A stretch of 64,000 bases of DNA from an uncultured Gammaproteobacteria bacterium (GTDB lineage Bacteria; Pseudomonadota; Gammaproteobacteria; JAIEPX01). How positions within the stretch are numbered: position 1 is the first letter of the stretch; every line of letters begins with the position of its first letter. Shown here piece by piece: positions 1 through 64,000 of the stretch. The translations under genes were made by a program, and so were the position numbers. The notes beneath the pieces were generated by a model that did no database searches, was not told the DNA's origin, and was given only the letters and a program-made list of their open reading frames with translations. The stretch covers positions 140,150 through 204,149 of the forward strand of contig CAZMLO010000002.1 of assembly GCA_964567285.1 (NCBI GenBank). The letters are read 5' to 3'.

Positions 1-404
1 GTAGGAGGACAGCCTGGAACATAAACATCAACAGGCACAATTCGATCACAACCTCGGACCACAGAATAGGCGTAGTGATAATAGCCACCACCGTTTGCAC
101 AAGAACCCATCGAAATCACGTATTTGGGTTCTGGCATTTGATCGTAAACTTTGCGAAACGCAGGTGCCATTTTATTGCAAAGAGTCCCTGCGACGATCAT
201 CAAGTCAGATTGACGAGGACTCGGCCGAAATAATAATCCAAAGCGATCAAGATCGTATCGAGAAGCTGCTGCGTGCATCATTTCAACCGCGCAACAAGCC
301 AAACCAAATGACATGGGCCATAATGAACCACTTCTTGCCCAACCAATTAATTTATTGACTGACGTCAGCATAAATCCTTGTTGTTGTACTGCGGTTATTC
401 CCAT
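1..404 (-). CDS. nuoB: NADH-quinone oxidoreductase subunit B (N-terminal part; gene continues past window start)
   Basis: Minus-strand translation from ATG at 404 reads [56 protein letters not shown]...[42 protein letters not shown]. This matches the conserved NuoB cysteine motifs. GGAG lies 8 nt upstream of the start. The start overlaps the nuoA stop by about 10 nt. Confidence 0.85.
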
Positions 405-751
405 TCTAAGGCTCCTCGTTTCCACTCATAAATGAAACCAACCACTAAAACCGCTAAAAAAACCATCATCGCAGCAAAACCTAAAAATCCAATTTTGCGC
501 AGCGCGACTCCCCAGGGGAATAAAAAAGCGGTTTCTAAATCAAAAATGATAAAAAGGATCGCGACTAAATAATAACGAACATCGAAAGGAATTCGAGCAT
601 CTTCAAAGGCTTCGAATCCACATTCATAAGGAGAATTTTTTGCTTGATTGGGTTTGTGCGCGCCAAAAATAGCACCAAGCAGCATCGGAGCGGCCGCGAA
701 AATAACACCGAAGGCTAAAAAAATTAAAATGGGTAAATAGTTCTGTAACAT
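395..751 (-). CDS. nuoA: NADH-quinone oxidoreductase subunit A
   Basis: The ORF translation ([15 protein letters not shown]...[40 protein letters not shown]) is a typical NuoA of about 118 aa. The start is chosen at the internal Met (coordinate 751) rather than the longer ORF, which would overlap the tRNA. Confidence 0.85.
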
Positions 752-775
752 ACCATCCCCTATAGTTACCAACTT

Positions 776-862
776 TGGTGCCGAAGGTCGGACTCGAACC
801 GACACGGCCTTACGGCCACTGCCCCCTCAAGACAGCGTGTCTACCAATTCCACCACTTCGGC
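776..862 (-). tRNA. leuU: tRNA-Leu (anticodon GAG), class II with long variable arm
   Basis: Reverse complement reads GCCGAAGTGGTGGAATTGGTAGACACGCTGTCTTGAGGGGGCAGTGGCCGTAAGGCCGTGTCGGTTCGAGTCCGACCTTCGGCACCA. It has a 7-bp acceptor stem, an anticodon loop CTTGAGG (GAG), a long variable stem-loop, a GGTTCGAGTCC T-arm and a CCA end. It lies directly downstream of secG, as in E. coli secG-leuU. Confidence 0.85.
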
Positions 863-868
863 AATTAT

Positions 869-1237
869 CTAATTAGGCGTCTCAGGAAGTTTTTCGGCAG
901 GTGCAGAACTCACCGGCACTTTCTTCTCTGATTCTTTCGTTACGGGAACTGAGGGTGCTGAAACCGTTTTATGTATAGGCGTTGGCGTTACAATTGCCCC
1001 TTTGGCATGTGTAGACACCATATACGTTAAACCTAAACTGGTCAGAAAAAATATTCCCGCTAAAAGCCCTGTTACTTTCACTAAAAAGGGTGTAGATCCC
1101 GCACTACCAAACATGGTGTTGGATGCCCCACTACCAAAAGCAGCGCCTACATCAGCCCCCTTACCATGCTGTAAAAGCACTAAGGCCACTAAACTAATAC
1201 AAACGAGTACATGTAAAACTAAAATCAACTGTTGCAT
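869..1237 (-). CDS. secG: preprotein translocase subunit SecG
   Basis: MQQLILVLHVLVCISLVALVLLQHGKGADVGAAFGSGASNTMFGSAGSTPFL matches the SecG N-terminal consensus. The start is taken at the internal Met so the overlap with tpiA is only 13 nt. There is an Ala/Pro/Val-rich C-terminal tail. Confidence 0.85.
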   Translation of the reverse strand: MQQLILVLHVLVCISLVALVLLQHGKGADVGAAFGSGASNTMFGSAGSTPFLVKVTGLLAGIFFLTSLGLTYMVSTHAKGAIVTPTPIHKTVSAPSVPVTKESEKKVPVSSAPAEKLPETPN

Positions 1238-1983
1238 AACTGCGCTATATCCAAAAAATGTTGACAATCTAACGATGCTCCGCCGACCAAGCCGCCATCT
1301 ATATCGGGCTGCGCCATCAATTCCGCGGCGTTGTCGCGTTTAACGCTGCCACCATATAAGATCCGGAGGTTTTTGGCAAGCATTTCGTCCCTTTTTCCAA
1401 CCTGATCCCGCAAAAACTGATGAACAGCCTGCGCCTGCTCTGGGGTTGCTGTCTGCCCCGTCCCAATGGCCCATACGGGTTCATAGGCCACAACAACGTT
1501 ATTGAGGGACTTCAGCCCCTTTTCCCCATCCAAAATCGCATTGAGTTGCCGCTCAACCACCTCCAAAGTCTGCCCGGCCTCTCGCTCCTTCAGAGTTTCA
1601 CCCACACAAATAATAGGCTTCAAACCCGCTTCAATAGCCCGATCAAACTTAGCGGCAACAATCGCGTCAGTCTCACCATAGAGCTGCCGCCGCTCAGAAT
1701 GACCAATAATCACATACTCACAACCAAATTCTGCCACCATAGAAGCCGAAACCTCACCCGTAAACGCGCCATTGCGCTCATGGCTTATATTCTGAGCACC
1801 CCAAGCAATACCGGTATCGCTAAGAATTCGCTGAATCTGATCTAAATAAACAAAGGAAGGGAACACCACTAACTCAACCCCTTGAGCCTTCGAAGCCCCC
1901 GCCACCACCCCATTCACCAATGCCGCCGCCTCCACCCGAGACCCCAACATCTTCCAATTCCCTGCCACCATTGCCCGACGCAT
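1225..1983 (-). CDS. tpiA: triosephosphate isomerase
   Basis: Translation AGNWKMLGS...VIIGHSERR...EPVWAIGTGQTATPEQAQAVHQFLR...ILYGGSV is a canonical TIM. Confidence 0.9.
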   Translation of the reverse strand: MRRAMVAGNWKMLGSRVEAAALVNGVVAGASKAQGVELVVFPSFVYLDQIQRILSDTGIAWGAQNISHERNGAFTGEVSASMVAEFGCEYVIIGHSERRQLYGETDAIVAAKFDRAIEAGLKPIICVGETLKEREAGQTLEVVERQLNAILDGEKGLKSLNNVVVAYEPVWAIGTGQTATPEQAQAVHQFLRDQVGKRDEMLAKNLRILYGGSVKRDNAAELMAQPDIDGGLVGGASLDCQHFLDIAQLCNS

Positions 1984-2054
1984 AAAATCCTCCGTCCTTT
2001 AAATCCACAATGAAAGAAATTATCCATTCTAAGCCCAGAAAATCAACCTTTAGC

Positions 2055-2081
2055 TTGGGGTTTTATTTTGGGGTTTACAAT
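2055..2081 (+). promoter_or_regulatory. candidate sigma70 promoter of trpR (TTGGGG at 2055-2060, 15-nt spacer, TACAAT at 2076-2081)
   Basis: Hexamers read directly in the divergent tpiA/trpR intergenic region. The spacing is sub-optimal at 15 nt. Confidence 0.3.
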
Positions 2082-2087
2082 ACTGGT

Positions 2088-2110
2088 GTAATGATGTACC
2101 ATTACGTAAT
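2088..2110. promoter_or_regulatory. imperfect palindrome GTAATGATGTACCATTAC plus TTACGTAA immediately downstream of the putative trpR -10; candidate autoregulatory operator
   Basis: 6-bp inverted arms GTAATG/CATTAC around a GTAC-containing core, followed by the perfect palindrome TTACGTAA. The position overlaps the predicted transcription start, as expected for a repressor site. No CTAG core like the E. coli trp operator is present. Confidence 0.25.
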
Positions 2111-2136
2111 TATTATTCAATGATACGAGGATATTT

Positions 2137-2427
2137 ATGAAAGACAGTAATGACGAAGGTGGTTGGTGGCGGTTTTTAGCGCTGTGTCTAGAAACTCGAA
2201 CTACTGGTCGGCTGGATAGTTTTTTTGATCTTTTTCTCACGCCCGAGGAAAAAAAGGATCTAACGAATCGATATCTGATTGTACAAGAGTTACTCAAAGG
2301 TGAGCTAACTCAACGAGAGATTGCCTCTGAACTGCAGGTGAGTATTGCCAATATCACGCGCGGATCAAATGGCATTAAGCGGATTGGCGATGATTTGAGA
2401 AATTTTTTAATTAAACGATTAAAATAG
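2137..2427 (+). CDS. trpR: Trp operon repressor TrpR
   Basis: WWRFLALCL...LFLTPEEKKDLTNRYLIVQELLKGELTQREIASELQVSIANITRGSNGIKR aligns along its length with E. coli TrpR (…[49 protein letters not shown]). It is 96 aa. A/T-rich SD precedes the start. Confidence 0.85.
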   Translation: MKDSNDEGGWWRFLALCLETRTTGRLDSFFDLFLTPEEKKDLTNRYLIVQELLKGELTQREIASELQVSIANITRGSNGIKRIGDDLRNFLIKRLK

Positions 2428-2436
2428 TCTCTCACT

Positions 2437-2464
2437 CAAATCGCCAAACCATAATGGCGATTTG
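2437..2464 (+). promoter_or_regulatory. stem-loop (9-bp stem CAAATCGCC/GGCGATTTG, 10-nt loop) between the trpR stop and the trpE RBS
   Basis: Perfect inverted repeat read in the 47-nt trpR-trpE spacer. It ends 1 nt before AGGAG (2465-2469) and 10 nt before the trpE ATG. There is no U-tract after it and no leader peptide ORF. Confidence 0.4.
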
Positions 2465-2474
2465 AGGAGATGAG

Positions 2475-3944
2475 ATGTTTGAATATCTAAATTTTGAACG
2501 CTTTGTTGAACTCGCAGAGAACAACAAACGCATTGTAGTTTATCAAGAAATTGCAGGAGATCGACTAACACCGATCAGTGCTTATTCAGCACTTGCAGAA
2601 CTCTTCACTGATCTAACTCTGCTAGAATCCAATCCTAGAGAACTTCATTTAGGGCGCCATTCATATTTGTGTTTTAATCAGAGCGCCTTAATTAAAGCCT
2701 TTGGCAGAAATATTAGCACTCGCATAGATGATAAAGAAGACTCTTTTATCGGAGATCCTTTTGAAACTCTCAGAGAGTATAAAAACCGTTTCACTGCCAA
2801 AATAGACCATCCACTCTCAGGCTATGCAGGTGGCATGGTTGGTTTTATCAGTTACGATGCAATTCGCCTCATCGAAGAAATTCCGGACCGTCATTATCAG
2901 AAGGATGATATTCCCGATCTATACTTTCGATGTTATGACTACAACATTAGTTTTGATCATCAAACTCAGAAGGTGGTTGTTTCTGTAGTTGCAAATATTC
3001 AAAAGGATGTTGAAGGTGTCTATCAAGATGCTATGAACAAAATACAATTTCTGATCCAGCTGATCAGAAATCATCATGAGCCCTCTAAAGATAATAATCC
3101 TCATCAATCAAACGTTATCACTAAAAATCTTGATGATCAGCGCTTCAAAGAGATGGTTCAAACTGCAAAAGAACATATTATTGCCGGTGATGCATTTCAA
3201 ATCGTTCTCTCAAGAGAATTTAGTGTTAAAACAGAGGCTAAACCTTTTGATATTTACCGATCATTACGCTTCAGTAGCCCTGCTCCATACATGTTTTGTC
3301 TACAATTCGATCATTACTCCATCGCGGGCGCCTCACCGGAGAAATTAGTTTCTGTTCAAAATAGACTTGTTGAAGCACGACCTCTTGCCGGTACTCGACC
3401 CAGAAGTAAATCGATTAGCGATGAAACAATGGCAGCAGACTTGCTGGCGGATGAAAAAGAAATCGCTGAGCATAAAATGTTAGTGGATCTCACACGCAAT
3501 GATATTGGCGCAATAGCGATTCCTGGGAGCGTTAATGTGGTTAAATTATTGGCGGTTGAAAACTTTTCTTCTGTGATGCATTTATCATCCACTGTTCAGG
3601 GAATATTACGCGATGGCTTTGATGCTATCGATGCTCTAAAAGCTACTTTTCCTGCCGGAACACTGAGTGGCGCTCCCAAAATTCGAGCTATGGAAATTAT
3701 TGATGATTTAGAAAGCACACGCCGAGGATTTTATGGTGGAGCTGTTTGTGCTTTTGATAGTTTGGGTAACTTAGAAAGCTGTATTGGTATTCGCACAGCG
3801 GTGATTAAAAATTCAACTGCAGTGGTTCGTGCCGGTGCTGGGATAGTGTTTGACTCAGATCCTCAAAAAGAAGCGGATGAAACCTTTCATAAAGCACGGT
3901 CGATTCTACAAGGTGTTCTGATGACAGAGGAGTTATACTCATGA
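2475..3944 (+). CDS. trpE: anthranilate synthase component I
   Basis: 489 aa. Contains LSREF...PYMF, GASPE, LAGTRPRS and GAVCAFDSLGNLESCIGIRT, the chorismate-binding enzyme signature. A GAGGAG RBS precedes it. Its stop overlaps the trpG start (ATGA). Confidence 0.95.
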   Translation: MFEYLNFERFVELAENNKRIVVYQEIAGDRLTPISAYSALAELFTDLTLLESNPRELHLGRHSYLCFNQSALIKAFGRNISTRIDDKEDSFIGDPFETLREYKNRFTAKIDHPLSGYAGGMVGFISYDAIRLIEEIPDRHYQKDDIPDLYFRCYDYNISFDHQTQKVVVSVVANIQKDVEGVYQDAMNKIQFLIQLIRNHHEPSKDNNPHQSNVITKNLDDQRFKEMVQTAKEHIIAGDAFQIVLSREFSVKTEAKPFDIYRSLRFSSPAPYMFCLQFDHYSIAGASPEKLVSVQNRLVEARPLAGTRPRSKSISDETMAADLLADEKEIAEHKMLVDLTRNDIGAIAIPGSVNVVKLLAVENFSSVMHLSSTVQGILRDGFDAIDALKATFPAGTLSGAPKIRAMEIIDDLESTRRGFYGGAVCAFDSLGNLESCIGIRTAVIKNSTAVVRAGAGIVFDSDPQKEADETFHKARSILQGVLMTEELYS

Positions 3945-4528
3945 TTTTAATCATCGATAACTATGATAGCTTTACCTACAATTTGTATCAATACATCGCA
4001 CCGTTGTGTGATTCAGTGTATGTAGTGCGCAATGATAAAATTAGCATTACCGAAATTGAAGAATATCAACCAAAAGGTATTATTATATCACCAGGTCCTG
4101 GCAGACCTGAAAATGCAGGTATCTGCTTAGAATTAATTCGACATTTTTCAGATAGTATTCCTATTTTGGGAGTCTGCCTCGGGCATCAGGCAATCGCTGT
4201 GGCCTTTGGTGGAGAGGTAGTCGGTGCCAACGACATTGTTCATGGCAAAAATTCACTCACGTATCACAATGGATCAGCATTATATCAGGGTCTGCCACTT
4301 CCTTTCTCAGCGGGGCGGTATCATTCATTGCTAGTCGACAAGAATAGTTTACCGACTAGTCTAAAAATTGATGCTGAAAACAGTGAGGGCCTGATCATGG
4401 GAATAAGCCATCATACTAACCCGACATTCGGTGTGCAATTTCATCCTGAATCCATTCTAACAGCAGAGGGTATTAGCTTACTCAAAAACTTCCTAACGCT
4501 TTGCAATAAAGAGGAGGCCCTATGTTAA
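3941..4528 (+). CDS. trpG: anthranilate synthase component II (class I glutamine amidotransferase)
   Basis: MILIIDNYDSFTYNLYQY...PILGVCLGHQAIA...HPES is a GATase1 triad motif set. It is 195 aa. Confidence 0.9.
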   Translation: MILIIDNYDSFTYNLYQYIAPLCDSVYVVRNDKISITEIEEYQPKGIIISPGPGRPENAGICLELIRHFSDSIPILGVCLGHQAIAVAFGGEVVGANDIVHGKNSLTYHNGSALYQGLPLPFSAGRYHSLLVDKNSLPTSLKIDAENSEGLIMGISHHTNPTFGVQFHPESILTAEGISLLKNFLTLCNKEEALC

Positions 4529-6252
4529 AAGAAATCATTCAAAAATTAACCCTACAAAATAATCTCAGTATTGAGGAAATGAAATTAGCTATGTATGAAA
4601 TTCTGAGTACCGATAACGAGGCACAAATTGCCGCTTTTTTGAGTCTATTAAGAGCAAAAGGAGAAACGGTTGAGGAAATAGTAGGCCTGGTCGCCATACT
4701 GCGTGATCAGATGATTCAGGTTCAGCCTCGATCTCAAGTATTAGATATAGTGGGAACAGGGGGTGATGGCTTTAACACGATCAATATCTCAACTGCATCG
4801 GCGCTATTAGCAGCCTGCTGTGGCGTACGGGTGGTTAAACATGGCAATCGAAGTGTCTCATCACTCTGTGGTTCTGCCGATGTACTTGAAGCACTAGGAA
4901 TTAATATTCATCTCAGTGCTGAGGAGGTCGCTGATAATGTCGAAAACCACAATTTCGGATTTTGTTATGCCCCTAATTTTCATCCGGCTCTTTCCAAAGT
5001 AAAAGCAATACGTCATAAATTAGGTATCACTTCATCGTTTAATTTGATTGCACCGATGCTGAATCCAGCTAATGCTGAATTTCTGATGATTGGGGTTGCC
5101 GACAAAAAAGCAATGAACATTATTGCTGACAGTCTGCTCCACGTTAAACCAAAACGCGCTATTATCTTCCACTGCCAAGGACTTGATGAACTTTGTGGTG
5201 TAGGCCCTATTGATATTATTGAACTTAATCATTCGGTCAAATCATCTTATCAACTTGACCCTATAGACTATAATATTGCTCGATGTACTATAGATGAACT
5301 ACGAGGTGAATCAGCTAAGGAAAATGCCCATCAGATAATGGAAGTTTTTAATGGAGTACCCAATGCCATAGCAGATTCTCTTATTTTAAATGCAGGATTT
5401 GCATGTTATCTTTACGGAATCACTGAATCTCTTGAAAAGGGTATACAACTAGCCAGACAAAAACTCTCCGATGGTTCCGCAGCTCAACTTGTTCTGACAC
5501 TAAAAAACCAAAATAAATTAGAAAAAATACTGTCTAATAAAGCTAAAGAGGTCGATGAGCTGAACAACCGACAAAAGAAAAGTCTTAAGAGGGCCCTCAG
5601 TTCTCCTGGATTATCCATTGTTAGTGAGATAAAGCGAAAATCGCCCTCCAATGGCATACTGAACAATGTAGTTGATCCAACCCTTTTAGTGGAATACTAC
5701 CTTGAAGGGGGTTCAGCCTCAATTTCCGTACTCACCGATACTAAATTTTTTTCTGGATCACTCGTAGATCTTAAAATCATTTCAGATAAACTCAAAGATA
5801 GTCCCACACCGATACTCAGAAAAGATTTTATTATAGAAAAATCGCAGATAGATGAATCCGCCCACTTTGGTGCCGATGCTGTATTATTAATCGTCACAGT
5901 TCTTAAGGAAAGAACAAAAGAATTTTTGGATTATACCGAGTTAAAAGGTCTAGAAGCCTTAGTTGAAGTACACACTCTCGTTGAACTAAAAATTGCGATT
6001 GATGCTGGAGCAAAAATCATAGCCATCAATAATCGAAATTTGAAAACATTTGAAGTTGACATCAATATCTCTCTTGATCTTATAAAACACATCCCATCAG
6101 ATATTATCAAAGTATCAGCATCTGGGATACGCACACCCGATCATTTCAAGACGATGAATGATGCTGGTTTTGATGCTGTATTAGTGGGTGAAGCACTGAT
6201 GAGCTCTGATGATCCCGTTCTCATGATAAAACAATTGCGAGGAGACTTATGA
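4522..6252 (+). CDS. trpDC: bifunctional anthranilate phosphoribosyltransferase / indole-3-glycerol-phosphate synthase (TrpD-TrpC fusion)
   Basis: The N-terminal ~330 aa has GTGGDGFNTINISTASALLAACCGVRVVKHGNRSVSS (TrpD). A K/N/E-rich linker of about 35 aa follows. The C-terminal ~240 aa has IVSEIKRKSPSNGIL...LRKDFII...NNRNL...SGI (TrpC). A GAGGAGG RBS lies at 4511-4517. Confidence 0.9.
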   Translation: MLKEIIQKLTLQNNLSIEEMKLAMYEILSTDNEAQIAAFLSLLRAKGETVEEIVGLVAILRDQMIQVQPRSQVLDIVGTGGDGFNTINISTASALLAACCGVRVVKHGNRSVSSLCGSADVLEALGINIHLSAEEVADNVENHNFGFCYAPNFHPALSKVKAIRHKLGITSSFNLIAPMLNPANAEFLMIGVADKKAMNIIADSLLHVKPKRAIIFHCQGLDELCGVGPIDIIELNHSVKSSYQLDPIDYNIARCTIDELRGESAKENAHQIMEVFNGVPNAIADSLILNAGFACYLYGITESLEKGIQLARQKLSDGSAAQLVLTLKNQNKLEKILSNKAKEVDELNNRQKKSLKRALSSPGLSIVSEIKRKSPSNGILNNVVDPTLLVEYYLEGGSASISVLTDTKFFSGSLVDLKIISDKLKDSPTPILRKDFIIEKSQIDESAHFGADAVLLIVTVLKERTKEFLDYTELKGLEALVEVHTLVELKIAIDAGAKIIAINNRNLKTFEVDINISLDLIKHIPSDIIKVSASGIRTPDHFKTMNDAGFDAVLVGEALMSSDDPVLMIKQLRGDL

Positions 6253-8021
6253 ATACTCAAGTAAAAATATGCGGGATTACTGACCCTAAAATCGCTAAGA
6301 CAATAGCAATGAAAGGTGTCAACTATATTGGTATTATTTTTCATGAGGAGTCTAAACGAAAAGTAGATATCGCTTTGGGCAAAGCCATTGCTGATTCTGC
6401 TAAAGGCGGTGGCGCTATACCAGTTGCAGTCTTTGGTGAACATTCAGGCATCATGATGCAGGAAATTTGTAATGCTACTGGAATTTCAGTGGTACAATTA
6501 CATGGAAAGCTCTCACAGGCTGAGCATCACACTCTAACGAAAGATATTCAGAAAATATTTGTCTTCAAAGTCGATCAGAAAGGTAATATCAACGATAATA
6601 TCGACGAACGTATCCAGATGATGGATCCAGAACAAGATTCCGTACTCTTTGATAATCTTGAAAAAAATTCTATACCTATTCTTCTTACACCTAAAATCAT
6701 TCGCATCGCTAGAAAATATAAAACTTTTATCGCGGGTGGTATCAATAAAAGCAATATAAGAAGTCTTATCGATCAATGTCAGCCCTATGCCATAGACCTC
6801 TGCTCAGGCGTTGAAAATTCACGGGGTGAAAAGAAATTGGAGATGATAAACGAGATTCTTAACGAAACCGCACGTTATGGTCGCTATGGCGGGAGATATA
6901 TGCCAGAATCATTGATGGCACCTCTGACGCAACTCGCCTCTGAATTTCATCACATCAAAAATGATCCGCAATTTCAAAATGAATTCAACTCACTGTTAAA
7001 AGAGTATGGGGGAAGACCGACCCCATTAACAGAAGTTAAACGTTTCCAACTATTTGCAAAGGGTCCAAGAATTTTTTTAAAAAGAGAAGATTTGTTACAC
7101 ACCGGAGCTCATAAAATCAATAATGCCCTTGGCCAATGTCTGCTCGCAAAAAAAATGGGCAAAGTCCGTGTTATCGCAGAAACGGGCGCCGGCCAACATG
7201 GCGTTGCTACTGCGACTGCTTGTGCCCGCCTTGGACTCGAGTGTATCGTCTATATGGGTGCCATCGATCTGATTCGACAAGCGCCTAATGTCGATAAAAT
7301 GCGCTTATTAGGTGCGAACGTAATTGCTGTTGAAGATGGCTCTAAAACATTGAAAGAGGGCGTGAATGCAGCACTTCGAGACTATGCCAGCAGTTTTCAA
7401 AATACCCATTATTGCTTAGGTTCAGCCCTAGGCCCTCATCCCTATCCTGAAATGGTTGCTTATTTTCAATCTGTGATTGGTCAAGAAACACAGGAGCAAT
7501 GCCACACCATTTTTGGAAAATCTCCAGATCTGATCATCGCTTGCATAGGTGGTGGATCCAATGCTATTGGTATTTTCTCGGCCTTTCTTAAGCAAGATGT
7601 TCAACTGGTTGGCGTTGAAGCAGGTGGAACAGGATTACAACATGCTGCTCGATTTCAAGGAGGAAGTCCTGGCATTTTACATGGCTGCATGAGCTATCTT
7701 CTGCAAGATGAAAACGGGCAAGTTCAGAATACTCATTCTATTTCTGCCGGTCTTGATTATCCAATGATAGGACCTCAACATGCTCATCTTTATGAAACAA
7801 AGCGCGTTAAATACAATTTATGCACAGATGATGAAGCACTCCATGCTTTTAAAATATTAAGCCAAACAGAAGGAATTATTCCTGCTTTGGAATCCGCTCA
7901 TGCACTGGCCTATTATTTAAGAGAAGCTCCGAAAATGCACCCTGATAGCATCGTTATCGTTAATTTATCCGGCCGAGGTGACAAAGACATCACACAATTA
8001 GCTAGAAGGGAATTACTATGA
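6249..8021 (+). CDS. trpFB: bifunctional phosphoribosylanthranilate isomerase / tryptophan synthase beta chain (TrpF-TrpB fusion)
   Basis: The N-terminus MNTQVKICGITDPKIAKTIAMKGVNYIGIIF is PRAI. From about residue 210, RYGRYGGRYMPESLM...HTGAHKINNALGQCLLAKKMGKVRVIAETGAGQHGVATA...GGGSNAIG is the TrpB PLP enzyme. An ATGA overlap is present at both ends. Confidence 0.9.
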   Translation: MNTQVKICGITDPKIAKTIAMKGVNYIGIIFHEESKRKVDIALGKAIADSAKGGGAIPVAVFGEHSGIMMQEICNATGISVVQLHGKLSQAEHHTLTKDIQKIFVFKVDQKGNINDNIDERIQMMDPEQDSVLFDNLEKNSIPILLTPKIIRIARKYKTFIAGGINKSNIRSLIDQCQPYAIDLCSGVENSRGEKKLEMINEILNETARYGRYGGRYMPESLMAPLTQLASEFHHIKNDPQFQNEFNSLLKEYGGRPTPLTEVKRFQLFAKGPRIFLKREDLLHTGAHKINNALGQCLLAKKMGKVRVIAETGAGQHGVATATACARLGLECIVYMGAIDLIRQAPNVDKMRLLGANVIAVEDGSKTLKEGVNAALRDYASSFQNTHYCLGSALGPHPYPEMVAYFQSVIGQETQEQCHTIFGKSPDLIIACIGGGSNAIGIFSAFLKQDVQLVGVEAGGTGLQHAARFQGGSPGILHGCMSYLLQDENGQVQNTHSISAGLDYPMIGPQHAHLYETKRVKYNLCTDDEALHAFKILSQTEGIIPALESAHALAYYLREAPKMHPDSIVIVNLSGRGDKDITQLARRELL

Positions 8022-8785
8022 AACATTTATTTAATAAACGCCCCGCATTTGTTGCATACCTTACAGCAGGACAGAAAAGTTTAAATTTTACCAAAGAAGC
8101 AGCCATTGCGTTGGCCGATGGAGGTGTTGACTTGCTAGAAATTGGTGTGCCTTTTTCTGACCCTATTGCCGATGGCCCCGTTATCGCACAGGCGATGAAT
8201 GAGGCACTGTCTCACTCTGTTAGACTCCACTCTGTTCTAGATATCATTCATGAAATTAAACAAGTTAGAAATATTCCTATTGTACTCTTCACCTACTTCA
8301 ACCCACTCTTTAAAACAGGAATTGATAACCTAATGAATGAGGCGAAGCAAGCAGGGATCGATGCTATTTTAACTGTCGATTTACCATTGGAAGAATCATC
8401 AGACTATTTCTCGTCTGCTAAGAATGCTGCCATCGATATTATTAGTCTTATCTCACCCTCAACAGAACCTGAGCGCATTCTAAAAATCTGTGAAAATCAC
8501 CCTGCTATTCTTTATTATGTTTGTCGTAATGGCATAACCGGACTTAAAGATAATCTTCCTTCAGATTATGTTGACAAACTTTCACAAATAAAATCTATTA
8601 CGAAAATACCGATCATCTCAGGCTTTGGTATTTCAACGAAAAAAATGGCCTCATCTGTACTAAGATGTGCCGATGGTTTTGTGGTGGGCTCTCTGTTTGT
8701 CAAAGCAATATCAGAGGGAGCATCACCTTTAGCACTTCAACAATTAGCTATCAACTTAGATCCAAGAGAGGGGGTAATATCATGA
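8018..8785 (+). CDS. trpA: tryptophan synthase alpha chain
   Basis: 255 aa with AYLTAG...[18 protein letters not shown]...GFGIS motifs. Its stop overlaps the start of the DAHP synthase gene (ATGA). Confidence 0.9.
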
Positions 8786-9627
8786 TTTTAGTCGGCAGAG
8801 ATATGAAGAAATCTAATACAGTAATCCGTATTAAAGATAAAGAAATTGGTGGTGGTGCGTTTACCATCATGGCAGGACCTTGCACTATTGAATCGAGGGA
8901 TCAGATGTTCTCTATTGCGAAAGCGGTTAGTGAATGCGGTGCCACAATTCTGCGAGGTGGTGCATTTAAACCCAGAACTTCACCTTATGACTTCCAAGGA
9001 CTAGGTGAAGAAGGCCTGCAATATATGCGTGAAGCAGCAGACAAATATCAGATGCTTTGTATTTCGGAAGTGATGAGCCCAGAAGAAGTCCCACTGGTGG
9101 AGCAATACGTCGATATTTTGCAAATTGGTGCGCGTAATATGCAAAACTTTAGTTTGTTAAAATCGGTAGGAAAATCAAAAATTCCGGTATTACTAAAAAG
9201 GGGACTCTGTGCCACCTATAAAGAATTTTTATTAGCCGCTGAATATATTATGAGCTGTGGTAATCTCAATGTTATTCTCTGTGAACGCGGAATTCGTACC
9301 TTTGAAACGCTGAGCCGAAATACACTGGATATCGCCGCCGTGCCAATTCTGAAGGAACTCACTCACCTACCCATTATTGTAGACCCAAGCCATGGTACTG
9401 GATTAAGATCTATTGTGGGGCCCATGGCCCTCGCGGCTATGGCAGTAAAGGCGGACGGGCTTATTGTGGAGGTCCACACCGACCCCGATCAATCGATTTG
9501 CGATGCCCAACAAACCATTAGCCCAAAGATGCTATCTGAGATAGTGGGAGGTTTGCAGAAAATCGGCAATGCTGTGAATATGACTGTAGCGGGAAAGACC
9601 ACCCAACAGGAGAGACTCGTCGCATGA
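8782..9627 (+). CDS. 3-deoxy-D-arabino-heptulosonate-7-phosphate synthase, short class I-beta (KDO8PS-like) type without regulatory extension
   Basis: [21 protein letters not shown]...[27 protein letters not shown]...[11 protein letters not shown]...KRG...IVDPSHGTG matches DAHPS I-beta. The start is taken at ATG 8782 (ATGA coupling to trpA, RBS AGAGGGGG at 8766) rather than the longer ORF, which would overlap trpA. Confidence 0.85.
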
Positions 9628-10904
9628 AAAGTTACAAAATTAGGCCTTCAAAGCTCAGGGGAAGTATCAGTGCATCCCCCTCAAAATCGCAGAGTATGAG
9701 GGCCATTTTATTCGCGACCATGGCTAGCGGCAAAAGTATTATCAAAAACTGCTTAAATTCTCCTGATATTGATGCAATGATTAAGGCCTGCAGAAAATTA
9801 GGCGCTGAAATTAGTTGCAGGCAAAATACCCTTGAAATTATTGGTGTTGCCGGCAAACCCTCTATACCTGATGATGTGATTGATGCGGGTAATTCAGGAC
9901 AAGTATTACGTTTTGTCGCCGCTATTGCTTCCTTAACGAAAGGCACAACCGTGCTTACAGGTGATCATTCTGTGCGTTACAATCGCCCTGTCCGACCTTT
10001 AATGGATGGCCTCTCTCAATTAGGTGTTGAATGCTACAGCACGAAAGATGATGATCACGCTCCTCTGGTTGTGCGGGGACCTCTTCAACCTGGTATCACT
10101 TTTCTCGATGGAGCCGATTCTCAACCCGTGTCTGGCCTTTTGATTGCTGCGGCTTTTCTAAACGGCATTACACAAATTCATGTCAAAAACCCCGGCGAAA
10201 AGCCCTGGGTGAATTTAACACTGAGCTGGTTAGACCGCTTCGGCATTCAATACACCAATGAAAATTTTGAAAAAATCACTGTGGCAGGCAATCCTATTAT
10301 ACAAGGTTTTGAATACACAGTATCCGGTGATTTTAGCTCAATCGCTTATCCCATTGTGGCTGCACTACTGACACAATCGGAAATTACCGTGAATAATATT
10401 GACATGAATGATGCCCAAGGCGATAAAAAAATTATTGCTGTACTAAAAAAAATGGGCGCCATTATCGAAGTGAATGAAAATAAATTATTAGTTAAATCCA
10501 GCGGCACCCTAAAGGGATGTGAAATTGATGTTAACGATTTTATTGATGCTATCACTATTCTAGCAGTTGTAGGTTGTTACGCTTCAGGCACAACCACATT
10601 GACCAACGCGGCTATTGCCCGAAAAAAAGAGAGTGATCGATTGTCGTCTATTAGCGCAGAGTTAAAAAAAATGGGTGCTGATATTAGTGAAACTCATGAT
10701 AGCCTTATCATTCAAGGTAAACCCCTGAGCGGTTCCACATGCCTATCCTATCACGACCACCGTATCGCCATGTCTTGTACTATTGCAGCACTCGGCGCTG
10801 ATAAGGAAACAATTATACAAGATACTGCCTGCGTCACCAAAAGTTACCCCGATTTTGTTGCGGACATGCAGCGACTGGGATGTGAGATGGAGGTGATTGA
10901 ATGA
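9624..10904 (+). CDS. aroA: 3-phosphoshikimate 1-carboxyvinyltransferase (EPSP synthase)
   Basis: 426 aa with an EPSPS fold: [37 protein letters not shown]. Confidence 0.9.
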
Positions 10905-11419
10905 ACTTGATCTTATGCGGCTATCATTGTTCTGGAAAAACAACTATCGCCAAAGCCTTTTCAATAAAATACGATTACCATTATATTGATACTGACGATC
11001 TTGTTGCTCGAGCAAAAGGCCTAAAAGATTCTCGTGCCGTTCATACACTATTAGGTGAAGAGGACTATCGTTCTTTTGAAAAAAGCATTGTGCATTCCCT
11101 AAAAGATATCAATAATACCATAATAGCCACTGGAGGGGGTGTTTTATTAAATAGTGAAAACACGCACCATCTCAAGACATTGGGTAAAATAATTTATTTA
11201 TACGTTGAAACAGAGACACTACGGCAAAGAATCTTAGAAAAAAAATCACTCCCTAACTTTATCCGTGAATCCTCCTTCGATGAAGATTTCAAACGCTACA
11301 TCGATAGCCGCAAAACACTCTATGATTCTGAAGCAGACATTAAACTCAATGTAACAGAAAAATCTGTCGAAGAAATCTTATCCTTAATTAACCAGTACAG
11401 GTCTGATCATGGCATCTAA
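10901..11419 (+). CDS. aroK: shikimate kinase
   Basis: 172 aa. It has the Walker A motif GYHCSGKTT, a DTD motif and GGG...L, typical shikimate kinase architecture. It sits within the aro block. Confidence 0.8.
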   Translation: MNLILCGYHCSGKTTIAKAFSIKYDYHYIDTDDLVARAKGLKDSRAVHTLLGEEDYRSFEKSIVHSLKDINNTIIATGGGVLLNSENTHHLKTLGKIIYLYVETETLRQRILEKKSLPNFIRESSFDEDFKRYIDSRKTLYDSEADIKLNVTEKSVEEILSLINQYRSDHGI

Positions 11420-12491
11420 TTCTTTCGGTAATATTTTTAGAATCACGACATGGGGCGAATCCCATGGAAAAGGAATCGGCGTCGTTATCGATGGCTGCCC
11501 TGCAGGTATCGAGATATCGGATACTGATATAAATACTGCTTTAGCCTTACGCGCACCTGGCACTAATCCTTTTACCTCACCTCGTAAAGAACCCGACATT
11601 GCGGAAATATATTCTGGTATTTTCGAGGGAAAAACCACGGGTACCCCACTCTCGATCGTTATCATGAATAAAGATTCTGATTCAAGCAAATATGAGCCCA
11701 TTAAGAATTTGCTACGGCCTGGCCACGCTAACTTTACTTATCTCGAAAAATACGGCTGCTTCGATTATCGCGGTGGCGGCAGAGCTTCTGCTAGAGAAAC
11801 TGCTTGCCGAGTAGCCGCAAGTGCGGTTGCTAATAAAATATTAGCGCACGAAAAAATCGAAGTGATTGCTTATATAAAAAGTATTGGCAACATCGATATG
11901 TCACTCGAGCATCTTGATCTTAGTATGATCAAAACTCAAACTCAGAGTAGCTCCATATTTTGCCCTGATACAGTTTCCGCAGAAAAAATGATGGCAGCTA
12001 TAACAGCCGCCAAAGAAGAAGGTGATTCGCTTGGTGGCATTGTGGAATTTTTAGTGCTCAATATGCCTGTAGGTTTGGGTGATCCCATTTATGAAAAATT
12101 AGAAGCCAATTTAGCCAAAGCGATGATGTCGCTTCCTGCAACCAAGGGTTTTGAAATTGGCGAAGGTTTTGCAGCTACGCGCATGAAAGGTTCAACACAT
12201 AACGATGAATTCAGCACTAAAAGAATAACTAGCACTAATCACGCCGGTGGAACTTTAGCCGGGATTTCAACAGGGATGCCCTTAATGGGCAGAGTGGCTT
12301 TTAAACCCACTTCGAGTATCAACAAAGTACAGAATACTGTTGATGATCAGGGCCAACAACAAAAATTTAAATTACCAGAAGGCTCTCGACATGATCCCTG
12401 CGTCGCTATCCGAGCAGTACCCGTCGTCAGTGCCATGTGCAGTTTGGTAATTGCGGATGCCTTACTCATGAACCGATCGTGCAAATTGTGA
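11409..12491 (+). CDS. aroC: chorismate synthase
   Basis: FRITTWGESHGKGIGVVIDGCPAG...RPGHANFTY..KYG..DYRGGGRASARET is canonical. Confidence 0.9.
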   Translation: MASNSFGNIFRITTWGESHGKGIGVVIDGCPAGIEISDTDINTALALRAPGTNPFTSPRKEPDIAEIYSGIFEGKTTGTPLSIVIMNKDSDSSKYEPIKNLLRPGHANFTYLEKYGCFDYRGGGRASARETACRVAASAVANKILAHEKIEVIAYIKSIGNIDMSLEHLDLSMIKTQTQSSSIFCPDTVSAEKMMAAITAAKEEGDSLGGIVEFLVLNMPVGLGDPIYEKLEANLAKAMMSLPATKGFEIGEGFAATRMKGSTHNDEFSTKRITSTNHAGGTLAGISTGMPLMGRVAFKPTSSINKVQNTVDDQGQQQKFKLPEGSRHDPCVAIRAVPVVSAMCSLVIADALLMNRSCKL

Positions 12492-12561
12492 GAATGAATA
12501 TGACTGCCAACTACTTGCCCCTAAATGAAAGGTCCCTATTTCACCTAAAAGAGGAGAAATA

Positions 12562-13650
12562 ATGACACATCCTTTCGTAATTGGTGAAAATCTGCTGTTG
12601 AGTCAACACATCATTGAGCTTTGCCCAAGAGCCTGTTCGCAATTCGTGATTATCACGGATGATAATGTTCAGCCTCTTTACGCTGCCAAATTAAAAGAAC
12701 ACCTCAGACTCAATGATTTAAACTCACACATCATCACTATTCCAAATGGTGAGGCATCAAAATCAAGAGAAATGGTTGCGAAAATTCAAGATCAACTCTT
12801 AGATTTAGGTTATGGACGCGATACTTGCATTCTGGCTTTAGGCGGTGGAGTTATCACCGATTTAGCCGGGTATGTTGCCGCAACTTATTGTCGTGGCATT
12901 CCCGTGATTTACTTGCCCACCACTTTATTAGCCATGGTGGATGCAGCCCTGGGTGGAAAAACAGGTGTTAATACACCACACGGTAAAAATCTTATTGGCG
13001 TTTTTGCTCAACCTAGAGCTATTTTATCAGATATCAGCACTTTAAAAACTTTAGCTGAAGCTGAATTTCGCTTCGCCTTTGCTGAAATTATAAAACATGC
13101 CATAATATTTGATCATGAATATTTCGATACCCTATTGAAGCATGCTGATGCTCTCAAAAACCGTGACTTAAATCTTCTCAAAACAATTATTCAACGCAGT
13201 TGCGAAATAAAATCGAAAATAGTCTTAGAAGATGAAAAAGATCAGGGCATCCGCACAATCTGTAATTTTGGCCATACTATCGGGCACGCACTGGAATTTG
13301 TTTCAGATTATACCCTCAATCATGGACAAGCCGTCGCGATCGGGATGATGATAGAGTCATTTATCGCCACACAGATGGGCATATTATGCAACGCTGATTT
13401 TGATAAAATAAAAGAGATTCTGTCTCTTTTCGATCTCACCGCATCCCTACCCTGCACTACCACACCAGAGAAGATCAAAAACGCTTTGATCTTAGATAAA
13501 AAATCTCGGGAAAAAAGCCCAAGATTCATTTTAATTCAAAGCATAGGCAAGGTATATAAAGAACAATCCAATTACTCTCACCCCGTGGATCAGATTATTT
13601 TAGACAAAGCACTGGATTATTTAACCACCGAATTCATGGAGCGATCATGA
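12562..13650 (+). CDS. aroB: 3-dehydroquinate synthase
   Basis: 362 aa with LGGGVITDLAGYVAATYCRGIP, GGKTGVN and NFGHTIGHALE metal site motifs. A 70-nt gap precedes it, and GAGGAG lies at the RBS. Confidence 0.9.
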   Translation: MTHPFVIGENLLLSQHIIELCPRACSQFVIITDDNVQPLYAAKLKEHLRLNDLNSHIITIPNGEASKSREMVAKIQDQLLDLGYGRDTCILALGGGVITDLAGYVAATYCRGIPVIYLPTTLLAMVDAALGGKTGVNTPHGKNLIGVFAQPRAILSDISTLKTLAEAEFRFAFAEIIKHAIIFDHEYFDTLLKHADALKNRDLNLLKTIIQRSCEIKSKIVLEDEKDQGIRTICNFGHTIGHALEFVSDYTLNHGQAVAIGMMIESFIATQMGILCNADFDKIKEILSLFDLTASLPCTTTPEKIKNALILDKKSREKSPRFILIQSIGKVYKEQSNYSHPVDQIILDKALDYLTTEFMERS

Positions 13651-15011
13651 TTGTAACGATAATTCAACAAAAAAATACTGCTGATTTATACGGTCAGTAT
13701 CTACGCTGCAGCGATTTATCTGAAGCTTTCGAATTTCGTCTGGACTACTTAGATATTATAGATATTGAAGCTCTCTGTGAATTGAGATCTAAAATTCATA
13801 AGCCGATTATTTTGACCTTAAGACCCGACCCAAATTCTCAGAATGAAGAAAAAAGACTCGCAACACTGATGGAATTAGGCAGAGCAAACCCCGATTATGT
13901 GGATATAGAACACAGTGTTAGCCCTAGATTTATCGAAGAATTCCATCATAAATACTCTGAAATCAAGATCATACGATCCTACCACAATTTTGACGAAACA
14001 CCACAAGACCTAAAATCTATCCTGATTCAATTAGAACATCCATTCTGTGACATTTATAAAATAGTCACTACAGCAACTTCTAGTCTCGACAATTTAACGG
14101 TACTCCACTTTCTAAAAGATCACTCTAAATCTTATAACATAGCAGCACACTGCATGGGTGAATTAGGAACTCCTTCTCGGGTTTTATCCCCCATTCTGGG
14201 CAGTCAATTACAATATGTAGCCGCAGATGAAACACAAATACCAGCACCTGGCTGCTTTTCACTCAATACTTTATTACAAAATTACCAGGGAAAAAACATT
14301 GATCATCTCACTAAGATTTATGCTTTGCTGGGAAACCCGGTAGAACAAAGCCCGGGCCACATTTTTCACAACAACATTTTTCAAAAATCCGCGGCAAAAT
14401 CCGTGTACGTCAAATTCAAGCTCACAAACGAAGAGCTTCCTCTATTTTTAAAACAAATAACAGGTTTGCCCTTTCATGGATTTAGCGTCACGATTCCCTT
14501 AAAAAGAGATATAATCCAATTCATCGATCTTTTTGAGAACGATTCTGACCAAATCGGAGCTATCAACACAATTCGTGTCGAGAATAATCAATTATTAGGA
14601 CTCAATACCGATGGCGCAGGAGCACTGAATGCTCTTGAAAGAATTCAGCGGGTAAAATCGAAAAATGTTTTAATTATAGGTGCCGGCGGCTCAGCTAAAG
14701 CGATTGCTTATGAAGCCCAAAAAAGAGGGGCAGCCTCCATTGTGATTATCGATCGAACTCTAAAAGGTCCGGATGATTTATCAAATCCAGACTCTTTCGA
14801 TTTTGTTATCAACGCCCTACCCCCTGCAATCGATTACCCCATCACACCTCAATTTAGCACAACCGCCGTTTTCATGGATATCAATTACCACCAACCCGAG
14901 AGCCGATTAAAATCCCTTGCCCTTGCCGCTGGGTGTACACTCGTGGATGGCTATGAAATGTTCGTTGAACAGGCATTGCTACAACAGGACTATTGGATTT
15001 CATCTCAATAA
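13647..15011 (+). CDS. aroDE: bifunctional type I 3-dehydroquinate dehydratase / shikimate dehydrogenase (AroD-AroE fusion)
   Basis: The N-terminal half has the type I DHQase signature CMGELGTPSRVLSPILGS. The C-terminal half is shikimate DH (YALLGNPVEQSPGHIFHN, NTDGAGALNAL, a Rossmann GAGGSAKA). It has an ATGA overlap with aroB. Confidence 0.85.
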   Translation: MIVTIIQQKNTADLYGQYLRCSDLSEAFEFRLDYLDIIDIEALCELRSKIHKPIILTLRPDPNSQNEEKRLATLMELGRANPDYVDIEHSVSPRFIEEFHHKYSEIKIIRSYHNFDETPQDLKSILIQLEHPFCDIYKIVTTATSSLDNLTVLHFLKDHSKSYNIAAHCMGELGTPSRVLSPILGSQLQYVAADETQIPAPGCFSLNTLLQNYQGKNIDHLTKIYALLGNPVEQSPGHIFHNNIFQKSAAKSVYVKFKLTNEELPLFLKQITGLPFHGFSVTIPLKRDIIQFIDLFENDSDQIGAINTIRVENNQLLGLNTDGAGALNALERIQRVKSKNVLIIGAGGSAKAIAYEAQKRGAASIVIIDRTLKGPDDLSNPDSFDFVINALPPAIDYPITPQFSTTAVFMDINYHQPESRLKSLALAAGCTLVDGYEMFVEQALLQQDYWISSQ

Positions 15012-15014
15012 CTT

Positions 15015-16178
15015 TCAAGTACTCCAATTCTTCGAGAGGATATCTAAATACTCGCCTTCTTTTTCGTCTTTAGGCATATTGTGTTTTCCCTCATGAATAT
15101 ATTTTGCTATTTTTCTTGCATCGTTGGAGTTAAAAAATGACTGAGATAAATGTTGCTTTACTTTTGGGTCTGGCTCTTGCGAATCAAACCAGTTTTCCCG
15201 AAATAGATAATCAGCCAAATGGACGAAGTATTCCATTTGTTGTTTTGTCATAGGAGGATAATCTTCATCAAGATTTCCATCGTAGGGAATCATACTAACT
15301 TCACAGCCAGAGTTTAGAGCAAACTGTAGAATTCCCAGCAAATGACCTACACCAACAGCCGATAGATTATCACCCACCACGAGAAATTCTTTCAGCTTCT
15401 CACAAAATATCCGATCTCGTTTAGTAACGTTTTCATCGTAAATTTTTTGAGCCAGAACAGGAAGTCTTTCACGGAATTTTTTAGTTATAATATTATGTTT
15501 TAAACAAGCGGATATTAACGATAAATTTCCGCTTTTATATGCTTTTAGCAACTGCCCGAGTATTTTATCAAGGCAAACACTGTCTGTATTTAATAGATCA
15601 GGTAATGATAATTTAAAAACCTGAAGTTGCTCATCGAATGTTAAATATAGCCCTTGAAGTAGGGAGTTAACATCAGTTGCTGATTCTAGCCCTGTTATTT
15701 TCTTTGAATTTTCTCTAGCATACTCTGCTAATAATACATCAGTGCCTTTCTTAACATCATCAACCATTTTTTTAGACATACTCAGCATTTGTAACAAATG
15801 CAGCGGTGTCATCATGTTCATCATTTCTTCTAATTCTCTAACTTCTAATTTTTCATTGCCTGTATATGACATCAATTTTACACATATTGCTGCAATTTGC
15901 TCATTGGATAAATTCGCATTTTTAAAAAAATCATAACACCCAGGGTTATCATATCGCCACAAAAGACAAGCCATATCATCTACAATCGTGTCATCAGGTG
16001 ATTTTTCTAAAATTAATGTAGATACTTTGCCACACACCTTTTTCACGATATTTGGCAGCTCCGAAGAACTGTGGAAAGTTCCATATAGATAGGTTACAGC
16101 TCCCTCGGGTGTTTTCACTTTATACAGATTCGATAACGATATTCTGTTTGTATCTTTTTTTTCTTGCTTGTGATCCAT
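15015..16178 (-). CDS. TraB/GumN family protein (possible secreted/effector-like protein)
   Basis: 387 aa with YLYGTFHSSSE near the N-terminus and AVGVGHLLG near the C-terminus, the two conserved blocks of the TraB/PrgY/GumN family. The acidic C-terminus is KDEKEGEYLDILSKNWST. It converges on aroDE with a 3-nt gap. Confidence 0.55.
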   Translation of the reverse strand: MDHKQEKKDTNRISLSNLYKVKTPEGAVTYLYGTFHSSSELPNIVKKVCGKVSTLILEKSPDDTIVDDMACLLWRYDNPGCYDFFKNANLSNEQIAAICVKLMSYTGNEKLEVRELEEMMNMMTPLHLLQMLSMSKKMVDDVKKGTDVLLAEYARENSKKITGLESATDVNSLLQGLYLTFDEQLQVFKLSLPDLLNTDSVCLDKILGQLLKAYKSGNLSLISACLKHNIITKKFRERLPVLAQKIYDENVTKRDRIFCEKLKEFLVVGDNLSAVGVGHLLGILQFALNSGCEVSMIPYDGNLDEDYPPMTKQQMEYFVHLADYLFRENWFDSQEPDPKVKQHLSQSFFNSNDARKIAKYIHEGKHNMPKDEKEGEYLDILSKNWST

Positions 16179-16429
16179 TTAAATCTCCAAGTACTCTTCA
16201 GTTAATCATTCAATTGGGTATGGGCTGCTTATTACGATGCATTTTCAACCTCTTTACCCACTAGTAACTTTAAGTATTACTTATGAACATGAAATTGTCA
16301 AAGCACCCTATTTTAGGGACATCTAGACCATATTCCTAAAGTTTGGGATACTTACAGATATAACATATGAGCGTCGAATTTACAGACTAGAATATTTTCA
16401 TTTAATCGAATAATACTATTGAAGACACG

Positions 16430-17770
16430 CTATTGTATTTGAGAAATTGTTCGAGCCAAACCTTGGGCCAATGATTCTACGAGTTCGATACTTTGCCCTT
16501 CTACCATTACTCGCACTACAGGTTCGGTGCCTGAAGCACGCAATAATACACGGCCACTGTTTCCTAATTTGCTTTCTGTATCACGAATCGCTTCTTGTAA
16601 GTGCGCGCTTTTGAGATCAAAGGATTTTGGCGTAGGGATGTTCAGTAAAACTTGAGGGTATTTTTTCATACCATTTTTTAATTCGGCTAAATTTTGACCT
16701 GATTCGATCACTGCACATAAAACCTGTAAGGCAGAAATAATTCCGTCGCCGGTGGTAGATAAAGCCAAATGCACAATGTGGCCCGACGATTCTCCACCAA
16801 TTTGCCAGCCTTTTTGTTTGAGTCTTGTCATTACGTGTCGATCGCCCACAGCCACTCGTTCGAATGGAATACTGAGTGAAGCCAGCCCTTCTTCAAAACC
16901 TAAGTTGGTCATCGATGTGCCAACAATACCGCCTTGGAGTTTATTAATTTTTTTAAGGTGACGGGCAATAATAAATAGCAGTTGATCACCGTCAACAATT
17001 TCTCCGGTATGATCAACCATAATAACCCGATCGCCATCACCATCGAAAGCAATTCCTATATCAGCATTTTGTTCAAGCACAGTAGCTTGTAAATCATGGG
17101 GATGCGTTGAACCGCAAAGTGCATTAATATTCAATCCATTAGGTCGATTAGAAATTTCATGGACTTCCGCACCCAATTCTCGAAATACTGCTGGAGCAAC
17201 GTGATAAGTTGCGCCATTCGCACAATCGACCACGATTTTTAAACCATTAAAATTAATGCGAGAAGGAACTGTACTTTTACAAAATTCGATATAGCGACCA
17301 GCTGCATCCACAACGCGCACCGCTTTACCTAATTTTGCAGAATCCACTGTCTGCATGGGCTTTTCGAGTTGTGCCTCAATTTGGAGTTCAATATCATCCG
17401 GTAATTTAAATCCTTCGGAGGAGAAAAATTTTAATCCATTATCTTCAAAACCATTATGAGACGCACTGATCACAATGCCTGCACAAGCTCTGAGTGTTCG
17501 AGTTAAATAGGCAATGGCAGGCGTCGGCATAGGGCCCAATAAATGAATATCCATTCCTGCAGCAGATAATCCCGCTTCTAAAGCAGATTCCAACATGTAG
17601 CCAGAAATACGCGTATCTTTCCCGATCAATACTTTTCCACGCGTTGCGGTGCCTAAAATTTTTCCAATAGCCCAACCAAGTTTAATCACAAACATAGGGT
17701 TAATTAAAGAATCGCCGACTTTCCCTCGAATTCCGTCAGTACCAAAATATTGTTGTGTTGTCATGATCAA
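16430..17770 (-). CDS. glmM: phosphoglucosamine mutase
   Basis: [10 protein letters not shown], the phosphoserine loop [14 protein letters not shown], and DGDGDR are present. Confidence 0.9.
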
Positions 17771-17773
17771 TCC

Positions 17774-18598
17774 TCAAGCAGGAAGTTGAATGTTATGAGA
17801 TATAGTGCGAGTTAAATGATCTTGCATAAGCAACCCATCTCTGAGTGCACCGACGTTATGAGTACGAATCCAATCAACGCCCTGAGAAGCGGCAAACAGC
17901 TCCGTACTGAGTGTACCGAAACCTGATTCCCCTGCTGTTTTTCCGGTCAGTTTTCGAATAAATGATTTTGTAGAAACACTGACTAAAACTGGCAAATCAA
18001 ATTCTGCACGTAAATCGGCGAGGTGTTGTAGAACAACTAATGAAGCTTCGGGTTCTGAACTTAGAAAAAATCCCATTCCTGGGTCCAGGATCAGACGATC
18101 ACTCTCAATGCCGGCAGAATTTAATGCATTCAATCGTTGATCAAAAAAATGAAAAATTTTCGAGATAATGGTCTTGGGATCTGTTAGAACTAGCTCAGTG
18201 ATTTTTGGACCATGTACATTATGCATCACAATTAATTGGCAATTCGCTTCGGCTAACTCGGGGTAAAATTCAGGATGAGCAAACCCTCGAACATCATTGA
18301 TAAAATCTACACCACGTGAAATCGCGTAGCGTTGGGTTTGTGGATGAAAGGAATCAACAGAAATAGAAATACCCTTTGGAAGCAGCGCATCTAATACCGG
18401 GGCTAAACGTTGGATCTCTATCTCTGGCGCCACTTCAGGTGCATTAAGATGGGAAGGTGAAGGGCCGAGATCAACTGCTGCAGCACCCGCCTCAATCGAA
18501 CCTAAGGCATGCTTTACCGCTGCCGAAGAATCAGGAAATTGGGCAGACGGGAGGTATGACTCTGCATTGAGATTAATAATACCTAATATCGATGTCAT
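17774..18598 (-). CDS. folP: dihydropteroate synthase
   Basis: 274 aa pterin-binding fold: ILGIINLNAESY, VDLGPSP, MHNV...DPGMGF. It lies in the conserved ftsH-folP-glmM order. Confidence 0.9.
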   Translation of the reverse strand: MTSILGIINLNAESYLPSAQFPDSSAAVKHALGSIEAGAAAVDLGPSPSHLNAPEVAPEIEIQRLAPVLDALLPKGISISVDSFHPQTQRYAISRGVDFINDVRGFAHPEFYPELAEANCQLIVMHNVHGPKITELVLTDPKTIISKIFHFFDQRLNALNSAGIESDRLILDPGMGFFLSSEPEASLVVLQHLADLRAEFDLPVLVSVSTKSFIRKLTGKTAGESGFGTLSTELFAASQGVDWIRTHNVGALRDGLLMQDHLTRTISHNIQLPA

Positions 18599-18613
18599 GC
18601 CTAACCCCTGCTA

Positions 18614-20560
18614 TTAACTACTAGCAGCGTCAGGATCGGCTTGAATGCGTTCTTCACTGATATTTTGCTCTTGATCCGATTTTTCGGAGGGAGCAGAAGG
18701 TGGTTCCTTCGGAGAAGTAAAATCATTATCAGCCCAATCTGCAGGCGGACGTGCTTCGCGACCAGCCAAGACATCTTGAATCTGATAATCGCCGATAGTT
18801 TCGTATTTAATTAACGCGTCAGCCATCAAATGTAATTTATCGATATTCTCTTTGAGGATTTTCTCAGCCAACTGATAATTGCGATCGATAATGAGACGAA
18901 TTTCTCGATCGATTGCGTGCGCAGTTGCATCTGAAACGTTTTTACGACGTGACATCTCACGACCCAAGAAAACTTCGCCTTCTTCTTCGCCATAGGTTAA
19001 TGGCCCCAGATTATCGGAAAGCCCCCATTTCGTTACCATATTTCGCGCAATTTCGGTGGCTCTCTCAATATCGTTTGAAGCGCCAGTGGTGATATTTTCG
19101 GTACCGAAAATTAATTCTTCAGCAATTCTTCCACCGAATAAACCCGCAATTTGTGACTCTAAACGTTGCTTAGAATAGCTGTAACGATCGATTTCGGGTA
19201 AGAACATTGTCACACCCAGTGCACGTCCACGGGGGATGATAGTCACTTTATAAACAGAATCATGTTGTGGCACCATCAACCCAACCAATGCATGACCCGA
19301 CTCATGATAAGCCGTTAATTTTTTCTCAGATTCACTCATTACCATAGATCGACGCTCAGCGCCCATCATGATTTTATCTTTGGCTAATTCAAATTCATGC
19401 TGACTCACTTTGCGCTTATTGGCTCGCGCAGCAAATAATGCCGCTTCATTCACTAAATTCGCTAAATCAGCACCTGAAAATCCAGGTGTTCCTCGTGCAA
19501 GGGTTGTTGCATTTGCATCATCACTTAAAGGCACTTTTCGCATATGCACTTTCAAAATATGTTCACGTCCACGAATATCAGGCAATGGCACAACCACTTG
19601 TCGATCAAATCGACCCGGGCGAAGTAAGGCAGGATCTAAAACGTCAGGACGGTTTGTCGCAGCAACCACAATCACGCCTTCTTTTCCTTCGAAGCCATCC
19701 ATTTCAACCAGTAATTGGTTCAACGTTTGTTCGCGCTCATCATGGCCACCCCCTAAACCGGCGCCGCGGTGACGACCTACTGCATCAATTTCGTCAATAA
19801 AAATAATGCAAGGCGCATGCTTTTTAGCTTGCTCGAACATGTCTCGAACCCGAGAAGCACCCACACCCACGAACATTTCTACGAAATCGGAACCTGAAAT
19901 AGTAAAGAACGGCACACCCGCTTCGCCAGCAACGGCCTTAGCCAAAAGGGTTTTACCGGTACCCGGAGAGCCCACTAAAAGAACCCCACAAGGGATTTTA
20001 CCGCCCAATTTTTGGAACTTACTGGGATCTTTTAAGAAATCGACTAATTCTTTGACTTCTTCCTTGGCTTCTTCCACACCAGCCACATCAGCAAATGTGA
20101 CTTTGACTTGGTCTTCAGTCAGCATTCGGGCACGACTCCGCCCAAAAGCCATTGGACCACCCTTTGCGCCCCCTCCTTGCATTTGACGCATTATGTAGAC
20201 TAAAAAGAGAATCAATAGAACAGTAGGGAACAGGCTCACAAAAAGCTGCATAAAGAGACCACGCTCTGCAGGTGCCTTACCAATTACTTCAACCCCCTTC
20301 TTAACCAGTTCGTTCAGGAGGGTTTGGTCTTCAATCACAGGCATATAGGTATTAAAGGGGCGATGATCAGTATAAGTCCCCTGGATAGATCGGTCGTCAG
20401 AAATAGTGACCTTGGAGACCTGTCCCTTGTTAACCGAATTCAAAAACTGGGAATAAGCGACCTTGTCCGTGGTGCTGTGGGGAGGGGTCATATTGTTAAA
20501 CACAACCACCATAATTAGGGCGATAACAGCCCATAACATCAATGTTCGAACCATATTCAT
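18614..20560 (-). CDS. ftsH: ATP-dependent zinc metalloprotease FtsH
   Basis: TM1 [19 protein letters not shown], Walker [12 protein letters not shown], Walker [10 protein letters not shown] and the HEXXH motif HESGHAL are present. The start is chosen at MNMVRT (20560). The longer 718-aa ORF would add about 70 aa that are atypical for FtsH. Confidence 0.88.
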
Positions 20561-20836
20561 CGGTATATCACTCTTGTATAAAATGCCTTGGGAACTATCA
20601 TTATAGTACCTCTTTGGAATATATGGTACCGAAATTTGGAATTTCAATCTCATCGCAGCGCCTTTTTCGACGCTATAGGGTGACTGACCCAGCATGGAAT
20701 AGAACTTCTCGAGTACCGGGTATGAATTGAAGGCAGAGAACAGTGCAAGAAACGCATTAGAAGTTGACAAGTGGTGACTGATTATTTATATTGAAACTAT
20801 GAGTATTAATTACAAGGTCTTTACATTCTCGTTTTA

Positions 20837-20857
20837 TTTTGCGCTCTAGCAGCGCAA
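20837..20857. promoter_or_regulatory. 21-bp palindrome TTTGCGCT-CTAGC-AGCGCAAA overlapping the -35 region of the HAAAP permease promoter (-10 TACAAT at 20872-20877)
   Basis: Perfect 8-bp arms with a CTAG-containing centre, read in the ftsH/permease divergent intergenic region. No U-tract follows, so it is not a terminator. This is operator-like geometry. Confidence 0.35.
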
Positions 20858-20938
20858 ACCTCATCTCTCATCTACAATATCATTCCATAATTAAACCCTT
20901 CCGGGGAACCCTTAGTTAATACTGATTGCGAGGATTTT

Positions 20939-22129
20939 ATGACCTTGAGGCTGATTCAAAGTTTTTTCTTAATCGTCGGCACATCGATTGGTGCAGGCAT
21001 TTTAGCCCTGCCGATTTCTACTGCATCCTGTGGATTTTGGGGCTCTGTTCTTGCGCTCGTTATCACTTGGGTCTTCATGACCTTCTCAGCCAATAACATG
21101 ATCAAAGCAAGACTCTGCTTTAAAGAAGAAGTCGATCTAGCAACGATGACCACCGAACTGCTCGGAAAAGTCCCTAATATTTTCACAGAATTTTGTTACT
21201 TCGCTCTATTAATGGCCTTAGTTTCTTTATATATCACTGTGGGCTCTGCATGGGTTACAGAATTAGTAGGACACTACTTAGGTTTGAAATTATCGTCACC
21301 TGTTTCTCAAATCGGTTTTACTTTTGTTATCGCCGGAATTATTTACAGCGGCTTGGGCAATCTTGCCAACATTAATCAATTTATTACACTCGCAAAACTT
21401 TTCTGCTTTGTCATGATAATTAGCTTGAGCTTGCCTCTAGTACAAGAAGCAAAACTAGCAGAATATTCTTTAAAAGCAATTCCAACCACTTTTAGTCTAC
21501 TGATTACAACTTTTGGATTTTCAATTATTCTTCCATCACTCGTTGGATATCTCAACAATGATCGAAAAAAAATGACAGCCGCTTTAATTGTGGGAAGCAT
21601 TGTTATATTACTTATTTATTTAGCCTGGGAACTCATCTCATTCGGTGTAATCGGCGCTGATGGTGATGGTCTGATCAAAATTTCACTGAGCAAAGATAAA
21701 GGCACTGAAGTAATTAACACACTCGCCACCACGGTGAATAATCCTGCATTTCATAAATACGGATTCGGCATAATGTTAACGGCAGTCTTAACGTCATTTT
21801 TAGGTGTGGGCCAATGTTTGTTCCACTACCTCAAAGACACTTTGCCCATCAAAAATCATCATCGAAAATCTTTGACCGCCATCGTTGTAGGCTTCGTGAC
21901 TCCGCTGATCATCATCAACGTTTACCCTTCCGGCATCTCCTCGATCCTAAGCTTCGCTGGTATTTTCGTAGCTGCCATCTTAGGCATTCTACCCAACGCA
22001 ATGATGCTCTCAAAAACCTACAACACTCGCATGCCCCCGAACTCTTTCACTCAAAAAACACTCTCCATTTTGAGCCTGATTTTCTTCGGGATGATCATTG
22101 CTATAGAAATTTGGCAATTGATTGGCTGA
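20939..22129 (+). CDS. aromatic amino acid permease, HAAAP family (Mtr/TnaB/TyrP-like)
   Basis: 396 aa, about 11 TM. The N-terminus LIVGTSIGAGILALPISTASCGFWGSVLALVITW resembles TyrP/Mtr (…AGTTIGAGMLAMP…). Confidence 0.75.
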   Translation: MTLRLIQSFFLIVGTSIGAGILALPISTASCGFWGSVLALVITWVFMTFSANNMIKARLCFKEEVDLATMTTELLGKVPNIFTEFCYFALLMALVSLYITVGSAWVTELVGHYLGLKLSSPVSQIGFTFVIAGIIYSGLGNLANINQFITLAKLFCFVMIISLSLPLVQEAKLAEYSLKAIPTTFSLLITTFGFSIILPSLVGYLNNDRKKMTAALIVGSIVILLIYLAWELISFGVIGADGDGLIKISLSKDKGTEVINTLATTVNNPAFHKYGFGIMLTAVLTSFLGVGQCLFHYLKDTLPIKNHHRKSLTAIVVGFVTPLIIINVYPSGISSILSFAGIFVAAILGILPNAMMLSKTYNTRMPPNSFTQKTLSILSLIFFGMIIAIEIWQLIG

Positions 22130-22167
22130 GTATCGATGGAAGCAACAGTAAGGCTTTAGGCAACCTT

Positions 22168-22212
22168 GGGTTGAAACCCAATAAATAGGGTGCTATAATT
22201 GGGTTTAAACCC
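22168..22212 (+). promoter_or_regulatory. sigma70 promoter (TTGAAA 22171-22176, 17-nt spacer, TATAAT 22194-22199) bracketed by two 12-bp palindromes GGGTTGAAACCC / GGGTTTAAACCC
   Basis: Near-consensus hexamers at ideal spacing. Site 1 overlaps the -35 and site 2 (a perfect palindrome) lies at about +2 to +13. The sites are centre-to-centre 33 bp apart. They sit directly upstream of the DUF4143 ATPase gene. Confidence 0.45.
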
Positions 22213-22230
22213 AACTATGGTGAGCCCCTT

Positions 22231-23445
22231 ATGCAACAATTGCTTGAAACCCAGCGCTACATTATTGAAGACTTTAAAAAGCTGCCCTATTACGAGCGTG
22301 AGCTTTATAAAACCATTACTTTAGGTAATCGTATTAATGGCATCCTTGGTCCTAGGGGAACGGGCAAAACAACATTTTTGCTGAAAACTGCAATTGAAAA
22401 AGGGGCTGAACAGGGCCGCGTATTGTATGCATCAGCTGATAATCTCTTTTTCCTCGAAAACAAACTGATTGACCTTGCGAAGTGGTTATATACAGAAACT
22501 GATATTCAACTACTCTGTATCGATGAAATTCACAAATACCCAAACTGGAATCAAGAATTAAAAAACATATACGACACTTTCGGACAGTTAAAAATTTATT
22601 TTTCTGGGAGCTCAATGATTGACATCATTAAAAGCAAATATGATTTATCACGACGAGTAAGCTTATTCAATATGTATGGCTACTCATTTAGAGAATATCT
22701 TGAATATTATCAACATATCAAAATGGAGGCCATCGGTCTCATGGAACTCTTAAAAAATCATACTCAAATTGCTCAATCCATTCATAATACTAAGATACTA
22801 AAATACTTCCGAGATTATTTAGCTTTTGGTTATTACCCCCACATTCAAAAACTCGAAAATATTACTGAACGCAACCAATCCATAGAAAATATCGTTCAAA
22901 AAACCATCTACGAGGATATTGCCAATCTTTATGACTTAAAAACAGCAACTCTTCACACCATAGAAAACTTATACAAATACGTACTCAGCTCCCTACCAGG
23001 CGAACTGAATACTAACAAATTAGCCACCCGCCTACACAAAGACTACAATGACGTCAGCAAATATCTTTCCTATCTCAATAAGGCAGGATTAATCCAATTC
23101 ATCCATACGAATAAGCCCGGAAAATCATCTCTTAATGCTCCTATTAAAATGTTACCAGAAAACACCAATATGATTTACGCCCATTTTCTCCCTCAAACCC
23201 AATATGCCCAAACTGGAAAAGCACGAGAAACCTTTTTTATCAATCAATTAGCAAACTCAGGCTACCAATCGTTTTACAGCAAAATTGGCGATTACCAAGT
23301 GGAGCAGTACCGCTTTGAAATTGGGGGAAAAAACAAAACCCGTTCCCAACTTAAAGATCATTCAAACGCATATCTAGTAATGGATGACATCCAAATCGGC
23401 CACAAAAATACAATTCCTCTTTATTTATTTGGGTTACTCTATTAA
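22231..23445 (+). CDS. AAA+ ATPase of the AAA_14/DUF4143 family
   Basis: Walker A ILGPRGTGKTTFLL and Walker B LLCIDEIHKYPNW are present. Its 404-aa length and C-terminal region are typical of DUF4143 ATP-binding proteins. Confidence 0.7.
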   Translation: MQQLLETQRYIIEDFKKLPYYERELYKTITLGNRINGILGPRGTGKTTFLLKTAIEKGAEQGRVLYASADNLFFLENKLIDLAKWLYTETDIQLLCIDEIHKYPNWNQELKNIYDTFGQLKIYFSGSSMIDIIKSKYDLSRRVSLFNMYGYSFREYLEYYQHIKMEAIGLMELLKNHTQIAQSIHNTKILKYFRDYLAFGYYPHIQKLENITERNQSIENIVQKTIYEDIANLYDLKTATLHTIENLYKYVLSSLPGELNTNKLATRLHKDYNDVSKYLSYLNKAGLIQFIHTNKPGKSSLNAPIKMLPENTNMIYAHFLPQTQYAQTGKARETFFINQLANSGYQSFYSKIGDYQVEQYRFEIGGKNKTRSQLKDHSNAYLVMDDIQIGHKNTIPLYLFGLLY

Positions 23446-24076
23446 CTCAGAATAACAATTCAAAAATGAAAATTCGAGGAGTCCGCTAACCTATACCATC
23501 TGATATGAGCTTTAAAATAATGATCAGACTAAGACTACTCCAACAATGAACTCGCAGATAAAGATGCAATGATCTTTTATTGACAGAATCTGGAAATCCC
23601 CCACAAATGTAAAGCCCCTTATAACGATACCATTCAAAAGCACAGATCGTTATCTATAAGAGAATTAGCTAATATGCGCTTAATTTGTACATTTTCTTGT
23701 TCTAGTTCTTCAAGCCGCTTGATTATGGGAACGTTCACTTCGCATTATTCAGCACATCATTGATAAAATGCTAGATTGCTAATACTAATCTCTATGCAGT
23801 TATCAACCACAGGAACACCGCTTTCTGCCTGTTTCAAAAAAAAGAATCTGAGAATCAGTAGATTTAGATGGTTTAATAGCATAAATATTTTTTATATTTC
23901 AGTAATAGTTATATTTTTGAATAGTCTCATCATAAGGGGGAATTATCCATAATAGAAGTATATGCTCTAATAAACTAGGCCCACCACCCCTAATTTACTC
24001 ATTGGTGGAACCCGGCAAAAAGCGGGGTAGTGACCTATAATTAAAGCGGTACGACAGGTTCAATACAAAAGAAGGG

Positions 24077-24451
24077 GTGATGAAATACATTATTTTATGC
24101 GTTTCAATGATACTATCTTTATCTGTGTTCGGAAAAAACTATAGTGCTGAAGAATCAATAAAAGATATTTCATTAAGGCTTGCTTCAATCAACCAAAAGC
24201 TGGCCTCTATACATGGGATTCAAAATGAAATGGTGGCTTCTGCTCTCTCAGGTGAATCCTCTGGTAAGAGGACAAAAAAATCTCATAATACAGACAAGGG
24301 AGCAATTGAAAGTATTTTTAATACGGTTCTTTCAGAAGCATATGATCTAAAAAGGAAATATAATGATAACCCTTATGTAAAAATCACTGGATTTGATATA
24401 AATCTAGGCCTAATGATCCCATCATTCACAGTAAACATTGAATTTAAGTAA
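24077..24451 (+). CDS. small secreted protein of unknown function (cleavable signal peptide)
   Basis: MMKYIILCVSMILSLSVFG/KNYS has an n-h-c signal peptide. A GGGGTG RBS precedes it. It has no recognisable domain. A 630-bp ORF-free AT-rich region precedes it. Confidence 0.45.
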   Translation: MMKYIILCVSMILSLSVFGKNYSAEESIKDISLRLASINQKLASIHGIQNEMVASALSGESSGKRTKKSHNTDKGAIESIFNTVLSEAYDLKRKYNDNPYVKITGFDINLGLMIPSFTVNIEFK

Positions 24452-24739
24452 TACAGGCTGGAGCGTCACGTCTTGAATTGTGCTACATCTTAGAAAGCGT
24501 ATAAAACTTCGAATTATTTATTTAACACGGCCTATGATTTAAGATACCTTAGAAAGCCGAATCAGAATAAAAAATATTTTCTGTAACCTCTTCGTATAGT
24601 ACTTCTTTTAAGGGCCCGGCTGAAGCTGCATACGATTCTAAGCCAATACGCTGATACCGAGTGACGACAGATCAGGCTATTGACAATAATCGCACTATTG
24701 TATATACTTTCAGTGTATACATTATAAGGGGGCGTAATT

Positions 24740-24967
24740 ATGCAACACACCAAAATTTTTAAATCTGGCAACTCTTGGGCTGTACGACTACCAAAAAACT
24801 TTCAATTTCGCGAAAATGAAGTTGAGATCTTTAAACGAGGAAATGAGGTAGTGATACGTGATCTTCGGCATAATTTGAAGGATGCTTTCACCCTACTGAC
24901 ACAACTGCCTGAGGATTTTTACCATAGCCCAAGAGTAGATACACCTCCCCAAGAAAGAGAATTTTGA
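24740..24967 (+). CDS. vapB: antitoxin VapB (AbrB/MazE-fold SpoVT-AbrB domain)
   Basis: KIFKSGNSWAVRLPKNF is the swapped-hairpin DNA-binding motif. It is 75 aa. Its stop overlaps the vapC start (ATGA). Confidence 0.8.
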   Translation: MQHTKIFKSGNSWAVRLPKNFQFRENEVEIFKRGNEVVIRDLRHNLKDAFTLLTQLPEDFYHSPRVDTPPQEREF

Positions 24968-25389
24968 TCATGGCGTTACGCTATCTACTCGATACTAATA
25001 TTTGTATTTATATTGCTAAAAAAAGGCCCGCATCAGTATTGAGTCGATTTGAAAATCTCTCTGTCGGAGAAGTCGGCATGTCCACTATAACTTATGGAGA
25101 ATTGATTTTCGGTGCCCAAAAAAGTCAACATCCTAAAAAAACCCTACAAATTATTGATGAAATCAGTAGCTTAATCCCACCTTTACCTATCGCCACCGAC
25201 ACAGGAAAATTCTACGGTAAGATCCGAACAACATTAGAAAAACAAGGAAAAATTATAGGTAATAACGATTTATGGATTGCAGCACACACCCTCTCACTCA
25301 ATATTACCTTAGTAACTAACAACACCAAAGAATTCGCCAGAATACCGCACCTAAAGTTAGAAAATTGGGTTGAAAAAACTTCTCACTGA
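24964..25389 (+). CDS. vapC: PIN-domain toxin VapC
   Basis: LLDTNICIY (first acidic residue), ...E..., and NNDLWIAAHTL (conserved D) form a PIN quartet. It is 141 aa. Confidence 0.85.
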   Translation: MIMALRYLLDTNICIYIAKKRPASVLSRFENLSVGEVGMSTITYGELIFGAQKSQHPKKTLQIIDEISSLIPPLPIATDTGKFYGKIRTTLEKQGKIIGNNDLWIAAHTLSLNITLVTNNTKEFARIPHLKLENWVEKTSH

Positions 25390-25428
25390 TTTCTTCTTCA
25401 AACTGCCAAACGAGGTGTCAGTTATAAT

Positions 25429-25446
25429 GCCCCCGCTTTCGGGCGT
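25429..25446. terminator. short GC hairpin (CCCG-CTTT-CGGG) followed by T-rich run between convergent vapC and the 783-aa gene
   Basis: Read in the 58-nt convergent gap. It is weak, with only a 4-5-bp stem. Confidence 0.25.
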
Positions 25447-25447
25447 C

Positions 25448-27799
25448 CTATTTCAATTCATACCGATTTGCATCTTCAATAAGTAGCACTGCATCATACA
25501 GCGCTGAAACATCTTCAGACTTTTTAATGATGGTTTCAGATGAGGCTGTTTGAGATTCAGAGAGCTGATCTAGCTCTCTTTGGCCATGATCTCGAAGAGC
25601 TTCAAGTTTAGCTTTATCTTCAGCTGTAACTTTTGCCGCAGCAAACCAAGATAATCGGGGAAATCCATCAGCGTGTTGATATAGGGCTTTGGGGCGTCGA
25701 GAGGTATCTTTCACATTTTGAAGTTCATGGAATAAGACAACGGTGACGTGTTTAAAATTGTGTTGATCTAACCATTTTCGTAGTATCAGAGCATGTTCAC
25801 GGGTATCGGTTGCAACCATTTGAATATCGATACCGAATTTTATAGGACGTTTTGCACGATATTCTTTACAATAATCAGAATTTAATATAGTCATTACTTC
25901 AGCATTATCACTGATTAGAATAAGTGGAAAATTCCGTGTGAGCAAATCACATTTCTGCGGATTCTCAAAAATATTATCGGGTTTTGTTTGTGTCAGCTTT
26001 CTCAGCATTTCAAGATGTTGTTCCATAACAACCAAGTGTTCTTTAGCTGGTTCATAAGAAGTAAAAGGGTTGTACAAACGCCATCCAACAAAGAAGTAAA
26101 GGATCCTCGTGCTATATTCATTTTGTAAAGTCACTTTAAAAAAATCATATTCTCTTTCAAATCTTGAGCAATCTCTGCGATTTTCTAAAACTTTCACCAT
26201 TGAGATAGCGGGATCATCACAGTCAGGTACTGGAAACAGAGGGAGACACTTTGCTAGATTTTCAGGGCTAGGATTTTGGTAGATGGCTCTAAGGTCTAAT
26301 CTCGATGCTAAAATTCTCTGAACAAAATGTTTAAATTGATAATGATCCTGAACCCATTGTGAAATATCTTTGTGATTTTTGAAATCTGGATTAACCTCAA
26401 AATATTCTGCAACTAGTAATAAAAGATAATAGGTATCCACCCCAGCTTTATATTCTGCATAAAATGCATCGGGAGCAATAAGTTCTTCATCACTCACCCC
26501 AAAAAATTTAGCTCTCATATAGTAGATCAGAACAGAATTAATAGTAGCATAGGAGTTATTTCTAGATTTCTCCAAAAACTCCCGGAATTTCATCAGTGCA
26601 TTTTGCCGGTGAACTTCAGGTCTTGATTGAGTTGGCTCTCCTTTTGTATAGCTATCAATAATTCTTTTGAGGTCATAACCACGCCATTGATGTAATTTGC
26701 CAAAGCACATCAAAGGACTTGAATTAAGCGTTGTATTGTGACCCGTACCTGCATAGAGCTCACCCGTCAATGAGGTAAGTCCCCTACCTAATAAGCCCGT
26801 TAATGAATCGAGTTCATAACTTGACCTTTCGAGCATAATTAACATCGAAGATTGAGTACCATGAAGAAAGGGATCAAACATAGGTTCTACGCTTGCCAAT
26901 TCGGTGCAGAGCAAAGGCTCATTTTGAAAAAATCGTTTAAAATAAGGTGTAGTTGTCATCATATCAGCAGCAAGAGCCGAAACCACATTGGGAGCATGTT
27001 CGAATAATACTTTTCGTGCCATAATCAAATGATCACCTTCAAAATCGGTCTTGGCTGTACTGCCATCAGGCATAATAATACGACAAGGATATCTCATATC
27101 ACCTTGCAGATAGATCACACGGTGAGCATTGAGAACCAATTCAAGAAAGGCCGGCTGATATTTCTGTGTATCAACTTTATATTCAGGAACAACGGCTAAA
27201 CGTTTAAGCACTTGATTGAATTCAAAATGGCTAACGCAACGTATTATATCGATGCAATCAGCTAAATTAATTAAAAGGCGTATATAGTGTGCAAATTGAG
27301 GCATTCCTGCTTTTTTCAAATGTGCTTCAAAGGCATCGGCTTTATCTTTGTTCCCTGCCGCTTGCTCAAAAAATTCAGCCATATCAGAATTAGCACCCGT
27401 ACCGTCTAAAAACCGCACTAATTTTTGTGCACTTTGTTTATCCCAGAAATCCTGCCCTTCATCCAATCGAGCAGAGTCATGATAAATAGCTGCCATACGA
27501 GTCGTATCAACGAGCTCTTTTTCGTCTAAATCGAATTGTTGTTTAATGCATTCAAGGGCCCCACTCACATAGCCTGGAAAATTTTCTTTAAATAATTGAT
27601 GTAGTACAACAACCCACAAACTGGCTCGCCCAACGTGCATCCCACCATGAATCGGCCTCTCAATATACCCATCCTTCCGGTTTTCCTTTTTTGGTCTGAG
27701 CCGATAATGTCTACCATCAAATCGGGGTAAATGCTCAAGATACTCAGTTTCAATGGCTGCTTGGGCGTCTTTATAAAATTCGATACGCATCTTTTTCAT
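25448..27799 (-). CDS. large hypothetical protein, 783 aa, no recognised family; candidate secreted effector
   Basis: Long ORF with AGAGG RBS 7 nt upstream. The N-terminal region has IHGGMHVGR...LH...(about 50 aa)...YHDSAR...D, which loosely resembles an HD-type metal-binding motif set. The C-terminal 40 aa is acidic and coiled. Confidence 0.65.
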   Translation of the reverse strand: MKKMRIEFYKDAQAAIETEYLEHLPRFDGRHYRLRPKKENRKDGYIERPIHGGMHVGRASLWVVVLHQLFKENFPGYVSGALECIKQQFDLDEKELVDTTRMAAIYHDSARLDEGQDFWDKQSAQKLVRFLDGTGANSDMAEFFEQAAGNKDKADAFEAHLKKAGMPQFAHYIRLLINLADCIDIIRCVSHFEFNQVLKRLAVVPEYKVDTQKYQPAFLELVLNAHRVIYLQGDMRYPCRIIMPDGSTAKTDFEGDHLIMARKVLFEHAPNVVSALAADMMTTTPYFKRFFQNEPLLCTELASVEPMFDPFLHGTQSSMLIMLERSSYELDSLTGLLGRGLTSLTGELYAGTGHNTTLNSSPLMCFGKLHQWRGYDLKRIIDSYTKGEPTQSRPEVHRQNALMKFREFLEKSRNNSYATINSVLIYYMRAKFFGVSDEELIAPDAFYAEYKAGVDTYYLLLLVAEYFEVNPDFKNHKDISQWVQDHYQFKHFVQRILASRLDLRAIYQNPSPENLAKCLPLFPVPDCDDPAISMVKVLENRRDCSRFEREYDFFKVTLQNEYSTRILYFFVGWRLYNPFTSYEPAKEHLVVMEQHLEMLRKLTQTKPDNIFENPQKCDLLTRNFPLILISDNAEVMTILNSDYCKEYRAKRPIKFGIDIQMVATDTREHALILRKWLDQHNFKHVTVVLFHELQNVKDTSRRPKALYQHADGFPRLSWFAAAKVTAEDKAKLEALRDHGQRELDQLSESQTASSETIIKKSEDVSALYDAVLLIEDANRYELK

Positions 27800-27995
27800 T
27801 GTAAAACCTCTGTTTAGATCTTTTCATACGGCGTTCTTAAGGGACCAAAACCTCAAATAATCACAGCGCATTAACTAAGATAATGGCCGTTTCATAGAAA
27901 TATTTACCACAATAACATATTAATTGGCATGTGTCACTAACGAAAGAAGGCTTTAGGAAGCTATATTGGTTGGGAGACCTTCTCTGAGGTGTAAT

Positions 27996-29807
27996 TTACT
28001 TTTTAGAATGTGGCGATTTTTTCTTTTTTGGCGCTGACTTCTTTTGCTTAGTGAGTGTGTATTGGATTTTCACGTAGGAACCTGGCGCGTTTTCAAGGGG
28101 GGGGAATTGTTTGGAGCCAGGTTTTCTAGCCTCAACTTTTTTGCCGCTATAGGATTTCAGCCATTTTTCCCAGTGCGGCCACCACGAGCCCTCAAGTTTC
28201 TTGGCATTTTCTAGAAACTCCTCAGGGGTATTATGAGTTTCTGTGTTAATAAAATAGCCGTATTTTTTCTTGGTTGGTGGATTGACTACTCCAACGATAT
28301 GCCCTGAATCCCCAAGTACAAATGTCGTTTTACCTGAATGGAGTGGCAAACCCGCATAAGTCGATTTCCAAGGCGTGAGATGATCCCGAATTGTCGAAAA
28401 AAAATATGCCGGCAATTTGATTGAGTGTAGGTCAATCTTAGTATTATTAATCGATAATTTTTTGGGTTTGATGAGGTCATTGTTAATGACAAAATTTTTC
28501 AGGCAATACCTCATCACTTTTGGTGGTATGTTGGTGTAGTCTGAGTTCCAAAACAAAAGATCATTTTCTCCGGGCGACTGTCCCTGCAGGTAATTTTTTA
28601 TATAGTAAGGCCAGACCAAGTCATTCGGACGTAGAAAATTAAATATCTGATGTAATAGATAGCCATCAAGATATCCTTGTTTTTTCATTATCTTTTCAGT
28701 TTTTTTGATGTAGTCCTCGTCTATAAAGTCAGTGAAAAATCCAAAGTTTTGAAAATCTAGCATAGTGGTTAGATAGGTTACAGATTTAATGGAATCATCA
28801 TTTTTTGCGCTAAGATAGGCTAAAGCACAGGCTACTAGAGTACCACCGATACAATATCCTGCAATATTAATTTTTGGCATCCCTGTTATTTTCTTAATAA
28901 CTTCAATTGCCGCAATCGGTCCATCGAGTACATAATCTGAAATCTCTTTGTTCGAGAAAGAAGCATCCGGGTTAACCCATGATATGCTAAAAACCGTATA
29001 GCCTTTTTTGACCATCCATTCAATCAATGAGCTCTGCGCGTTAAGATCTAAAATATAAAACTTATTAATGATCGCAGAGACAAAAAGTAATGGTGTCTCA
29101 TGTACCGTTTTGGTCTGAGGTTCATATTGAATGAGCTGGATAAGGTCGTTTTGAAAGATAACTTTACCAGGTGTAGTCGCTATATTTTCACCCAAGATAT
29201 AATGTTCGCGGTTAACCATGGGTATCAGCAAGTGATTGGGGTCTTTTGAGAGATCTCGTTCTAAATTTTGTAACCCCTTTATTAGACTATCCCCATGGGT
29301 TAAAATGACTTCTTGCAATAATACGGGATTGGTAAAAAGATAGTTACTCGGTGAAATAGCCCCCATTACCTGCTCTAATAAATAATGTAATTGATTAATC
29401 GCTTTTTTGTTCTTCGCATTTATCCTGGACAAATCAATCGCTTTTTCCGTGTAATTTTCTAATATCAAATGTGATTTCGCTAGAAATTCGAAGAAAGGAT
29501 GTATTGTCCAGAGTTCATTTGAAAACCGCTTATCTTCTATTTTTTCACTTTTTTTTCCTGAGGATGGTGAGATGCTAGTTTGAATAACCTTATTGAATAG
29601 GGAGATATAGTCTTGAAACATTGGCATCATAATTTCTTCAAGAAATTCTTTCCCTATTTTATCACTCACATTGGGTTGATTCATGAACAACGAGAGGTCT
29701 TCGGAGAAAAAATTTTGATCTTGTAGTTTTTTAACAAGCTGCAAAATGTTTCCCGTTAATTCCGAGAAGGGGTCTCTAGAATTAGGCGGGGTGGTTGATC
29801 GGCTCAT
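27996..29807 (-). CDS. phaC: class I poly(3-hydroxyalkanoate) synthase
   Basis: 603 aa alpha/beta hydrolase with the lipase box GYCIGGT, conserved D and H downstream and a PhaC N-terminal domain. It has an unusual Lys-rich tail, KQKKSAPKKKKSPHSKK. Confidence 0.9.
   Translation of the reverse strand: MSRSTTPPNSRDPFSELTGNILQLVKKLQDQNFFSEDLSLFMNQPNVSDKIGKEFLEEIMMPMFQDYISLFNKVIQTSISPSSGKKSEKIEDKRFSNELWTIHPFFEFLAKSHLILENYTEKAIDLSRINAKNKKAINQLHYLLEQVMGAISPSNYLFTNPVLLQEVILTHGDSLIKGLQNLERDLSKDPNHLLIPMVNREHYILGENIATTPGKVIFQNDLIQLIQYEPQTKTVHETPLLFVSAIINKFYILDLNAQSSLIEWMVKKGYTVFSISWVNPDASFSNKEISDYVLDGPIAAIEVIKKITGMPKINIAGYCIGGTLVACALAYLSAKNDDSIKSVTYLTTMLDFQNFGFFTDFIDEDYIKKTEKIMKKQGYLDGYLLHQIFNFLRPNDLVWPYYIKNYLQGQSPGENDLLFWNSDYTNIPPKVMRYCLKNFVINNDLIKPKKLSINNTKIDLHSIKLPAYFFSTIRDHLTPWKSTYAGLPLHSGKTTFVLGDSGHIVGVVNPPTKKKYGYFINTETHNTPEEFLENAKKLEGSWWPHWEKWLKSYSGKKVEARKPGSKQFPPLENAPGSYVKIQYTLTKQKKSAPKKKKSPHSKK
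28097..28104. repeat. G8 homopolymer inside the 3' end of phaC (C8 in mRNA, codons F-P-P-L)
   Basis: Read directly. It is improbable by chance in a 40% GC sequence. Confidence 0.8.
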
Positions 29808-29816
29808 TTTGTTCTT

Positions 29817-30131
29817 TTAGCGCTTATCGCTAGACTTCTGTGTTGGTTCCATAGAGGTGAAATCTTTTAATCCGTTCATGTAGCGTGAGATAATATCTCC
29901 AGATTTTTGCATATAGCTCATTAGCTCTATGCCACTACTGGCAGTAACTTTCAATTGTAACGCCACAAGATCTTCAGGTTTTTTTACATTTTTAATCTCT
30001 GAAAGATAATCTCTCTGAACGATATTATTGATATTACTCAACACCTTGGTGTTTAGCTCTGTCAGTTCTGTAGTACTATCAATGATGTGTTTATTGAATT
30101 TCTTGACTTTATCATCTAATTTCTCGGCCAT
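29817..30131 (-). CDS. phaP: phasin family protein (PHA granule-associated)
   Basis: About 104 aa, amphipathic helical (MAEKLDDKVKKFNKHIIDSTTELTELNTKVLSNINNIVQ...). A GGAAGGGGA RBS is present. It lies between phaC and phaB. The start is taken at the internal Met. Confidence 0.65.
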   Translation of the reverse strand: MAEKLDDKVKKFNKHIIDSTTELTELNTKVLSNINNIVQRDYLSEIKNVKKPEDLVALQLKVTASSGIELMSYMQKSGDIISRYMNGLKDFTSMEPTQKSSDKR

Positions 30132-30214
30132 AACACTCCCCTTCCAGCGTAAATGGTTAATTAATCTCCCATGCAGTAAATGTAGCACAGTTTTGGTATT
30201 AAGCAATTTAATGC

Positions 30215-30961
30215 TTAAATCATATACTGGCCGCCATTAATGGTTAGATTCGAGCCTGTGATGAATCCACTGTTCTCAGATGCCAGAAAACAAACTGCTC
30301 GTGCGATTTCTTCGGGTTTACCAAGTCGTCCAAGAGGAATTTGCGAGACAATTTTCTCAATGACCTCCTCTTTCATTTTCATGACCATAGTTGTAGCGAT
30401 ATAGCCAGGAGAAATGGTATTGACGGTAATTCCTTTATTGGCAACCTCAAGGGCTAAGGCTTTTGTAAATCCATGAATACCTGCTTTTGACGCAGAATAA
30501 TTTGTTTGCCCATATTGTCCCTTTTGACCGTTAATCGATGAGATATTAATAATACGGCCATAACGGCGATTTATCATATTATTAATCACTTGACGGGTAA
30601 TATTGAAAAGGCTATCTAAATTCGTGTGAAGAACAGATTCCCATTGCTTCTGATCCATTTTATAGAATGGCGTATCAGCGGTAATTCCTGCGTTATTAAC
30701 TAAGATATCTATTCTCTGGCCCTTTTCACCCATTGTCTGTATAAGCGCTTCACAGGATTCAAAATCGGTGACATTGACATAATAAATATCAAATTCATAG
30801 CCGTTTTTAAGCTGTTCTGCTTGCCATTGCTTTGCTGATTCATGATCACCCTGACGAAAATAGGTAGCGATAACCTCTGCCCCTTCGTCAAAAAGATGCT
30901 GACAAATTGAAGTGCCAATACCACCTAAACCACCAGTCACTAATGCTATTTTTCCCTTCAT
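30215..30961 (-). CDS. phaB: acetoacetyl-CoA reductase (SDR)
   Basis: MKGKIALVTGGLGGIGTSIC, NAG, and YSASKAG catalytic Tyr/Lys are present. An AGGAG RBS precedes it. Confidence 0.85.
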   Translation of the reverse strand: MKGKIALVTGGLGGIGTSICQHLFDEGAEVIATYFRQGDHESAKQWQAEQLKNGYEFDIYYVNVTDFESCEALIQTMGEKGQRIDILVNNAGITADTPFYKMDQKQWESVLHTNLDSLFNITRQVINNMINRRYGRIINISSINGQKGQYGQTNYSASKAGIHGFTKALALEVANKGITVNTISPGYIATTMVMKMKEEVIEKIVSQIPLGRLGKPEEIARAVCFLASENSGFITGSNLTINGGQYMI

Positions 30962-30974
30962 AAAAACTCCTGCA

Positions 30975-31721
30975 TTATTTATTGGCTAAGTAATCTTCTG
31001 CAACTTCACCATAAGGCAAGGTTAGGTCAGTAATAAAATGCACGGCTGAGATTATTTTTTTAACCGGTAATTCTGCAATCGGCGCTAATGCATGGGGGTG
31101 AAGTTCAAGACTTGATGGTCCTACCCAGGCTCCTTTAACGGTAATATCTTGTAGATAAGTTTTGGTGAGTTGATTTATTTGAGGTTTGCCATCAACCCCA
31201 GGAATATTCTTCAGTAAGAAAATGGGTTTCTGACAAACTTTTAAAATAGCCTCTTTGTCAGCCTCATGGTGTTTATATCCCATGGTAGCCGTAGCGATGC
31301 GCACGCTACCATAATCCAGAGTACCCACCAAAGTGTCTTCTTCTACCGCTAATTTTGGTTTGCCCAGTTTTTTGGGGAATCCCCAAATCTCACGTCCGCC
31401 CGCAATAGGGGGAAAGCAATTGAGGAACATCGCTACGGTAAATGTACCTTCTTCACCTTTATGCCGAACAGGAATGACTTGTCCTGATTCCGTAAAATCA
31501 CCGAAACCCGTCGAATCGGGCATACGTATAAATTCGAATTTCACGTGGGGTGCAACGAGCTCTAAGCCTGGTGGTAGAATCGCTTCCAAGATCGCAGGGT
31601 CAGTTTCATAGGTGATAATAAAAAACTCTCGATTGATAAAACGATAAGCCCCATGTGGATAGCTCATAATCCAGCGTGGGGCTGGCATTTCAAATTCATT
31701 CGTTATGGTATTTTTCGGCAC
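30975..31721 (-). CDS. adc: acetoacetate decarboxylase family protein
   Basis: 248 aa with blocks AMFLNCFPP and [10 protein letters not shown], the length and motifs of the ADC family. Confidence 0.75.
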
Positions 31722-31875
31722 AGTCCTCTCCTTGGTTGTGTCGGGTATAGTAGAAAGCTAGCTGCCTGAGGAGAGAAAGTCAAATTCTACCTGCTCTCTA
31801 GACCTTTTTAGTGATCAGTGGATTTCAAAAAATTAGACTATAATTCTAAGGAGACGCTAATTAGGAGGGAACGTT

Positions 31876-32658
31876 ATGAAGCTAGCGGATAAAGTAGCTC
31901 TTGTCACAGGAGCTGGTAGTGGAATCGGAAAAGAAATTGCCTTATGTTTTGCTCGCGAGGGCGCAAAAATTGGTGTGGCTGATATTACAGCTGAAACCGC
32001 TAATGCGACCCTAAAAGAAATTAACGATTTGGGTGGAAAAGCCATCAGCATCATCATGGATGTCAGTGATGAAGCTCAAGTAGATGCAGGTGTTGCTCTA
32101 TTAATCAATGAATTTGGATATGTTGATATTTTAATCAGTAATGCAGGTGTACAGCATATTGCTCCCATCGATGAGTTAGCCCTAAAAGATTGGAAAAGAA
32201 TGATGGGGATCCATTTAGATGGAGCCTTTTTAACAACACGTGCTTGTTTGAAAGCAATGTATCAAAAAGACAGGGGCGGTTGTATTATTTATATGGGCTC
32301 TGTTCATTCAAAAGAAGCTTCAAAACTCAAGGCACCCTATGTTACTGCTAAACACGGTCTGATAGGACTCTGCAAAGTTGTGGCAAAAGAAGGTGCAGCA
32401 CATGGAGTTCGAGCGAATGTTATTTGCCCAGGATATGTGCGCACCCCACTCGTTGATAAACAAATTCCAGAACAAGCCAAAACATTAGGGATCAGCGAAG
32501 AAGACGTTGTAAAAAAGGTGATGCTGGCAAATACTGTTGATGGCGAGTTCACAACTGTTCAAGATATCGCAAATTTGGCTTTGTTTTTTGCATCATTCCC
32601 CGATAATGCTCTCACTGGACAATCCTTGATTGCGAGTCATGGCTGGATAATGGAATAG
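31876..32658 (+). CDS. bdhA: D-3-hydroxybutyrate dehydrogenase (SDR)
   Basis: [28 protein letters not shown], and PGYVRTPL are present. A GGAGGG RBS precedes it. Confidence 0.85.
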
Positions 32659-32660
32659 CC

Positions 32661-33692
32661 ATGAAAAAAAAGAAAAAAAAAATTAATTTAGGATTACAAG
32701 GCGGCGGAGCACATGGTGCCTTTGCCTGGGGTGTATTAGATTACTTACTAGAAGATGGGCGTTTAGAAATAGACGGCCTCAGTGCTACCAGTGCAGGTTC
32801 TGTCAATGCCGCAGTACTAACCAGTGGCTTGGTCAACAATGATAAAGATGAGGCAAGACAAAAACTACATGAATTCTGGCTAGCCATTAGTCAGAGTCAA
32901 AATGGCAGTATGCTAAGTTCTTCGTACAATTTACATAACTTTTCTGATGAGGCTGCAGAATATAGTTTATCAAATTCGCCTTTTTACAAGATGTTTGATC
33001 TAGTATCCCATGTCATGTCGCCTTATCAATTTAATCCATTTAATATCAACCCATTAAAAGAGATTATAGAAAAGCATGTCGATTTTGATGCCATCAACAA
33101 AAATAAAAAAATAAAGCTTTTTTTATGTGCAACAAATGTTGAAACCTGTAAAGTAAAAATTTTCTCCACACCCGATATCTCTGTTGATACAGTATTGGCA
33201 TCGGCCTGTTTACCCTTTCTGTTCCAAGCGGTAGAGATTAATGGGGAGTATTTCTGGGATGGTGGCTATATCGGTAATCCAGCCATTTTTCCATTGATTT
33301 ATAGCTGTGATTCTACCGATGTTATTATCGTACATATCAATCCGATTTTTCGGCCTGGTGTGCCTAAGACCTCGAGTGAAATTCTTAATCGTATTAATGA
33401 AGTCAGTTTTAATTCCTCATTAATGCGAGAAATGAGAGCCATAGCCTTTGTCTCAAGCTTGATAGACAAGAAAATAATAAAAGAGCATGCCATGAAAAAA
33501 ATGCTAATACACTCTATCCGCTCTGATGAAGATATGACAAAATTTGACGTTTCAAGCAAAATGAACACCGATTGGAAATTCTTAACCTATCTCAGAGATA
33601 GAGGCAGAACCGTGGCTAAGCAATGGATAAAAAAGAATTATGATAAAATAGGCATAGAATCCTCAATTGATATTCGAGGAGAATTTTTATAG
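32661..33692 (+). CDS. patD: patatin-like phospholipase
   Basis: GLQGGGAHGAF (oxyanion), GLSATSAGS (GxSxG) and a catalytic DGG(Y) are present. It begins 2 nt after bdhA. The N-terminus MKKKKKKI is encoded by an A8-G-A10 tract. Confidence 0.85.
   Translation: MKKKKKKINLGLQGGGAHGAFAWGVLDYLLEDGRLEIDGLSATSAGSVNAAVLTSGLVNNDKDEARQKLHEFWLAISQSQNGSMLSSSYNLHNFSDEAAEYSLSNSPFYKMFDLVSHVMSPYQFNPFNINPLKEIIEKHVDFDAINKNKKIKLFLCATNVETCKVKIFSTPDISVDTVLASACLPFLFQAVEINGEYFWDGGYIGNPAIFPLIYSCDSTDVIIVHINPIFRPGVPKTSSEILNRINEVSFNSSLMREMRAIAFVSSLIDKKIIKEHAMKKMLIHSIRSDEDMTKFDVSSKMNTDWKFLTYLRDRGRTVAKQWIKKNYDKIGIESSIDIRGEFL
32664..32682 (+). repeat. homopolymeric A8-G-A10 tract inside the first 7 codons of patD
   Basis: Read directly: ATGAAAAAAAAGAAAAAAAAAATT. 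Confidence 0.8.
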
Positions 33693-33849
33693 AAAAAGCT
33701 CAAATAGTCTGCCAATAAACATAAGACCTCGAGATCGCTTTTTGGATGAATAGTGACAAAATGTCGGTTCACTGAAATTAGAGCCTGTGGACAGTAAAAA
33801 ATACCAAAAAGACATCGGAAATGTCATTCAACTAAATTCATCACCTGAA

Positions 33850-35049
33850 TCAAGTAAGCCATTCACATACATTAATGATGTGACCAAAATAATCTAACTC
33901 AATGACCTCTGTACTTACTTGGTTAGCGTGTATTAATACCGGAATGCAAGAGAATCCATACGGCAGTTTCAAACGACTTATTTTTTCCATCATAGAATTG
34001 ACGACATTGACACCGAGTTGATTTCTGGAAAACTTTATTTCACAAATGTAGAGCGTTTTAAATTTTGTTTGAATAAGGTAATCAATTTGGCAGCCTTTTT
34101 GCTGTGTTGTCTTGGTTTGTAAAAAAGGGCCATCCATCACTATCTCAGCTGGATTTATGCCCAGTGATTGATATATCATTTTGGAATTATTGATGACATA
34201 ATTTTCAAATTGCAAGCCCATATTAGTGTCCCAACCAGCTAAAGATGTGATATCAATACCAATGTATTTACCCTTATTAATTTTGCTTAGACTGGGCTCT
34301 ATGTTTTTCAAATAAAACTTTAGATAGCTATCTCGAAGCCTATATCTAGCATTTTTTTTCATTTCATTGAGCGACTTTAGATCCCAAAGAAAGTTTTGCA
34401 CAACGAATCCTGAACTCATTAACTCTTCCAAATATTCAGTCAGAACGCCACTACGAGAGTAGTTAAGTTTTTTTGCAATCCCCTCATGTGTCATTGGGCC
34501 ATTTACTAACTCCATAACAATTCGTTTCTGAATGTCTTTTCTTCTCTCTTTAAAAAGATCGTTGAAGATATAACCAAATTCTTTTACTAATAAAGCATCT
34601 TTTGTGAAACATAGATTTTGAATGTTTTCACTTGCTGAAAGAGTTGAATTAATTTGCTCTATATACCAAGGGATGCCCCCTGTAATGGATAACAACATCA
34701 ATTTTTCAAATGCAGATCGCTTGAATCCAATATCATTTAATAATTCATTGCATTCTTTAATCGTAAGTTCTTCTAAATTTATTTCTAAAGAAACACGCCC
34801 AAAGTATCCAGTGCTACTTAAAATATTTTCTTCTATCCATGCCGATATTGAGCCACAGATGATAAGTGTTAGTTTCGGATTGTTACTGAAGAACTTTTCC
34901 CATGCATAATGTAGCTTACCTAAAAAGTCAGGATCTTTTGAGCCCATCCAAGTTATTTCATCTAAAACTACAAAGACTTCGCCATGCGATGTTCTCTCGT
35001 TTAGTAATACAAATAGTTCACTCCAATCATCTGTAGTAATTTTTGGCAA
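33850..35049 (-). pseudogene. 5'-truncated ATPase of the Arch_ATPase/DUF234 family (Walker B retained, P-loop missing)
   Basis: The translation begins VFVVLDEITWM (Walker B) with a DUF234-like C-terminus. No GxxxxGK[ST] is present. The reading frame hits a stop 37 codons upstream of the TTG used as start. Confidence 0.5.
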
Positions 35050-35672
35050 CCCAGTCTGTGTGTGTAGTTGAAGTGCAAAGTGATCACGCTGTGATTGTGC
35101 TGTGGTATTCTTGTTCGGCGCTAAACCGATGAAAGAGTAAGTTATATAACCTGTTAAATCTTACTCTATACCACTAAAACATTATATTGAGTAAGATAGA
35201 ATTGAAGAGCCCCCATCACTATCTTCAATAAACCTAATTGTACCGGGGTTATTGCCATATTTAGCATGCTTGCATTCTGGGACAATTTGGAAAAGCGTTG
35301 GATCCTAATTGCCAGGATACGTACCCCCACCGCCCCCTCTTCTTCCTTTCAGTCCAGAACACTCGATAATTTTACCTTTAAACTTCAATTGCCTAAATAC
35401 CAGCCAAATCTACAGAGACTTGCTTTTGCTAAAAGATATACGTGTCTCCATCAAAATCCCCAAAATTGTACTAAACTTAAACTAACGGGGCAATAAGCCT
35501 CGACAGCAGTGAAGGAGCAGCGACGGTCAGGCAAGGAGCATGGGACCAGGTTAATTAGGCGCATTATTCTTATTGGGTAGATCCCAGAGAGTACATGGCT
35601 TCCAGGGCATTAGCTTGGAAGTTACTCACCTACAAAGCACCGCCTTTAGGTGGGGTGAGATGCTCATAAGTA

Positions 35673-37368
35673 TTGATGAGGAGGTTTGCTATGAAATCAT
35701 TAATTAATACTAAATATATTGGGGGGGGTAAGCCATTACTCCCAAGTATCAACCATTTTGAAACCATTAAGCCAGCGTTAGAGGAGAACGCTGAAAACTC
35801 GGGAGTATTATCGTTTGGGCGTGCTTGCTTGCTGGGCTTGCTGTCAGCGGTACTACTCAATATCTCGCTACTCAGTTTTGCAGGTAATGATAATAACAAC
35901 GACCCAAACCAGGCCGGACCTTATAAAATCGGTTACCGGCAAACCAATCTTACGGATACCTCAAGAACAGCGGGCGCAGATGCCGGTGGGCGAGTGCTCG
36001 AAGTGTCGGTTTGGTATCCGATCAGTGATAAGACGGCCAAAGGCGGGATTCCCGTTGTCTATGACCATTCCACAGGTTCAGTGGTAACTTATGGAATACC
36101 TCCCTTACATTTGACGAATCGGCCTACCCGTTTCAACCAGCGGTCGCTTCCCCGTGTTGGGATTGTCTCATGGAGGTGCTTTACAACAAAAAGATTATTC
36201 AGTACTCGCTGAACACCTGGCAAGTCATGGTTATATAGTAGCAGCACCCAGACATTCAGGTAATTCTGGCCCTGATACTCTTACCTACGCTTTGACCGGC
36301 GGATTGACCTGCGGTGCTTTACCCGTTCGCCCTTGCCATGATTCGGGAAACGTTCCAGCCTTAAATAGCCCCCAAGATGTGAGCTTTGCTCTGGATAAGG
36401 TTTTTGATGGGACCCTAGGCTCTGATCTGAAAGCCGCTGCGGATAAACACCGAGTCGGTGTATTTGGTCACTCCTTTGGTGGCTATACATCTTTGATGTT
36501 GGCGGGTGGTTTAGAAAGTGACGAAGGGAGTTTGATGGCGGGTGATCTCGCTGATCCTCGTATTGGAGCCATGGCAGCACTCTCAGGTGTATATGGGGAC
36601 CTTCCAGCATCGTCCGTAGCCCCTGCTATAAAACTGCCAAAACAGAATGCGGAAGCTATCCATATTCCATCAATGATTATGTACGGTGAGTATGAAACAA
36701 ATGTAAGAGGTATAGACCTAGCCGCGAGAGCGCGTGAAATCTTTGATCACCTAAACCCCGAGAAGACGGGCATTCAGTATCGCATTGTGGCTAAGGGCGC
36801 AGTGCACTCGGCTTTTGGAAACTTATGCGATCAGGGGAATCTGGACATTGTGAGGCTAGGAAACGATAATCCGACTGGGATTGATGTTGGAATTTTAGCC
36901 TTACTCTTCACATCGGATTCACGTGTACCTCCTTCTCCACCAACCTTAACAGGTAAAACAGACGGTGGTTTTCAAGCGTATTGCCAAAATAGATTTTTCT
37001 ACGGAACATCAACCTCTGTACAGGGAGTTCCCGGTACCTTTCCATCAAATAGGAACATTTGGGATGCATTAACTCTCCCACTACCTGCACCTCCCGGAAT
37101 AACGCTGGGTAGTTTATTATTGAATAACCCTCCTTTCTCGATCCCTTTGAATAATTTGCCTGGCTTCATTGATCCGGATACCTTCCAGTTTGTGCCTACC
37201 AAGTCGTCTGATGAGATCCAAAACCTCACCAACGGCTACTTGGTTTCATTTTTCAATAGCACGTTGAAAGGTCAGTCTCAATATCAACGCTTTATCAAAG
37301 GCAATGGCAAGGCAGAGGTGGGGGTATGCACCCAAGCTGACGGTCATCGCAAATGTAAAATGCGATAA
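35673..37368 (+). pseudogene. alpha/beta hydrolase (PAF-acetylhydrolase/lipase-like, GHSFGG nucleophile elbow) disrupted by a frameshift near 36115-36150
   Basis: Frame 0 gives ...RVLEVSVWYP...VVTYGIPPLHL. Frame +1 continues ...RFPVLGLSHGGAL...HGYIVAAP...VGVFGHSFGGYTS. Both pieces belong to one hydrolase N-domain. A G8 tract lies at 35723-35730. The GC is about 52% versus about 40% locally. Confidence 0.55.
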
Positions 37369-37598
37369 TGCTAGAATGGAGTCGTGATGTCATAAGCCAC
37401 TTTGCCATCCGAAATATTCGGATGCAAAGTGGCTTCATAAAGACTGGTGCATTGTATCAGTTAAAAAAGAGTTTAAGGAGCAGATCCTGATATAGCACAT
37501 GGCTGCAATATGATGTGAGCAAGTCTTCACAAAGAGCGGAGTCCCCTTTGGGAAAGAGGATTGAAAAAAGGGCATTTGAATTTCCTATCTATATCATA

Positions 37599-37692
37599 TT
37601 ACGCAAAATAGCATTTTTGCCAAATTGCGCATTTTGACAGGGCATGCTAAACTTACGCAAAATAGCATTTTTGCTGTTTTGCGCATTATTGA
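37599..37692. repeat. two tandem copies of a ~54-bp unit (TTACGCAAAATAGCATTTTTGC-N4-TTGCGCATT...) each containing inverted sub-repeats
   Basis: A 22-bp perfect match plus a 9-bp match between the copies. GCAAAAT/ATTTTGC and TGCGCA palindromes lie inside each unit. Confidence 0.6.
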
Positions 37693-37951
37693 GGCACAAG
37701 ATGACAGCCAGAAAATTTATCGGAAGCACAAAACCCTTTATTTATTTGAGATTAAATTTTCAATCAACGAGATCGGATTGGGTATTGTTTCGGAAGTAAA
37801 AGATAAAATCGACAAGCTCAAACTTCCACGAGGCTTTGCTTGCCTACCCGTGTTAATTGTAGCCAATGGGGTAAGCGATAAAGTCATACAAGAAGATTAT
37901 TTCTTTAAAATTGTATATATGTCTGACTTATTAACCATAGACGTCAAATGA
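37625..37951 (+). pseudogene. orphan C-terminal fragment paralogous to the DUF234 ATPase at 33850-35049
   Basis: YRKHKTLYLFEIKFSINEIGLGIVSEVKDKIDKLKLPRGFACLPVLIVANGVSDKVIQEDYF aligns with KFKTLYICEIKFSRNQLGVNVVNSMMEKISRLKLPYGFSCIPVLIHANQVSTEVIELDYF of the neighbouring gene. The first 30 codons are translated from the tandem repeat. Confidence 0.5.
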
Positions 37952-37955
37952 TGGC

Positions 37956-38552
37956 TTAGAGCATACCCAATTCTAATTTTGCGACATCAGACATCATTTC
38001 TCTGGACCAGGGAGGATCAAAGACCATTTCTACGTTTACATCTTTGATGTGAGGGGCGGCGAGGACTTTTCTTTTTACGTCGGAGGCGATGGTGGGGCCC
38101 ATGCCGCAGCCGGGGGCGGTGAGGGTCATTTTTATGGAGACTGAATGTTCATTCGCGCCGAGGGGGAGGATTTCGCAGCTGTAGATAAGGCCGAGATCGA
38201 CGATGTTTACGGGGATTTCTGGGTCGTAGCATTTTTTGAGTTGTTTCCAGATTAATTCTTCTAGGGTCATTTCGGATAAAATGGACTCTGGGATGGCATC
38301 TTCAGTTTCTAAGCCTAAGGCATCAGCATCGTTCGCATCTATACGAGCTAAATTGCCGTAAATATTGACAGTGTAAGAGCCACCCAAGGCTTGAGTGATT
38401 TTTACTTCTGTACCTGCTTGTAAAAAAATACGTGCGCCAGAAGGAATTAATAATGCATCGACATCGCGACGCAAGACAATAATATTTTCAGACAGATCAT
38501 TCTTCGGATTTGACATTGAAACTCTCACCACAGCCACATAAACTTTCGACAT
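37956..38552 (-). CDS. sufT: SufT-like Fe-S assembly protein, long form (N-terminal extension + DUF59/MIP18 domain)
   Basis: The C-terminal ~100 aa (…EELIWKQLKKCYDPEIPVNIVDLGLIY...TLTAPGCGMGP...) is a DUF59 domain. It is the last gene of the suf operon. The 3' half of the gene is about 57% GC. Confidence 0.6.
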   Translation of the reverse strand: MSKVYVAVVRVSMSNPKNDLSENIIVLRRDVDALLIPSGARIFLQAGTEVKITQALGGSYTVNIYGNLARIDANDADALGLETEDAIPESILSEMTLEELIWKQLKKCYDPEIPVNIVDLGLIYSCEILPLGANEHSVSIKMTLTAPGCGMGPTIASDVKRKVLAAPHIKDVNVEMVFDPPWSREMMSDVAKLELGML

Positions 38553-38850
38553 TAGGATTATTAAAAACCATTTGGGTAAACCCTAAACCTTTTTCTTCGA
38601 TATCTACCACTGTACCTCGGATAATATCCACACAAGCAGGATCAATAAAAACTTTAAACGACGTTTGAAGAGGAACTTCGATATCACCAACTTGAGGTTC
38701 GGCAACTATCTCTGGCTTATACATCCAACCCGTGCAGCCCGCCTTTTTCAAGACTAATCGAAAATGACGCCCTCCCTTCTCATTTTTGATACTATTTTCA
38801 ATATGCTGTATTGCTTTGGGTGTAAAATTCAACAGTATTTCAGTACTCAT
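38497..38850 (-). CDS. sufA: A-type Fe-S carrier (HesB/IscA/SufA family)
   Basis: 117 aa with C...CGCGESF cysteine ligands. Confidence 0.85.
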   Translation of the reverse strand: MSTEILLNFTPKAIQHIENSIKNEKGGRHFRLVLKKAGCTGWMYKPEIVAEPQVGDIEVPLQTSFKVFIDPACVDIIRGTVVDIEEKGLGFTQMVFNNPNVESLCGCGESFNVKSEE

Positions 38851-38859
38851 AAAAACTCG

Positions 38860-39303
38860 CTATTCCGTTGTAACTGGAGCATCATCGTTTGCCAATGCGG
38901 CGATTAATGTATGCCATGCCAATGTTGCGCACTTTACGCGTGCCGGAAATTCCATGACACCCGCTAAGACTAATAATTTGCCCAATAAATCAGCATCATG
39001 TTGTTGGCCCATCATCAGTTGATGAAAATTTTCAAATATTTTTCGAGCTTGGTCTACTGTTTTTCCTCGAAGAATTTCAGTCATTAAAGAAGCGGAGGCC
39101 ATCGAGATCGCACAACCTGATCCTAAAAATTGGGCTTCTTTAATCTGATCATTGACAACATTTAAGCTCAATTCTAATTTATCACCACAGAGTGGATTAT
39201 GTCCCCTTTTTTGATGGGTTGGATGATCGAGCACACCCTGATTGCGAGGATGTCGGCCATGATCGATTATTACTTGTTGATAGAGCTCTCTTAATGCTGA
39301 CAT
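38860..39303 (-). CDS. sufU: SufU-type (IscU/NifU-N fold) sulfur acceptor/scaffold
   Basis: HNPLCGD...GSGCAISMASAS...(60 aa)...RVKCATLAWH. The long insert between Cys2 and Cys3 and the absence of LPPVK are hallmarks of SufU rather than IscU. Confidence 0.75.
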   Translation of the reverse strand: MSALRELYQQVIIDHGRHPRNQGVLDHPTHQKRGHNPLCGDKLELSLNVVNDQIKEAQFLGSGCAISMASASLMTEILRGKTVDQARKIFENFHQLMMGQQHDADLLGKLLVLAGVMEFPARVKCATLAWHTLIAALANDDAPVTTE

Positions 39304-40562
39304 TAGCCTAAAATCCCCCGCACTTCTTGAAGCCCTTCTATCAAACGATCAATTTCTTCCAGTGTATTGTAGAATGCAAAAGACGCTCTGACTGTTGCAA
39401 CCAAACCTAAACGCTCCATTAATGGCATTGCGCAATGATGTCCTGCACGTATCGCAATTCCTTGATGATCTAAAATGGTGCCTATATCGTGAGGATGAAT
39501 CGAATCCAATACAAAAGAAATCACCGGTGCTTTATTGGCTGCCGTTCCAATAATACGCAAACCTTCGAAAGCCGAAAGCTTTTTTGTGGCTGTCGCTAAA
39601 AGATTTTGTTCATGCGCGTGAATAAGAGAAAAATCTTGGGCATTTAAATAATCAATGGCAGCACCAAGCCCCACTGCTCCGGCAATATTCGGTGTACCTG
39701 CTTCAAATTTATAAGGCAAATCATTATAAGTTGATTGAGTAAAGCTGACTTCTTTAATCATCTCACCGCCGCCCTGATAGGGGGGCATTGCATTTAATAG
39801 TGATTCTTTGGCATACAAAACGCCGATACCAGTGGGCCCATAAACTTTATGCCCAGAAAAAACGTAAAAATCACAGTCTAGCGCCTGAACATCAATTTTC
39901 TGATGCGGAACAGCTTGTGCACCATCGACCAAAACCGGAATACGCTGCTGATGGGCTTTATCAATAATAGTGCGTATTGGATTTACTGTTCCGATAGCAT
40001 TAGAAACGTGTGTGATGGCCACTAGTTTTGTACGTTCATTGATTAAATCAAAAAAAGCATCCCAATCGCATTCACCGTTATCAAAAACAGGAACAACACG
40101 CAGAATCGCGCCTTTTTGTTGGCACAATAATTGCCAAGGCACAATATTGGCGTGATGCTCTAATGCCGTGATAATAATTTCATCCCCTGAAGACACCCCG
40201 ATTTGCCCGAAGCTGCTGGCGATAAGATTGATTGCTTCTGTTGCACCGCGGACAAAAACAATTTCACGCGTGCTTTTCGCATTTAAAAAATGACGGACTT
40301 TTTCTCGGGATTCTTCATAGGCATGCGTCGCTCGATCACTTAAGGTGTGAACACCGCGGTGCACATTGGCGTTGATGGTTTCATAGAAGTGTTTTTCTGC
40401 TTCAATAACTGCTTGGGGCTTTTGAGTGGTCGCGGCATTATCCAAATAAACCAATGAGTGCCCATGAATAGCTTGGTGCAATAAAGGAAAATCGTTGCGT
40501 GCTGTATTCACATCAAAGTGTTTCAAAGCACTTGTATTCAAAACGGGGGCCTTTGTTTTCAT
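39303..40562 (-). CDS. sufS: cysteine desulfurase, SufS subfamily
   Basis: A class V aminotransferase with HHANIVPWQ, SGHK (PLP Lys) and RAGHHCA. Confidence 0.9.
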   Translation of the reverse strand: MKTKAPVLNTSALKHFDVNTARNDFPLLHQAIHGHSLVYLDNAATTQKPQAVIEAEKHFYETINANVHRGVHTLSDRATHAYEESREKVRHFLNAKSTREIVFVRGATEAINLIASSFGQIGVSSGDEIIITALEHHANIVPWQLLCQQKGAILRVVPVFDNGECDWDAFFDLINERTKLVAITHVSNAIGTVNPIRTIIDKAHQQRIPVLVDGAQAVPHQKIDVQALDCDFYVFSGHKVYGPTGIGVLYAKESLLNAMPPYQGGGEMIKEVSFTQSTYNDLPYKFEAGTPNIAGAVGLGAAIDYLNAQDFSLIHAHEQNLLATATKKLSAFEGLRIIGTAANKAPVISFVLDSIHPHDIGTILDHQGIAIRAGHHCAMPLMERLGLVATVRASFAFYNTLEEIDRLIEGLQEVRGILG

Positions 40563-41581
40563 AAGTTTGAACTCTCATTTATCTGTGCTAACTTTTGCTC
40601 AATTAAGGGGCCAACCCACTGCTGAATCCAGGGTTCTGCTTCCGATAATTGATCTTGAATAAAGGCATTTAATAACATTTCACTGGCCTGCACCTGATCA
40701 ATACCTCGGGATTGTAAATAAAACAAAGCATCTGGATCGAGCTGCCCCACACTGGCACCATGAGTACATTTAACATCATCAGCATAAATTTCTAACTCGG
40801 GCCGTGTATTAATTTCGGCCTGTGCTGATAATAATAAATTTTGACTCAATTGATGCGCAGCGGCCTGCTGACCACTTGAAGGTACGACAACTTTACCCGT
40901 AAATCCGGTACGTGCTTTATCGGTAGCAATCGATTTAAAAACCTGCTCACTCGTGCAAGCACGCGCTAAATGGTTGAGTGTTAGTTGTGAATCGAGACGC
41001 TGGGTATTATTGGCAATCGCCAATCCTCGACAATGGCATCGTGCAGATTGGCCTGATAAATTGACTTGCCATTTTTCTTGATGAATCAGAGCTCCCAGCG
41101 AATAATGACTCGAATAAACCACAGAATCTTCAGCTTGATGGATCGAATATTCACCCAGATGCGTCGCCTTTAATCCTTCCTGCTGAACTTTAAGCAGATG
41201 AAGCGTAGACTGCTCAGCACAATGAATCTCAATAAGGGATTTTTGCTCATACGATAATTCAGCTTCACTCTGAAAATATTGTACAAAGGTTATTTCTGCT
41301 TTTTTGCCAACACGGATCACAGTATTAAAAAAGTGATTGGTGGATTCTTCGACTGTGCTAATATAATGAATCACAATAGGCTGATTAATGATGGTGCCTT
41401 CAGAAACCTGAATCTCCAGCGCCCCTTTTAAATGATCAATTTTAAGCCCTTCCGGAATAGCCAGATTTTCAGTGTTTAATTTTCCATCGATGAAGACCAG
41501 CCATATCGCTTCATTATGAAGCGAGTTCATTAGGCTGATTTGATTTTTTTGTGCATTCACCTTAATCACTCCACCAACCAA
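40559..41581 (-). CDS. sufD: Fe-S cluster assembly protein SufD
   Basis: 340 aa with a beta-helix SufBD C-terminal domain. It lies between sufC and sufS. Confidence 0.85.
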   Translation of the reverse strand: MVGGVIKVNAQKNQISLMNSLHNEAIWLVFIDGKLNTENLAIPEGLKIDHLKGALEIQVSEGTIINQPIVIHYISTVEESTNHFFNTVIRVGKKAEITFVQYFQSEAELSYEQKSLIEIHCAEQSTLHLLKVQQEGLKATHLGEYSIHQAEDSVVYSSHYSLGALIHQEKWQVNLSGQSARCHCRGLAIANNTQRLDSQLTLNHLARACTSEQVFKSIATDKARTGFTGKVVVPSSGQQAAAHQLSQNLLLSAQAEINTRPELEIYADDVKCTHGASVGQLDPDALFYLQSRGIDQVQASEMLLNAFIQDQLSEAEPWIQQWVGPLIEQKLAQINESSNL

Positions 41582-42309
41582 CCGTAACCTTTTTCTTCTA
41601 AGGTCAGCGCCAATTCTTTTCCGCCGGATTTAATAATCTGGCCGTTTGCTAAAACATGCACATAATCAGGAACAATAAAATCCAGCAATCGCTGATAATG
41701 GGTAACCACAATAAAAGAACGCGAGGGATCGCGTAAACTGTTTACGCCCTTCGCTACTGCCTGCAATGCGTCAATATCCAATCCTGAATCAGTTTCATCG
41801 AGGATCGCTAATTTTGGTTCTAAGACCATCATTTGTAAAACTTCATTGCGTTTTTTTTCTCCGCCTGAAAATCCATGATTCACAGCGCGTTGTAAAAAAG
41901 ATTCATCCATATCGAGCTCGCGCAATTTGGTGCGAACAAATTGCATAAAATCCATCGCATCGAATTCTGGTTCATTACGAGCGCGACGAAGGCTATTCAA
42001 AGCCGATCTCAAAAAATACATATTATTAACACCAGGCAATTCAACCGGATACTGAAAGGCTAAAAAGAGGCCTCTTATGGCTCGTTCTTCTGGTGATAAA
42101 GATAATAAGTCTGTATTGTCAAATTGCACAGAGCCCGCCCAAATATCATAACCTTCTCGACCCGACAAAATACTGGCCAAAGTGCTTTTACCAGAACCAT
42201 TGGGCCCCATAATGGCGTGAACTTCGCCCGGCTTAACTTCAAGATTAATGCCTTGTAATATCGGTTGCCCACCACTCACACTGACTTGTAAATTTTCTAT
42301 TTTTAACAT
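41566..42309 (-). CDS. sufC: Fe-S cluster assembly ATPase SufC
   Basis: Walker A GPNGSGKST, signature FSGGEKKR and Walker B ILDETDSGLD are present. Confidence 0.9.
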   Translation of the reverse strand: MLKIENLQVSVSGGQPILQGINLEVKPGEVHAIMGPNGSGKSTLASILSGREGYDIWAGSVQFDNTDLLSLSPEERAIRGLFLAFQYPVELPGVNNMYFLRSALNSLRRARNEPEFDAMDFMQFVRTKLRELDMDESFLQRAVNHGFSGGEKKRNEVLQMMVLEPKLAILDETDSGLDIDALQAVAKGVNSLRDPSRSFIVVTHYQRLLDFIVPDYVHVLANGQIIKSGGKELALTLEEKGYGWLVE

Positions 42310-42322
42310 GCTATTTTACCTC

Positions 42323-43774
42323 TTAACCTATGGAGCCTTCTAAACTGACTTCCATCAGTTTTTGAGCTTCTACTGCAAATTCTAGTGGCAACTCATTAAA
42401 GACCTGTTTACAAAATCCATTCACAATCAAGGAAATGGCATCTTCTTCACGCAATCCGCGTTGTTGACAATAAAATAATTGATCTTCACCGATACGAGAC
42501 GTTGAAGCTTCATGCTCCACATTCGCACTGGGATTTCTCACTTCAATATTCGGAAAGGTGTGCGCACCACAATGCGAACCAATTAACAATGAATCACACT
42601 GAGTATAATTCCTAGCATTTTTTGCAGTAGGTGCAACTCGAACTAAACCGCGATAAGCATTTTGCCCACGTCCTGCCGAAATGCCTTTTGAAATAATGGT
42701 GCTTTTAGTATTTTTTCCAATATGAATCATTTTTGTACCCGTATCGGCTTGCTGAAAATGATTGGTTAGGGCCACCGAATAAAATTCACCGACTGAATCA
42801 TCGCCTTGTAAAATCACACTGGGATATTTCCAAGTAATCGCAGATCCCGTTTCAATTTGAGTCCAGGAAATTTTCGAGCGAGCACCGCGACAAGCACCAC
42901 GCTTGGTGACAAAATTATAAATACCCCCTTTACCATTTTCATCGCCTGGATACCAATTTTGTACCGTTGAGTATTTAATGGTTGCATCTTCTAGAGCCAC
43001 TAACTCTACAACAGCAGCATGTAATTGATTTTCATCGCGCATGGGTGCCGTACAGCCTTCTAAGTAACTGACATGAGCACCTTCTTCAGCAATAATTAAA
43101 GTGCGCTCAAACTGTCCTGTATTCGCTGCATTAATGCGGAAATAAGTGGATAACTCCATCGGGCAACGAACGCCTTTAGGAATAAAAACAAAAGACCCAT
43201 CACTAAAGACTGCTGAATTTAAAGCAGCATAATAATTATCACGATAAGGCACTACGGTGCCTAAATATTTTTTAACTAATTCAGGATACTCTCGAACCGC
43301 TTCAGAAAAAGCACAAAAAATCACACCGGCTTCCGCTAATTTTTCTTTAAATGTTGTGGCCACAGAAACACTATCAAAAACCGCATCAACAGCCACACCA
43401 GCCAATCGCTCTCGTTCATGCAATGGAATGCCTAATTTATCGTAGGTTTCGAGCAATTTAGGATCGACTTCGTCTAAACTTTTGGGTTTATCTGCATCGG
43501 ATTTTGGCGCAGAATAATAAGCGATGGATTGAAAATCGATAGGCGGAAAATGAACATGAGCCCATTCAGGCGGTTTGAGCGTTAACCAATATTGATAGGC
43601 TTTTAATCGCCACTCTAGCATAAATTCAGGTTCGTTTTTTCTCGCTGAAATTTTGCGAATCACTTCTTCATCTAATCCTGGCGCAAAGGTATCGGATGCA
43701 ATTTCAGTGACAAATCCATGCTCATAGGATTTCTGCACAGCAGCAACAATTACCGCATTCCGCTCAGTACTCAT
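42323..43774 (-). CDS. sufB: Fe-S cluster assembly protein SufB
   Basis: About 483 aa SufB with conserved C-terminal blocks. The start MSTERN is chosen so its ATG overlaps the Rrf2 stop (ATGA). Confidence 0.9.
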
Positions 43775-44256
43775 ACCAAAGACTCCACACCAATATTTTT
43801 CAGCGCAGGATGACGCATCGGCAAAGGACGGCACATCTCTGCCAAAGTGATTTTATTCAACACCCCCAGTACTGCTCGATTCACCAACTGCCAATTACTG
43901 CGCAAGGCACAAATAGGTTCATGAGAACAATGCCCTGCCACCGCAGCGCATTCAGTCAGTCCAATAGGCCCATCTAATGCCAAAATAATTTCGACTACGG
44001 TGATCTCAGAAGCCGGTCGCACTAAGCGATACCCGCCCTTTACCCCTCGGAGTGACTCCACCAACCCACTTCCTACCAGCAATTTCAGCACCTTCGATAC
44101 CGTTGGCAAAGACACTTTGACCTGCACAGCAATATCCCTGGCACTGGCATGCATATAGGTATCTGCCGCCAAGCAGCTCATCACAATCAGGCCATAATCG
44201 GCCAGTTTACTCAATTTCAGCACAGTAGCCTTCGCAATAGTTGAACCCAAGACCAT
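43771..44256 (-). CDS. Rrf2-family transcriptional regulator (IscR/SufR-like, three-Cys cluster site)
   Basis: It has a wHTH N-terminus ([18 protein letters not shown]...[13 protein letters not shown]) and [14 protein letters not shown] (C-x6-C-x5-C). It is the first gene of the suf operon. The exact start is uncertain. Confidence 0.75.
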
Positions 44257-44354
44257 ATAGTACCAATTTCGTCCCGATTTGGAAAGGTGCAAAATGCCCG
44301 AAAATAGCATAGCATTGCCCCACACTTTTATGTTGAACGGCGGTAATCGGAATC

Positions 44355-45356
44355 ATGAGTTCAAAACCTATTCTATTTAGTGGCATACAGCCCACCGGCA
44401 ATTTGATGATCGGCAATTACATTGGCGCAATTAAGAATTGGGTTAATCGTCAAGATGACCACGATTGTATTTTTGCTTTGGTGGATTTACATGCCATGAC
44501 AGTTAGGTTAGATCCCGTAGAATTTCGTCGGCGCTGTTTTGATTTTATTGCGCTTTATATCGCTTGCGGTTTAGATCCCCAAAAAAGTCTCATTATCGTT
44601 CAATCCCATGTCCCTGAGCACGCTGAGTTGGGTTGGATTTTAAATTGTTACACCTTTATGGGTGAGCTCAAACGCATGACTCAATTCAAAGATAAGTCGA
44701 AGAAAAATGCCGATAATATCAACGCCGGGCTTTTTGATTACCCTGTATTGATGGCTGCTGATATTTTACTGTACCAAACGAATTTAGTTCCGGTGGGTGG
44801 TGATCAAAAACAGCATTTAGAACTGACACGCGACTTGGCAATTCGCTTTAACAATCTTTTTCCGGATACATTTACAGTGCCAGAACCTTATATTCCACCA
44901 AAATCTGCGGGCGGACGGATTATGGGCCTCCAAGACCCCACTGCAAAAATGTCCAAAACAGACCCGAATGAGCAAAATTACATTGCATTACTGGATAGCC
45001 CCGATCTGATCACAAAAAAATTAAAACGCGCTGTAACGGATTCAGGATCTGAAATTCACGTATCCGATGATAAACCGGGTGTCAGTAATTTATTAACGCT
45101 CTTATCAGTAATCACCGATCAGCCTATAAAAGCCTTAGAAAAGCACTATGTAGGCAGTGGCTACGGTCAATTTAAACAAGATGTGGCTGATGCCGTTGTC
45201 GATTTTCTCAAACCCATTCAAGCACGCTATCAGGAAATTCGTGCTGATGAAGAAAAATTACAAAAGCAATTGAGAACTGCTACTGAGAAAGCCCGTGAAC
45301 GAGCTCAAAAAACACTCAAGCGAGTTCATGAGGTGATCGGCTTTATTCCGCGCTAG
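44355..45356 (+). CDS. trpS: tryptophanyl-tRNA synthetase
   Basis: The class I motifs HIGH-like TGNLMIGNY and KMSKT (KMSKTDP) are present. It is 333 aa. Confidence 0.9.
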
Positions 45357-45400
45357 ACGAAGTTAAGCTAGTTAAGCTGCTTAAATAAATTTTCAACAGG

Positions 45401-46873
45401 ATGGAAACAATGAAACGGACTTTCTTATTTTATGACATCGAAACCACAGGACTGAACAAAGCTTTTGATCAAGTACTGCAATTTGCCGCTATACGCACCG
45501 ATGAAGATCTCAATGAAATAGAACGCCACGAATTTTTGATTCGTTTAAACCCCGATATTATTCCAAGTCCTCATGCGATAATTGTTCACGGATTATCCAT
45601 TGAAGACCTCTATCGTGGCCAATCTGAAGCTGAAGCTATTAAAAAGATTCATCAGATCATGAACACCCCTGGAACCATCAGTTGTGGTTACAATACTTTG
45701 GGTTTTGATGATGAATTCTTACGTTTTTCTTTTTATCGCAATTTATTGCCACCCTATAATCATCAATATGCTAATCACTGTGGCCGAATGGATATTTATC
45801 CCATCGCCGCCCTCTATTATTTATTTCATAATGATTCCATTCAGTGGCCTCTGATCAACGATACACCTTCTCTAAAACTCGAGCATATTAATGCAGCAAA
45901 TCATTTTGCACAGGGTGCTGCGCACGATGCCATCGTCGACGTGTTGGTAACACTCGAATTAGCTAGACGATTTAAAGCCGAATCAGAAATGTGGCAATAT
46001 GCAATGGGTTATTTTGATAAAGAAACCGATCTCGCCCGTATGGGAAAATTGCCTGTTGCTTTTTCAATTGCCCAGCAAAGTTTTCGTGAAGGCATTATGA
46101 TCGATGGTATTTTTGGTGCAGGGCAACATTATCAGTCTCACGTTATTGCATTGGGTCGTCACAATCATTATAAAAATCAAACATTATGGTTACGTTGTGA
46201 TCATAAAGATTTTAACGCTACCACACTTGAAGAATTAATTGAGCAAGCTTGGGTTATTAATAAAAAGCCTGGTGAGACAGGTCTTTTACTACCAATCTCT
46301 GAACGTTTTACTCGCTATATTGATGCAGATCGGCAAGAACGCATCGAACGCAATCGCCAATATTTAATTGAGCACTCCGATTTAATGCTTGAATTGGCAC
46401 GATACCATCGAGATTATACGCATCCTAAAATACCTGAAATCGACGAAAGTGCAGCACTCTATCAAAATGGCTTTTTACTGCCCCACGAAATTCAATTGTG
46501 TGCCGATTTTCATCAGAAGGATATTGATGGAAAAATTGCCATGCTCGATGATTTTCACAACCCTTGCCTTCAGGCCTTAGCCATTCGGTATATCGGAAGA
46601 CTTCATCCTGAAAAATTACCCACTCAATATCAGCAAGCTTACGGCAAGTATCTTGCTAAAGTGAATCCACTCACTATCGAAGAAGCCATGGTAGACTATC
46701 GACGTAAAGCCAGACTAACCCCCAAAGCCGCACTCCTCGAAATAAACACTCTCCAAACCGATTCTGCACTGACTGAACATCAACAACGTTTATTATCTGA
46801 TCTCAAAACGTACCTCGGAACCCAGTTTAACCTTAGCCTAACGGATGATGCCTCTTCAGACAGCCCACGCTAA
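45401..46873 (+). CDS. sbcB: exodeoxyribonuclease I
   Basis: FLFYDIETTGLNKAFDQVLQFAAIRTD...GYNTLGFDDEFLRFSFYRN...HDAIVDV aligns with E. coli ExoI. Confidence 0.9.
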   Translation: METMKRTFLFYDIETTGLNKAFDQVLQFAAIRTDEDLNEIERHEFLIRLNPDIIPSPHAIIVHGLSIEDLYRGQSEAEAIKKIHQIMNTPGTISCGYNTLGFDDEFLRFSFYRNLLPPYNHQYANHCGRMDIYPIAALYYLFHNDSIQWPLINDTPSLKLEHINAANHFAQGAAHDAIVDVLVTLELARRFKAESEMWQYAMGYFDKETDLARMGKLPVAFSIAQQSFREGIMIDGIFGAGQHYQSHVIALGRHNHYKNQTLWLRCDHKDFNATTLEELIEQAWVINKKPGETGLLLPISERFTRYIDADRQERIERNRQYLIEHSDLMLELARYHRDYTHPKIPEIDESAALYQNGFLLPHEIQLCADFHQKDIDGKIAMLDDFHNPCLQALAIRYIGRLHPEKLPTQYQQAYGKYLAKVNPLTIEEAMVDYRRKARLTPKAALLEINTLQTDSALTEHQQRLLSDLKTYLGTQFNLSLTDDASSDSPR

Positions 46874-46946
46874 TCAATACTATGAGAATTGCAGGAATTC
46901 GTGTAGAATGACTCCAATTGCCTTATGAGGTCAAACGAGATTCAAC

Positions 46947-49900
46947 ATGGGTTTTGATGAGAAGCGGCTGTTAAAAAGCGAAAATTTACACAAAATCAAC
47001 AATTTTTCCCTATCTAACCGTGACAAATTGGTTATTCGGCACCACTCAGCCTGGCCAGGAAGGGTATTTAGTGCTGAAACTACGCTGATACAAAAACATA
47101 TAGAACCCTTTTCAGACAATAATCACCTGGGTTTCATTTACGAAACCAATCTCCCCCCCGGTTATGCACCCGAGAGCTCAGATGAAGAAGATTCTGAGAC
47201 AGAGTCTAAATTCGAACCACCTAGACCTAGTGCAGATTCATTTTATTGGCGTACGTCTCAAAAACATATTCAAGATGCGATTGATTATGGCATTTTTGAT
47301 CCGGGTGCATTAACGAGTAAAGTGATTGGTGCTCTCGGTGCTTATCGGCTTGTCGTTCTAGAACGAGCCTATGATAAAGGCACGATCTCAAATAAATTTG
47401 AACAAAAAGAAATGCTCCTACGACTCACTCAAGCACGCATCAGAAGTTTAGAAGAACTGGAACGATTGACCAATGCTTATGATTATGGCTCCAGTCTCGA
47501 TAGCAATACCCATCGAATTATTGATACATTTGAAAATTATATTGGTACCTTGATGAATCTGAGAGAACAAGTGAGATCAGATTTAACCGTACTGAATCTC
47601 TACGATGAAGAGGCCCAAACAAAAATTCAGAATCAAATTACTGCCGATATTCTGAGCGCCGAAAAATTTCGTGATGAATTAATCAGTGCTTGGGGGAAAA
47701 ATTCTCTTAATCAAAAAATCCTTCAAAATACCGTGCTTTCCGCTACAGGCCCTCAATCTGTAGCACACTTTATTAAATTAAGAATGATTGCCGCATTAAG
47801 AGAGTGCGAAGAACATAATCAAAATATGACTTACGGAGAAGATCTCACTGCTAAGGAATCAACGAAGGCTTTTTCCCGTGGACAATTGAATAATTTCTGT
47901 GCGGATGCCATGAGAATAATCAATGAACACCAACCCGACCATCACAATCCGACCTTAAGAGAACATCAAGGCCATTATGATGAGCCCGACAAATCCATAA
48001 CCATCAATTTTCAACATCTGGGTAAAAATCGACAGCGAATCCGTCAAACCTTGATGGCAATTACTCAAATAGAAGGCAAAGATGTTATCGCAAAAGCGGA
48101 TAAAAGCGTGGATGAAGGAAGTGCCTATTATATTGTGAGTGGGAATAAAAAACATAAATTAAAAACAACGCGCTTCACTGGCTGGGATGTTCAAGATGAT
48201 AAGAGCTATATACCAAAACGATTATTCTTCTGGTGCTGGAATTTTATTTTTGTAGGGATTATTGGCGGTCTGATTATCGATTTATTACCTAATTTATGGC
48301 TTGGCTTACGAGGAAAGGAACCACGATCTTTCGTTACGGGAGCTCGTTTAGAATTTACACCGGTTTGCGTTGAAGAAACCCAATTTATCGCTTTAGCCGA
48401 TAAAATTAATATCCCATCCGTTTCATTAGGCGCTATTGTAGGTCGAGCCATCGGTAATTTTGTCTTCAACACTGCCTGGGAGATTAAGAATGGGTTAAAA
48501 TCTACCTATAGATTGGCTCGTCTCCAGTTTTTTGATCACTTAATTGCCGATTATCATATTGGGCACAATCCCCTACCCGATGAAAGACAGTTATATAAGC
48601 AAATTAGTAGTGATTTGAACAACTTTCACGCCCAAGAAAAAGTATTTTTAAAAGAACTGGAAGATCTGCATCTAAAGGCTGGCGTTAAAGAATTTAGTAA
48701 GATCAGATCCAAAGAAATTGTGAGTCGCCATGCACAAGCACCTTATGAACTCAATCCCGGCGAATGGAGCGATGCCCTTAACTCTGCTTTGAATGGCGCT
48801 AAATTTATTCTCGAGGCAATCACTCATGAAGTTCACGCCAAACACCCCTTTGCTGCTTTATTATTTAATTTCTTTTATATTACGGGTGGCTTAGCCATTT
48901 TGGCTCCTCAATATGTCAGCTTTTTAGGGCAGACCTTCTTACAAATTTCAAAAGCAATTGCAGATGCAGCATCCACTGAACCTTTCGCGGGAGCAATTTC
49001 TGCCTCATTTTACGAAGCTTATTTGGCGGCTACTGTATCCGAATTAATCACCAGTGGTAGAGATAGCGGATTAATCAGCGCACTAACCTCCTTGGAAGAC
49101 CAACCCTCGAGTTTTATGATCTACGGCACCTTAGCGGTGGGGTTCGGCTGGTTTTTGGCGAATGTCGTCGACATACCCGGGATAAGCGGTGGCATTCGCG
49201 AAGAACTGGGCAAGATACCCGCTATTACCTATGGTGCAGCAGGCGCAAAATTTGGTCTTGTCTTGCTGGAATTATTCGCCATTGAACCTGGTGAACCTGA
49301 TTCTGAGTACAAGGTTAAGCGCGAGAAATTAAAACACTTTTTCAACACAGAGTACCCAGAATTCACTGATGAAAGAGTTGATGGCCTCATAGACGATTTA
49401 CTCAAACAAACCTTGGCAGTGAATGCAAAACCAGAAGCCAGAAATGCCATGCATCGCTTGCAATTCTTGATGAAACTTCAGCAGCATCAGCAGTATTTAC
49501 CTTATCTTTCTAATTTGAAAAAACGTCAATTAATAGAAGTTATGCGTCGACAAGAGCAATACCATCCCCATATTGTTGATGCTTTAGAACATATGCTGTT
49601 TCCGGAACACAAAAAATCGATTCTTGGTATTACTCTGAATATTATTTTAGGTTATGTCTGGGGCTTAGGACGATGCCTGGCTTCAGTTGTTACTTGGAAT
49701 AAAGAACCATTCCGCTATTTATTTCTGGAGAAAGTTCCCAAAGATGTCGCCAGACTTTACCATGCCCTCCATAATAAAATCTTAAATACTTTCTTTAACT
49801 ACCTACGAGCGATGGGCCGCGGTCTCTGCGACATTGTGATCAACGAAATTATCGCGCGTACAGAAGGATTCTTTCGCTCTACACACCATAGTGTTTCAAG

Positions 49901-64000: not shown

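Follow-up and report, generated by a model that had tools for sequence, protein, structure and literature searches.

How did a complete tryptophan pathway come to lie, on the opposite strand, inside a highly conserved housekeeping gene string? The question is raised by the window analysed here, a stretch of 64,000 nucleotides from an uncultured gammaproteobacterium. A sequence-only reading of the window had described the order and strands of the genes concerned, and searches with NCBIfam and Pfam and a tRNA search found every gene it named in its place. The string genes, the two junctions and the gene next to glmM are as follows.

3-404, minus strand: nuoB, running off the window edge; its product is 97% identical to NuoB of the relative L090
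about 395-748 (ORF listed to 805), minus strand: nuoA, distal end of the string (NCBIfam PRK07756, E 1e-35)
776-862, minus strand: tRNA-Leu(GAG), a string member (ARAGORN; Rfam, 50.4 bits)
869-1267, minus strand: secG (TIGR00810, 85 bits)
1225-1983, minus strand: tpiA, left flank of the presumed insertion (TIGR00419, 241 bits)
1984-2136: left junction, the intergenic region between the divergent tpiA and trpR, with a promoter-like site at 2074-2102 (plus strand)
15015-16178, minus strand: gene of the TraB/PrgY/GumN family (PF01963, 68.7 bits against a cut-off of 26.8, E 1e-18)
16179-16429: right junction, the 251-nt traB-glmM intergenic region, with a promoter-like site for traB at 16301-16273 (minus strand)
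16430-17770, minus strand: glmM (NCBIfam)
17774-18598, minus strand: folP, a Sul-type dihydropteroate synthase (NCBIfam; PDB comparison)
18614-20770, minus strand: ftsH (NCBIfam); glmM-folP-ftsH form the proximal part of the string

The gammaproteobacterial string is ftsH-folP-glmM-tpiA-secG-leuU(-nuo). The window keeps all of its members in the same order and co-oriented, but 14.4 kb separates glmM from tpiA. The claim that this synteny is conserved was borne out. Among the gammaproteobacterial glmM loci, 77 were informative; tpiA lies downstream of glmM in 57 of them (within about 300 bp in 51), and secG directly follows glmM, as in E. coli, in 2. The tRNA-Leu(GAG) gene comes after secG in every locus checked (nine others, including Pseudomonas and Legionella). 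Smaller interruptions between glmM and tpiA exist elsewhere: pstSCAB in L029, an orphan gene of 929 aa in Legionella sp. L028, and two genes in the relative L092. In several lineages, genes have thus landed at this boundary. Three independent assemblies, built from separate sequencing runs (L001-L003), show the glmM-traB-aroDE junction of the window as well. The contig is therefore not chimeric.

The genes that part glmM from tpiA, other than traB, form a block of 12 genes (12.9 kb, 2137-15011, plus strand) in the order trpR-trpE-trpG-trpD•C-trpF•B-trpA-DAHPS-aroA-aroK-aroC-aroB-aroD•E. Its parts are listed below.

2088-2105: perfect 6+6 palindrome GTAATGATGTACCATTAC, overlapping the promoter-like site at 2074-2102
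2137-2427, plus strand: trpR, first gene of the block (TIGR01321, 96.8 bits against a cut-off of 67; PF01371)
2427-2476, plus strand: hairpin in the 47-nt trpR-trpE spacer, with a 12-bp perfect core stem and no U-tract
2475-3944, plus strand: trpE (NCBIfam)
3941-4528, plus strand: trpG (NCBIfam)
4522-6252, plus strand: trpD•trpC fusion (NCBIfam), also fused in L085
6249-8021, plus strand: trpF•trpB fusion (NCBIfam, best model PRK13803, 719 bits), also fused in L085
8018-8785, plus strand: trpA (NCBIfam)
8782-9627, plus strand: class I-beta (B. subtilis-type) DAHP synthase, DAHPS (TIGR01361, DAHP_synth_Bsub, 379 bits)
9624-10904, plus strand: aroA (NCBIfam, Pfam)
10901-11419, plus strand: aroK (NCBIfam, Pfam)
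11409-12491, plus strand: aroC (NCBIfam, Pfam)
12562-13650, plus strand: aroB (NCBIfam, Pfam)
13647-15011, plus strand: aroD•aroE fusion, 454 aa (best NCBIfam model PRK09310; PF01487 and PF08501)

The sequence-only reading had counted the trp-aro block and traB as one inverted 14-kb insertion. The order was right; the block alone measures 12.9 kb, and traB is a separate unit outside it. The 12 genes encode TrpR and every activity from PEP and erythrose-4-P to tryptophan (14 activities), the genes from aroA to aroD•E supplying the six shikimate-pathway activities that remain after DAHPS. The DAHPS consists of the catalytic core only. Alignment with the enzyme of L087 showed that the N-terminal FXD regulatory domain of about 80 aa was cleanly deleted in frame, and this domain (PF18152) is present in the DAHPS of both L087 and L085.

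Nearly all genes of the block are translationally coupled by overlap. By their coordinates, neighbours from trpE to trpA all overlap by 4-7 nt, the ATG of the DAHPS gene overlaps the trpA stop codon, and the sole internal gap from aroA to aroD•E is the 70 nt between aroC and aroB. The block is probably transcribed as a single transcript from a predicted TrpR-controlled promoter before trpR. Counted against this is the strong hairpin between trpR and trpE (-27.3 kcal/mol, z = -7.3, none of 200 shuffles equally stable in RNA folding), whose outer stem extends over the ribosome-binding site of trpE. The palindrome at 2088-2105 is a candidate TrpR operator. It has one perfect match only, and its frequency with two mismatches allowed was no higher than chance.

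The trp half of this layout is not without precedent. The operon trpR/E/G/D/C/F/B/A/DAHPS(I-beta) of Simkania negevensis is translationally coupled (PMC3937554). The first nine members of the block, trpR to trpA and DAHPS, copy this operon, with the TrpF•TrpB fusion of Coxiella. In both, trpR comes first, on the same strand and immediately upstream of trpE, the structural genes overlap in the order E-G-D-C-F-B-A, and a class I-beta DAHPS directly follows trpA, as the last gene in Simkania. A short spacer follows trpR in each case, of 18 nt in Simkania and 47 nt in the window. The window differs in its two fusions, trpD•trpC and trpF•trpB, in a DAHPS that has lost the FXD domain, in the direct continuation of the operon into five more genes (aroA-K-C-B-DE), and in its gammaproteobacterial host. 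The trp operon of Coxiella burnetii has the TrpF•TrpB fusion, a detached trpR, no operonic DAHPS, and trpG and trpD as pseudogenes, and transfer of the operon between Simkania and Coxiella has been proposed (PMC3937554; also PMC4916741). Coxiella thus shares with the window a gammaproteobacterial host with this fusion, whereas the window has every gene intact, with trpR in the lead, a DAHPS gene in the operon and aro genes appended.

Sequence-level affinity to chlamydial Trp proteins was compared for TrpB and TrpA against solved structures only. The best solved relative of the TrpB domain was C. trachomatis TrpB (6v82_B), with 62% identity and a score of 524 bits. The best other natural sequences reached 463 bits, and gammaproteobacterial chains, which we take to be those of E. 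coli, Salmonella and Francisella, scored 420-432 bits. TrpA showed no special chlamydial affinity among these structures.

The last five genes of the block copy the chlamydial aro operon, in which aroA lies upstream of aroL, aroC, aroB and aroDE. In C. trachomatis, aroL, aroC, aroB and aroDE are in one operon (PMC8409740). The order aroA-aroK/L-aroC-aroB-aroD•E and the fused dehydroquinase/shikimate dehydrogenase are shared, but in the window these genes are joined to a trp operon, and in sister gammaproteobacterial lineages they are unjoined. AroDE homologues included named Chlamydiota and Parachlamydiaceae at about 37% identity. The aromatic supraoperon of B. subtilis, aroF-aroB-aroH-trpEDCFBA-hisC-tyrA-aroE, is not known to include trpR (it is under TRAP control) or DAHPS. 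It likewise holds trp genes within one transcription unit with common-pathway aro genes; it covers only some aro steps, in another gene order, and adds genes for Tyr and His. The block of the window covers the whole route from DAHPS to tryptophan and includes nothing beyond it, hisC, tyrA and aroH being absent. It arranges known operon types in a new way and does not amount to a new kind of system.

The relatives show other arrangements of the string and of the aro genes. In GCA_019748175.1 the string reads ftsH-folP-glmM-[Ank/patatin]-[TerC]-tpiA-secG-nuoA (locus L092), so that just two genes, unrelated to the block, occupy the gap. In that genome the aro genes (L088) stand as aroA-K-C-B-DE, flanked by hemN/hydrolase on one side and ssb/MFS on the other; neither trp genes nor a DAHPS gene is attached. 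The hemN...ssb context recurs in L096-L098. The same gene order with fused AroD•AroE was also found in L085, L087, L096 and L099. The gene next to tpiA is TerC, not trpR, in L090, L094, L092 and L100 (TpiA 73-80% identical to that of the window). Other relatives carry the block or its traces. L087 (AroDE 75% identical) has trpFB-trpA-DAHPS-aroA-K-C-B-DE followed by TauE, glmM, folP and ftsH on the minus strand. L085 (AroDE 73%) carries the block with no glmM downstream; in both of these the tpiA side lies outside the view. L095 (TpiA 86%) retains colinear DAHPS remnants upstream of tpiA, the equivalent of window positions 2003-9066 being deleted. The relatives also carry ankyrin, patatin, Fic and Ras-like genes, like Legionella-like intracellular bacteria.

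Based on these data, we consider it likely that an old composite trp/shikimate operon, built of two modules, lodged antisense at the glmM|tpiA boundary of the string without a mobile element. This would have happened in an ancestor of a small lineage of Gammaproteobacteria that has been little described. The first module would be trpR-trpE-trpG-trpD•C-trpF•B-trpA-DAHPS(I-beta), of Simkania organisation with the Coxiella fusion, and the second the chlamydial-type aroA-aroK-aroC-aroB-aroD•E, which stands alone between hemN and ssb in sister lineages. The assembly from two modules is what we infer from these loci, and the direction of change, from string to interrupted string, follows by parsimony. 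The insertion claimed by the sequence-only reading is supported, with the block as a derived interruption, given the 57 of 77 loci and GCA_019748175.1, which has the string and keeps its aro genes elsewhere.

The same reading would have taken the arrangement as ancestral if relatives shared it and the clade held no intact junction. The outcome was mixed. Relatives do share it (L087, L095), and no strictly intact glmM-tpiA junction was seen in any sampled clade member; against this, L092 keeps the string, with the aro genes at another site. It is very unlikely that no insertion took place, the string having been broken and brought together again by successive inversions or rearrangements, or the arrangement being ancestral and the L092 order secondary. 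L085 agrees with such a view in that the neighbourhood of the block is able to rearrange. However, the string halves lie only 14 kb apart in the same orientation and order, and one inversion could not have led to this. The string has the same order in outgroups as in L092, and the four TerC|tpiA lineages bracket the block-bearing ones by TpiA identity. In our view the block state is derived within the clade, in a gap that was probably open beforehand. Since no strictly intact junction was seen, the block may have entered this open gap or replaced genes in it.

The aro tree had the topology ((L085,L087),window),(L096,L088),L099, so the adjacency to glmM is older than the split of all three trp-aro lineages. 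The concatenated Aro proteins were 63-65% identical to those of the hemN-site operons of the clade and 49% to those of the outgroup operon L099. The divergence of the block aro genes from the hemN-site operons was about twice that predicted from the flank genes, so a related lineage may have supplied the aro module, instead of a move within the genome. This excess divergence would also suit an unlikely alternative, in which all 12 genes arrived together, long ago, from a chlamydia-like or other intracellular donor and went straight into the glmM|tpiA gap, the native aro operon being displaced and then lost from the hemN-ssb site. The Simkania organisation of the trp module and the chlamydial affinity of TrpB among solved structures point the same way, and no intermediate with only trp or only aro genes in the gap was seen. 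Set against it are the Aro identities, which are higher to the clade operons than the 49% to L099 and the 37% to named Chlamydiota AroDE, and a fully native composition. A move within the lineage accounts for the same data without a donor.

That composition matches the flanks, as had been claimed for an old event. Codon usage (RSCU) of the block correlated with the rest of the window at r=0.917 (split-half control 0.913) and 4-mer content at r=0.968 (13-kb controls 0.937-0.969). Both values lie inside the control ranges, and the block lacks the deviant composition of a genomic island. The event is ancient: the block is compositionally native, it is common to relatives, and in one of these it is already in decay.

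The event involved no mobile-element machinery, and none remains. Among the 13 genes between tpiA and glmM, all of them assigned, there was no integrase, relaxase, recombinase, or T4SS or other transfer gene. Att-like direct repeats, which the sequence-only reading had suggested looking for at 1984-2136 and 16179-16429, were not found, and no repeat family joins 1984-2136 with 15011-16429. Homology to relatives ends 19 nt upstream of tpiA at the left junction, and none was found at the right junction (16179-16429). Insertion at a tRNA 3' end does not apply, as tRNA-Leu(GAG) is 1.1 kb away from the junction, past secG and tpiA.

The one hint at conjugation had been the traB gene. Its protein belongs to PF01963, whose conserved motif is GTxH...E...R...GxxH, and T34, H36, E58, R254, G276 and H279 are invariant across 14 homologues. 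It has no signal peptide. Among 1.8 billion representatives only 22 matches were found at E<1e-3, the best at 29% identity. The sole close homologue (62%) adjoins hemB, in L084, and the slot beside glmM is taken by TauE in L087. A search of 72,556 plasmids gave one weak match (23% identity), on a non-mobilizable Legionella megaplasmid. We regard traB as a gene of its own, fast-evolving and specific to the lineage, in a slot by glmM whose content varies. As a sign of conjugative origin it was rejected: it is a PF01963 member but not conjugation machinery. When the neighbour of a displaced block bears a TraB/GumN-family name, this is no evidence that the block arrived by conjugation, and annotations should be read with this caution.

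A recent insertion by a conjugative or integrative element, with traB as its vestige, is hardly credible and already contradicted. A PF01963 gene does abut the block, and the gap does take foreign genes in other lineages. However, besides the missing repeats and transfer genes, the native composition and the scarcity of plasmid relatives, the arrangement is common to relatives at 75-88% protein identity, traB gives way to TauE in L087 and adjoins hemB in L084, and traB converges on aroDE with stop codons 3 nt apart, which leaves no room for the end of an element. In the explanation we prefer, two operons that already existed would have been combined into a complete amino-acid pathway, which came to lie within a highly conserved housekeeping string and bears no mobile-element signature.

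A wider reading can be offered only tentatively, and we think it doubtful. The lineage may keep an intact native trpR-led trp-DAHPS operon, otherwise known only from Simkania and, degraded, from Coxiella, that originated in such intracellular gammaproteobacteria, passed to Chlamydiae, and was extended here to a 14-activity unit under TrpR alone. To our knowledge, TrpR is otherwise essentially a gammaproteobacterial protein, so the operon could have arisen in these bacteria and gone to Chlamydiae. If true, this passage would be the reverse of the published direction. A DAHPS without its allosteric domain would then leave the whole common pathway tryptophan-controlled through TrpR alone. An intact trpR-led, DAHPS-terminated gammaproteobacterial operon joins the Simkania/Coxiella transfer story, and the direction of that transfer is now testable by phylogenies.

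Two minor observations concern the neighbouring genes. The GC content of tpiA is unusually high (0.52 vs about 0.41). The folP gene near the block encodes a Sul-type, sulfonamide-resistance-like dihydropteroate synthase, as shown by comparison with PDB structures, and it stands in its native context.

The gene map proposed in the sequence-only reading was confirmed by ORF listing and family scans, which are the source of each assignment below unless another is named.

Genes of the block and its flanks
3-404, minus strand, nuoB
between nuoB and tRNA-Leu(GAG), minus strand, nuoA
776-862, minus strand, tRNA-Leu(GAG), the sole match in an Rfam search of the region, which returned no other RNA family
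between tRNA-Leu(GAG) and tpiA, minus strand, secG
1225-1983, minus strand, tpiA
2137-15011, plus strand, the block (family scans): trpR, trpE, trpG, a trpD•trpC fusion, a trpF•trpB fusion, trpA, a class I-beta DAHP synthase (DAHPS) gene, aroA, aroK, aroC, aroB and an aroD•aroE fusion
15015-16178, minus strand, TraB/PrgY/GumN-family gene (PF01963)
16430-17770, minus strand, glmM
17774-18598, minus strand, folP
18614-20770, minus strand, ftsH

The block therefore encodes the Trp repressor and all enzymatic activities from PEP and erythrose-4-phosphate to tryptophan, and nothing besides. Its junctions are 4-11 nt overlaps or short spacers in 10 of 11 cases, and gaps are confined to trpR-trpE (47 nt) and aroC-aroB (70 nt). 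An assembly artefact is excluded, because the glmM-traB-aroDE junction recurs in three independent assemblies from other sequencing runs (L001-L003). The TrpD•TrpC fusion (anthranilate phosphoribosyltransferase and indole-glycerol-phosphate synthase, 4522-6252) is conserved in L085, a block-bearing relative. It had no match among bifunctional NCBIfam models, whereas the TrpF•TrpB fusion is matched best by one of them, PRK13803. TrpD•TrpC may be an uncommon fusion.

The block stands between glmM and tpiA, and the string without it is the background order. A GlmM scan listed 80 loci, mostly gammaproteobacterial, and 77 had enough downstream sequence. Among these 77 listed loci, tpiA follows glmM in 57 (within about 300 bp in 51 of them), secG directly follows glmM in the E. 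coli-like manner in two, and none carries trp, aro or TraB genes between glmM and tpiA. tRNA-Leu(GAG) comes after secG in all loci checked, including those of Pseudomonas and Legionella. A gap of 0.6-4 kb separates glmM from tpiA in six loci. The gap of L029 contains the pstSCAB phosphate-transporter operon (L029 7842-11843), and that of L028, a Legionella sp. locus, is occupied by an oppositely oriented orphan gene of 929 aa (L028 11333-14480). This indicates that the boundary tolerates insertions elsewhere too. In the clade of the window itself, the gap is occupied by an ankyrin/patatin protein and TerC (L092 4633-9823; L100 3160-9854), and the glmM|tpiA boundary appears to be a recurrent insertion point. 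The pattern-based scan listed GlmM relatives at 58-65% identity and missed relatives at 83-88%, which came from later protein look-ups, and therefore says nothing about the isolation of the lineage.

Clade members were found through protein look-ups. The MAG GCA_019748175.1 is 86% (FtsH), 83% (GlmM) and 74% (TpiA) identical to the window. One of its contigs, L092, reads ftsH-folP-glmM, a 1481-aa ankyrin/patatin protein, TerC on the opposite strand, and tpiA-secG-tRNA-Leu-nuoA...N. Another, L088, reads hemN-hydrolase-aroA-aroK-aroC-aroB-aroDE-x-ssb-MFS, and this aro operon has neither trp genes nor DAHPS. The hemN...ssb setting of the aro operon was also found in three further loci (L096-L098). 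TerC, not trpR, lies divergently beside tpiA in four lineages, namely L090, L094, L092 and L100/L101 (TpiA 73-80% identical to that of the window). An AroDE scan of JGI metagenomes gave one distant locus only, L099. It holds a different aromatic super-cluster, in which one strand carries tyrP, hisC, tyrA, pheA (chorismate mutase/prephenate dehydratase) and a class I-alpha DAHPS, and aroA-K-C-B-DE runs divergently from them (L099 228-11449, JGI Ga0209450_10000007). The aro operon is joined to different aromatic branch operons in different lineages.

Three relatives carry the block or parts of it. L087 (AroDE 75%, GlmM 88%, FtsH 89% identical to the window) has trpF•B-trpA-DAHPS-aroA-K-C-B-DE and, after 6 nt, a convergent TauE-family gene followed by glmM-folP-ftsH. 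This is the right-hand arrangement of the window, with the TauE-family gene in the TraB slot. L085 (AroDE 73%) carries the complete trp-aro block with both of its fusions, and its downstream genes are unrelated. L095 (Logan SRR1027651) has the closest TpiA (86%), and its tpiA-secG region is 86% identical at the nucleotide level. Upstream of tpiA, L095 1-602 contains two decayed DAHPS pieces, colinear with the window and matching 9539-9374 and 9164-9067. The pieces are 74-78% identical with an internal deletion, and L095 lacks the region equivalent to window 2003-9066, which runs from trpR through trpA into the 5' part of DAHPS. The colinear remnants indicate that the L095 lineage once had the left-hand adjacency of the window and is now losing the pathway. 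The decay looks like a reductive loss of the ability to make tryptophan, for which Coxiella is a reported case. The concatenated Aro tree was ((L085,L087),window),(L096,L088), with L099 as the outgroup. By parsimony, the adjacency of the block and glmM is older than the split of the three trp-aro lineages, and L085 lost it later.

The position of the block between glmM and tpiA is derived, because the string order agrees between the outgroups and the in-clade L092, the TerC|tpiA state brackets the block-bearing lineages, and the separate hemN...ssb home of the aro operon is deeper, spanning 68% concatenated identity versus only 77-82% in the trp-aro subclade. The proposed insertion into a conserved string was upheld in substance. 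A single inversion is ruled out, since the two halves of the string still point the same way with just 14.4 kb between them. The simplest account is an insertion or a translocation. No strictly intact glmM-tpiA junction was found among the sampled clade members, and the block probably entered a gap that had opened earlier (TerC, with or without the ankyrin/patatin gene). A donor "empty site" within the window was rejected: the hemN, hydrolase, ssb, MFS, terC, tauE, epmC and hemB genes of the relatives had no match in the 64 kb.

The sequence-only reading had held that the base composition of the block matches its flanks and that the event is old or from a related donor, and the codon-usage and k-mer comparison that it proposed agreed on the composition. 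Codon usage of the block correlated with that of the remaining window at r=0.917 (split-half control 0.913), and the tetranucleotide profile at r=0.968 (13-kb control chunks 0.937-0.969). A foreign signature was therefore rejected, the block being indistinguishable from the remaining window. Protein identity between the window and L087 was 67-89% in the block and 68-89% in the flanks. Given this native composition and like divergence, the event is old. The composition outlier is tpiA, with a GC of 0.52, a clade-wide trait. Across the clade, tpiA has a GC of 0.47-0.52 versus 0.38-0.45 in its surroundings (window 1225-1983, L090, L092, L094, L095, L100), and its GC3 in the window is 0.53 versus 0.35, a gene-specific bias.

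The event is lineage-wide and free of mobile-element traces. All genes between tpiA and glmM are assigned, with no recombinase, relaxase or transfer gene among them. Att-like repeats at the block ends, which had been suggested as a check, were rejected: a direct and inverted repeat search of window 1-21000 gave only short, low-identity chance pairs, with no repeat family common to both junctions. The junction sequences showed no homology to the relatives past the coding ends, and the tRNA is set apart from the junction by secG and tpiA.

The TraB-like gene had been taken as a hint of a conjugative origin, and this proved to be a red herring. The gene is a genuine PF01963 member, with T34, H36, E58, R254, G276 and H279 invariant across distant homologues, and its product has no signal peptide. 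It is nearly an orphan, with 22 matches at E<1e-3 among 1.8 billion representative proteins (best 29% identity). Its use as a conjugation marker was rejected: its one close homologue (62%) is followed by hemB, the only match among 72,556 plasmids was at 23% identity on a non-mobilizable Legionella lytica megaplasmid, and TauE fills the slot in L087. The stop codons of aroDE and the TraB-like gene are 3 nt apart. The TraB-like gene is an independent gene in a variable slot rather than the relic of a vehicle.

Both modules of the block have known counterparts. Simkania negevensis has the operon trpR/trpE/trpG/trpD/trpC/trpF/trpB/trpA/DAHPS(I-beta), in which 18 nt follow trpR and the remaining genes all overlap (Bonner, Byrne & Jensen, PMC3937554). 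The first nine genes of the block have exactly this layout and differ by the trpF•trpB and trpD•trpC fusions. The trp genes and trpR of Coxiella burnetii are close homologues of those of Simkania, and lateral transfer was proposed (PMC3937554); this was repeated with Piscirickettsia added (PMC4916741). Coxiella has a fused TrpF•TrpB, a detached trpR, two decaying genes and no DAHPS in the operon (PMC3937554). The block shares the TrpF•TrpB fusion with Coxiella and has the TrpD•TrpC fusion in addition. The closest solved structure to the TrpB domain was C. trachomatis TrpB (6v82_B, 524 bits, 62% identity), versus 463 bits for the best other natural sequences among solved structures and 420-432 bits for PDB chains that we take to be TrpB of E. 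coli, Salmonella and Francisella. The organism of 6v82_B is given in PMC8376405, the title of which describes C. trachomatis TrpA as aberrant. TrpA of the block showed no such chlamydial preference among solved structures.

The last five genes of the block reproduce the chlamydial aro operon; in C. trachomatis, aroL, aroC, aroB and aroDE lie in one operon (PMC8409740). AroDE homologues include named Chlamydiota and Parachlamydiaceae proteins at 37% identity. The Aro proteins of the block are 63-65% identical to those of the hemN-site operons of the clade versus 49% to those of the outgroup operon L099. Because the layout matches and the Aro identities are nearer the hemN-site operons, we interpret the block as a fusion in which a Simkania/Coxiella-type trp operon was joined to the aro operon of the clade itself. 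However, the divergence of the aro genes from the hemN-site operons is about double that predicted from the flank genes FtsH, GlmM and FolP, with -ln(identity) ratios of 1.8-2.5 versus 1.3-1.5 (window versus L087, L088 and L092). Either acceleration after the fusion or acquisition of the block from a related lineage could account for this excess. It speaks for an en bloc import, which we nevertheless consider improbable. AroDE of the trp-aro subclade is about 25 aa shorter than that of the hemN-site operons and has no PF01488 match. Read as a fusion, the block combines known parts in a new way: it is a supraoperon, complete from DAHPS to tryptophan, of Simkania-type trp and chlamydial-type aro genes. 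It is of moderate interest for studies of how trp operons evolve and how intracellular bacteria exchange genes.

Upstream of trpR is a promoter-like site, TTTACA-17-TACCAT (2074-2102), overlapped by the perfect palindrome GTAATGATGTACCATTAC (2088-2105). Its 5+8+5 geometry is that of the E. coli operator, but it lacks the CTAG core. The palindrome is a candidate TrpR operator, and autoregulated TrpR control over the whole unit would be the natural model, as proposed for Simkania. A very stable predicted hairpin at 2427-2476 in the 47-nt trpR-trpE spacer (-27.3 kcal/mol, z = -7.3) lacks a U-tract, and the trpE ribosome-binding site (Shine-Dalgarno) is covered by its outer stem. The hairpin may act as an insulator, a processing or stability element, or a translational control. 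The 281-aa DAHPS (8782-9627) has a clean in-frame loss of the N-terminal FXD domain of about 80 residues, which L087 and L085 keep. The window protein starts MILVGR versus MILLMKNN...EKYKLVGR in L087, and the ATGA overlap with trpA is preserved. The FXD domain mediates feedback inhibition in related enzymes. The window DAHPS is thus probably free of feedback inhibition, and the flux into the pathway would then be governed only by transcription. Divergent from ftsH, at a distance of 6 kb from the block, is a gene for a TyrP/Mtr-family aromatic amino acid permease (20939-22129, plus strand), and L088 and L099 have similar permeases in the neighbourhood of their aro operons. No second copy of the palindrome was found upstream of this permease or elsewhere, and no operator-like palindrome is common to the permease and the trpR promoter region.

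The folP gene of the string (17774-18598, minus strand) is of Sul type. Against structures, it scored 240 (Sul2), 230 (Sul3) and 230 (Sul1) bits versus at most 115 bits for every ordinary DHPS, and it is 42-47% identical to Sul enzymes versus 26-29% to the syntenic FolP of Legionella, Pseudomonas and Thiohalomonas. It has the two-residue "Sul motif" insertion (DPGMGFFLS), which is also present in L087 (10527-11348) and, as GMGYF, in L092 (2173-2997). Sulfonamide insensitivity has been linked to this motif (PMC6335563, PMC10328974). The motif was shown to confer sulfonamide resistance, and it occurs in chromosomal folP of Rhodobiaceae (also in an ftsH-folP-glmM setting) and Leptospiraceae, whose folP branch adjoins Chlamydiae (PMC6335563). 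From the sequence comparison, the clade folP looks like another in-place replacement by a Sul-type enzyme. With an identity of at most 53%, it is too distant to be the direct source of sul1, sul2 or sul3.

Neighbour genes in the relatives include ankyrin, patatin, Fic, Ras-like GTPase and NACHT genes, which suggests a Legionella-like intracellular lifestyle. In the window, an AAA_14/DUF4143 ATPase and a small PIN-toxin module, the latter seen in L001, lie beside the permease (22231-25400). Further along, 27996-33692 holds a cluster of PHA synthase, two short-chain dehydrogenases, acetoacetate decarboxylase and a patatin-like lipase.

Follow-up and report, generated by a model that had tools for sequence, protein, structure and literature searches.

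Positions 2137-15011 of a gammaproteobacterial contig carry 12 genes on the plus strand, headed by trpR, that together encode all seven functions of the shikimate pathway and all seven functions of tryptophan synthesis. This arrangement raises the question of whether a tryptophan repressor made from the first cistron could govern the entire array, including the common pathway to chorismate, and how such a block might have come about. The window examined is the whole 64,000-nucleotide stretch of DNA in which the block resides. As argued below, we judge a composite, autoregulated 'precursor-to-tryptophan' supraoperon of a gammaproteobacterium, with the origin and the regulation that we propose, to be a fairly probable interpretation of the block.

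Gene content and integrity of the block

The genes occur in the order trpR, trpE, trpG, trpD·C, trpF·B, trpA, DAHP synthase, aroA, aroK, aroC, aroB and aroD·E. All functional assignments are backed by Pfam matches far above the curated cut-offs, with hits to every step, in agreement with the original prediction that both pathways are complete. The ORFs lie on the plus strand where that prediction had placed them, and only the start of the DAHP synthase gene has moved. However, its count of 11 genes and 10 junctions is revised to 12 genes and 11 junctions.

The trpE gene for anthranilate synthase component I (2475-3944; PF04715, Anth_synt_I_N, and PF00425, Chorismate_bind) shares an ATGA overlap with trpG, which codes for the glutamine amidotransferase component II (3941-4528; PF00117, GATase, 1e-56). 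Next is a single ORF of 576 aa in which trpD and trpC (anthranilate phosphoribosyltransferase and IGP synthase) are fused (4522-6252; PF02885, PF00591, Glycos_transf_3, and PF00218, IGPS); these genes are also fused in the related locus L093, and are unfused in the Chlamydiia MAG locus L007. A second fusion ORF of 590 aa unites trpF with trpB (6249-8021; PF00697, PRAI, and PF00291, PALP), and thus PRA isomerase with tryptophan synthase beta. The same fusion has been reported in Coxiella burnetii by Bonner et al. (PMC3937554). The trpA gene for tryptophan synthase alpha (8018-8785; PF00290, Trp_syntA, 1e-69) follows. Beyond DAHP synthase, the remaining genes are aroA for EPSP synthase (9624-10904; PF00275, EPSP_synthase, 3e-107), aroK for shikimate kinase (10901-11419; PF01202, SKI, 9e-28), aroC for chorismate synthase (11409-12491; PF01264, Chorismate_synt, 3e-132), aroB for 3-dehydroquinate synthase (12562-13650; PF01761 and PF24621, DHQ_synthase) and a 454-aa aroD·aroE ORF (13647-15011; PF01487, DHquinase_I, and PF08501, Shikimate_dh_N). 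This last fusion of type I dehydroquinase and shikimate dehydrogenase shares its composition and position with L091, L102 and L099.

The DAHP synthase of the block is a class I-beta enzyme of 281 aa that consists of the catalytic core only (8782-9627; PF00793, DAHP_synth_1). The mechanically defined ORF (8665-9627) overlaps trpA by 121 nt, and the start at 8782, which generates an ATGA overlap, is the choice of gene callers on identical contigs. On alignment, approximately 75 N-terminal residues are cleanly lost relative to the homologues from L099 (363 aa, with a core that is 86% identical) and L007 (338 aa). The FXD domain (PF18152) is recorded in the homologues from L099 and L089; this N-terminal regulatory domain has been deleted cleanly and in frame from the block enzyme, and the ATGA junction has been kept. 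I-beta enzymes that lack a regulatory domain generally experience no feedback inhibition (PMC6362186), and the block enzyme is likewise predicted to be unregulated by feedback. With its ferredoxin-like feedback domain missing, entry into the pathway would be set by transcription rather than by allostery.

With the DAHP synthase start at 8782, nine of the 11 junctions are overlaps, comprising seven of the ATGA type, one 7-nt overlap and one 11-nt overlap, and therefore the tight coupling noted originally stands, while the earlier tally of eight junctions in ten does not. The only gaps are those between trpR and trpE (47 nt) and between aroC and aroB (70 nt). Pfam searches identified no pheA, tyrA, ubiC or pabB domains in the block or in the rest of the 64-kb window, as had been anticipated for pheA and tyrA.

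All 12 ORFs are intact, and each gene exhibits a dN/dS value of 0.05-0.20, similar to those of glmM and folP; all block genes are under purifying selection. The suspicion that the gene overlaps might be assembly artefacts is dispelled by several short-read assemblies from independent runs (L001-L006, L087 and L088), in which the block is identical, down to the 70-nt gap and the shortened DAHP synthase. The comparison among relatives that had been suggested reveals the gene order of the block in two diverged relatives (L099 and L089/L093).

TrpR, its candidate operator and the trpR-trpE hairpin

The first cistron, trpR (2137-2427), encodes a 96-aa protein that matches PF01371 (Trp_repressor, 4.4e-24) and aligns to E. 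coli TrpR structures with an E value of 4e-14. Residues T44, R54, R69, R84 and G85 of the E. coli protein are conserved, T81 is replaced by N, and the dN/dS value relative to L093 is 0.09. Given that the co-repressor residues T44, R54, R84 and G85 are kept, its earlier identification as a tryptophan-binding repressor is credible.

A candidate sigma-70 promoter is located upstream of trpR on the plus strand (2074-2102), wherein a -35 element TTTACA (2074-2079) and a -10 element TACCAT (2097-2102) are separated by a 17-nt spacer. Its score of 9/12 in a consensus scan is, taken alone, at the chance level. We consider this promoter credible because of its conservation: L093 carries TTGACA-17-TATCAT at the aligned position, and TTGACA is present in L007 and L097 at the same distance from a palindrome as in the block. 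That palindrome, GTAATG-N6-CATTAC, spans 18 bp (2088-2105), overlaps the -10 element, and forms the core of a candidate TrpR operator, TGTAATGATGTACCATTACG (2087-2106). It has one exact match in the 64 kb, and the 20-nt operator version, with up to three mismatches, finds this site alone where 0.05 are expected. The exact palindrome also lies upstream of trpR in L093 and L007, and it occurs twice, once at each promoter, in the unrelated divergent aro/trp locus L097. It is thus kept even though the TrpR proteins share only 37-85% identity. It sits at the same place with respect to the -35 and -10 elements as the E. coli trp operator read from locus L114.

We therefore regard the palindrome as a putative TrpR-binding site. 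TrpR binding here is plausible on sequence grounds, given an operator that differs from the enteric one and a recognition helix that carries T81N. Two regions had been nominated for EMSA with TrpR: 2040-2120 indeed holds this strong, conserved operator candidate, whereas 2430-2475 is not operator-like and instead forms a conserved RNA hairpin that covers the ribosome-binding site (RBS) of trpE.

This intercistronic hairpin (2427-2476, plus strand) is composed of a perfect 12-bp stem (2435-2446/2455-2466) and an outer stem that pairs UCUCUC with the trpE Shine-Dalgarno sequence GAGGAG and the start codon. Its predicted free energy is -26.5 kcal/mol (z -7.8), and none of 200 shuffled sequences was equally stable. 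L093 keeps the hairpin (z -6.3), which there contains a bulge and has G-C in place of one A-T. The hairpin is missing from L007 and L097, in which trpR runs directly up to trpE or overlaps it. We infer that the structure masks the trpE RBS and that it would be unfolded by a ribosome terminating on the trpR stop codon, such that the trpR-trpE junction would be coupled as well. Tandem Trp codons are present in trpR (W10 and W11), and ribosome stalling at these codons under starvation would oppose strict coupling of the two genes.

Two proposed parent operon types and their known counterparts

The block probably arose by head-to-tail fusion of two operon types, the first parent being a Simkania-type trpR-trpE-G-D-C-F-B-A-DAHPS(I-beta) operon and the second an aroA-aroK-aroC-aroB-aroD·E operon. 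Both types are known from Chlamydiae and are found separately in relatives. The Chlamydiia locus L007 (MAG HKST-UBA16), the equivalent of the Simkania trp operon, reads trpR-E-G-D-C-F-B-A-DAHPS, and aroA-K-C-B-DE stands alone in the gammaproteobacterial MAGs L091 and L102, whose AroA proteins are 71% identical to that of the block. An ATGA overlap at DAHP synthase/aroA joins the two halves. The best representative-genome match of the block DAHP synthase is the Chlamydiia MAG with the L007 locus (59%), and no gammaproteobacteria are present among the best 80 matches listed. Each of the seven Trp domains resembles its L007 counterpart more closely than its E. coli one, E. coli being a distant comparator.

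Most of this design has already been described. Chlamydia trpRBA was originally offered as the precedent, but closer ones are the Simkania negevensis operon trpR/trpE/G/D/C/F/B/A/DAHPS (Bonner, Byrne & Jensen 2014; PMC3937554) and the C. trachomatis aroLCBDE operon (PMC8409740). In the block, operons of the two types are joined by an ATGA overlap behind a single candidate repressor site. As in Simkania and L007, trpR comes first, the order is the same, an I-beta DAHP synthase gene lies directly downstream of trpA and nearly all junctions overlap; the palindrome is shared with L007. Unlike these operons, the block has trpD·C and trpF·B fused, a DAHP synthase lacking the FXD domain, a gammaproteobacterial host and five extra genes that finish the shikimate pathway, and its trpR-trpE spacer is 47 nt long and bears a hairpin, where Simkania has 18 nt and L007 has 1 nt. 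The aro half resembles C. trachomatis aroLCBDE and the L091 and L102 clusters in its order (aroK/L-aroC-aroB-aroD·E) and its type I dehydroquinase·shikimate dehydrogenase fusion. However, those clusters have their own promoter region and neither trp genes nor the TrpR palindrome in their vicinity, whereas the aro half of the block is tied to trp-DAHP synthase.

Lateral acquisition from a Simkania-like donor has been proposed for the trp operon of Coxiella burnetii (PMC3937554; PMC4916741). Like the block, that operon combines a gammaproteobacterial host with trp genes of chlamydia-like type and a trpF·trpB fusion. Coxiella has an unlinked trpR, no DAHP synthase and decaying genes, whereas the block keeps both genes and an intact, selected gene set to which the aro pathway is appended.

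Firmicute-type arrays, represented by Thermincola (L068) and Calditrichaceae (L076) loci, also place trp and common-pathway aro genes in one same-strand array with an I-beta DAHP synthase after trpA, but they include tyrA, cover part of the shikimate pathway and lack trpR. The Bacillus subtilis supraoperon reads aroF-aroB-aroH-trpEDCFBA-hisC-tyrA-aroE, and Bacillus controls trp via TRAP, not TrpR. In E. coli, the TrpR regulon comprises trpEDCBA, trpR, aroH, aroL and mtr. Common to that system and the block are a tryptophan-activated repressor with conserved ligand residues, autoregulation and control that reaches common-pathway genes (both putative here), and an 18-bp palindromic operator (a candidate here) that overlaps the -10 element about 8-10 nt past the -35 element. 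In E. coli the targets lie apart from one another and each carries an operator of its own, whereas the block genes stand behind one. The operator types also differ (GTACTAG in E. coli, GTAATG in the block, with T81N in the recognition helix), and the block lacks the leader-peptide attenuator of E. coli trp.

One transcript or several promoters

Transcription would start at a single promoter upstream of trpR, whose -10 element sits within the palindrome. TrpR loaded with tryptophan would bind there and repress trpR and the seven tryptophan functions, read-through would extend this repression to all seven shikimate steps, and ribosomes would travel from gene to gene via the nine overlapping stop/start junctions. 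We infer that a single transcript repressed by tryptophan is the best reading, because a pattern scan of the 64-kb window yields no second operator, no strong terminator is evident, the DAHP synthase/aroA junction is ATGA, and the entire block recurs in two distinct genomic settings, with the conserved sequence beginning at the promoter. Plus-strand terminator-like matches in the block amount to two weak ones inside trpE, with overall counts at the chance level.

Tryptophan control of the common pathway was originally called physiologically odd, which we consider too strong. L097 places the identical candidate operator before a whole aro operon, which is divergent from trpR-trpE, has its own TTGACA-N8-GTAATG-N6-CATTAC promoter and is non-homologous to the aro half of the block (I-alpha-like DAHP synthase with 21% identity, type II dehydroquinase and separate aroE). 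Because this operon carries an independent candidate TrpR operator, selection for tryptophan control of aro genes is suggested. E. coli TrpR likewise represses aroH and aroL.

It is possible, if rather unlikely, that the block is a gene cluster and not a single regulatory unit. TrpR would then control trpR-trpA, and perhaps DAHP synthase, while one or more tryptophan-insensitive promoters in the DAHP synthase/aroA coding sequence or the aroC-aroB gap would drive most aro expression and maintain constant chorismate for quinones and folate. Chorismate is presumably needed for both, since the window contains nuoA and folP, and full repression of the sole aro genes would be harmful. An internal trp promoter exists in E. 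coli (PMC11878033), relatives carry the aro half as an operon of its own, aroB is preceded by a 70-nt gap, and promoter-like hexamer pairs occur on the plus strand within coding regions (e.g. 10368-10397 at 10/12). However, such matches number 43 versus 41.7 in shuffled sequence, which is no excess; at this chance rate, the consensus scan neither reveals nor excludes internal promoters. The lineage-specific aroC-aroB spacer (12492-12561), where a promoter had been predicted, contains no promoter-like match in that scan, no significant RNA structure (fold z -0.46) and no operator palindrome, and it measures only 1-9 nt in L089, L091, L099 and L102. Moreover, the ancestral region upstream of aroA is gone, with the ATGA overlap in place, and L097 independently recruited a TrpR operator to its aro operon.

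We also consider it improbable that the hairpin is a transcriptional device (a partial terminator or attenuator, or the DNA site of a second regulator) rather than a translational coupler, in which case trpR would often be transcribed alone and the enzymes would answer to a second signal. In favour of such a device are the high stability, conservation and G+C content of the stem, whose 12 bp form a perfect inverted repeat at the DNA level, and an analogue in Chlamydia trpRBA, namely an intergenic region under YtgR control where transcripts from the C. trachomatis trpR promoter stop between trpR and trpB (PMC6504234). Against this, no U-tract follows the stem, the terminator scan makes no call there, neither a leader peptide nor an Rfam element was found in the trpR-trpE region, and the element is missing from L007 and L097. 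A spacer of just 47 nt with the trpE Shine-Dalgarno sequence in the 3' arm is the placement predicted by RBS occlusion. Even lacking a U-tract, the hairpin could still serve as a site of processing or protein binding or as a stabiliser. Finally, there is very little to recommend the view that the block is a non-functional mis-assembly or a recently acquired, decaying relic. The related Coxiella operon does carry pseudogenes (PMC3937554), L089/L093 has split trpA and DAHP synthase ORFs, and the block DAHP synthase is one domain short. Yet the ORF integrity, dN/dS values and independent assemblies described above speak against this view, the FXD domain was removed cleanly and in frame, and the L089 frameshifts, on a contig with a long-read-like name style, may be errors.

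Trp content is low in the block enzymes; it is equally low in stand-alone aro clusters and E. coli trp enzymes, and is thus not specific evidence for tryptophan control. The organism may scavenge Phe and Tyr, as was suggested; a gene for a Trp/Tyr-family permease lies 6 kb from the block. The host is probably a relative of Legionellales or Coxiellales. Its GlmM is of gammaproteobacterial type and shares 69% identity with a 'Coxiellaceae bacterium' protein. Ank, Fic, patatin and Ras-like proteins abound on contigs of relatives, and the host-associated lifestyle supposed at the outset is plausible from these gene contents.

A twelve-gene tryptophan and chorismate block

An unbroken series of ORFs runs along the + strand from position 2137 to 15011 of the window, and the encoded proteins score far above the curated Pfam thresholds for TrpR, TrpE, TrpG, a TrpD·TrpC fusion (PRT + IGPS), a TrpF·TrpB fusion (PRAI + PLP beta-subunit) and TrpA, as well as for DAHP_synth_1 (DAHP synthase, DAHPS), EPSP synthase, shikimate kinase, chorismate synthase, dehydroquinate synthase and a type I dehydroquinase·shikimate dehydrogenase fusion. 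Together the 12 genes account for seven shikimate steps and seven Trp functions, and no prephenate dehydratase or dehydrogenase domain is detected by Pfam in the block. The claim that complete shikimate and Trp pathways lie on one strand without pheA or tyrA is thus borne out. The tight same-strand array described in the original prediction also holds, but its counts (11 genes, eight of ten junctions overlapping) erred conservatively. With DAHPS starting at 8782, overlaps are found at nine of the 11 junctions (seven of 4 nt, one of 7 nt and one of 11 nt), and the two gaps measure 47 nt (trpR-trpE) and 70 nt (aroC-aroB). A longer DAHPS ORF of 320 aa starting at 8665, inside trpA, was rejected because gene callers use ATG 8782 on identical contigs; this ATG and the stop codon of trpA overlap as ATGA.

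Short-read assemblies made independently from several sequencing runs (L001-L006, L087 and L088) give exactly the same sequence, such that mis-assembly is excluded. We consider the observation of the 12-gene block confirmed, and its first interpretation partly supported. At the distal end, the aroD·E stop codon and that of a convergent TraB/PrgY/GumN gene are 3 nt apart (15011-15017). The only terminator-like hairpins (15216-15239 on the + strand, 14738-14724 on the − strand) each reside inside the coding region of the opposite gene, which implies convergent overlapping transcription.

Candidate operator and proposed tryptophan control of the common pathway

Upstream of trpR is a predicted promoter, TTTACA-17 nt-TACCAT (2074-2102), whose −10 element is contained in the palindrome GTAATGATGTACCATTAC (2088-2105). 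The exact form GTAATG-N6-CATTAC occurs once in the 64-kb window, and a search with the 20-nt consensus allowing up to three mismatches recovers this site only, against 0.05 expected. The same exact palindrome is also present before trpR, 8-9 nt downstream of TTGACA, in a diverged relative (L093) and in a Chlamydiia MAG (L007). The same geometry is seen at the E. coli trp promoter, where, according to the genome record, an 18-bp palindrome starts ~10 nt after TTGACA and covers the −10. Within these sites a TGTA unit is repeated at 8-bp intervals, and L007 and L097 (a locus with separate trp and aro operons) have additional copies upstream; this periodicity parallels tandem TrpR binding in E. 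coli. Among ~1.5 Mb of compared loci, one further exact match lies inside the glmM coding sequence of L101 (10926-10943) and is probably a chance occurrence.

The encoded repressor is a clear member of PF01371 (84.8 bits versus a cut-off of 27) and matches E. coli TrpR structures with an E value of 4e-14; at least 12 proteins were considered in the TrpR homology search. Pairwise alignment reveals that the L-tryptophan pocket is kept (E. coli T44, R54, R84 and G85 are all conserved, with S88 replaced by Gly), as is the DNA-contacting R69. The recognition helix reads IANITRGSN versus IATITRGSN in E. coli, which fits a related but distinct operator. Given the conserved palindrome and its geometry, the intact tryptophan pocket and R69, we predict that the element at 2088-2105 is a TrpR operator and that trpR, as first cistron, is autoregulated. 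From this motif, TrpR regulons can be predicted in a concrete, testable form for Chlamydiae and Legionellales-like bacteria, in which tryptophan supply is central to host-pathogen conflict.

Codons 10 and 11 of trpR are tandem Trp codons (2164-2169), and no other Trp codon occurs in the first ~2,480 codons of the operon. The resulting G-W-W-R (TrpR residues 9-12) corresponds in both residues and positions to the E. coli TrpL leader peptide. Ribosome stalling at these codons under starvation could lower TrpR synthesis. The L093 TrpR also carries WW, and the L007 TrpR has a single W. In another locus (L095, 10001-10763), two tandem trpR paralogues are 56% and 42% identical to the window TrpR; trp genes are missing from their vicinity, and an exact GTAATG-N6-CATTAC is not present upstream.

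The trpR-trpE spacer forms a hairpin with a perfect 12-bp stem (2435-2446/2455-2466). Its outer stem starts from the G of the trpR stop codon, with UCUCUC paired to the trpE Shine-Dalgarno sequence GAGGAG and to the initial bases of the AUG. The predicted stability (−26.5 kcal/mol, z −7.8) is equalled by none of 200 shuffles, and the hairpin is kept in L093 (z −6.3), where a bulge is present and one A-T pair is replaced by G-C. The arrangement differs from trpL-type attenuation, as the 47-nt spacer offers a single hairpin with no U-tract after it and neither a conserved ORF nor a leader peptide, and an Rfam scan of the whole window returned only tRNA above threshold, and hence no known leader or riboswitch. 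Such a hairpin would occlude the trpE RBS, and a ribosome terminating at trpR would relieve this occlusion, in which case the trpR-trpE junction would also be translationally coupled and enzyme synthesis tied to repressor synthesis. By analogy with the intergenic region of Chlamydia trpRBA (PMC6504234), a transcriptional, processing or protein-binding role is also possible. The L097 locus differs from the window in this respect, with trpR and trpE overlapping by 26 nt and forming no hairpin.

Placing the common chorismate pathway under tryptophan control had been called physiologically odd. This objection is softened by the fact that E. coli TrpR represses aroH and aroL, and that repressors are leaky; chorismate is presumably still needed for quinones and folate. 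The most telling point in favour of such control is its apparent independent recruitment in L097, which encodes a TrpR 57% identical to that of the window. Here a trpR-trpE-trpG-trpD operon and a non-homologous aro operon are divergently oriented; the latter comprises aroA, aroK, a type II aroQ, a separate aroE, a DAHPS with only 21% identity to that of the window, and aroB. The 220 bp between the two operons (5292-5510) contain two copies of the palindrome, each with an extra direct TGTAATG repeat 8 bp upstream, and in the orientation of the aro operon the copy on that side reads TTGACA-N8-GTAATGCTATACCATTAC with the −10 TACCAT, the same design as the window promoter. Since the palindrome is absent from stand-alone aro clusters of gammaproteobacterial MAGs (L091 and L102), TrpR control of the whole aro pathway appears to have been assembled at least twice, in different ways.

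Internal promoters were raised in the original prediction, which offered the aroC-aroB gap as a candidate. That proposal is not upheld: the 70-nt gap has no promoter-like match, no significant fold and no operator, and it is peculiar to this lineage, being 1-9 nt long in every relative compared (L089, L091, L099 and L102). We therefore rejected it as a regulatory element. Promoters elsewhere inside the block are possible. Promoter- and terminator-like matches in the window occur at counts equal to chance, and consequently the scan can be used neither for nor against internal signals. The ancestral upstream region of aroA is gone in the window block, and palindrome searches of the window revealed no second operator before aroA, aroB, the nearby permease gene or trpS. 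Expression of the block as a single transcript is the inference best supported by this architecture.

The operonic DAHPS enzymes of L099 (a diverged relative, 86% identical in the core) and L007 carry an N-terminal FXD domain, a ferredoxin-like regulatory domain. In the window enzyme this domain has been removed by a clean in-frame deletion, with the initial two residues and the ATGA junction left intact (MI|LVGRD...). The Thermotoga I-beta DAHPS, which has an FXD domain, is inhibited by Phe and Tyr, and feedback inhibition is generally absent from I-beta enzymes that have no regulatory domain (PMC6362186). In this lineage, allosteric control of pathway entry has probably been lost, which would place more weight on TrpR. 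The block would then represent an extreme operon design, with 14 enzymatic functions and a repressor behind one operator and the allosteric domain of the first enzyme removed, and a natural experiment in which feedback inhibition is replaced by transcriptional control. In a Thermincola locus (L068, 8691-10804), two tandem I-beta DAHPS genes follow trpA, the first without and the second with FXD; thus a domain-less operonic DAHPS has arisen elsewhere too.

Two known operon types joined at DAHPS

When searched against representative genomes, the window DAHPS has no close relative. Its best match (59%) is a Chlamydiia MAG protein, the operonic DAHPS of L007, and no gammaproteobacterium is among the top 80 matches. 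The L007 locus reads trpR-trpE-G-D-C-F-B-A-DAHPS on one strand, and all seven Trp domains of the window are closer to L007 than to E. coli (TrpE 48% versus 37%, TrpC 51% versus 36%, TrpA 45% versus 31%). The Simkania negevensis operon likewise has trpR first, an I-beta DAHPS last, and overlaps at all junctions but one (Bonner, Byrne & Jensen; PMC3937554). The window block shares with this type the position of trpR, the one-strand order E-G-D-C-F-B-A and a class I-beta DAHPS directly after trpA with overlapping junctions. However, the Simkania-type operon ends after DAHPS, whereas five aro genes continue without a break in the window, and therefore we regard the block as an extended variant rather than a plain member of this type.

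The added portion, aroA-aroK-aroC-aroB-aroD·E, exists as a stand-alone cluster in L091 and L102 within a conserved hemN-hydrolase context (AroA 71% and AroD·E ~50% identical to the window proteins). In C. trachomatis, aroA is, we assume, directly upstream of aroLCBDE. The operon known by that name and gene membership has the same order and the same fusion as the aro half of the window (PMC8409740): aroK/L, aroC and aroB precede a type I dehydroquinase·shikimate dehydrogenase fusion. Unlike a Chlamydia-type independent unit with its own promoter, the aro half of the window has an aroA start that overlaps the DAHPS stop, with no intergenic region. On the basis of the L007/Simkania gene order and the stand-alone aro clusters, the block is best described as two operon types, each already known, that meet at the ATGA between DAHPS and aroA.

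A link to the trp/aro supraoperons of Firmicutes was also weighed. The segment trpB-trpA-DAHPS(I-beta) is widespread in Acidobacteriota, Firmicutes and Myxococcota (the 12 block proteins mapped onto all compared loci), and some Firmicute and Calditrichaceae loci run on as DAHPS-tyrA-aroA(-aroE). However, the Thermincola locus L068 and the Calditrichaceae locus L076 are of the tyrA-containing Firmicute type, whereas the window block lacks tyrA; Pfam detects no PDH/tyrA or hisC domain in it, and trpR is present. The classical partial supraoperons of these groups have tyrA, lack trpR and encode an incomplete shikimate pathway, and the window block is the opposite on all three counts. A TrpR-headed unit with both complete pathways is not described in the searched literature or compared loci, within a limited search, and an AroA profile scan of metagenomes gave 11 loci, none more than 55% identical and none with adjoining trp genes. 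The block is thus a new, more complete variant of an already known operon design. The advance is one of incremental comparative genomics, and no new mechanism is revealed.

A Simkania-like operon has been proposed as the source from which Coxiella burnetii obtained its trp operon (PMC3937554; PMC4916741), which has the PRAI·TrpB fusion in common with the window block (PMC3937554). A gap in the transfer idea of Bonner et al. is that Coxiella lacks both a linked trpR and DAHPS. The block is a gammaproteobacterial version that retains linked trpR, DAHPS and the trpF·trpB fusion, and given that it keeps the two genes absent as linked genes in Coxiella, it looks like an intact intermediate. A bolder reading, which we entertain only tentatively and think rather unlikely, makes the block a portable and self-contained 'tryptophan autonomy cassette' with its own promoter, operator and repressor and the full set of 14 enzymatic functions that lead from E4P + PEP to tryptophan. 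Chlamydiae and Legionellales/Coxiellales-like bacteria living in the same amoebal or other eukaryotic hosts would exchange it. In this lineage the whole common aromatic pathway would have become dedicated to tryptophan under purely transcriptional control: TrpR would be its only input, the feedback domain of DAHPS would have been dropped, and Phe and Tyr would be scavenged. If true, GTAATG-N6-CATTAC would be a non-enteric TrpR operator class spanning two phyla.

Conservation and genomic surroundings

The joined trp and aro block is found in at least two diverged relatives. In L099 (GlmM 88%, block proteins 67-89% identical) it adjoins glmM as in the window, and in L089/L093 (TrpR 85%) the whole trpR-to-aroD·E block has unrelated genes on both flanks, with similarity of L093 to the window starting only at the promoter. 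The surroundings of the block revealed neither an integrase or IS element nor repeats at its flanks. Two relatives with 83-85% GlmM identity (L100 and L101) have no block beside glmM. They also lack tpiA there, and an 'empty site' test for insertion between tpiA and glmM was dropped since local synteny is too fluid. Against relatives, dN/dS is 0.05-0.20 for 12 of 12 genes (glmM 0.05, folP 0.12), values that are approximate because dS is near saturation. From these comparisons, the block is maintained by selection, unlike Coxiella's operon. The Trp-poor composition of the encoded proteins (0.14% versus 0.88%, P ~2e-10) was rejected as specific evidence, as stand-alone aro clusters and E. coli trp enzymes are similarly poor.

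Some details of the relatives differ. In the relative on contig_22159 (L089 4235-7316, L093 15881-18962), several ORFs take the place of intact trpA and DAHPS genes, and aroA continues in frame from the C-terminus of DAHPS; either indel errors of long-read sequencing or an early stage of decay of the genes at the junction would account for this. The stretch lies outside the coverage of the available short-read contigs. In L099, a TauE gene takes the slot held by TraB/PrgY/GumN in the window.

The block is flanked on one side by nuoA, tRNA-Leu, secG and tpiA, and on the other by TraB/GumN, glmM, folP and ftsH, all on the − strand. The closest named GlmM relatives are from gammaproteobacterial MAGs (83%) and a 'Coxiellaceae bacterium' (69%), and contigs of the relatives encode ankyrin, Fic, patatin and Ras-like proteins. 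These affinities point to an uncultured, host-associated gammaproteobacterium related to Legionellales or Coxiellales as the probable source.

Just past ftsH, 6 kb from the block, is a Trp/Tyr permease family gene (20939-22129, +; PF03222, 5.5e-66), which bears on possible scavenging of aromatic amino acids and has no GTAATG-N6-CATTAC before it. A 333-aa class I W/Y aminoacyl-tRNA synthetase, probably TrpRS, is encoded next to a SUF/IscR cluster (44355-45356, +), with no TrpR-type palindrome upstream. Candidate secreted effectors of a host-associated bacterium include a 783-aa protein with a weak, sub-threshold match to the SidE phosphodiesterase domain (25448-27799, −) and proteins of 1386 aa (46947-51107, +), 421 aa (55698-56963, +) and 1006 aa (57142-60162, +) without any Pfam domain. 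The window also includes a PHB-related cluster (27996-33692) composed of phaC, a phasin-like gene, an acetoacetyl-CoA-reductase-like SDR, acetoacetate decarboxylase, a second SDR and a patatin-like lipase, and a 600-aa PAPS-synthase-like fusion of PUA_2, ATP-sulfurylase and APS-kinase domains (51931-53733, −).

Follow-up and report, generated by a model that had tools for sequence, protein, structure and literature searches.

A bacterial gene block for shikimate and tryptophan synthesis in which three open reading frames each appear to encode two enzymes, in pairings that E. coli does not have, raises two questions: whether the fusions are real, and what could have brought these particular partners together. 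The block lies within a stretch of DNA of 64,000 nucleotides, here called the window, which we analysed by domain searches, structure prediction and comparison with related loci.

A gene block between glmM and tpiA

The 12 genes trpR-trpE-trpG-trpDC-trpFB-trpA-aroG-aroA-aroK-aroC-aroB-aroDE make up a translationally coupled block of 12.9 kb (2137-15011, Table 1), in which 9 of the 11 gene boundaries have an ATGA or other short overlap preceded by Shine-Dalgarno-like GAGG motifs. At its two ends, trpG overlaps trpE through ATGA and trpDC by 7 nt. All 12 genes are intact in the window by ORF and Pfam checks, and they code for all seven steps of the shikimate pathway and all activities of the tryptophan branch on 12 polypeptides. 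The aroG product aligns with NCBIfam NF006421 at profile positions 71-336 of 338 only, and the gene call in an identical Logan contig is likewise 281 aa, whereas the homologue in the related locus L018 is 349 aa long and includes the DAHP_snth_FXD domain.

Upstream of trpR, the promoter scan gave one match, by itself not significant, that overlaps a palindrome. A TTGACA...TGTAATG-N6-CATTACA arrangement is found upstream of trpR also in L016 and in L020, a Chlamydiales MAG, and L021 has a GTACTA..TAGTAC version of the palindrome. We infer that the palindrome may serve as the TrpR operator, and that the block from trpR to aroDE forms a single operon, probably autoregulated by TrpR.

The genes on either side belong to the host backbone. 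The true start of ftsH is probably later than that of the ORF, which would give a protein of about 648 aa; its homologues are 646-650 aa long and 88-90% identical. Of the ten closest FtsH matches, one (P0138, 88%) carries the label Gammaproteobacteria or (Pseudo)Proteobacteria bacterium, as do all further bacterial matches named by organism; this protein assigns the host to an uncultured gammaproteobacterium. In L022 and L023, other genes come after ftsH-folP-glmM and occupy the glmM-tpiA interval. The context of the operon differs in each close relative; no flanking gene is common to the window and L016, L018, L019 or L024. The block and the window agree in GC content (0.407 and 0.409), so composition gives no hint of recent acquisition. 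The operon probably arrived as a unit, by acquisition or relocation, at a variable glmM-tpiA site.

Table 1. Features of the gene block and its flanks (positions in the window)
Feature	Position	Strand	Basis
Left flank, host backbone: tRNA-Leu(GAG) 776-862, secG 869-1267, tpiA 1225-1983	776..1983	-	Pfam TIM; SecG in identical Logan contig; ARAGORN + Rfam tRNA
Promoter-like site TTTACA-17 nt-TACCAT overlapping palindrome GTAATGATGTACCATTAC (2088-2105), candidate TrpR operator	2074..2105	+	Promoter scan
trpR, trp operon repressor, first gene of the block	2137..2427	+	NCBIfam TIGR01321 TrpR, 96.8 bits (cut-off 67.25); Pfam Trp_repressor in identical Logan contigs
trpE, anthranilate synthase component I	2475..3944	+	Pfam Chorismate_bind + Anth_synt_I_N
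trpG, glutamine amidotransferase component, separate ORF, unfused to trpD	3941..4528	+	Pfam GATase
trpDC residues 1-328, TrpD (anthranilate phosphoribosyltransferase) domain	4522..5505	+	TIGR01245, 342.8 bits (cut-off 199)
trpDC residues 329-331 (NQN), true connector	5506..5514	+	AlphaFold2: helix 319-328, break, helix 332-348
trpDC residues 332-576, IGPS (TrpC) domain including N-terminal helix alpha0 (332-348)	5515..6252	+	Pfam IGPS, 221.9 bits; PDB alignments
trpFB residues 1-207, PRAI (TrpF) domain	6249..6869	+	Pfam PRAI, profile 1-192 of 193
trpFB residues 208-590, TrpB (tryptophan synthase beta) domain	6870..8021	+	TIGR00263, 586 bits (cut-off 392)
trpA, tryptophan synthase alpha	8018..8785	+	Pfam Trp_syntA; ATGA overlap with trpFB
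aroG-type DAHP synthase (class I-beta), 281 aa, without N-terminal FXD regulatory domain	8782..9627	+	NCBIfam NF006421
aroA, EPSP synthase	9624..10904	+	Pfam EPSP_synthase
aroK, shikimate kinase	10901..11419	+	Pfam SKI
aroC, chorismate synthase	11409..12491	+	Pfam Chorismate_synt
aroB, 3-dehydroquinate synthase	12562..13650	+	Pfam DHQ_synthase + DHQS_C
aroDE residues 1-222, type I 3-dehydroquinase domain	13647..14312	+	Pfam DHquinase_I; collinear with Arabidopsis DHQ-SDH 2gpt
aroDE residues 223-454, shikimate dehydrogenase domain	14313..15011	+	Pfam Shikimate_dh_N; TIGR00507 aroE, 191 bits, slightly under cut-off 200
Right flank, host backbone: TraB/PrgY/GumN-family gene 15015-16178, glmM 16430-17770, folP 17774-18598, ftsH 18614-20770	15015..20770	-	Pfam

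Three intact two-domain proteins

The initial annotation had described fusion ORFs at 4522-6252, 6249-8021 and 13647-15011, and all three are present exactly there. Pfam finds both halves in each: Glycos_trans_3N and Glycos_transf_3 (TrpD, residues 3-320) with IGPS (342-572) in trpDC, PRAI (5-205) with PALP/TrpB (253-574) in trpFB, and DHquinase_I (24-211) with Shikimate_dh_N (227-309) and a weak Shikimate_DH match in aroDE. None of the three junctions has a missed stop or a frameshift, for which resequencing had been suggested, and that question is largely answered by the recovery of the same fusion proteins from other assemblies. Three independent Logan assemblies (SRR28640814, SRR28640811 and SRR28640822) encode a TrpD-IGPS protein identical to this one over all 576 aa, and PRAI-TrpB and DHQase-SDH are on record in exactly the same form, each in two contigs. 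Family-invariant, presumed catalytic residues are kept in all six domains. Against L016 and L018, dN/dS is 0.04-0.16 for every domain, values that are approximate since dS is saturated (>1); judged by these ratios, all six domains are under purifying selection.

For trpDC, PDB chains of TrpD align to residues 1-332, and GTGGD (78-82), KHGN (106-109) and D222/E223 of this half are invariant among 61 fused homologues, as are E369, K371, K434, E482, N503 and S534 of the IGPS half. Between the two, a K/N-rich low-complexity linker of about 35 aa had been described. The string does exist, at residues 328-359, where it makes up the N-terminal helix alpha0/alpha00 of IGPS. In PDB chains of IGPS, 30-47 residues precede the position aligned with trpDC residues 352-355; the stand-alone TrpC of L024, which starts MHDILKEIINQKQIEV...KSFKQAI...GEIKRKS, is collinear with NKLEKILSNKAKEV...KSLKRAL...SEIKRKS of trpDC; and an NxLxEIxxRK motif is kept in most fused TrpD-IGPS homologues. 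The AlphaFold2 model (pLDDT 93.0, pTM 0.64) has complete folds, no disordered linker and no residue below 50, with pLDDT of 65-69 around alpha0, and it leaves only residues 329-331 between the helix that ends TrpD and alpha0. The supposed linker belongs to IGPS, and the true connector measures about 3 residues.

The description of trpFB as PRAI followed directly by TrpB holds: the last PRAI helix (197-207) leads straight to the TrpB N-terminal motif ARYGRYGGRYMPE. Its AlphaFold2 model (pLDDT 90.7) has complete folds, with eight beta-strands in PRAI, and no disordered linker, and the pTM of 0.79 suggests a defined inter-domain arrangement. The TrpB half, with 6v82_B as its best PDB match (E = 7e-156), has K289 of the HTGAHK motif conserved in 59 of 60 fused homologues and E311 in all 60; GGGSNA and SGRGDKD are conserved as well. 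In the PRAI half (dN/dS 0.04-0.12), C8 is conserved in 58 of the 60 and position 135 is D or E in every one. After the presumed catalytic Asp, however, a GGSG motif present in other fused homologues is missing from the window's subclade, and PRAI activity is therefore the least certain. Since trpA comes after and overlaps trpFB, it is plausible that PRAI is, as proposed, physically coupled to the TrpA/TrpB complex.

The MGELGTPSR motif of type I dehydroquinase is found at aroDE residues 170-178. In this half H113, K138 and R178 are invariant among 41 fused homologues, as are K286, N307, D322 and G345/G347/G348 in the shikimate dehydrogenase half, a domain about 20-40 residues under the typical size of the enzyme whose nucleotide-binding half gives the weak Pfam match. 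The likeness to the plant arrangement was well seen: among PDB chains Arabidopsis DHQ-SDH (2gpt) matches best, with both domains collinear. The retained residues, the low dN/dS and, for trpDC and trpFB, the modelled folds predict that the fusion proteins are functional enzymes.

Relation to known operons and distribution

It was rightly noted that these fusions differ from the E. coli pattern. Neighbouring trp genes are fused to bifunctional chains in E. coli also (TrpG-TrpD and TrpC-TrpF, PDB 1pii), but with other partners; in the window TrpD shares a chain with IGPS and PRAI with TrpB, and trpG stands alone. The models for the E. coli fusion types, NF007073 and NF006945, each match window proteins over one half only, and 1pii (IGPS-PRAI) over one domain only. 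The aro-trp supraoperon of Bacillus subtilis likewise links shikimate-pathway and trp genes, in one transcription unit, but it has an incomplete shikimate pathway, is not known to carry such fusions, is regulated by TRAP instead of TrpR, and has another gene order.

The PRAI/TrpB protein of Coxiella burnetii (CBU_1155; NCBIfam NF010376, PRK13803) has the same N-terminal PRAI, C-terminal TrpB and very short junction as trpFB, and the two are 54% identical over 99% of the query (P0267). NF010376 aligns trpFB residues 2-585 to profile positions 4-592 of 600 with 718.6 bits, under its curated cut-off of 819. The Coxiella trp operon, like that of the window, is related to the operon of Chlamydiae (PMC3937554); F and B are fused, trpD and trpC separate, trpR is unlinked, and there is no DAHPS gene (PMC3937554, PMC6736304). 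It carries pseudogenes and is decaying (PMC6736304; PMC3937554), whereas the window operon is intact and has trpD-trpC fused as well. Simkania negevensis has overlapping, translationally coupled genes in the order trpR-trpE-trpG-trpD-trpC-trpF-trpB-trpA-DAHPS gene (PMC3937554; PMC4916741), and shares with the window this order, with trpR first and the DAHP synthase gene as the last trp-linked one. Its genes are all unfused (330, 264, 207 and 389 aa), while the window has D+C and F+B fused, adds aroA, aroK, aroC, aroB and aroDE to the block, and has a gammaproteobacterial host. As for aroDE, its domain order is that of the Chlamydia AroDE type (NF006802), a fusion reported for Chlamydia (PMC3937554), and of plant DHQ-SDH (PDB 2gpt/6bmb), with collinearity over residues 1-452 and 26-375, respectively. 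It scores 295.2 bits against NF006802, under the curated cut-off of 598, is 454 aa long against the ~477-aa model and the 523-aa plant chain, and has Gly in place of the second Ser of the substrate-binding S-x-S motif.

Among the relatives, L016 and L018 match the window in all 12 genes of the block and in all three fusions, at 72-79% identity; L019, L020 and L021 have trpE-G-DC-FB-A-DAHPS; L024 and FCB-group MAGs have the same gene order but unfused. trpA is split in L016 and L019, and in L016 the DAHPS gene also. TrpD-IGPS is found in more than 110 metagenomic clusters, a Chlamydiales MAG included, usually alongside PRAI-TrpB, itself in more than 110 clusters, and DHQase-SDH has at least 150 full-length representatives at the 50% clustering level. 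The two trp fusions share a contig wherever both genes are visible (the window and L016, L017, L018, L019, L020 and L021), and about 28 further pairs were deduced from contigs of identical length. This wide co-occurrence could mean more than neutral adjacency. D-C-F triple fusions exist too (P0007, P0065). For TrpD-IGPS there is no curated NCBIfam model, the annotation being only "anthranilate phosphoribosyltransferase". The fusion genes are thus real but fairly ordinary, two of the architectures being already catalogued and the third common in metagenomes without a curated model.

The fusions had also been called stable phylogenetic markers for this lineage, which is true in part. The twin trp fusion, which persists at identities as low as about 45%, characterises a large clade of trp operons, but not an organismal lineage: its hosts include the window gammaproteobacterium, a Chlamydiales MAG and MAGs labelled Verrucomicrobia and Burkholderiales. 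Nor are the fusions strictly stable, because L024, with all four genes unfused, nests within the fused clade (100% bootstrap, neighbour-joining).

How the fusions arose and what they may do

We consider it highly probable that the three ORFs encode genuine bifunctional enzymes in one operon, probably autoregulated by TrpR, that they were fused by way of gene adjacency, and that they belong to a Chlamydiae/Coxiella-type cassette, probably acquired or relocated. The stop/start boundary would have been lost between genes already adjacent and translationally coupled, in the ancestral orders trpD-trpC-trpF-trpB and aroD-aroE. The steps first assigned to the chains (2+4 and 3+5b of tryptophan synthesis, 3+4 of the shikimate pathway) are correct by established pathway knowledge. 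The accompanying view of consecutive or near-consecutive enzymes on one chain obscures what matters most for the trp fusions, which join D-C-F-B gene neighbours and not consecutive reactions; therefore no intermediate can go straight from one domain of a chain to the other. The pairing of TrpD with IGPS and of PRAI with TrpB would reflect gene adjacency, not substrate hand-over.

Whether this happened only once for each pair is a fair question. Fusing overlapping, translationally coupled genes takes only a small indel, fusion of genes is commonly regarded as more frequent than fission, and the junctions diverge widely in length and sequence among sub-clades, with alpha0 deleted in some and linkers of 0-90 residues. 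One could thus suppose several independent origins, in the window clade, the L019 clade and the large Chlamydiales-containing clade, with the unfused L024 as ancestral and no secondary fission. We find this unlikely: about six independent fusions would be needed, against two fusions and two fissions on the neighbour-joining tree, and the F+B tree, also neighbour-joining only and with a poorly supported backbone, pairs L024 with the fused P0257 (71% bootstrap) and places both in one clade with the fused P0256, at 100% support.

By analogy with their unfused counterparts, the fusion proteins would assemble as (TrpD-IGPS)2 and TrpA2(PRAI-TrpB)2. The interleaved fusions might then have been selected together, the two assemblies forming one super-complex, a tryptophan metabolon, in which labile PRA and CdRP shuttle without escape from D on chain 1 to F on chain 2, C on chain 1 and A+B on chain 2. 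PRA is chemically unstable, and the shared contigs, the persistence of the twin state at low identity and the pTM of PRAI-TrpB would all suit this idea, which is nevertheless very doubtful. L024 has secondarily unfused all four genes with the operon still intact; Coxiella has F-B without the D-C fusion and D-C-F triples occur, so the two trp fusions are separable; and the TrpD-IGPS model has the lower pTM, with reduced pLDDT around alpha0.

That the fusions are artefacts of assembly or sequencing, or decaying genes with a dead domain (most plausibly PRAI or the short SDH), as in the eroding Coxiella operon where pseudogenes occur and PRAI-TrpB function is not established (PMC6736304; PMC3937554), deserves hardly any credence: the GGSG lost from the PRAI loop, the weak Shikimate_DH match and the split genes of L016 and L019 would favour it, but the three independent read-set assemblies have largely refuted the artefact part already, and the abundance of each trp fusion, the retained invariant residues, the low dN/dS of every domain, PRAI included, and the 12 intact genes all speak against it.

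With fusion through gene adjacency as the preferred reading, each domain is most likely an independent catalytic module, and the effect of fusion would be mainly a fixed 1:1 stoichiometry and co-localisation. On this reading the operon is a Chlamydiae/Coxiella-type trp cassette; it resides in a gammaproteobacterium between glmM and tpiA, in a block that is, by gene content, a complete route from erythrose-4-P and PEP to tryptophan.

Three bifunctional ORFs and their domains

The three ORFs that the initial annotation read as gene fusions are present at exactly the coordinates first noted, their domains were correctly called, and a Pfam search, which was to have been the check on this point, finds both halves in each of them. 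In trpDC, Glycos_trans_3N and Glycos_transf_3 (together TrpD) span residues 3-320 and IGPS residues 342-572; in trpFB, PRAI spans residues 5-205 and PALP (TrpB) 253-574; in aroDE, DHquinase_I spans residues 24-211 and Shikimate_dh_N 227-309. There are no missed stops at the junctions, and internal stops are absent from all three translations. The resequencing of the junctions that had been proposed is largely supplied by public data: the identical 576-aa TrpD-IGPS protein is found on contigs independently assembled from three sequencing runs, and PRAI-TrpB and DHQase-SDH likewise have exact sequence matches, each on two recorded contigs.

Table. Positions of the features discussed, in window coordinates.
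Feature	Position	Strand	Remarks
tpiA-secG-tRNA-Leu(GAG)			one flank of the block
Promoter-like site TTTACA-17-TACCAT	2074-2102		upstream of trpR; overlaps the palindrome GTAATGATGTACCATTAC, together 2074-2105
trpR, trpE, trpG, trpDC, trpFB, trpA, class I-beta DAHP synthase (aroG), aroA, aroK, aroC, aroB, aroDE	2137-15011	+	twelve-gene block
Hairpin AAATCGCC-N10-GGCGATTT	2449-2474		trpR-trpE spacer
trpDC (TrpD-IGPS)	4522-6252	+	576 aa
trpFB (PRAI-TrpB)	6249-8021	+	590 aa
DAHP synthase	8782-9627	+	281 aa
aroDE (DHQase-SDH)	13647-15011	+	454 aa
TraB-family gene, glmM, folP, ftsH			other flank of the block
TraB/PrgY/GumN-family gene	15015-16178	-	glmM-tpiA interval
ftsH	18614-20770	-	718 aa from TTG
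Trp/Tyr permease family transporter	20939-22129	+	adjoins ftsH
ORF, no Pfam match (E <= 1e-5)	25448-27799	-	783 aa
Patatin-like phospholipase	32661-33692
ORF, no Pfam match (E <= 1e-5)	33850-35049	-	399 aa
Class I W/Y-type tRNA synthetase	44355-45356	+	333 aa
ORF, no Pfam match (E <= 1e-5)	46947-51107	+	1,386 aa
ORF, no Pfam match (E <= 1e-5)	57142-60162	+	1,006 aa

It should be pointed out that the K/N-rich stretch KNQNKLEKILSNKAKEVDELNNRQKKSLKRAL of trpDC (residues 328-359), which had been taken for a linker of about 35 residues, is not a linker at all: four lines of evidence place it at the N-terminus of IGPS. In PDB structures of IGPS, 30-47 residues precede the position that aligns with trpDC residues 352-355. 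The stand-alone TrpC of L024, a relative's locus with unfused trp genes, starts with MHDILKEIINQKQIEV...KSFKQAI...GEIKRKS, collinear with NKLEKILSNKAKEV...KSLKRAL...SEIKRKS in trpDC. An NxLxEIxxRK motif is found in most of 61 fused homologues, and is deleted in a subset of shorter TrpD-IGPS fusions, including the protein of a Chlamydiales MAG. Finally, the AlphaFold2 model of TrpD-IGPS (pLDDT 93.0, no residue below 50) separates the last TrpD helix (residues 319-328) from the IGPS helix alpha0 (332-348) by three residues. The junction of PRAI-TrpB is direct, as first described, the last PRAI helix (197-207) running into the N-terminal motif of TrpB, and that of DHQase-SDH is collinear with the Arabidopsis bifunctional enzyme (2gpt).

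The domains are well preserved. TrpD keeps GTGGD, KHGN and D222/E223 and passes the curated trpD threshold (TIGR01245, 342.8 bits vs 199.05). The IGPS domain, complete with alpha0, keeps the invariant residues E369, K371, K434, E482, N503 and S534; it scores 221.9 bits with Pfam IGPS, and the best NCBIfam TrpC model gives 254.7 on trpDC, slightly below its cut-off of 260. We presume all these residues to be catalytic. In trpFB, C8 and D135 of PRAI and K289 and E311 of TrpB are each shared by 58-60 of 60 fused homologues; we take them to be the catalytic Cys/Asp of PRAI and the PLP-binding Lys and the Glu of TrpB, a domain which also keeps GGGSNA and SGRGDKD. H113, K138 and R178 of DHQase and K286, N307, D322, G345, G347 and G348 of SDH are invariant among 41 fused homologues and align to 2gpt; they presumably include the Schiff-base Lys and the His of DHQase, the Lys/Asp pair of SDH and the GAGG NADP-binding motif. 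Each domain taken alone has a pairwise dN/dS of 0.04-0.16 against the two closest relatives, values that are approximate because dS is saturated. PRAI is the least certain of the six activities, since the GGSG motif found in the PRAI loop after D135 in other fused homologues is absent from the subclade of the window.

The E. coli-type fusions (TrpG-TrpD and TrpC-TrpF) are absent here: trpG is a separate 195-aa ORF, IGPS lies C-terminal to TrpD, and PRAI lies N-terminal to TrpB. Two of the three architectures are already catalogued. The single uninterrupted trpFB ORF aligns end to end with NF010376 (residues 2-585), with PRAI at the N-terminus and TrpB at the C-terminus, but scores below the curated cut-off (718.6 vs 819 bits); it has the architecture of that Coxiella-based model without being its close equivalog. 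The Coxiella burnetii protein, named bifunctional by NCBI, is 54% identical to trpFB; its fusion has been noted in the literature, where the function is called unknown (PMC3937554, PMC6736304). Both domains are present in 115 of the 120 best PRAI-TrpB clusters, that of Coxiella among them. Similarly, aroDE matches NF006802 and the plant DHQ-SDH architecture, with type I DHQase followed by SDH on one chain, at 295.2 bits against a curated cut-off of 598. This architecture, with its curated model and plant crystal structures, has 1,078 matches at E <= 1e-30, and of its 150 best representatives (clustered at 50%), nearly all are full-length and collinear; the fusion has also been reported for Chlamydia (PMC3937554).

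The third, TrpD-IGPS, is the least documented and clearly not rare: it is undocumented in curated resources and abundant in metagenomes, with both domains in 119 of the 120 best clusters. NCBIfam, which has models for TrpG/TrpD, TrpC/TrpF, TrpC/TrpB and TrpF/TrpB, has none for TrpD/TrpC; no PDB chain spans both domains, and no published description was found in the literature searched. The function names attached by JGI/NCBI to 11 of 120 listed matches all read only "anthranilate phosphoribosyltransferase".

The trp-aro operon and its genomic site

Twelve consecutive genes on one strand, the three fusions among them, together cover seven of seven steps of the shikimate pathway and the whole tryptophan branch. 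Nine of the 11 gene boundaries are overlaps (ATGA or similar) with GAGG-like motifs ahead. The block agrees with the Simkania/Coxiella-type (chlamydial) trp operon in having trpR first, the order E-G-D-C-F-B-A, a DAHP synthase gene after trpA, and gene overlaps (PMC3937554).

A promoter/terminator scan of the block was not enriched over shuffles (41 vs 40.6; 14 vs 11.3), and only the site upstream of trpR was relied on because it is conserved in relatives. The arrangement TTGACA...TGTAATG-N6-CATTACA also lies ahead of trpR in L016 (about 7545-7590), a relative's locus with the same twelve-gene block, and in L020 (about 7885-7925), the locus of the Chlamydiales MAG; another trp locus, L021, has a GTACTA...TAGTAC version (about 7725-7770), and the conserved promoter and palindrome are also listed for L024 (about 7535-7575). 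The palindrome is likely a TrpR operator travelling with the cassette and common to the gammaproteobacterial window and the Chlamydiales MAG, and from its conservation ahead of trpR, autoregulation of the whole unit by TrpR can reasonably be inferred. No T-box, attenuator or riboswitch family was found upstream of the operon, a tRNA being the sole Rfam match in the window. The 47-nt trpR-trpE spacer holds a perfect 8-bp hairpin, directly 5' of the trpE Shine-Dalgarno sequence and with no T-run after it.

TrpE, TrpG, TrpD-IGPS, PRAI-TrpB, TrpA and DAHP synthase (2475-9627; 2,386 aa) contain not a single Trp residue, and the whole block has 6 in 4,256 aa (0.14%); for 15 window ORFs outside the block, the figure is 0.88%. 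A low-Trp bias has been reported for the Trp-pathway enzymes of chlamydiae (PMC3937554), and the block fits it in a more extreme form. The DAHP synthase is a bare catalytic core without the N-terminal ferredoxin-like (FXD) regulatory domain and matches its NCBIfam profile only from position 71; the homologues in L016 and in L018 (349 aa), another locus with the same block, have the FXD domain, and those in L020, L021 and L024 also exceed the window enzyme in length, by 50-60 aa. TrpR control may have replaced feedback inhibition of this enzyme. In L016 (13494-15285) and in the trp locus L019 (13496-14268), two ORFs stand in place of an intact trpA, and the DAHP synthase gene of L016 is in pieces; either indel errors from long-read assembly or the onset of pseudogenisation could account for this.

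The host was inferred from the names of FtsH homologues together with synteny. The ten closest homologues are 88-90% identical, and the one named by organism is "Gammaproteobacteria bacterium"; further organism-named bacterial matches, at 72-80% identity, are Gammaproteobacteria, Pseudomonadota or Proteobacteria bacterium. A match labelled "Kaarinaea lacus" (a cyanobacterial label, on a 6.5-kb contig) was set aside as probable contamination. Compared with all close homologues (646-650 aa; 90% query coverage), the ftsH ORF has about 70 extra codons, and translation probably begins downstream of the TTG.

In this lineage, the content of the glmM-tpiA interval varies, since two relatives with ftsH-folP-glmM carry other genes there. 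L022 has the order ftsH-folP-glmM-[ankyrin/patatin protein, TerC]-tpiA-secG-nuoA, with a 1,481-aa ankyrin-patatin protein and TerC at 8558-13748, and L023 has other genes after glmM (14374-18441), including one for a DnaJ-domain protein. In the window, the interval is occupied by the TraB/PrgY/GumN-family gene and the trp-aro block. Block and window have the same GC content, so nothing points to the block having arrived very recently. Its three closest copies (window, L016 and L018) have no flanking genes in common, and a comparison of the window with L016, L018, L019 and L024 gave only generic matches (RND pump, shikimate kinase). In L024, an IS66 transposase lies directly downstream of aroDE.

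The permease gene and the W/Y-type tRNA synthetase suggest that the genome provides for uptake of tryptophan or tyrosine besides synthesis. The large orphan ORFs and the patatin-like phospholipase of the window might be effector-like proteins of an intracellular bacterium, and the ankyrin-patatin protein of L022 hints at a host-associated lifestyle.

Fusion, probable fission and the question of a metabolon

Each of L016, L017, L018, L019, L020 and L021 carries TrpD-IGPS and PRAI-TrpB on a single contig, and many more such pairs are implied by contigs of the same size in the match listings of the two proteins. A reading of the L020 TrpB as an unfused 377-aa gene was rejected, as the ORF list has a 549-aa ORF spanning PRAI and TrpB. 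The idea that Ignavibacteriales, Zixibacteria and Flavobacteriales MAGs have PRAI-TrpB fusions was also rejected, as tblastn places the halves in different reading frames; at locus L002, trpF and trpB are two separate overlapping ORFs. Having merely adjacent trpF and trpB, the FCB-group MAGs served as the unfused outgroup for rooting the neighbour-joining tree (1,093 columns, 100 bootstraps) built from concatenated TrpD+C+F+B.

In this tree, the twin-fusion operons form one clade with 100% support. L024 falls inside this clade as sister to the group of the window, also with 100% support, and yet it has the same operon with trpD, trpC, trpF and trpB as separate genes with proper start sites (10001-13650; GCA_021773305.1). 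In the F+B tree, it groups with the fused P0257 (71%) and P0256 (100%). The simplest reading of these trees would be one origin for each fusion, followed by a secondary, double fission in L024; several independent origins of the fusions might also be compatible with them. The proposal that the fusions are stable lineage markers is right only in part: the twin trp fusions travel together, but they are not immutable. Two homologues, P0007 (798 aa) and P0065 (808 aa), which come from relatives and share about 41-46% identity with the window protein, carry TrpD, IGPS and PRAI on one chain as D-C-F triple fusions.

In Coxiella, by published accounts, F and B are fused and D and C are separate (PMC3937554, PMC6736304). 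The L020 locus of the Chlamydiales MAG has the twin-fusion operon, and the backbone of the F+B tree around Coxiella has poor support. The best PDB match of the TrpB domain is 6v82_B, which we take to be the Chlamydia trachomatis TrpB enzyme.

Relatives in which these genes are unfused, namely L024, the FCB MAGs and Simkania (PMC3937554), have the D-C-F-B order too, so the fusion partners are simply neighbours. The best-supported explanation is an adjacency-driven fusion of overlapping, translationally coupled genes, giving bifunctional chains whose domains would act independently and be produced at a fixed 1:1 ratio. As the reactions run in the order D, F, C, A, B, no intermediate can pass between the two domains of one trp fusion; AroDE is the fusion that, like the plant enzyme, joins two consecutive steps.

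A bolder proposal takes TrpD-IGPS and PRAI-TrpB, which are nearly always together, as the two halves of a new tryptophan metabolon. A (TrpD-IGPS)2 dimer would dock on TrpA2(PRAI-TrpB)2, the unstable PRA and CdRP would alternate between the chains before the indole tunnel of TrpA-TrpB, and the whole would be carried on an "E4P + PEP to Trp" cassette, free of tryptophan, under TrpR control and horizontally mobile, that environmental Chlamydiae and intracellular Gammaproteobacteria have in common. We consider this improbable. The interleaved fusion pattern and the co-occurrence leave room for such a super-complex, but the natural fission in L024 argues that it is non-essential.

Implications of the cassette

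The clade appears to give a tidy natural case of fusion and then, in L024, fission. There is also a practical side: since TrpD-IGPS is named for its first activity only, pathway reconstructions of MAGs that carry it may report trpC missing, and a bifunctional model would fix that. The PRAI-TrpB of Coxiella is no oddity: together with the Chlamydiales MAG and this gammaproteobacterium, it belongs to a large clade of fused trp operons. The published hypothesis of a transfer from Chlamydiae to Coxiella is sharpened by this, as the fusion may already have been in the donor.

The whole cassette is the more interesting object: it is complete, probably TrpR-controlled, nearly tryptophan-free and of the Chlamydiae/Coxiella type, and it sits at a variable gammaproteobacterial site. 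One operon, probably under TrpR, holds all 15 activities leading from central metabolites to tryptophan. It looks like a self-contained device to survive tryptophan starvation, which would be relevant if the host bacterium is intracellular, a lifestyle hinted at by the patatin gene and large orphan ORFs of the window and by the ankyrin-patatin gene of its relative.

Follow-up and report, generated by a model that had tools for sequence, protein, structure and literature searches.

Side-by-side genes for PHB synthesis and for a putative acetone-forming exit in an uncultured Legionella

What is an acetoacetate decarboxylase (ADC) doing among genes for the synthesis and degradation of PHB? The question is raised by a 64-kb stretch of DNA (hereafter, the window) from an uncultured Legionella, in which six PHB genes are contiguous, with all ORF coordinates and strands as described in a first-pass annotation:

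27996-29807, minus strand: phaC, class I PHA synthase of 603 aa with a Lys-rich C-terminal tail
29817-30131, minus strand: phasin-like gene starting at ATG 30131, 104 aa (the mechanical ORF reaches TTG 30206)
30215-30961, minus strand: phaB, NADPH-type acetoacetyl-CoA reductase of 248 aa
30975-31721, minus strand: adc, family-I acetoacetate decarboxylase of 248 aa with a GTG start
31722-31875, no strand: divergent intergenic region of 154 bp between adc and bdhA
31876-32658, plus strand: bdhA, NAD-dependent (R)-3-hydroxybutyrate dehydrogenase of 260 aa
32661-33692, plus strand: patD, PatD-type patatin-like serine hydrolase of 343 aa

The names phaC, phasin, phaB, adc, bdhA and patD had been rightly assigned, curated models agreeing with them and the phasin alone falling under threshold, and the length of the adc/bdhA spacer was also correct. 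The other gaps measure 13 bp (adc-phaB), 83 bp (phaB-phasin), 9 bp (phasin-phaC) and 2 bp (bdhA-patD). Independent metagenome contigs carry the identical six-gene stretch (100% identity) and a relative, L088, has the six genes in identical order with protein identities of 65-88%, which excludes an assembly artefact. The six-gene layout is conserved in close relatives only, where descent alone predicts synteny.

The best explanation, which we favour with moderate confidence, is a PHB supercluster leading from PHB through 3-hydroxybutyrate and acetoacetate to acetone and CO2. It would combine two units: a conserved catabolic core, with adc divergent from bdhA-patD, and a PHB synthesis/granule triad, phaB-phasin-phaC, directly downstream of adc. 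PhaB and PhaC would convert acetoacetyl-CoA into PHB, with a thiolase encoded elsewhere. During mobilisation an esterase would free (R)-3-hydroxybutyrate from the polymer; PatD is the candidate for this step, as no PhaZ can be recognised in Legionella. BdhA would then yield acetoacetate with a gain of NADH, and ADC would turn acetoacetate irreversibly into acetone and CO2, drawing the reversible BdhA step forward, so that flux in vivo may end in acetone. Such an exit would be independent of CoA and ATP, and the physiological benefit that we infer is reducing power obtained without the ATP or succinyl-CoA cost of CoA activation. Against this mechanism, decarboxylation throws away three of the four monomer carbons, an odd fate for stored material, and adc is located in the synthesis operon rather than in the degradation operon. 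We found no experiment on acetone formation by any Legionella in the searchable literature.

The synthesis genes resemble classical phaCAB/phaCBA operons (e.g., that of Cupriavidus necator) in joining a class I PhaC and an acetoacetyl-CoA reductase in one string, but they differ by the lack of phaA, the phasin-like gene between phaB and phaC, and the catabolic decarboxylase in first place. PhaC matched the class I model TIGR01838 (641 bits; cut-off 623) as well as PhaC_N, the class II and III models scoring far under their own cut-offs. Its closest PDB entry is 9knj (E = 1e-116), and its intact triad (lipase-box Cys319 in GYCIG, Asp475 in DHLTPW and His503 in SGHI) is conserved with respect to this and other solved PHA synthases. 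PhaB scored 367 bits against TIGR01829 (cut-off 302), with the FabG equivalog models under their cut-offs, and contains the SDR motifs TGGLGGIG, NNAG and YSASK.

In the degradation arm, BdhA passed both NF009931 (389 bits; cut-off 340) and TIGR01963 (324 bits; cut-off 307), matched PDB entries 6zzo and 4trr (E ~1e-107) and has intact motifs (TGAGSGIG, Ser142 and Y155xxxK159, read as YVTAK). PatD scored 88 bits against Pfam Patatin (PF01734; cut-off 27.7) and contains an oxyanion motif (GGGAHG, residue 14), the nucleophile Ser44 (ATSAG) and Asp200 (WDGG), all conserved in alignment A3; family identity is ~60% across Legionella and Betaproteobacteria. Its gene lies directly 3' of bdhA, as does that of L. 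pneumophila PatD (lpg2317), of which it is by position a candidate orthologue; the L. pneumophila protein itself did not appear among the matches listed. Only a minority of PatD-type patatins in metagenomes have a BdhA (15 of 71 loci) or adc (4 of 80) as neighbour, so the tie of PatD to 3-hydroxybutyrate is not universal.

The locus had been described as a complete PHB cycle. Our survey of the window relied on Pfam scans covering almost every ORF of 150 aa or more, together with the contig annotation for the SUF block at 39303-43834. Within this scope the 64-kb window contained neither a thiolase (phaA) nor a classical depolymerase, both already described as missing from the cluster; an acetoacetate-activating enzyme (CoA-transferase/SCOT or acetoacetyl-CoA synthetase) was not found either, and the claim of completeness is not supported. 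What the survey did show were genes for aromatic amino-acid biosynthesis, FtsH, FolP, GlmM, SUF, sulfate activation and transporters, besides ORFs without a Pfam match. A route with ADC leads out linearly and does not close into a cycle.

This exit had also been considered an unusual sink, a view that the neighbourhoods of adc in other bacteria do not support. We sampled the best 80 of at least 586 ADC matches; these 80 loci, from Alpha-, Beta- and Gammaproteobacteria, lack phylogenetic independence. Within 2.5 kb of adc, these best 80 loci encoded BdhA in 56 cases and a patatin in 53; 44 of them had both genes and 15 had neither. BdhA belonged to the subfamily of the window's enzyme, always on the adc strand, in 43 of those 56 loci (best 80 of at least 586 matches), and sampled members of the other subfamily found near adc pass TIGR01963. 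ADC, patatin and BdhA were the only recurrent neighbour families in this set of the best 80. If an adc-bdhA-patatin catabolic module is defined as adc lying at most 2.5 kb from BdhA and a patatin-like gene, the window itself carries one, with bdhA 154 bp from adc and then patD. Across the sample, BdhA and patatin are each represented beside adc by two subfamilies (for patatin, PatD-type and Patatin+DUF3734), an argument for functional coupling over inherited synteny. The same three activities are adjacent in Dyella, Rhodanobacter, Bradyrhizobium, Cupriavidus and a second Legionella ADC clade. The genes of those modules are mostly co-directional, whereas in the window adc diverges from bdhA-patD; their patatin is mostly of the Patatin+DUF3734 type, 26-30% identical to PatD, and their BdhA often belongs to the TIGR01963 subfamily. 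The pairing of adc, BdhA and patatin is common in Proteobacteria, which makes the cluster a neat version of a familiar arrangement. What sets it apart is the joining of this core to phaB-phasin-phaC, seen only in the window organism and one close relative, and in at most one of the other loci (best 80 of at least 586 matches), a possible exception among the modules of other Proteobacteria. In Methylosinus, ADC had already been counted among the PHB-degradation genes (PMC3615186), and the literature on L. pneumophila likewise lends no support to an unusual sink.

L. pneumophila has the same three enzyme families within the same genus, namely bdhA-patD (lpg2316-lpg2317), with the patatin gene immediately 3' of bdhA as in the window, and adc (PDB 3C8W). 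By locus tag, its adc is far from bdhA-patD and its pha genes are dispersed, whereas all are contiguous in the window, where adc heads the phaB-phasin-phaC string. A published model places the L. pneumophila Adc (lpp0728/lpg0672) next to Bdh, PhbB and PhbC, and its mRNA is the strongest CsrA target (value 113) among the listed energy and storage genes; adc is up-regulated in a csrA mutant, as are bdhA and phaB, and a PHB depolymerase was not identified in the genome (PMC5338858). The account in PMC4549902 that cites Aurass 2009 describes bdhA as dependent on RpoS and as induced in water. A PatD paralogue of ~50% identity comes after adc in the L. pneumophila-side ADC sub-clade (L. longbeachae, L. 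parisiensis, L. santicrucis and L086), where no bdhA was found within 10 kb of adc. The ADC tree and the gene context agree.

Alternatively, adc-bdhA(-patatin) might be a general ketone-body module with no specific tie to PHB, the adjacency of phaB and phaC being a lineage-specific accident; it could act on host-derived or environmental 3-hydroxybutyrate or acetoacetate, or on acetoacetate derived from the breakdown of leucine, lysine or fatty acids. A route from leucine to acetone via ADC is described in Vibrio, and ketone bodies are present in amoebal and mammalian hosts. This explanation would fit the finding that only one of the ADC loci (best 80 of at least 586 matches) has a homologue of phaB or phaC close to adc. 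It would also fit three related Legionella (L096, L097 and L084) in which the divergent adc|bdhA(-patD) core is kept elsewhere in the chromosome and has no pha genes with it. We nevertheless hold it to be unlikely: according to PMC4549902, citing Aurass 2009, a bdhA-patD mutant of L. pneumophila keeps more PHB, CsrA control is common to adc, bdhA, phaB and phbC in that species (PMC5338858), and adc lies 13 bp upstream of phaB in the window lineage.

The supercluster reading also involves the expression of the genes. To judge from their spacing, two transcripts are likely, a minus-strand adc-phaB-phasin-phaC and a plus-strand bdhA-patD, each beginning within the 154-bp region. Because the adc-phaB gap is only 13 bp, adc is most likely co-transcribed with phaB-phasin-phaC and not with bdhA-patD, a point overlooked in the first-pass annotation. 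The 154-bp region holds both ribosome-binding sites (AAGGAGAGGA for adc and AAGGAG...AGGAGG for bdhA), and no terminator-like sites were found on the coding strands of the cluster. A doubtful alternative is that the six genes are merely adjacent, with separate promoters and no coordination, and that the supposed divergent control region is a plain spacer. It draws on the 154-bp region having no sigma-70 consensus site and promoter-like matches at shuffle level, with no promoter, operator or conserved motif detected in it; on its poor DNA conservation in the relatives L088 and L084; on leader folds no better than those of shuffles; and on the 83-bp gap 5' of the phasin gene, which could house an internal promoter. 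However, promoters or terminators would hardly fit into the gaps of 13, 9 and 2 bp, and the L. pneumophila orthologues are co-regulated by CsrA and RpoS although dispersed (PMC5338858, PMC4549902). The GGA-rich ribosome-binding sites are compatible with CsrA control as well, a weak point since every Shine-Dalgarno sequence contains GGA.

The proposed route depends on the reaction catalysed by the ADC homologue which, judged by its sequence, is a bona fide family-I acetoacetate decarboxylase and not another ADC-fold activity. It matched Pfam PF06314 with 276 bits (cut-off 29.8; E = 4e-82) over profile positions 3-238 of 238, and a PDB search retrieved the L. pneumophila ADC 3c8w (74% identity; E = 4e-125) and, at full length, the C. 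acetobutylicum enzyme 3bh2 (48% identity). R31, E63, E78, K117 and K118, invariant in alignment A1 (which includes three solved ADCs), correspond to R29, E61, E76, K115 and K116 of C. acetobutylicum, where K115 is the Schiff-base Lys and K116 is adjacent to it. The GTG start lies 6-7 nt past AAGGAG, and orthologues conserve residues ahead of the internal Met, which supports the long form of the protein. With all five catalytic residues in place, the decarboxylative exit from acetoacetate proposed initially was a fair deduction. That the enzyme has another ADC-fold activity in vivo, as an aldolase-dehydratase like Sbi00515/MppR or on another beta-keto acid, seems highly improbable: the ADC superfamily does include non-decarboxylases, PDB entries 4zbo and 6eej do match, though weakly (E ~1e-5), and a literature search turned up no enzyme assay on any Legionella ADC, but full-length identity to the solved C. 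violaceum ADC (3bgt) is 60%, the Schiff-base Lys, its neighbouring Lys, the Arg and both Glu are invariant, the acetoacetate decarboxylase model NF002614 is matched with 383 bits (cut-off 150), and BdhA, a producer of acetoacetate, is the constant partner of ADC.

The catalytic residues of the C. acetobutylicum (3BH2) and C. violaceum (3BGT) ADCs are identical to those of the window enzyme. The clostridial ADC acts in solventogenic fermentation, where a CoA-transferase supplies its substrate, whereas the genomic partner of the window ADC is BdhA, which implies that its acetoacetate comes from 3-hydroxybutyrate. A pathway from PHB to acetone has been engineered in E. coli with a PHB depolymerase, 3-HBDH and ADC, in a reaction order (PHB to 3HB to acetoacetate to acetone) identical to the one proposed here; that synthetic system relies on a classical depolymerase, which is secreted, and on the clostridial ADC (PMC11110063). 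If our proposal is true, the window would represent a natural intracellular counterpart of this pathway, with a patatin-type esterase instead of the depolymerase.

The phasin-like protein scored 21.2-22.1 bits against Phasin_2 (PF09361; E = 2-3e-4; gathering score 24.9) and had no match in an NCBIfam search; the match of its L088 homologue to Phasin_2 is weak as well. A GGAG Shine-Dalgarno precedes ATG 30131, which is likely the true start and gives 104 aa; gene callers on identical contigs predicted either 104 or 123 aa. The size of the protein and its place between phaB and phaC fit a phasin.

The six open reading frames (ORFs) of the cluster were all found with the coordinates and strands claimed by the first-pass annotation, as was the 154-bp spacer (31722–31875) that separates adc, encoding acetoacetate decarboxylase (ADC), from bdhA, encoding 3-hydroxybutyrate (3HB) dehydrogenase. 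Curated family models backed the names of five of the six genes.

Genes of the cluster, with the family model used for naming (score against cut-off, in bits)
27996–29807, minus strand, phaC: ORF found; TIGR01838, class I (641 against 623)
29817–30206, minus strand, small phasin-like gene: ORF found; Phasin_2 (21–22 against 24.9)
30215–30961, minus strand, phaB: ORF found; TIGR01829 (367 against 302)
30975–31721, minus strand, adc: ORF found; NF002614 (383 against 150)
31876–32658, plus strand, bdhA: ORF found; NF009931 (389 against 340)
32661–33692, plus strand, patD (patatin-like serine hydrolase): ORF found; Pfam Patatin (88 against 27.7)

Since the small ORF scored below the Phasin_2 cut-off, its identification as a phasin is plausible and its family membership is not confirmed. 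Its most likely start is the ATG at 30131, after a GGAG, which gives a product of 104 aa; gene callers predicted 104 or 123 aa on identical contigs. The start codon of adc is a GTG with AAGGAG 6–7 nt ahead, and the residues between it and an internal Met (NEFxMPAPRW) are kept in orthologues, so that the long form of adc and the 154-bp figure hold. The catalytic residues of PhaC (C319, D475, H503), the SDR motifs of both BdhA and PhaB, and the catalytic elements of PatD (GGGAHG, Ser44, Asp200) are intact. The cluster DNA recurs on several independent metagenome contigs with 100% protein identity. Two of the proteins carry basic ends: PhaC has a Lys-rich C-terminal tail (27996–28060, TKQKKSAPKKKKSPHSKK) past the aligned end of solved PHA synthases, and PatD starts with MKKKKKK (32661–32685). 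Some granule proteins bear nucleoid-binding tails, which these ends recall.

The closest named relatives of ADC and PatD belong to Legionella species (64–80% identity) and the window is matched by metagenome contigs only; on these matches, we assign the source to an uncultured Legionella lineage. The remainder of the window consists of housekeeping genes (a trp and shikimate supercluster, FtsH, FolP, GlmM, SUF, sulfate activation, and an AcrB-type pump) and several large ORFs with no Pfam match. A search of the 64-kb window for a thiolase, a CoA-transferase, an acetoacetyl-CoA synthetase, and a classical PHB depolymerase (PhaZ) found none of them, and the initial description of the locus as a complete PHB cycle was therefore an overstatement. 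Rfam and tRNA scans of the window yielded nothing beyond a tRNA-Leu at 776–862.

The same description had called ADC an unusual sink, a view that did not survive comparison with other genomes. Using an ADC alignment, we scanned GTDB at one genome per species and searched the best 80 of at least 586 loci, from Alpha-, Beta-, and Gammaproteobacteria and not phylogenetically independent, with the six window proteins. Among these best 80 of at least 586 loci, a BdhA of the window subfamily (≥55% identity) lay no more than 2.5 kb from adc in 43, in every case on the adc strand, and a BdhA of either subfamily in 56; sampled members at 35–45% identity exceeded the TIGR01963 cut-off. A patatin-like gene was found within the same distance in 53 of the 80, both partners in 44, and neither in 15. 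Unsupervised clustering of all neighbours recovered no recurrent families other than ADC, patatin, and BdhA. In most modules outside Legionella the patatin belongs to a Patatin+DUF3734 subfamily only 26–30% identical to PatD. Thus, two BdhA subfamilies and two patatin subfamilies are each linked to adc, which is good evidence from gene neighbourhoods that the three activities are functionally coupled. We found no published description of an adc-patatin module or of the adc-bdhA-patatin linkage as such.

Some individual arrangements deserve mention. Two metagenome contigs (L107, 5168–7810, and L165, 5166–7793) carry a co-directional string of bdhA (TIGR01963 type), PatD-type patatin gene, and adc, showing that the PatD subfamily also builds the three-gene module outside Legionella. 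A constant link of PatD-type patatins to BdhA was rejected: a BdhA lay directly upstream in no more than 15 of 71 metagenomic loci. The main adc of several Alpha- and other Proteobacteria has a second ADC paralogue, 48–55% identical to the window ADC, directly upstream of it, in the order patatin-adc-adc-bdhA (loci L020, L035, L037, and L072, 9200–10730 in each, and L082, 3–1256).

The association with synthesis genes is much rarer, as phaB (≥45% identity) or phaC occurred near adc in only one of the best 80 of at least 586 loci. A neighbour-joining tree separated the Legionella ADCs into two clades. Clade B (L. shakespearei, L. impletisoli, L. steelei, F. gormanii, L. jamestowniensis, and L. 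saoudiensis; about 60% identity to the window ADC) has the co-directional order bdhA-(patatin)-adc. In the sampled loci of the first sub-clade of clade A (L. pneumophila, L. longbeachae, L. parisiensis, and relatives), a PatD paralogue of 50–64% identity follows or faces adc and there is no bdhA within 10 kb of it. The second sub-clade, comprising the window and the loci L088, L097, L084, and L096, has a divergent adc and bdhA(-patD). In L096, L097, and L084 this core lies between mdh/hemN/plsY and a DEAD-box helicase gene, without pha genes; only the window organism and L088, a relative with the same six-gene order, have phaB-phasin-phaC directly after adc, in a chromosomal context that differs from that of the other three. 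This distribution indicates that a conserved catabolic core and a synthesis triad have been fused in this lineage specifically. Of the six proteins, ADC shows the highest identity between the window and L088 (88%), followed by BdhA (84%), PatD and PhaB (82% each), PhaC (69%), and the phasin (65%). A contig with an L. steigerwaltii PatD-type protein (L094, 4870–7026) carries a tandem pair of PatD-type patatin genes that face adc; in one of the two, P0133, the catalytic Asp is replaced (WNGG versus WDGG), so that this paralogue may be inactive.

All six gene families are already known, and ADC has previously been tied to PHB/3HB metabolism in Legionella and elsewhere. PHB reserves help Legionella to survive in water over long periods and to be transmitted. 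The CsrA targets listed for L. pneumophila include Adc (lpp0728/lpg0672), which has the top value (113) among the energy and storage genes shown; adc is up-regulated in a csrA mutant alongside bdhA (lpp2264) and phaB (lpp0620/0621); and a metabolic model draws Adc beside Bdh, PhbB, and PhbC, the genome being noted as having four PHA synthases and no PHB depolymerase (PMC5338858). According to a paper citing Aurass 2009, bdhA of this species is RpoS-dependent and induced in water, and a bdhA-patD mutant keeps more of its PHB and shows poor growth in amoebae and macrophages (PMC4549902). ADC also figures among the "PHB-degradation pathway genes" of Methylosinus trichosporium (PMC3615186), and an acetone branch has been discussed for Cupriavidus (PMC11886801). 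We found no published report of acetone production by Legionella.

The compact cluster and the cross-phylum linkage lead to a concrete hypothesis of three enzymes acting in the order PatD, BdhA, ADC. PhaB and PhaC would build PHB; an esterase, for which PatD is a candidate, would free 3HB; BdhA would convert it to acetoacetate with production of NADH; and ADC would irreversibly take acetoacetate to acetone and CO2. An engineered Escherichia coli route uses these same three steps (PMC11110063). The benefit might be reducing power gained with no outlay on CoA activation, together with a pull on the reversible BdhA equilibrium. The loss of carbon counts against a simple catabolic reading, as does the fact that adc lies in the synthesis arm. 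A bolder reading, less likely than not, is that adc-bdhA-patatin is a widespread Proteobacterial module mobilising PHB or 3HB esters, in which the patatin would be the missing intracellular PHB/oligomer hydrolase where PhaZ is absent (e.g., in Legionella), and ADC would make the BdhA step irreversible, so that starving cells gain NADH from the polymer without ATP/CoA cost and release acetone; here the module would be wired to synthesis genes under one control region. The recurrent linkage nominates PatD-type and DUF3734-type patatins as candidate 3HB-ester or PHB hydrolases, and ADC as a candidate physiological exit for PHB carbon. The initial observation was confirmed and its interpretation upheld only in part. 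If the three-enzyme hypothesis holds, it would offer a natural template for PHB-to-acetone bioconversion; if the flux through ADC is small, it is only a tidy set of well-known genes.

The scarcity of pha genes near adc elsewhere would also suit a general ketone-body module unrelated to PHB, which we consider unlikely given how loss of bdhA-patD affects PHB in L. pneumophila and given the shared CsrA control. It is still less probable that the six genes are merely adjacent, without co-regulation: gaps of only 2–13 bp join bdhA to patD (2 bp), phasin to phaC (9 bp), and adc to phaB (13 bp), with 83 bp between phaB and phasin. A different activity of the ADC fold, a caveat of the first-pass annotation, is very improbable and was discarded on catalytic residues and model scores, since R31, E63, E78, K117, and K118 (R29, E61, E76, K115, and K116 in Clostridium acetobutylicum) are all intact, identity to solved ADCs is 74% (L. 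pneumophila 3C8W), 60% (Chromobacterium violaceum 3BGT), and 48% (Clostridium acetobutylicum 3BH2), the other-activity enzymes 4zbo and 6eej match at E of about 1e-5 only, and BdhA is a constant partner.

The best supported organisation is a pair of transcripts, adc-phaB-phasin-phaC and bdhA-patD, that diverge from one spacer. By analogy with L. pneumophila, both are probably part of the post-exponential/transmissive programme (RpoS, CsrA), and GGA-rich ribosome-binding sites hint weakly at CsrA control. A promoter and terminator scan of 27600–34100 gave no more hits than shuffled sequence did, and none of them lay in the spacer; repeats within the spacer were chance-level pairs of 8–9 nt, and its alignment with L088 and L084 was too weakly conserved to define operators. 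The predicted fold of the adc leader pairs the Shine-Dalgarno (SD) sequence with an anti-SD; the fold energies of both leaders were no better than those of shuffles (z = +0.9 and +1.7), so we claim no riboregulator.

Several features flank the cluster. The gene for a 783-aa protein (25448–27799, minus strand) follows phaC on its strand after 196 bp; the protein had no Pfam or PDB match and was left out of the cluster. It could be an effector-like protein specific to the lineage, or its gene could belong to the phaC transcript. A PIN/VapC-like toxin ORF (24964–25389, plus strand), called from the sequence LLDTNICIY..., lies just outside, and together with gene remnants on the other flank suggests a variable region around the cluster. 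On that flank, a 399-aa ORF with no Pfam match (33850–35049, minus strand) begins at a Walker-B-like VVLDEITW, and the roughly 600 bp upstream of it (35050–35672) hold no convincing ORF; the 399-aa ORF may thus be what remains of an ATPase truncated at its N-terminus. An alpha/beta hydrolase with faint PAF-AH/chlorophyllase-like matches occupies two overlapping frames (35673–36212 and 36154–37368, plus strand), suggesting a frameshift or pseudogene; the same pair of pieces was called on an independent metagenome contig (L090).

Farther away, three plus-strand ORFs without a Pfam family at E ≤ 1e-6 (46947–51107, 1386 aa; 55698–56963, 421 aa; 57142–60162, 1006 aa) may be Legionella effector candidates. 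The single-strand supercluster at 2475–15011 (plus strand) covers the tryptophan branch in full and the shikimate pathway for the most part: trpE, trpG, a trpD-trpC fusion (576 aa), a trpF-trpB fusion (590 aa), trpA, DAHP synthase, aroA, aroK, aroC, aroB, and an aroD-aroE fusion (454 aa), with the mechanical ORFs of trpA and DAHP synthase overlapping by 121 bp.
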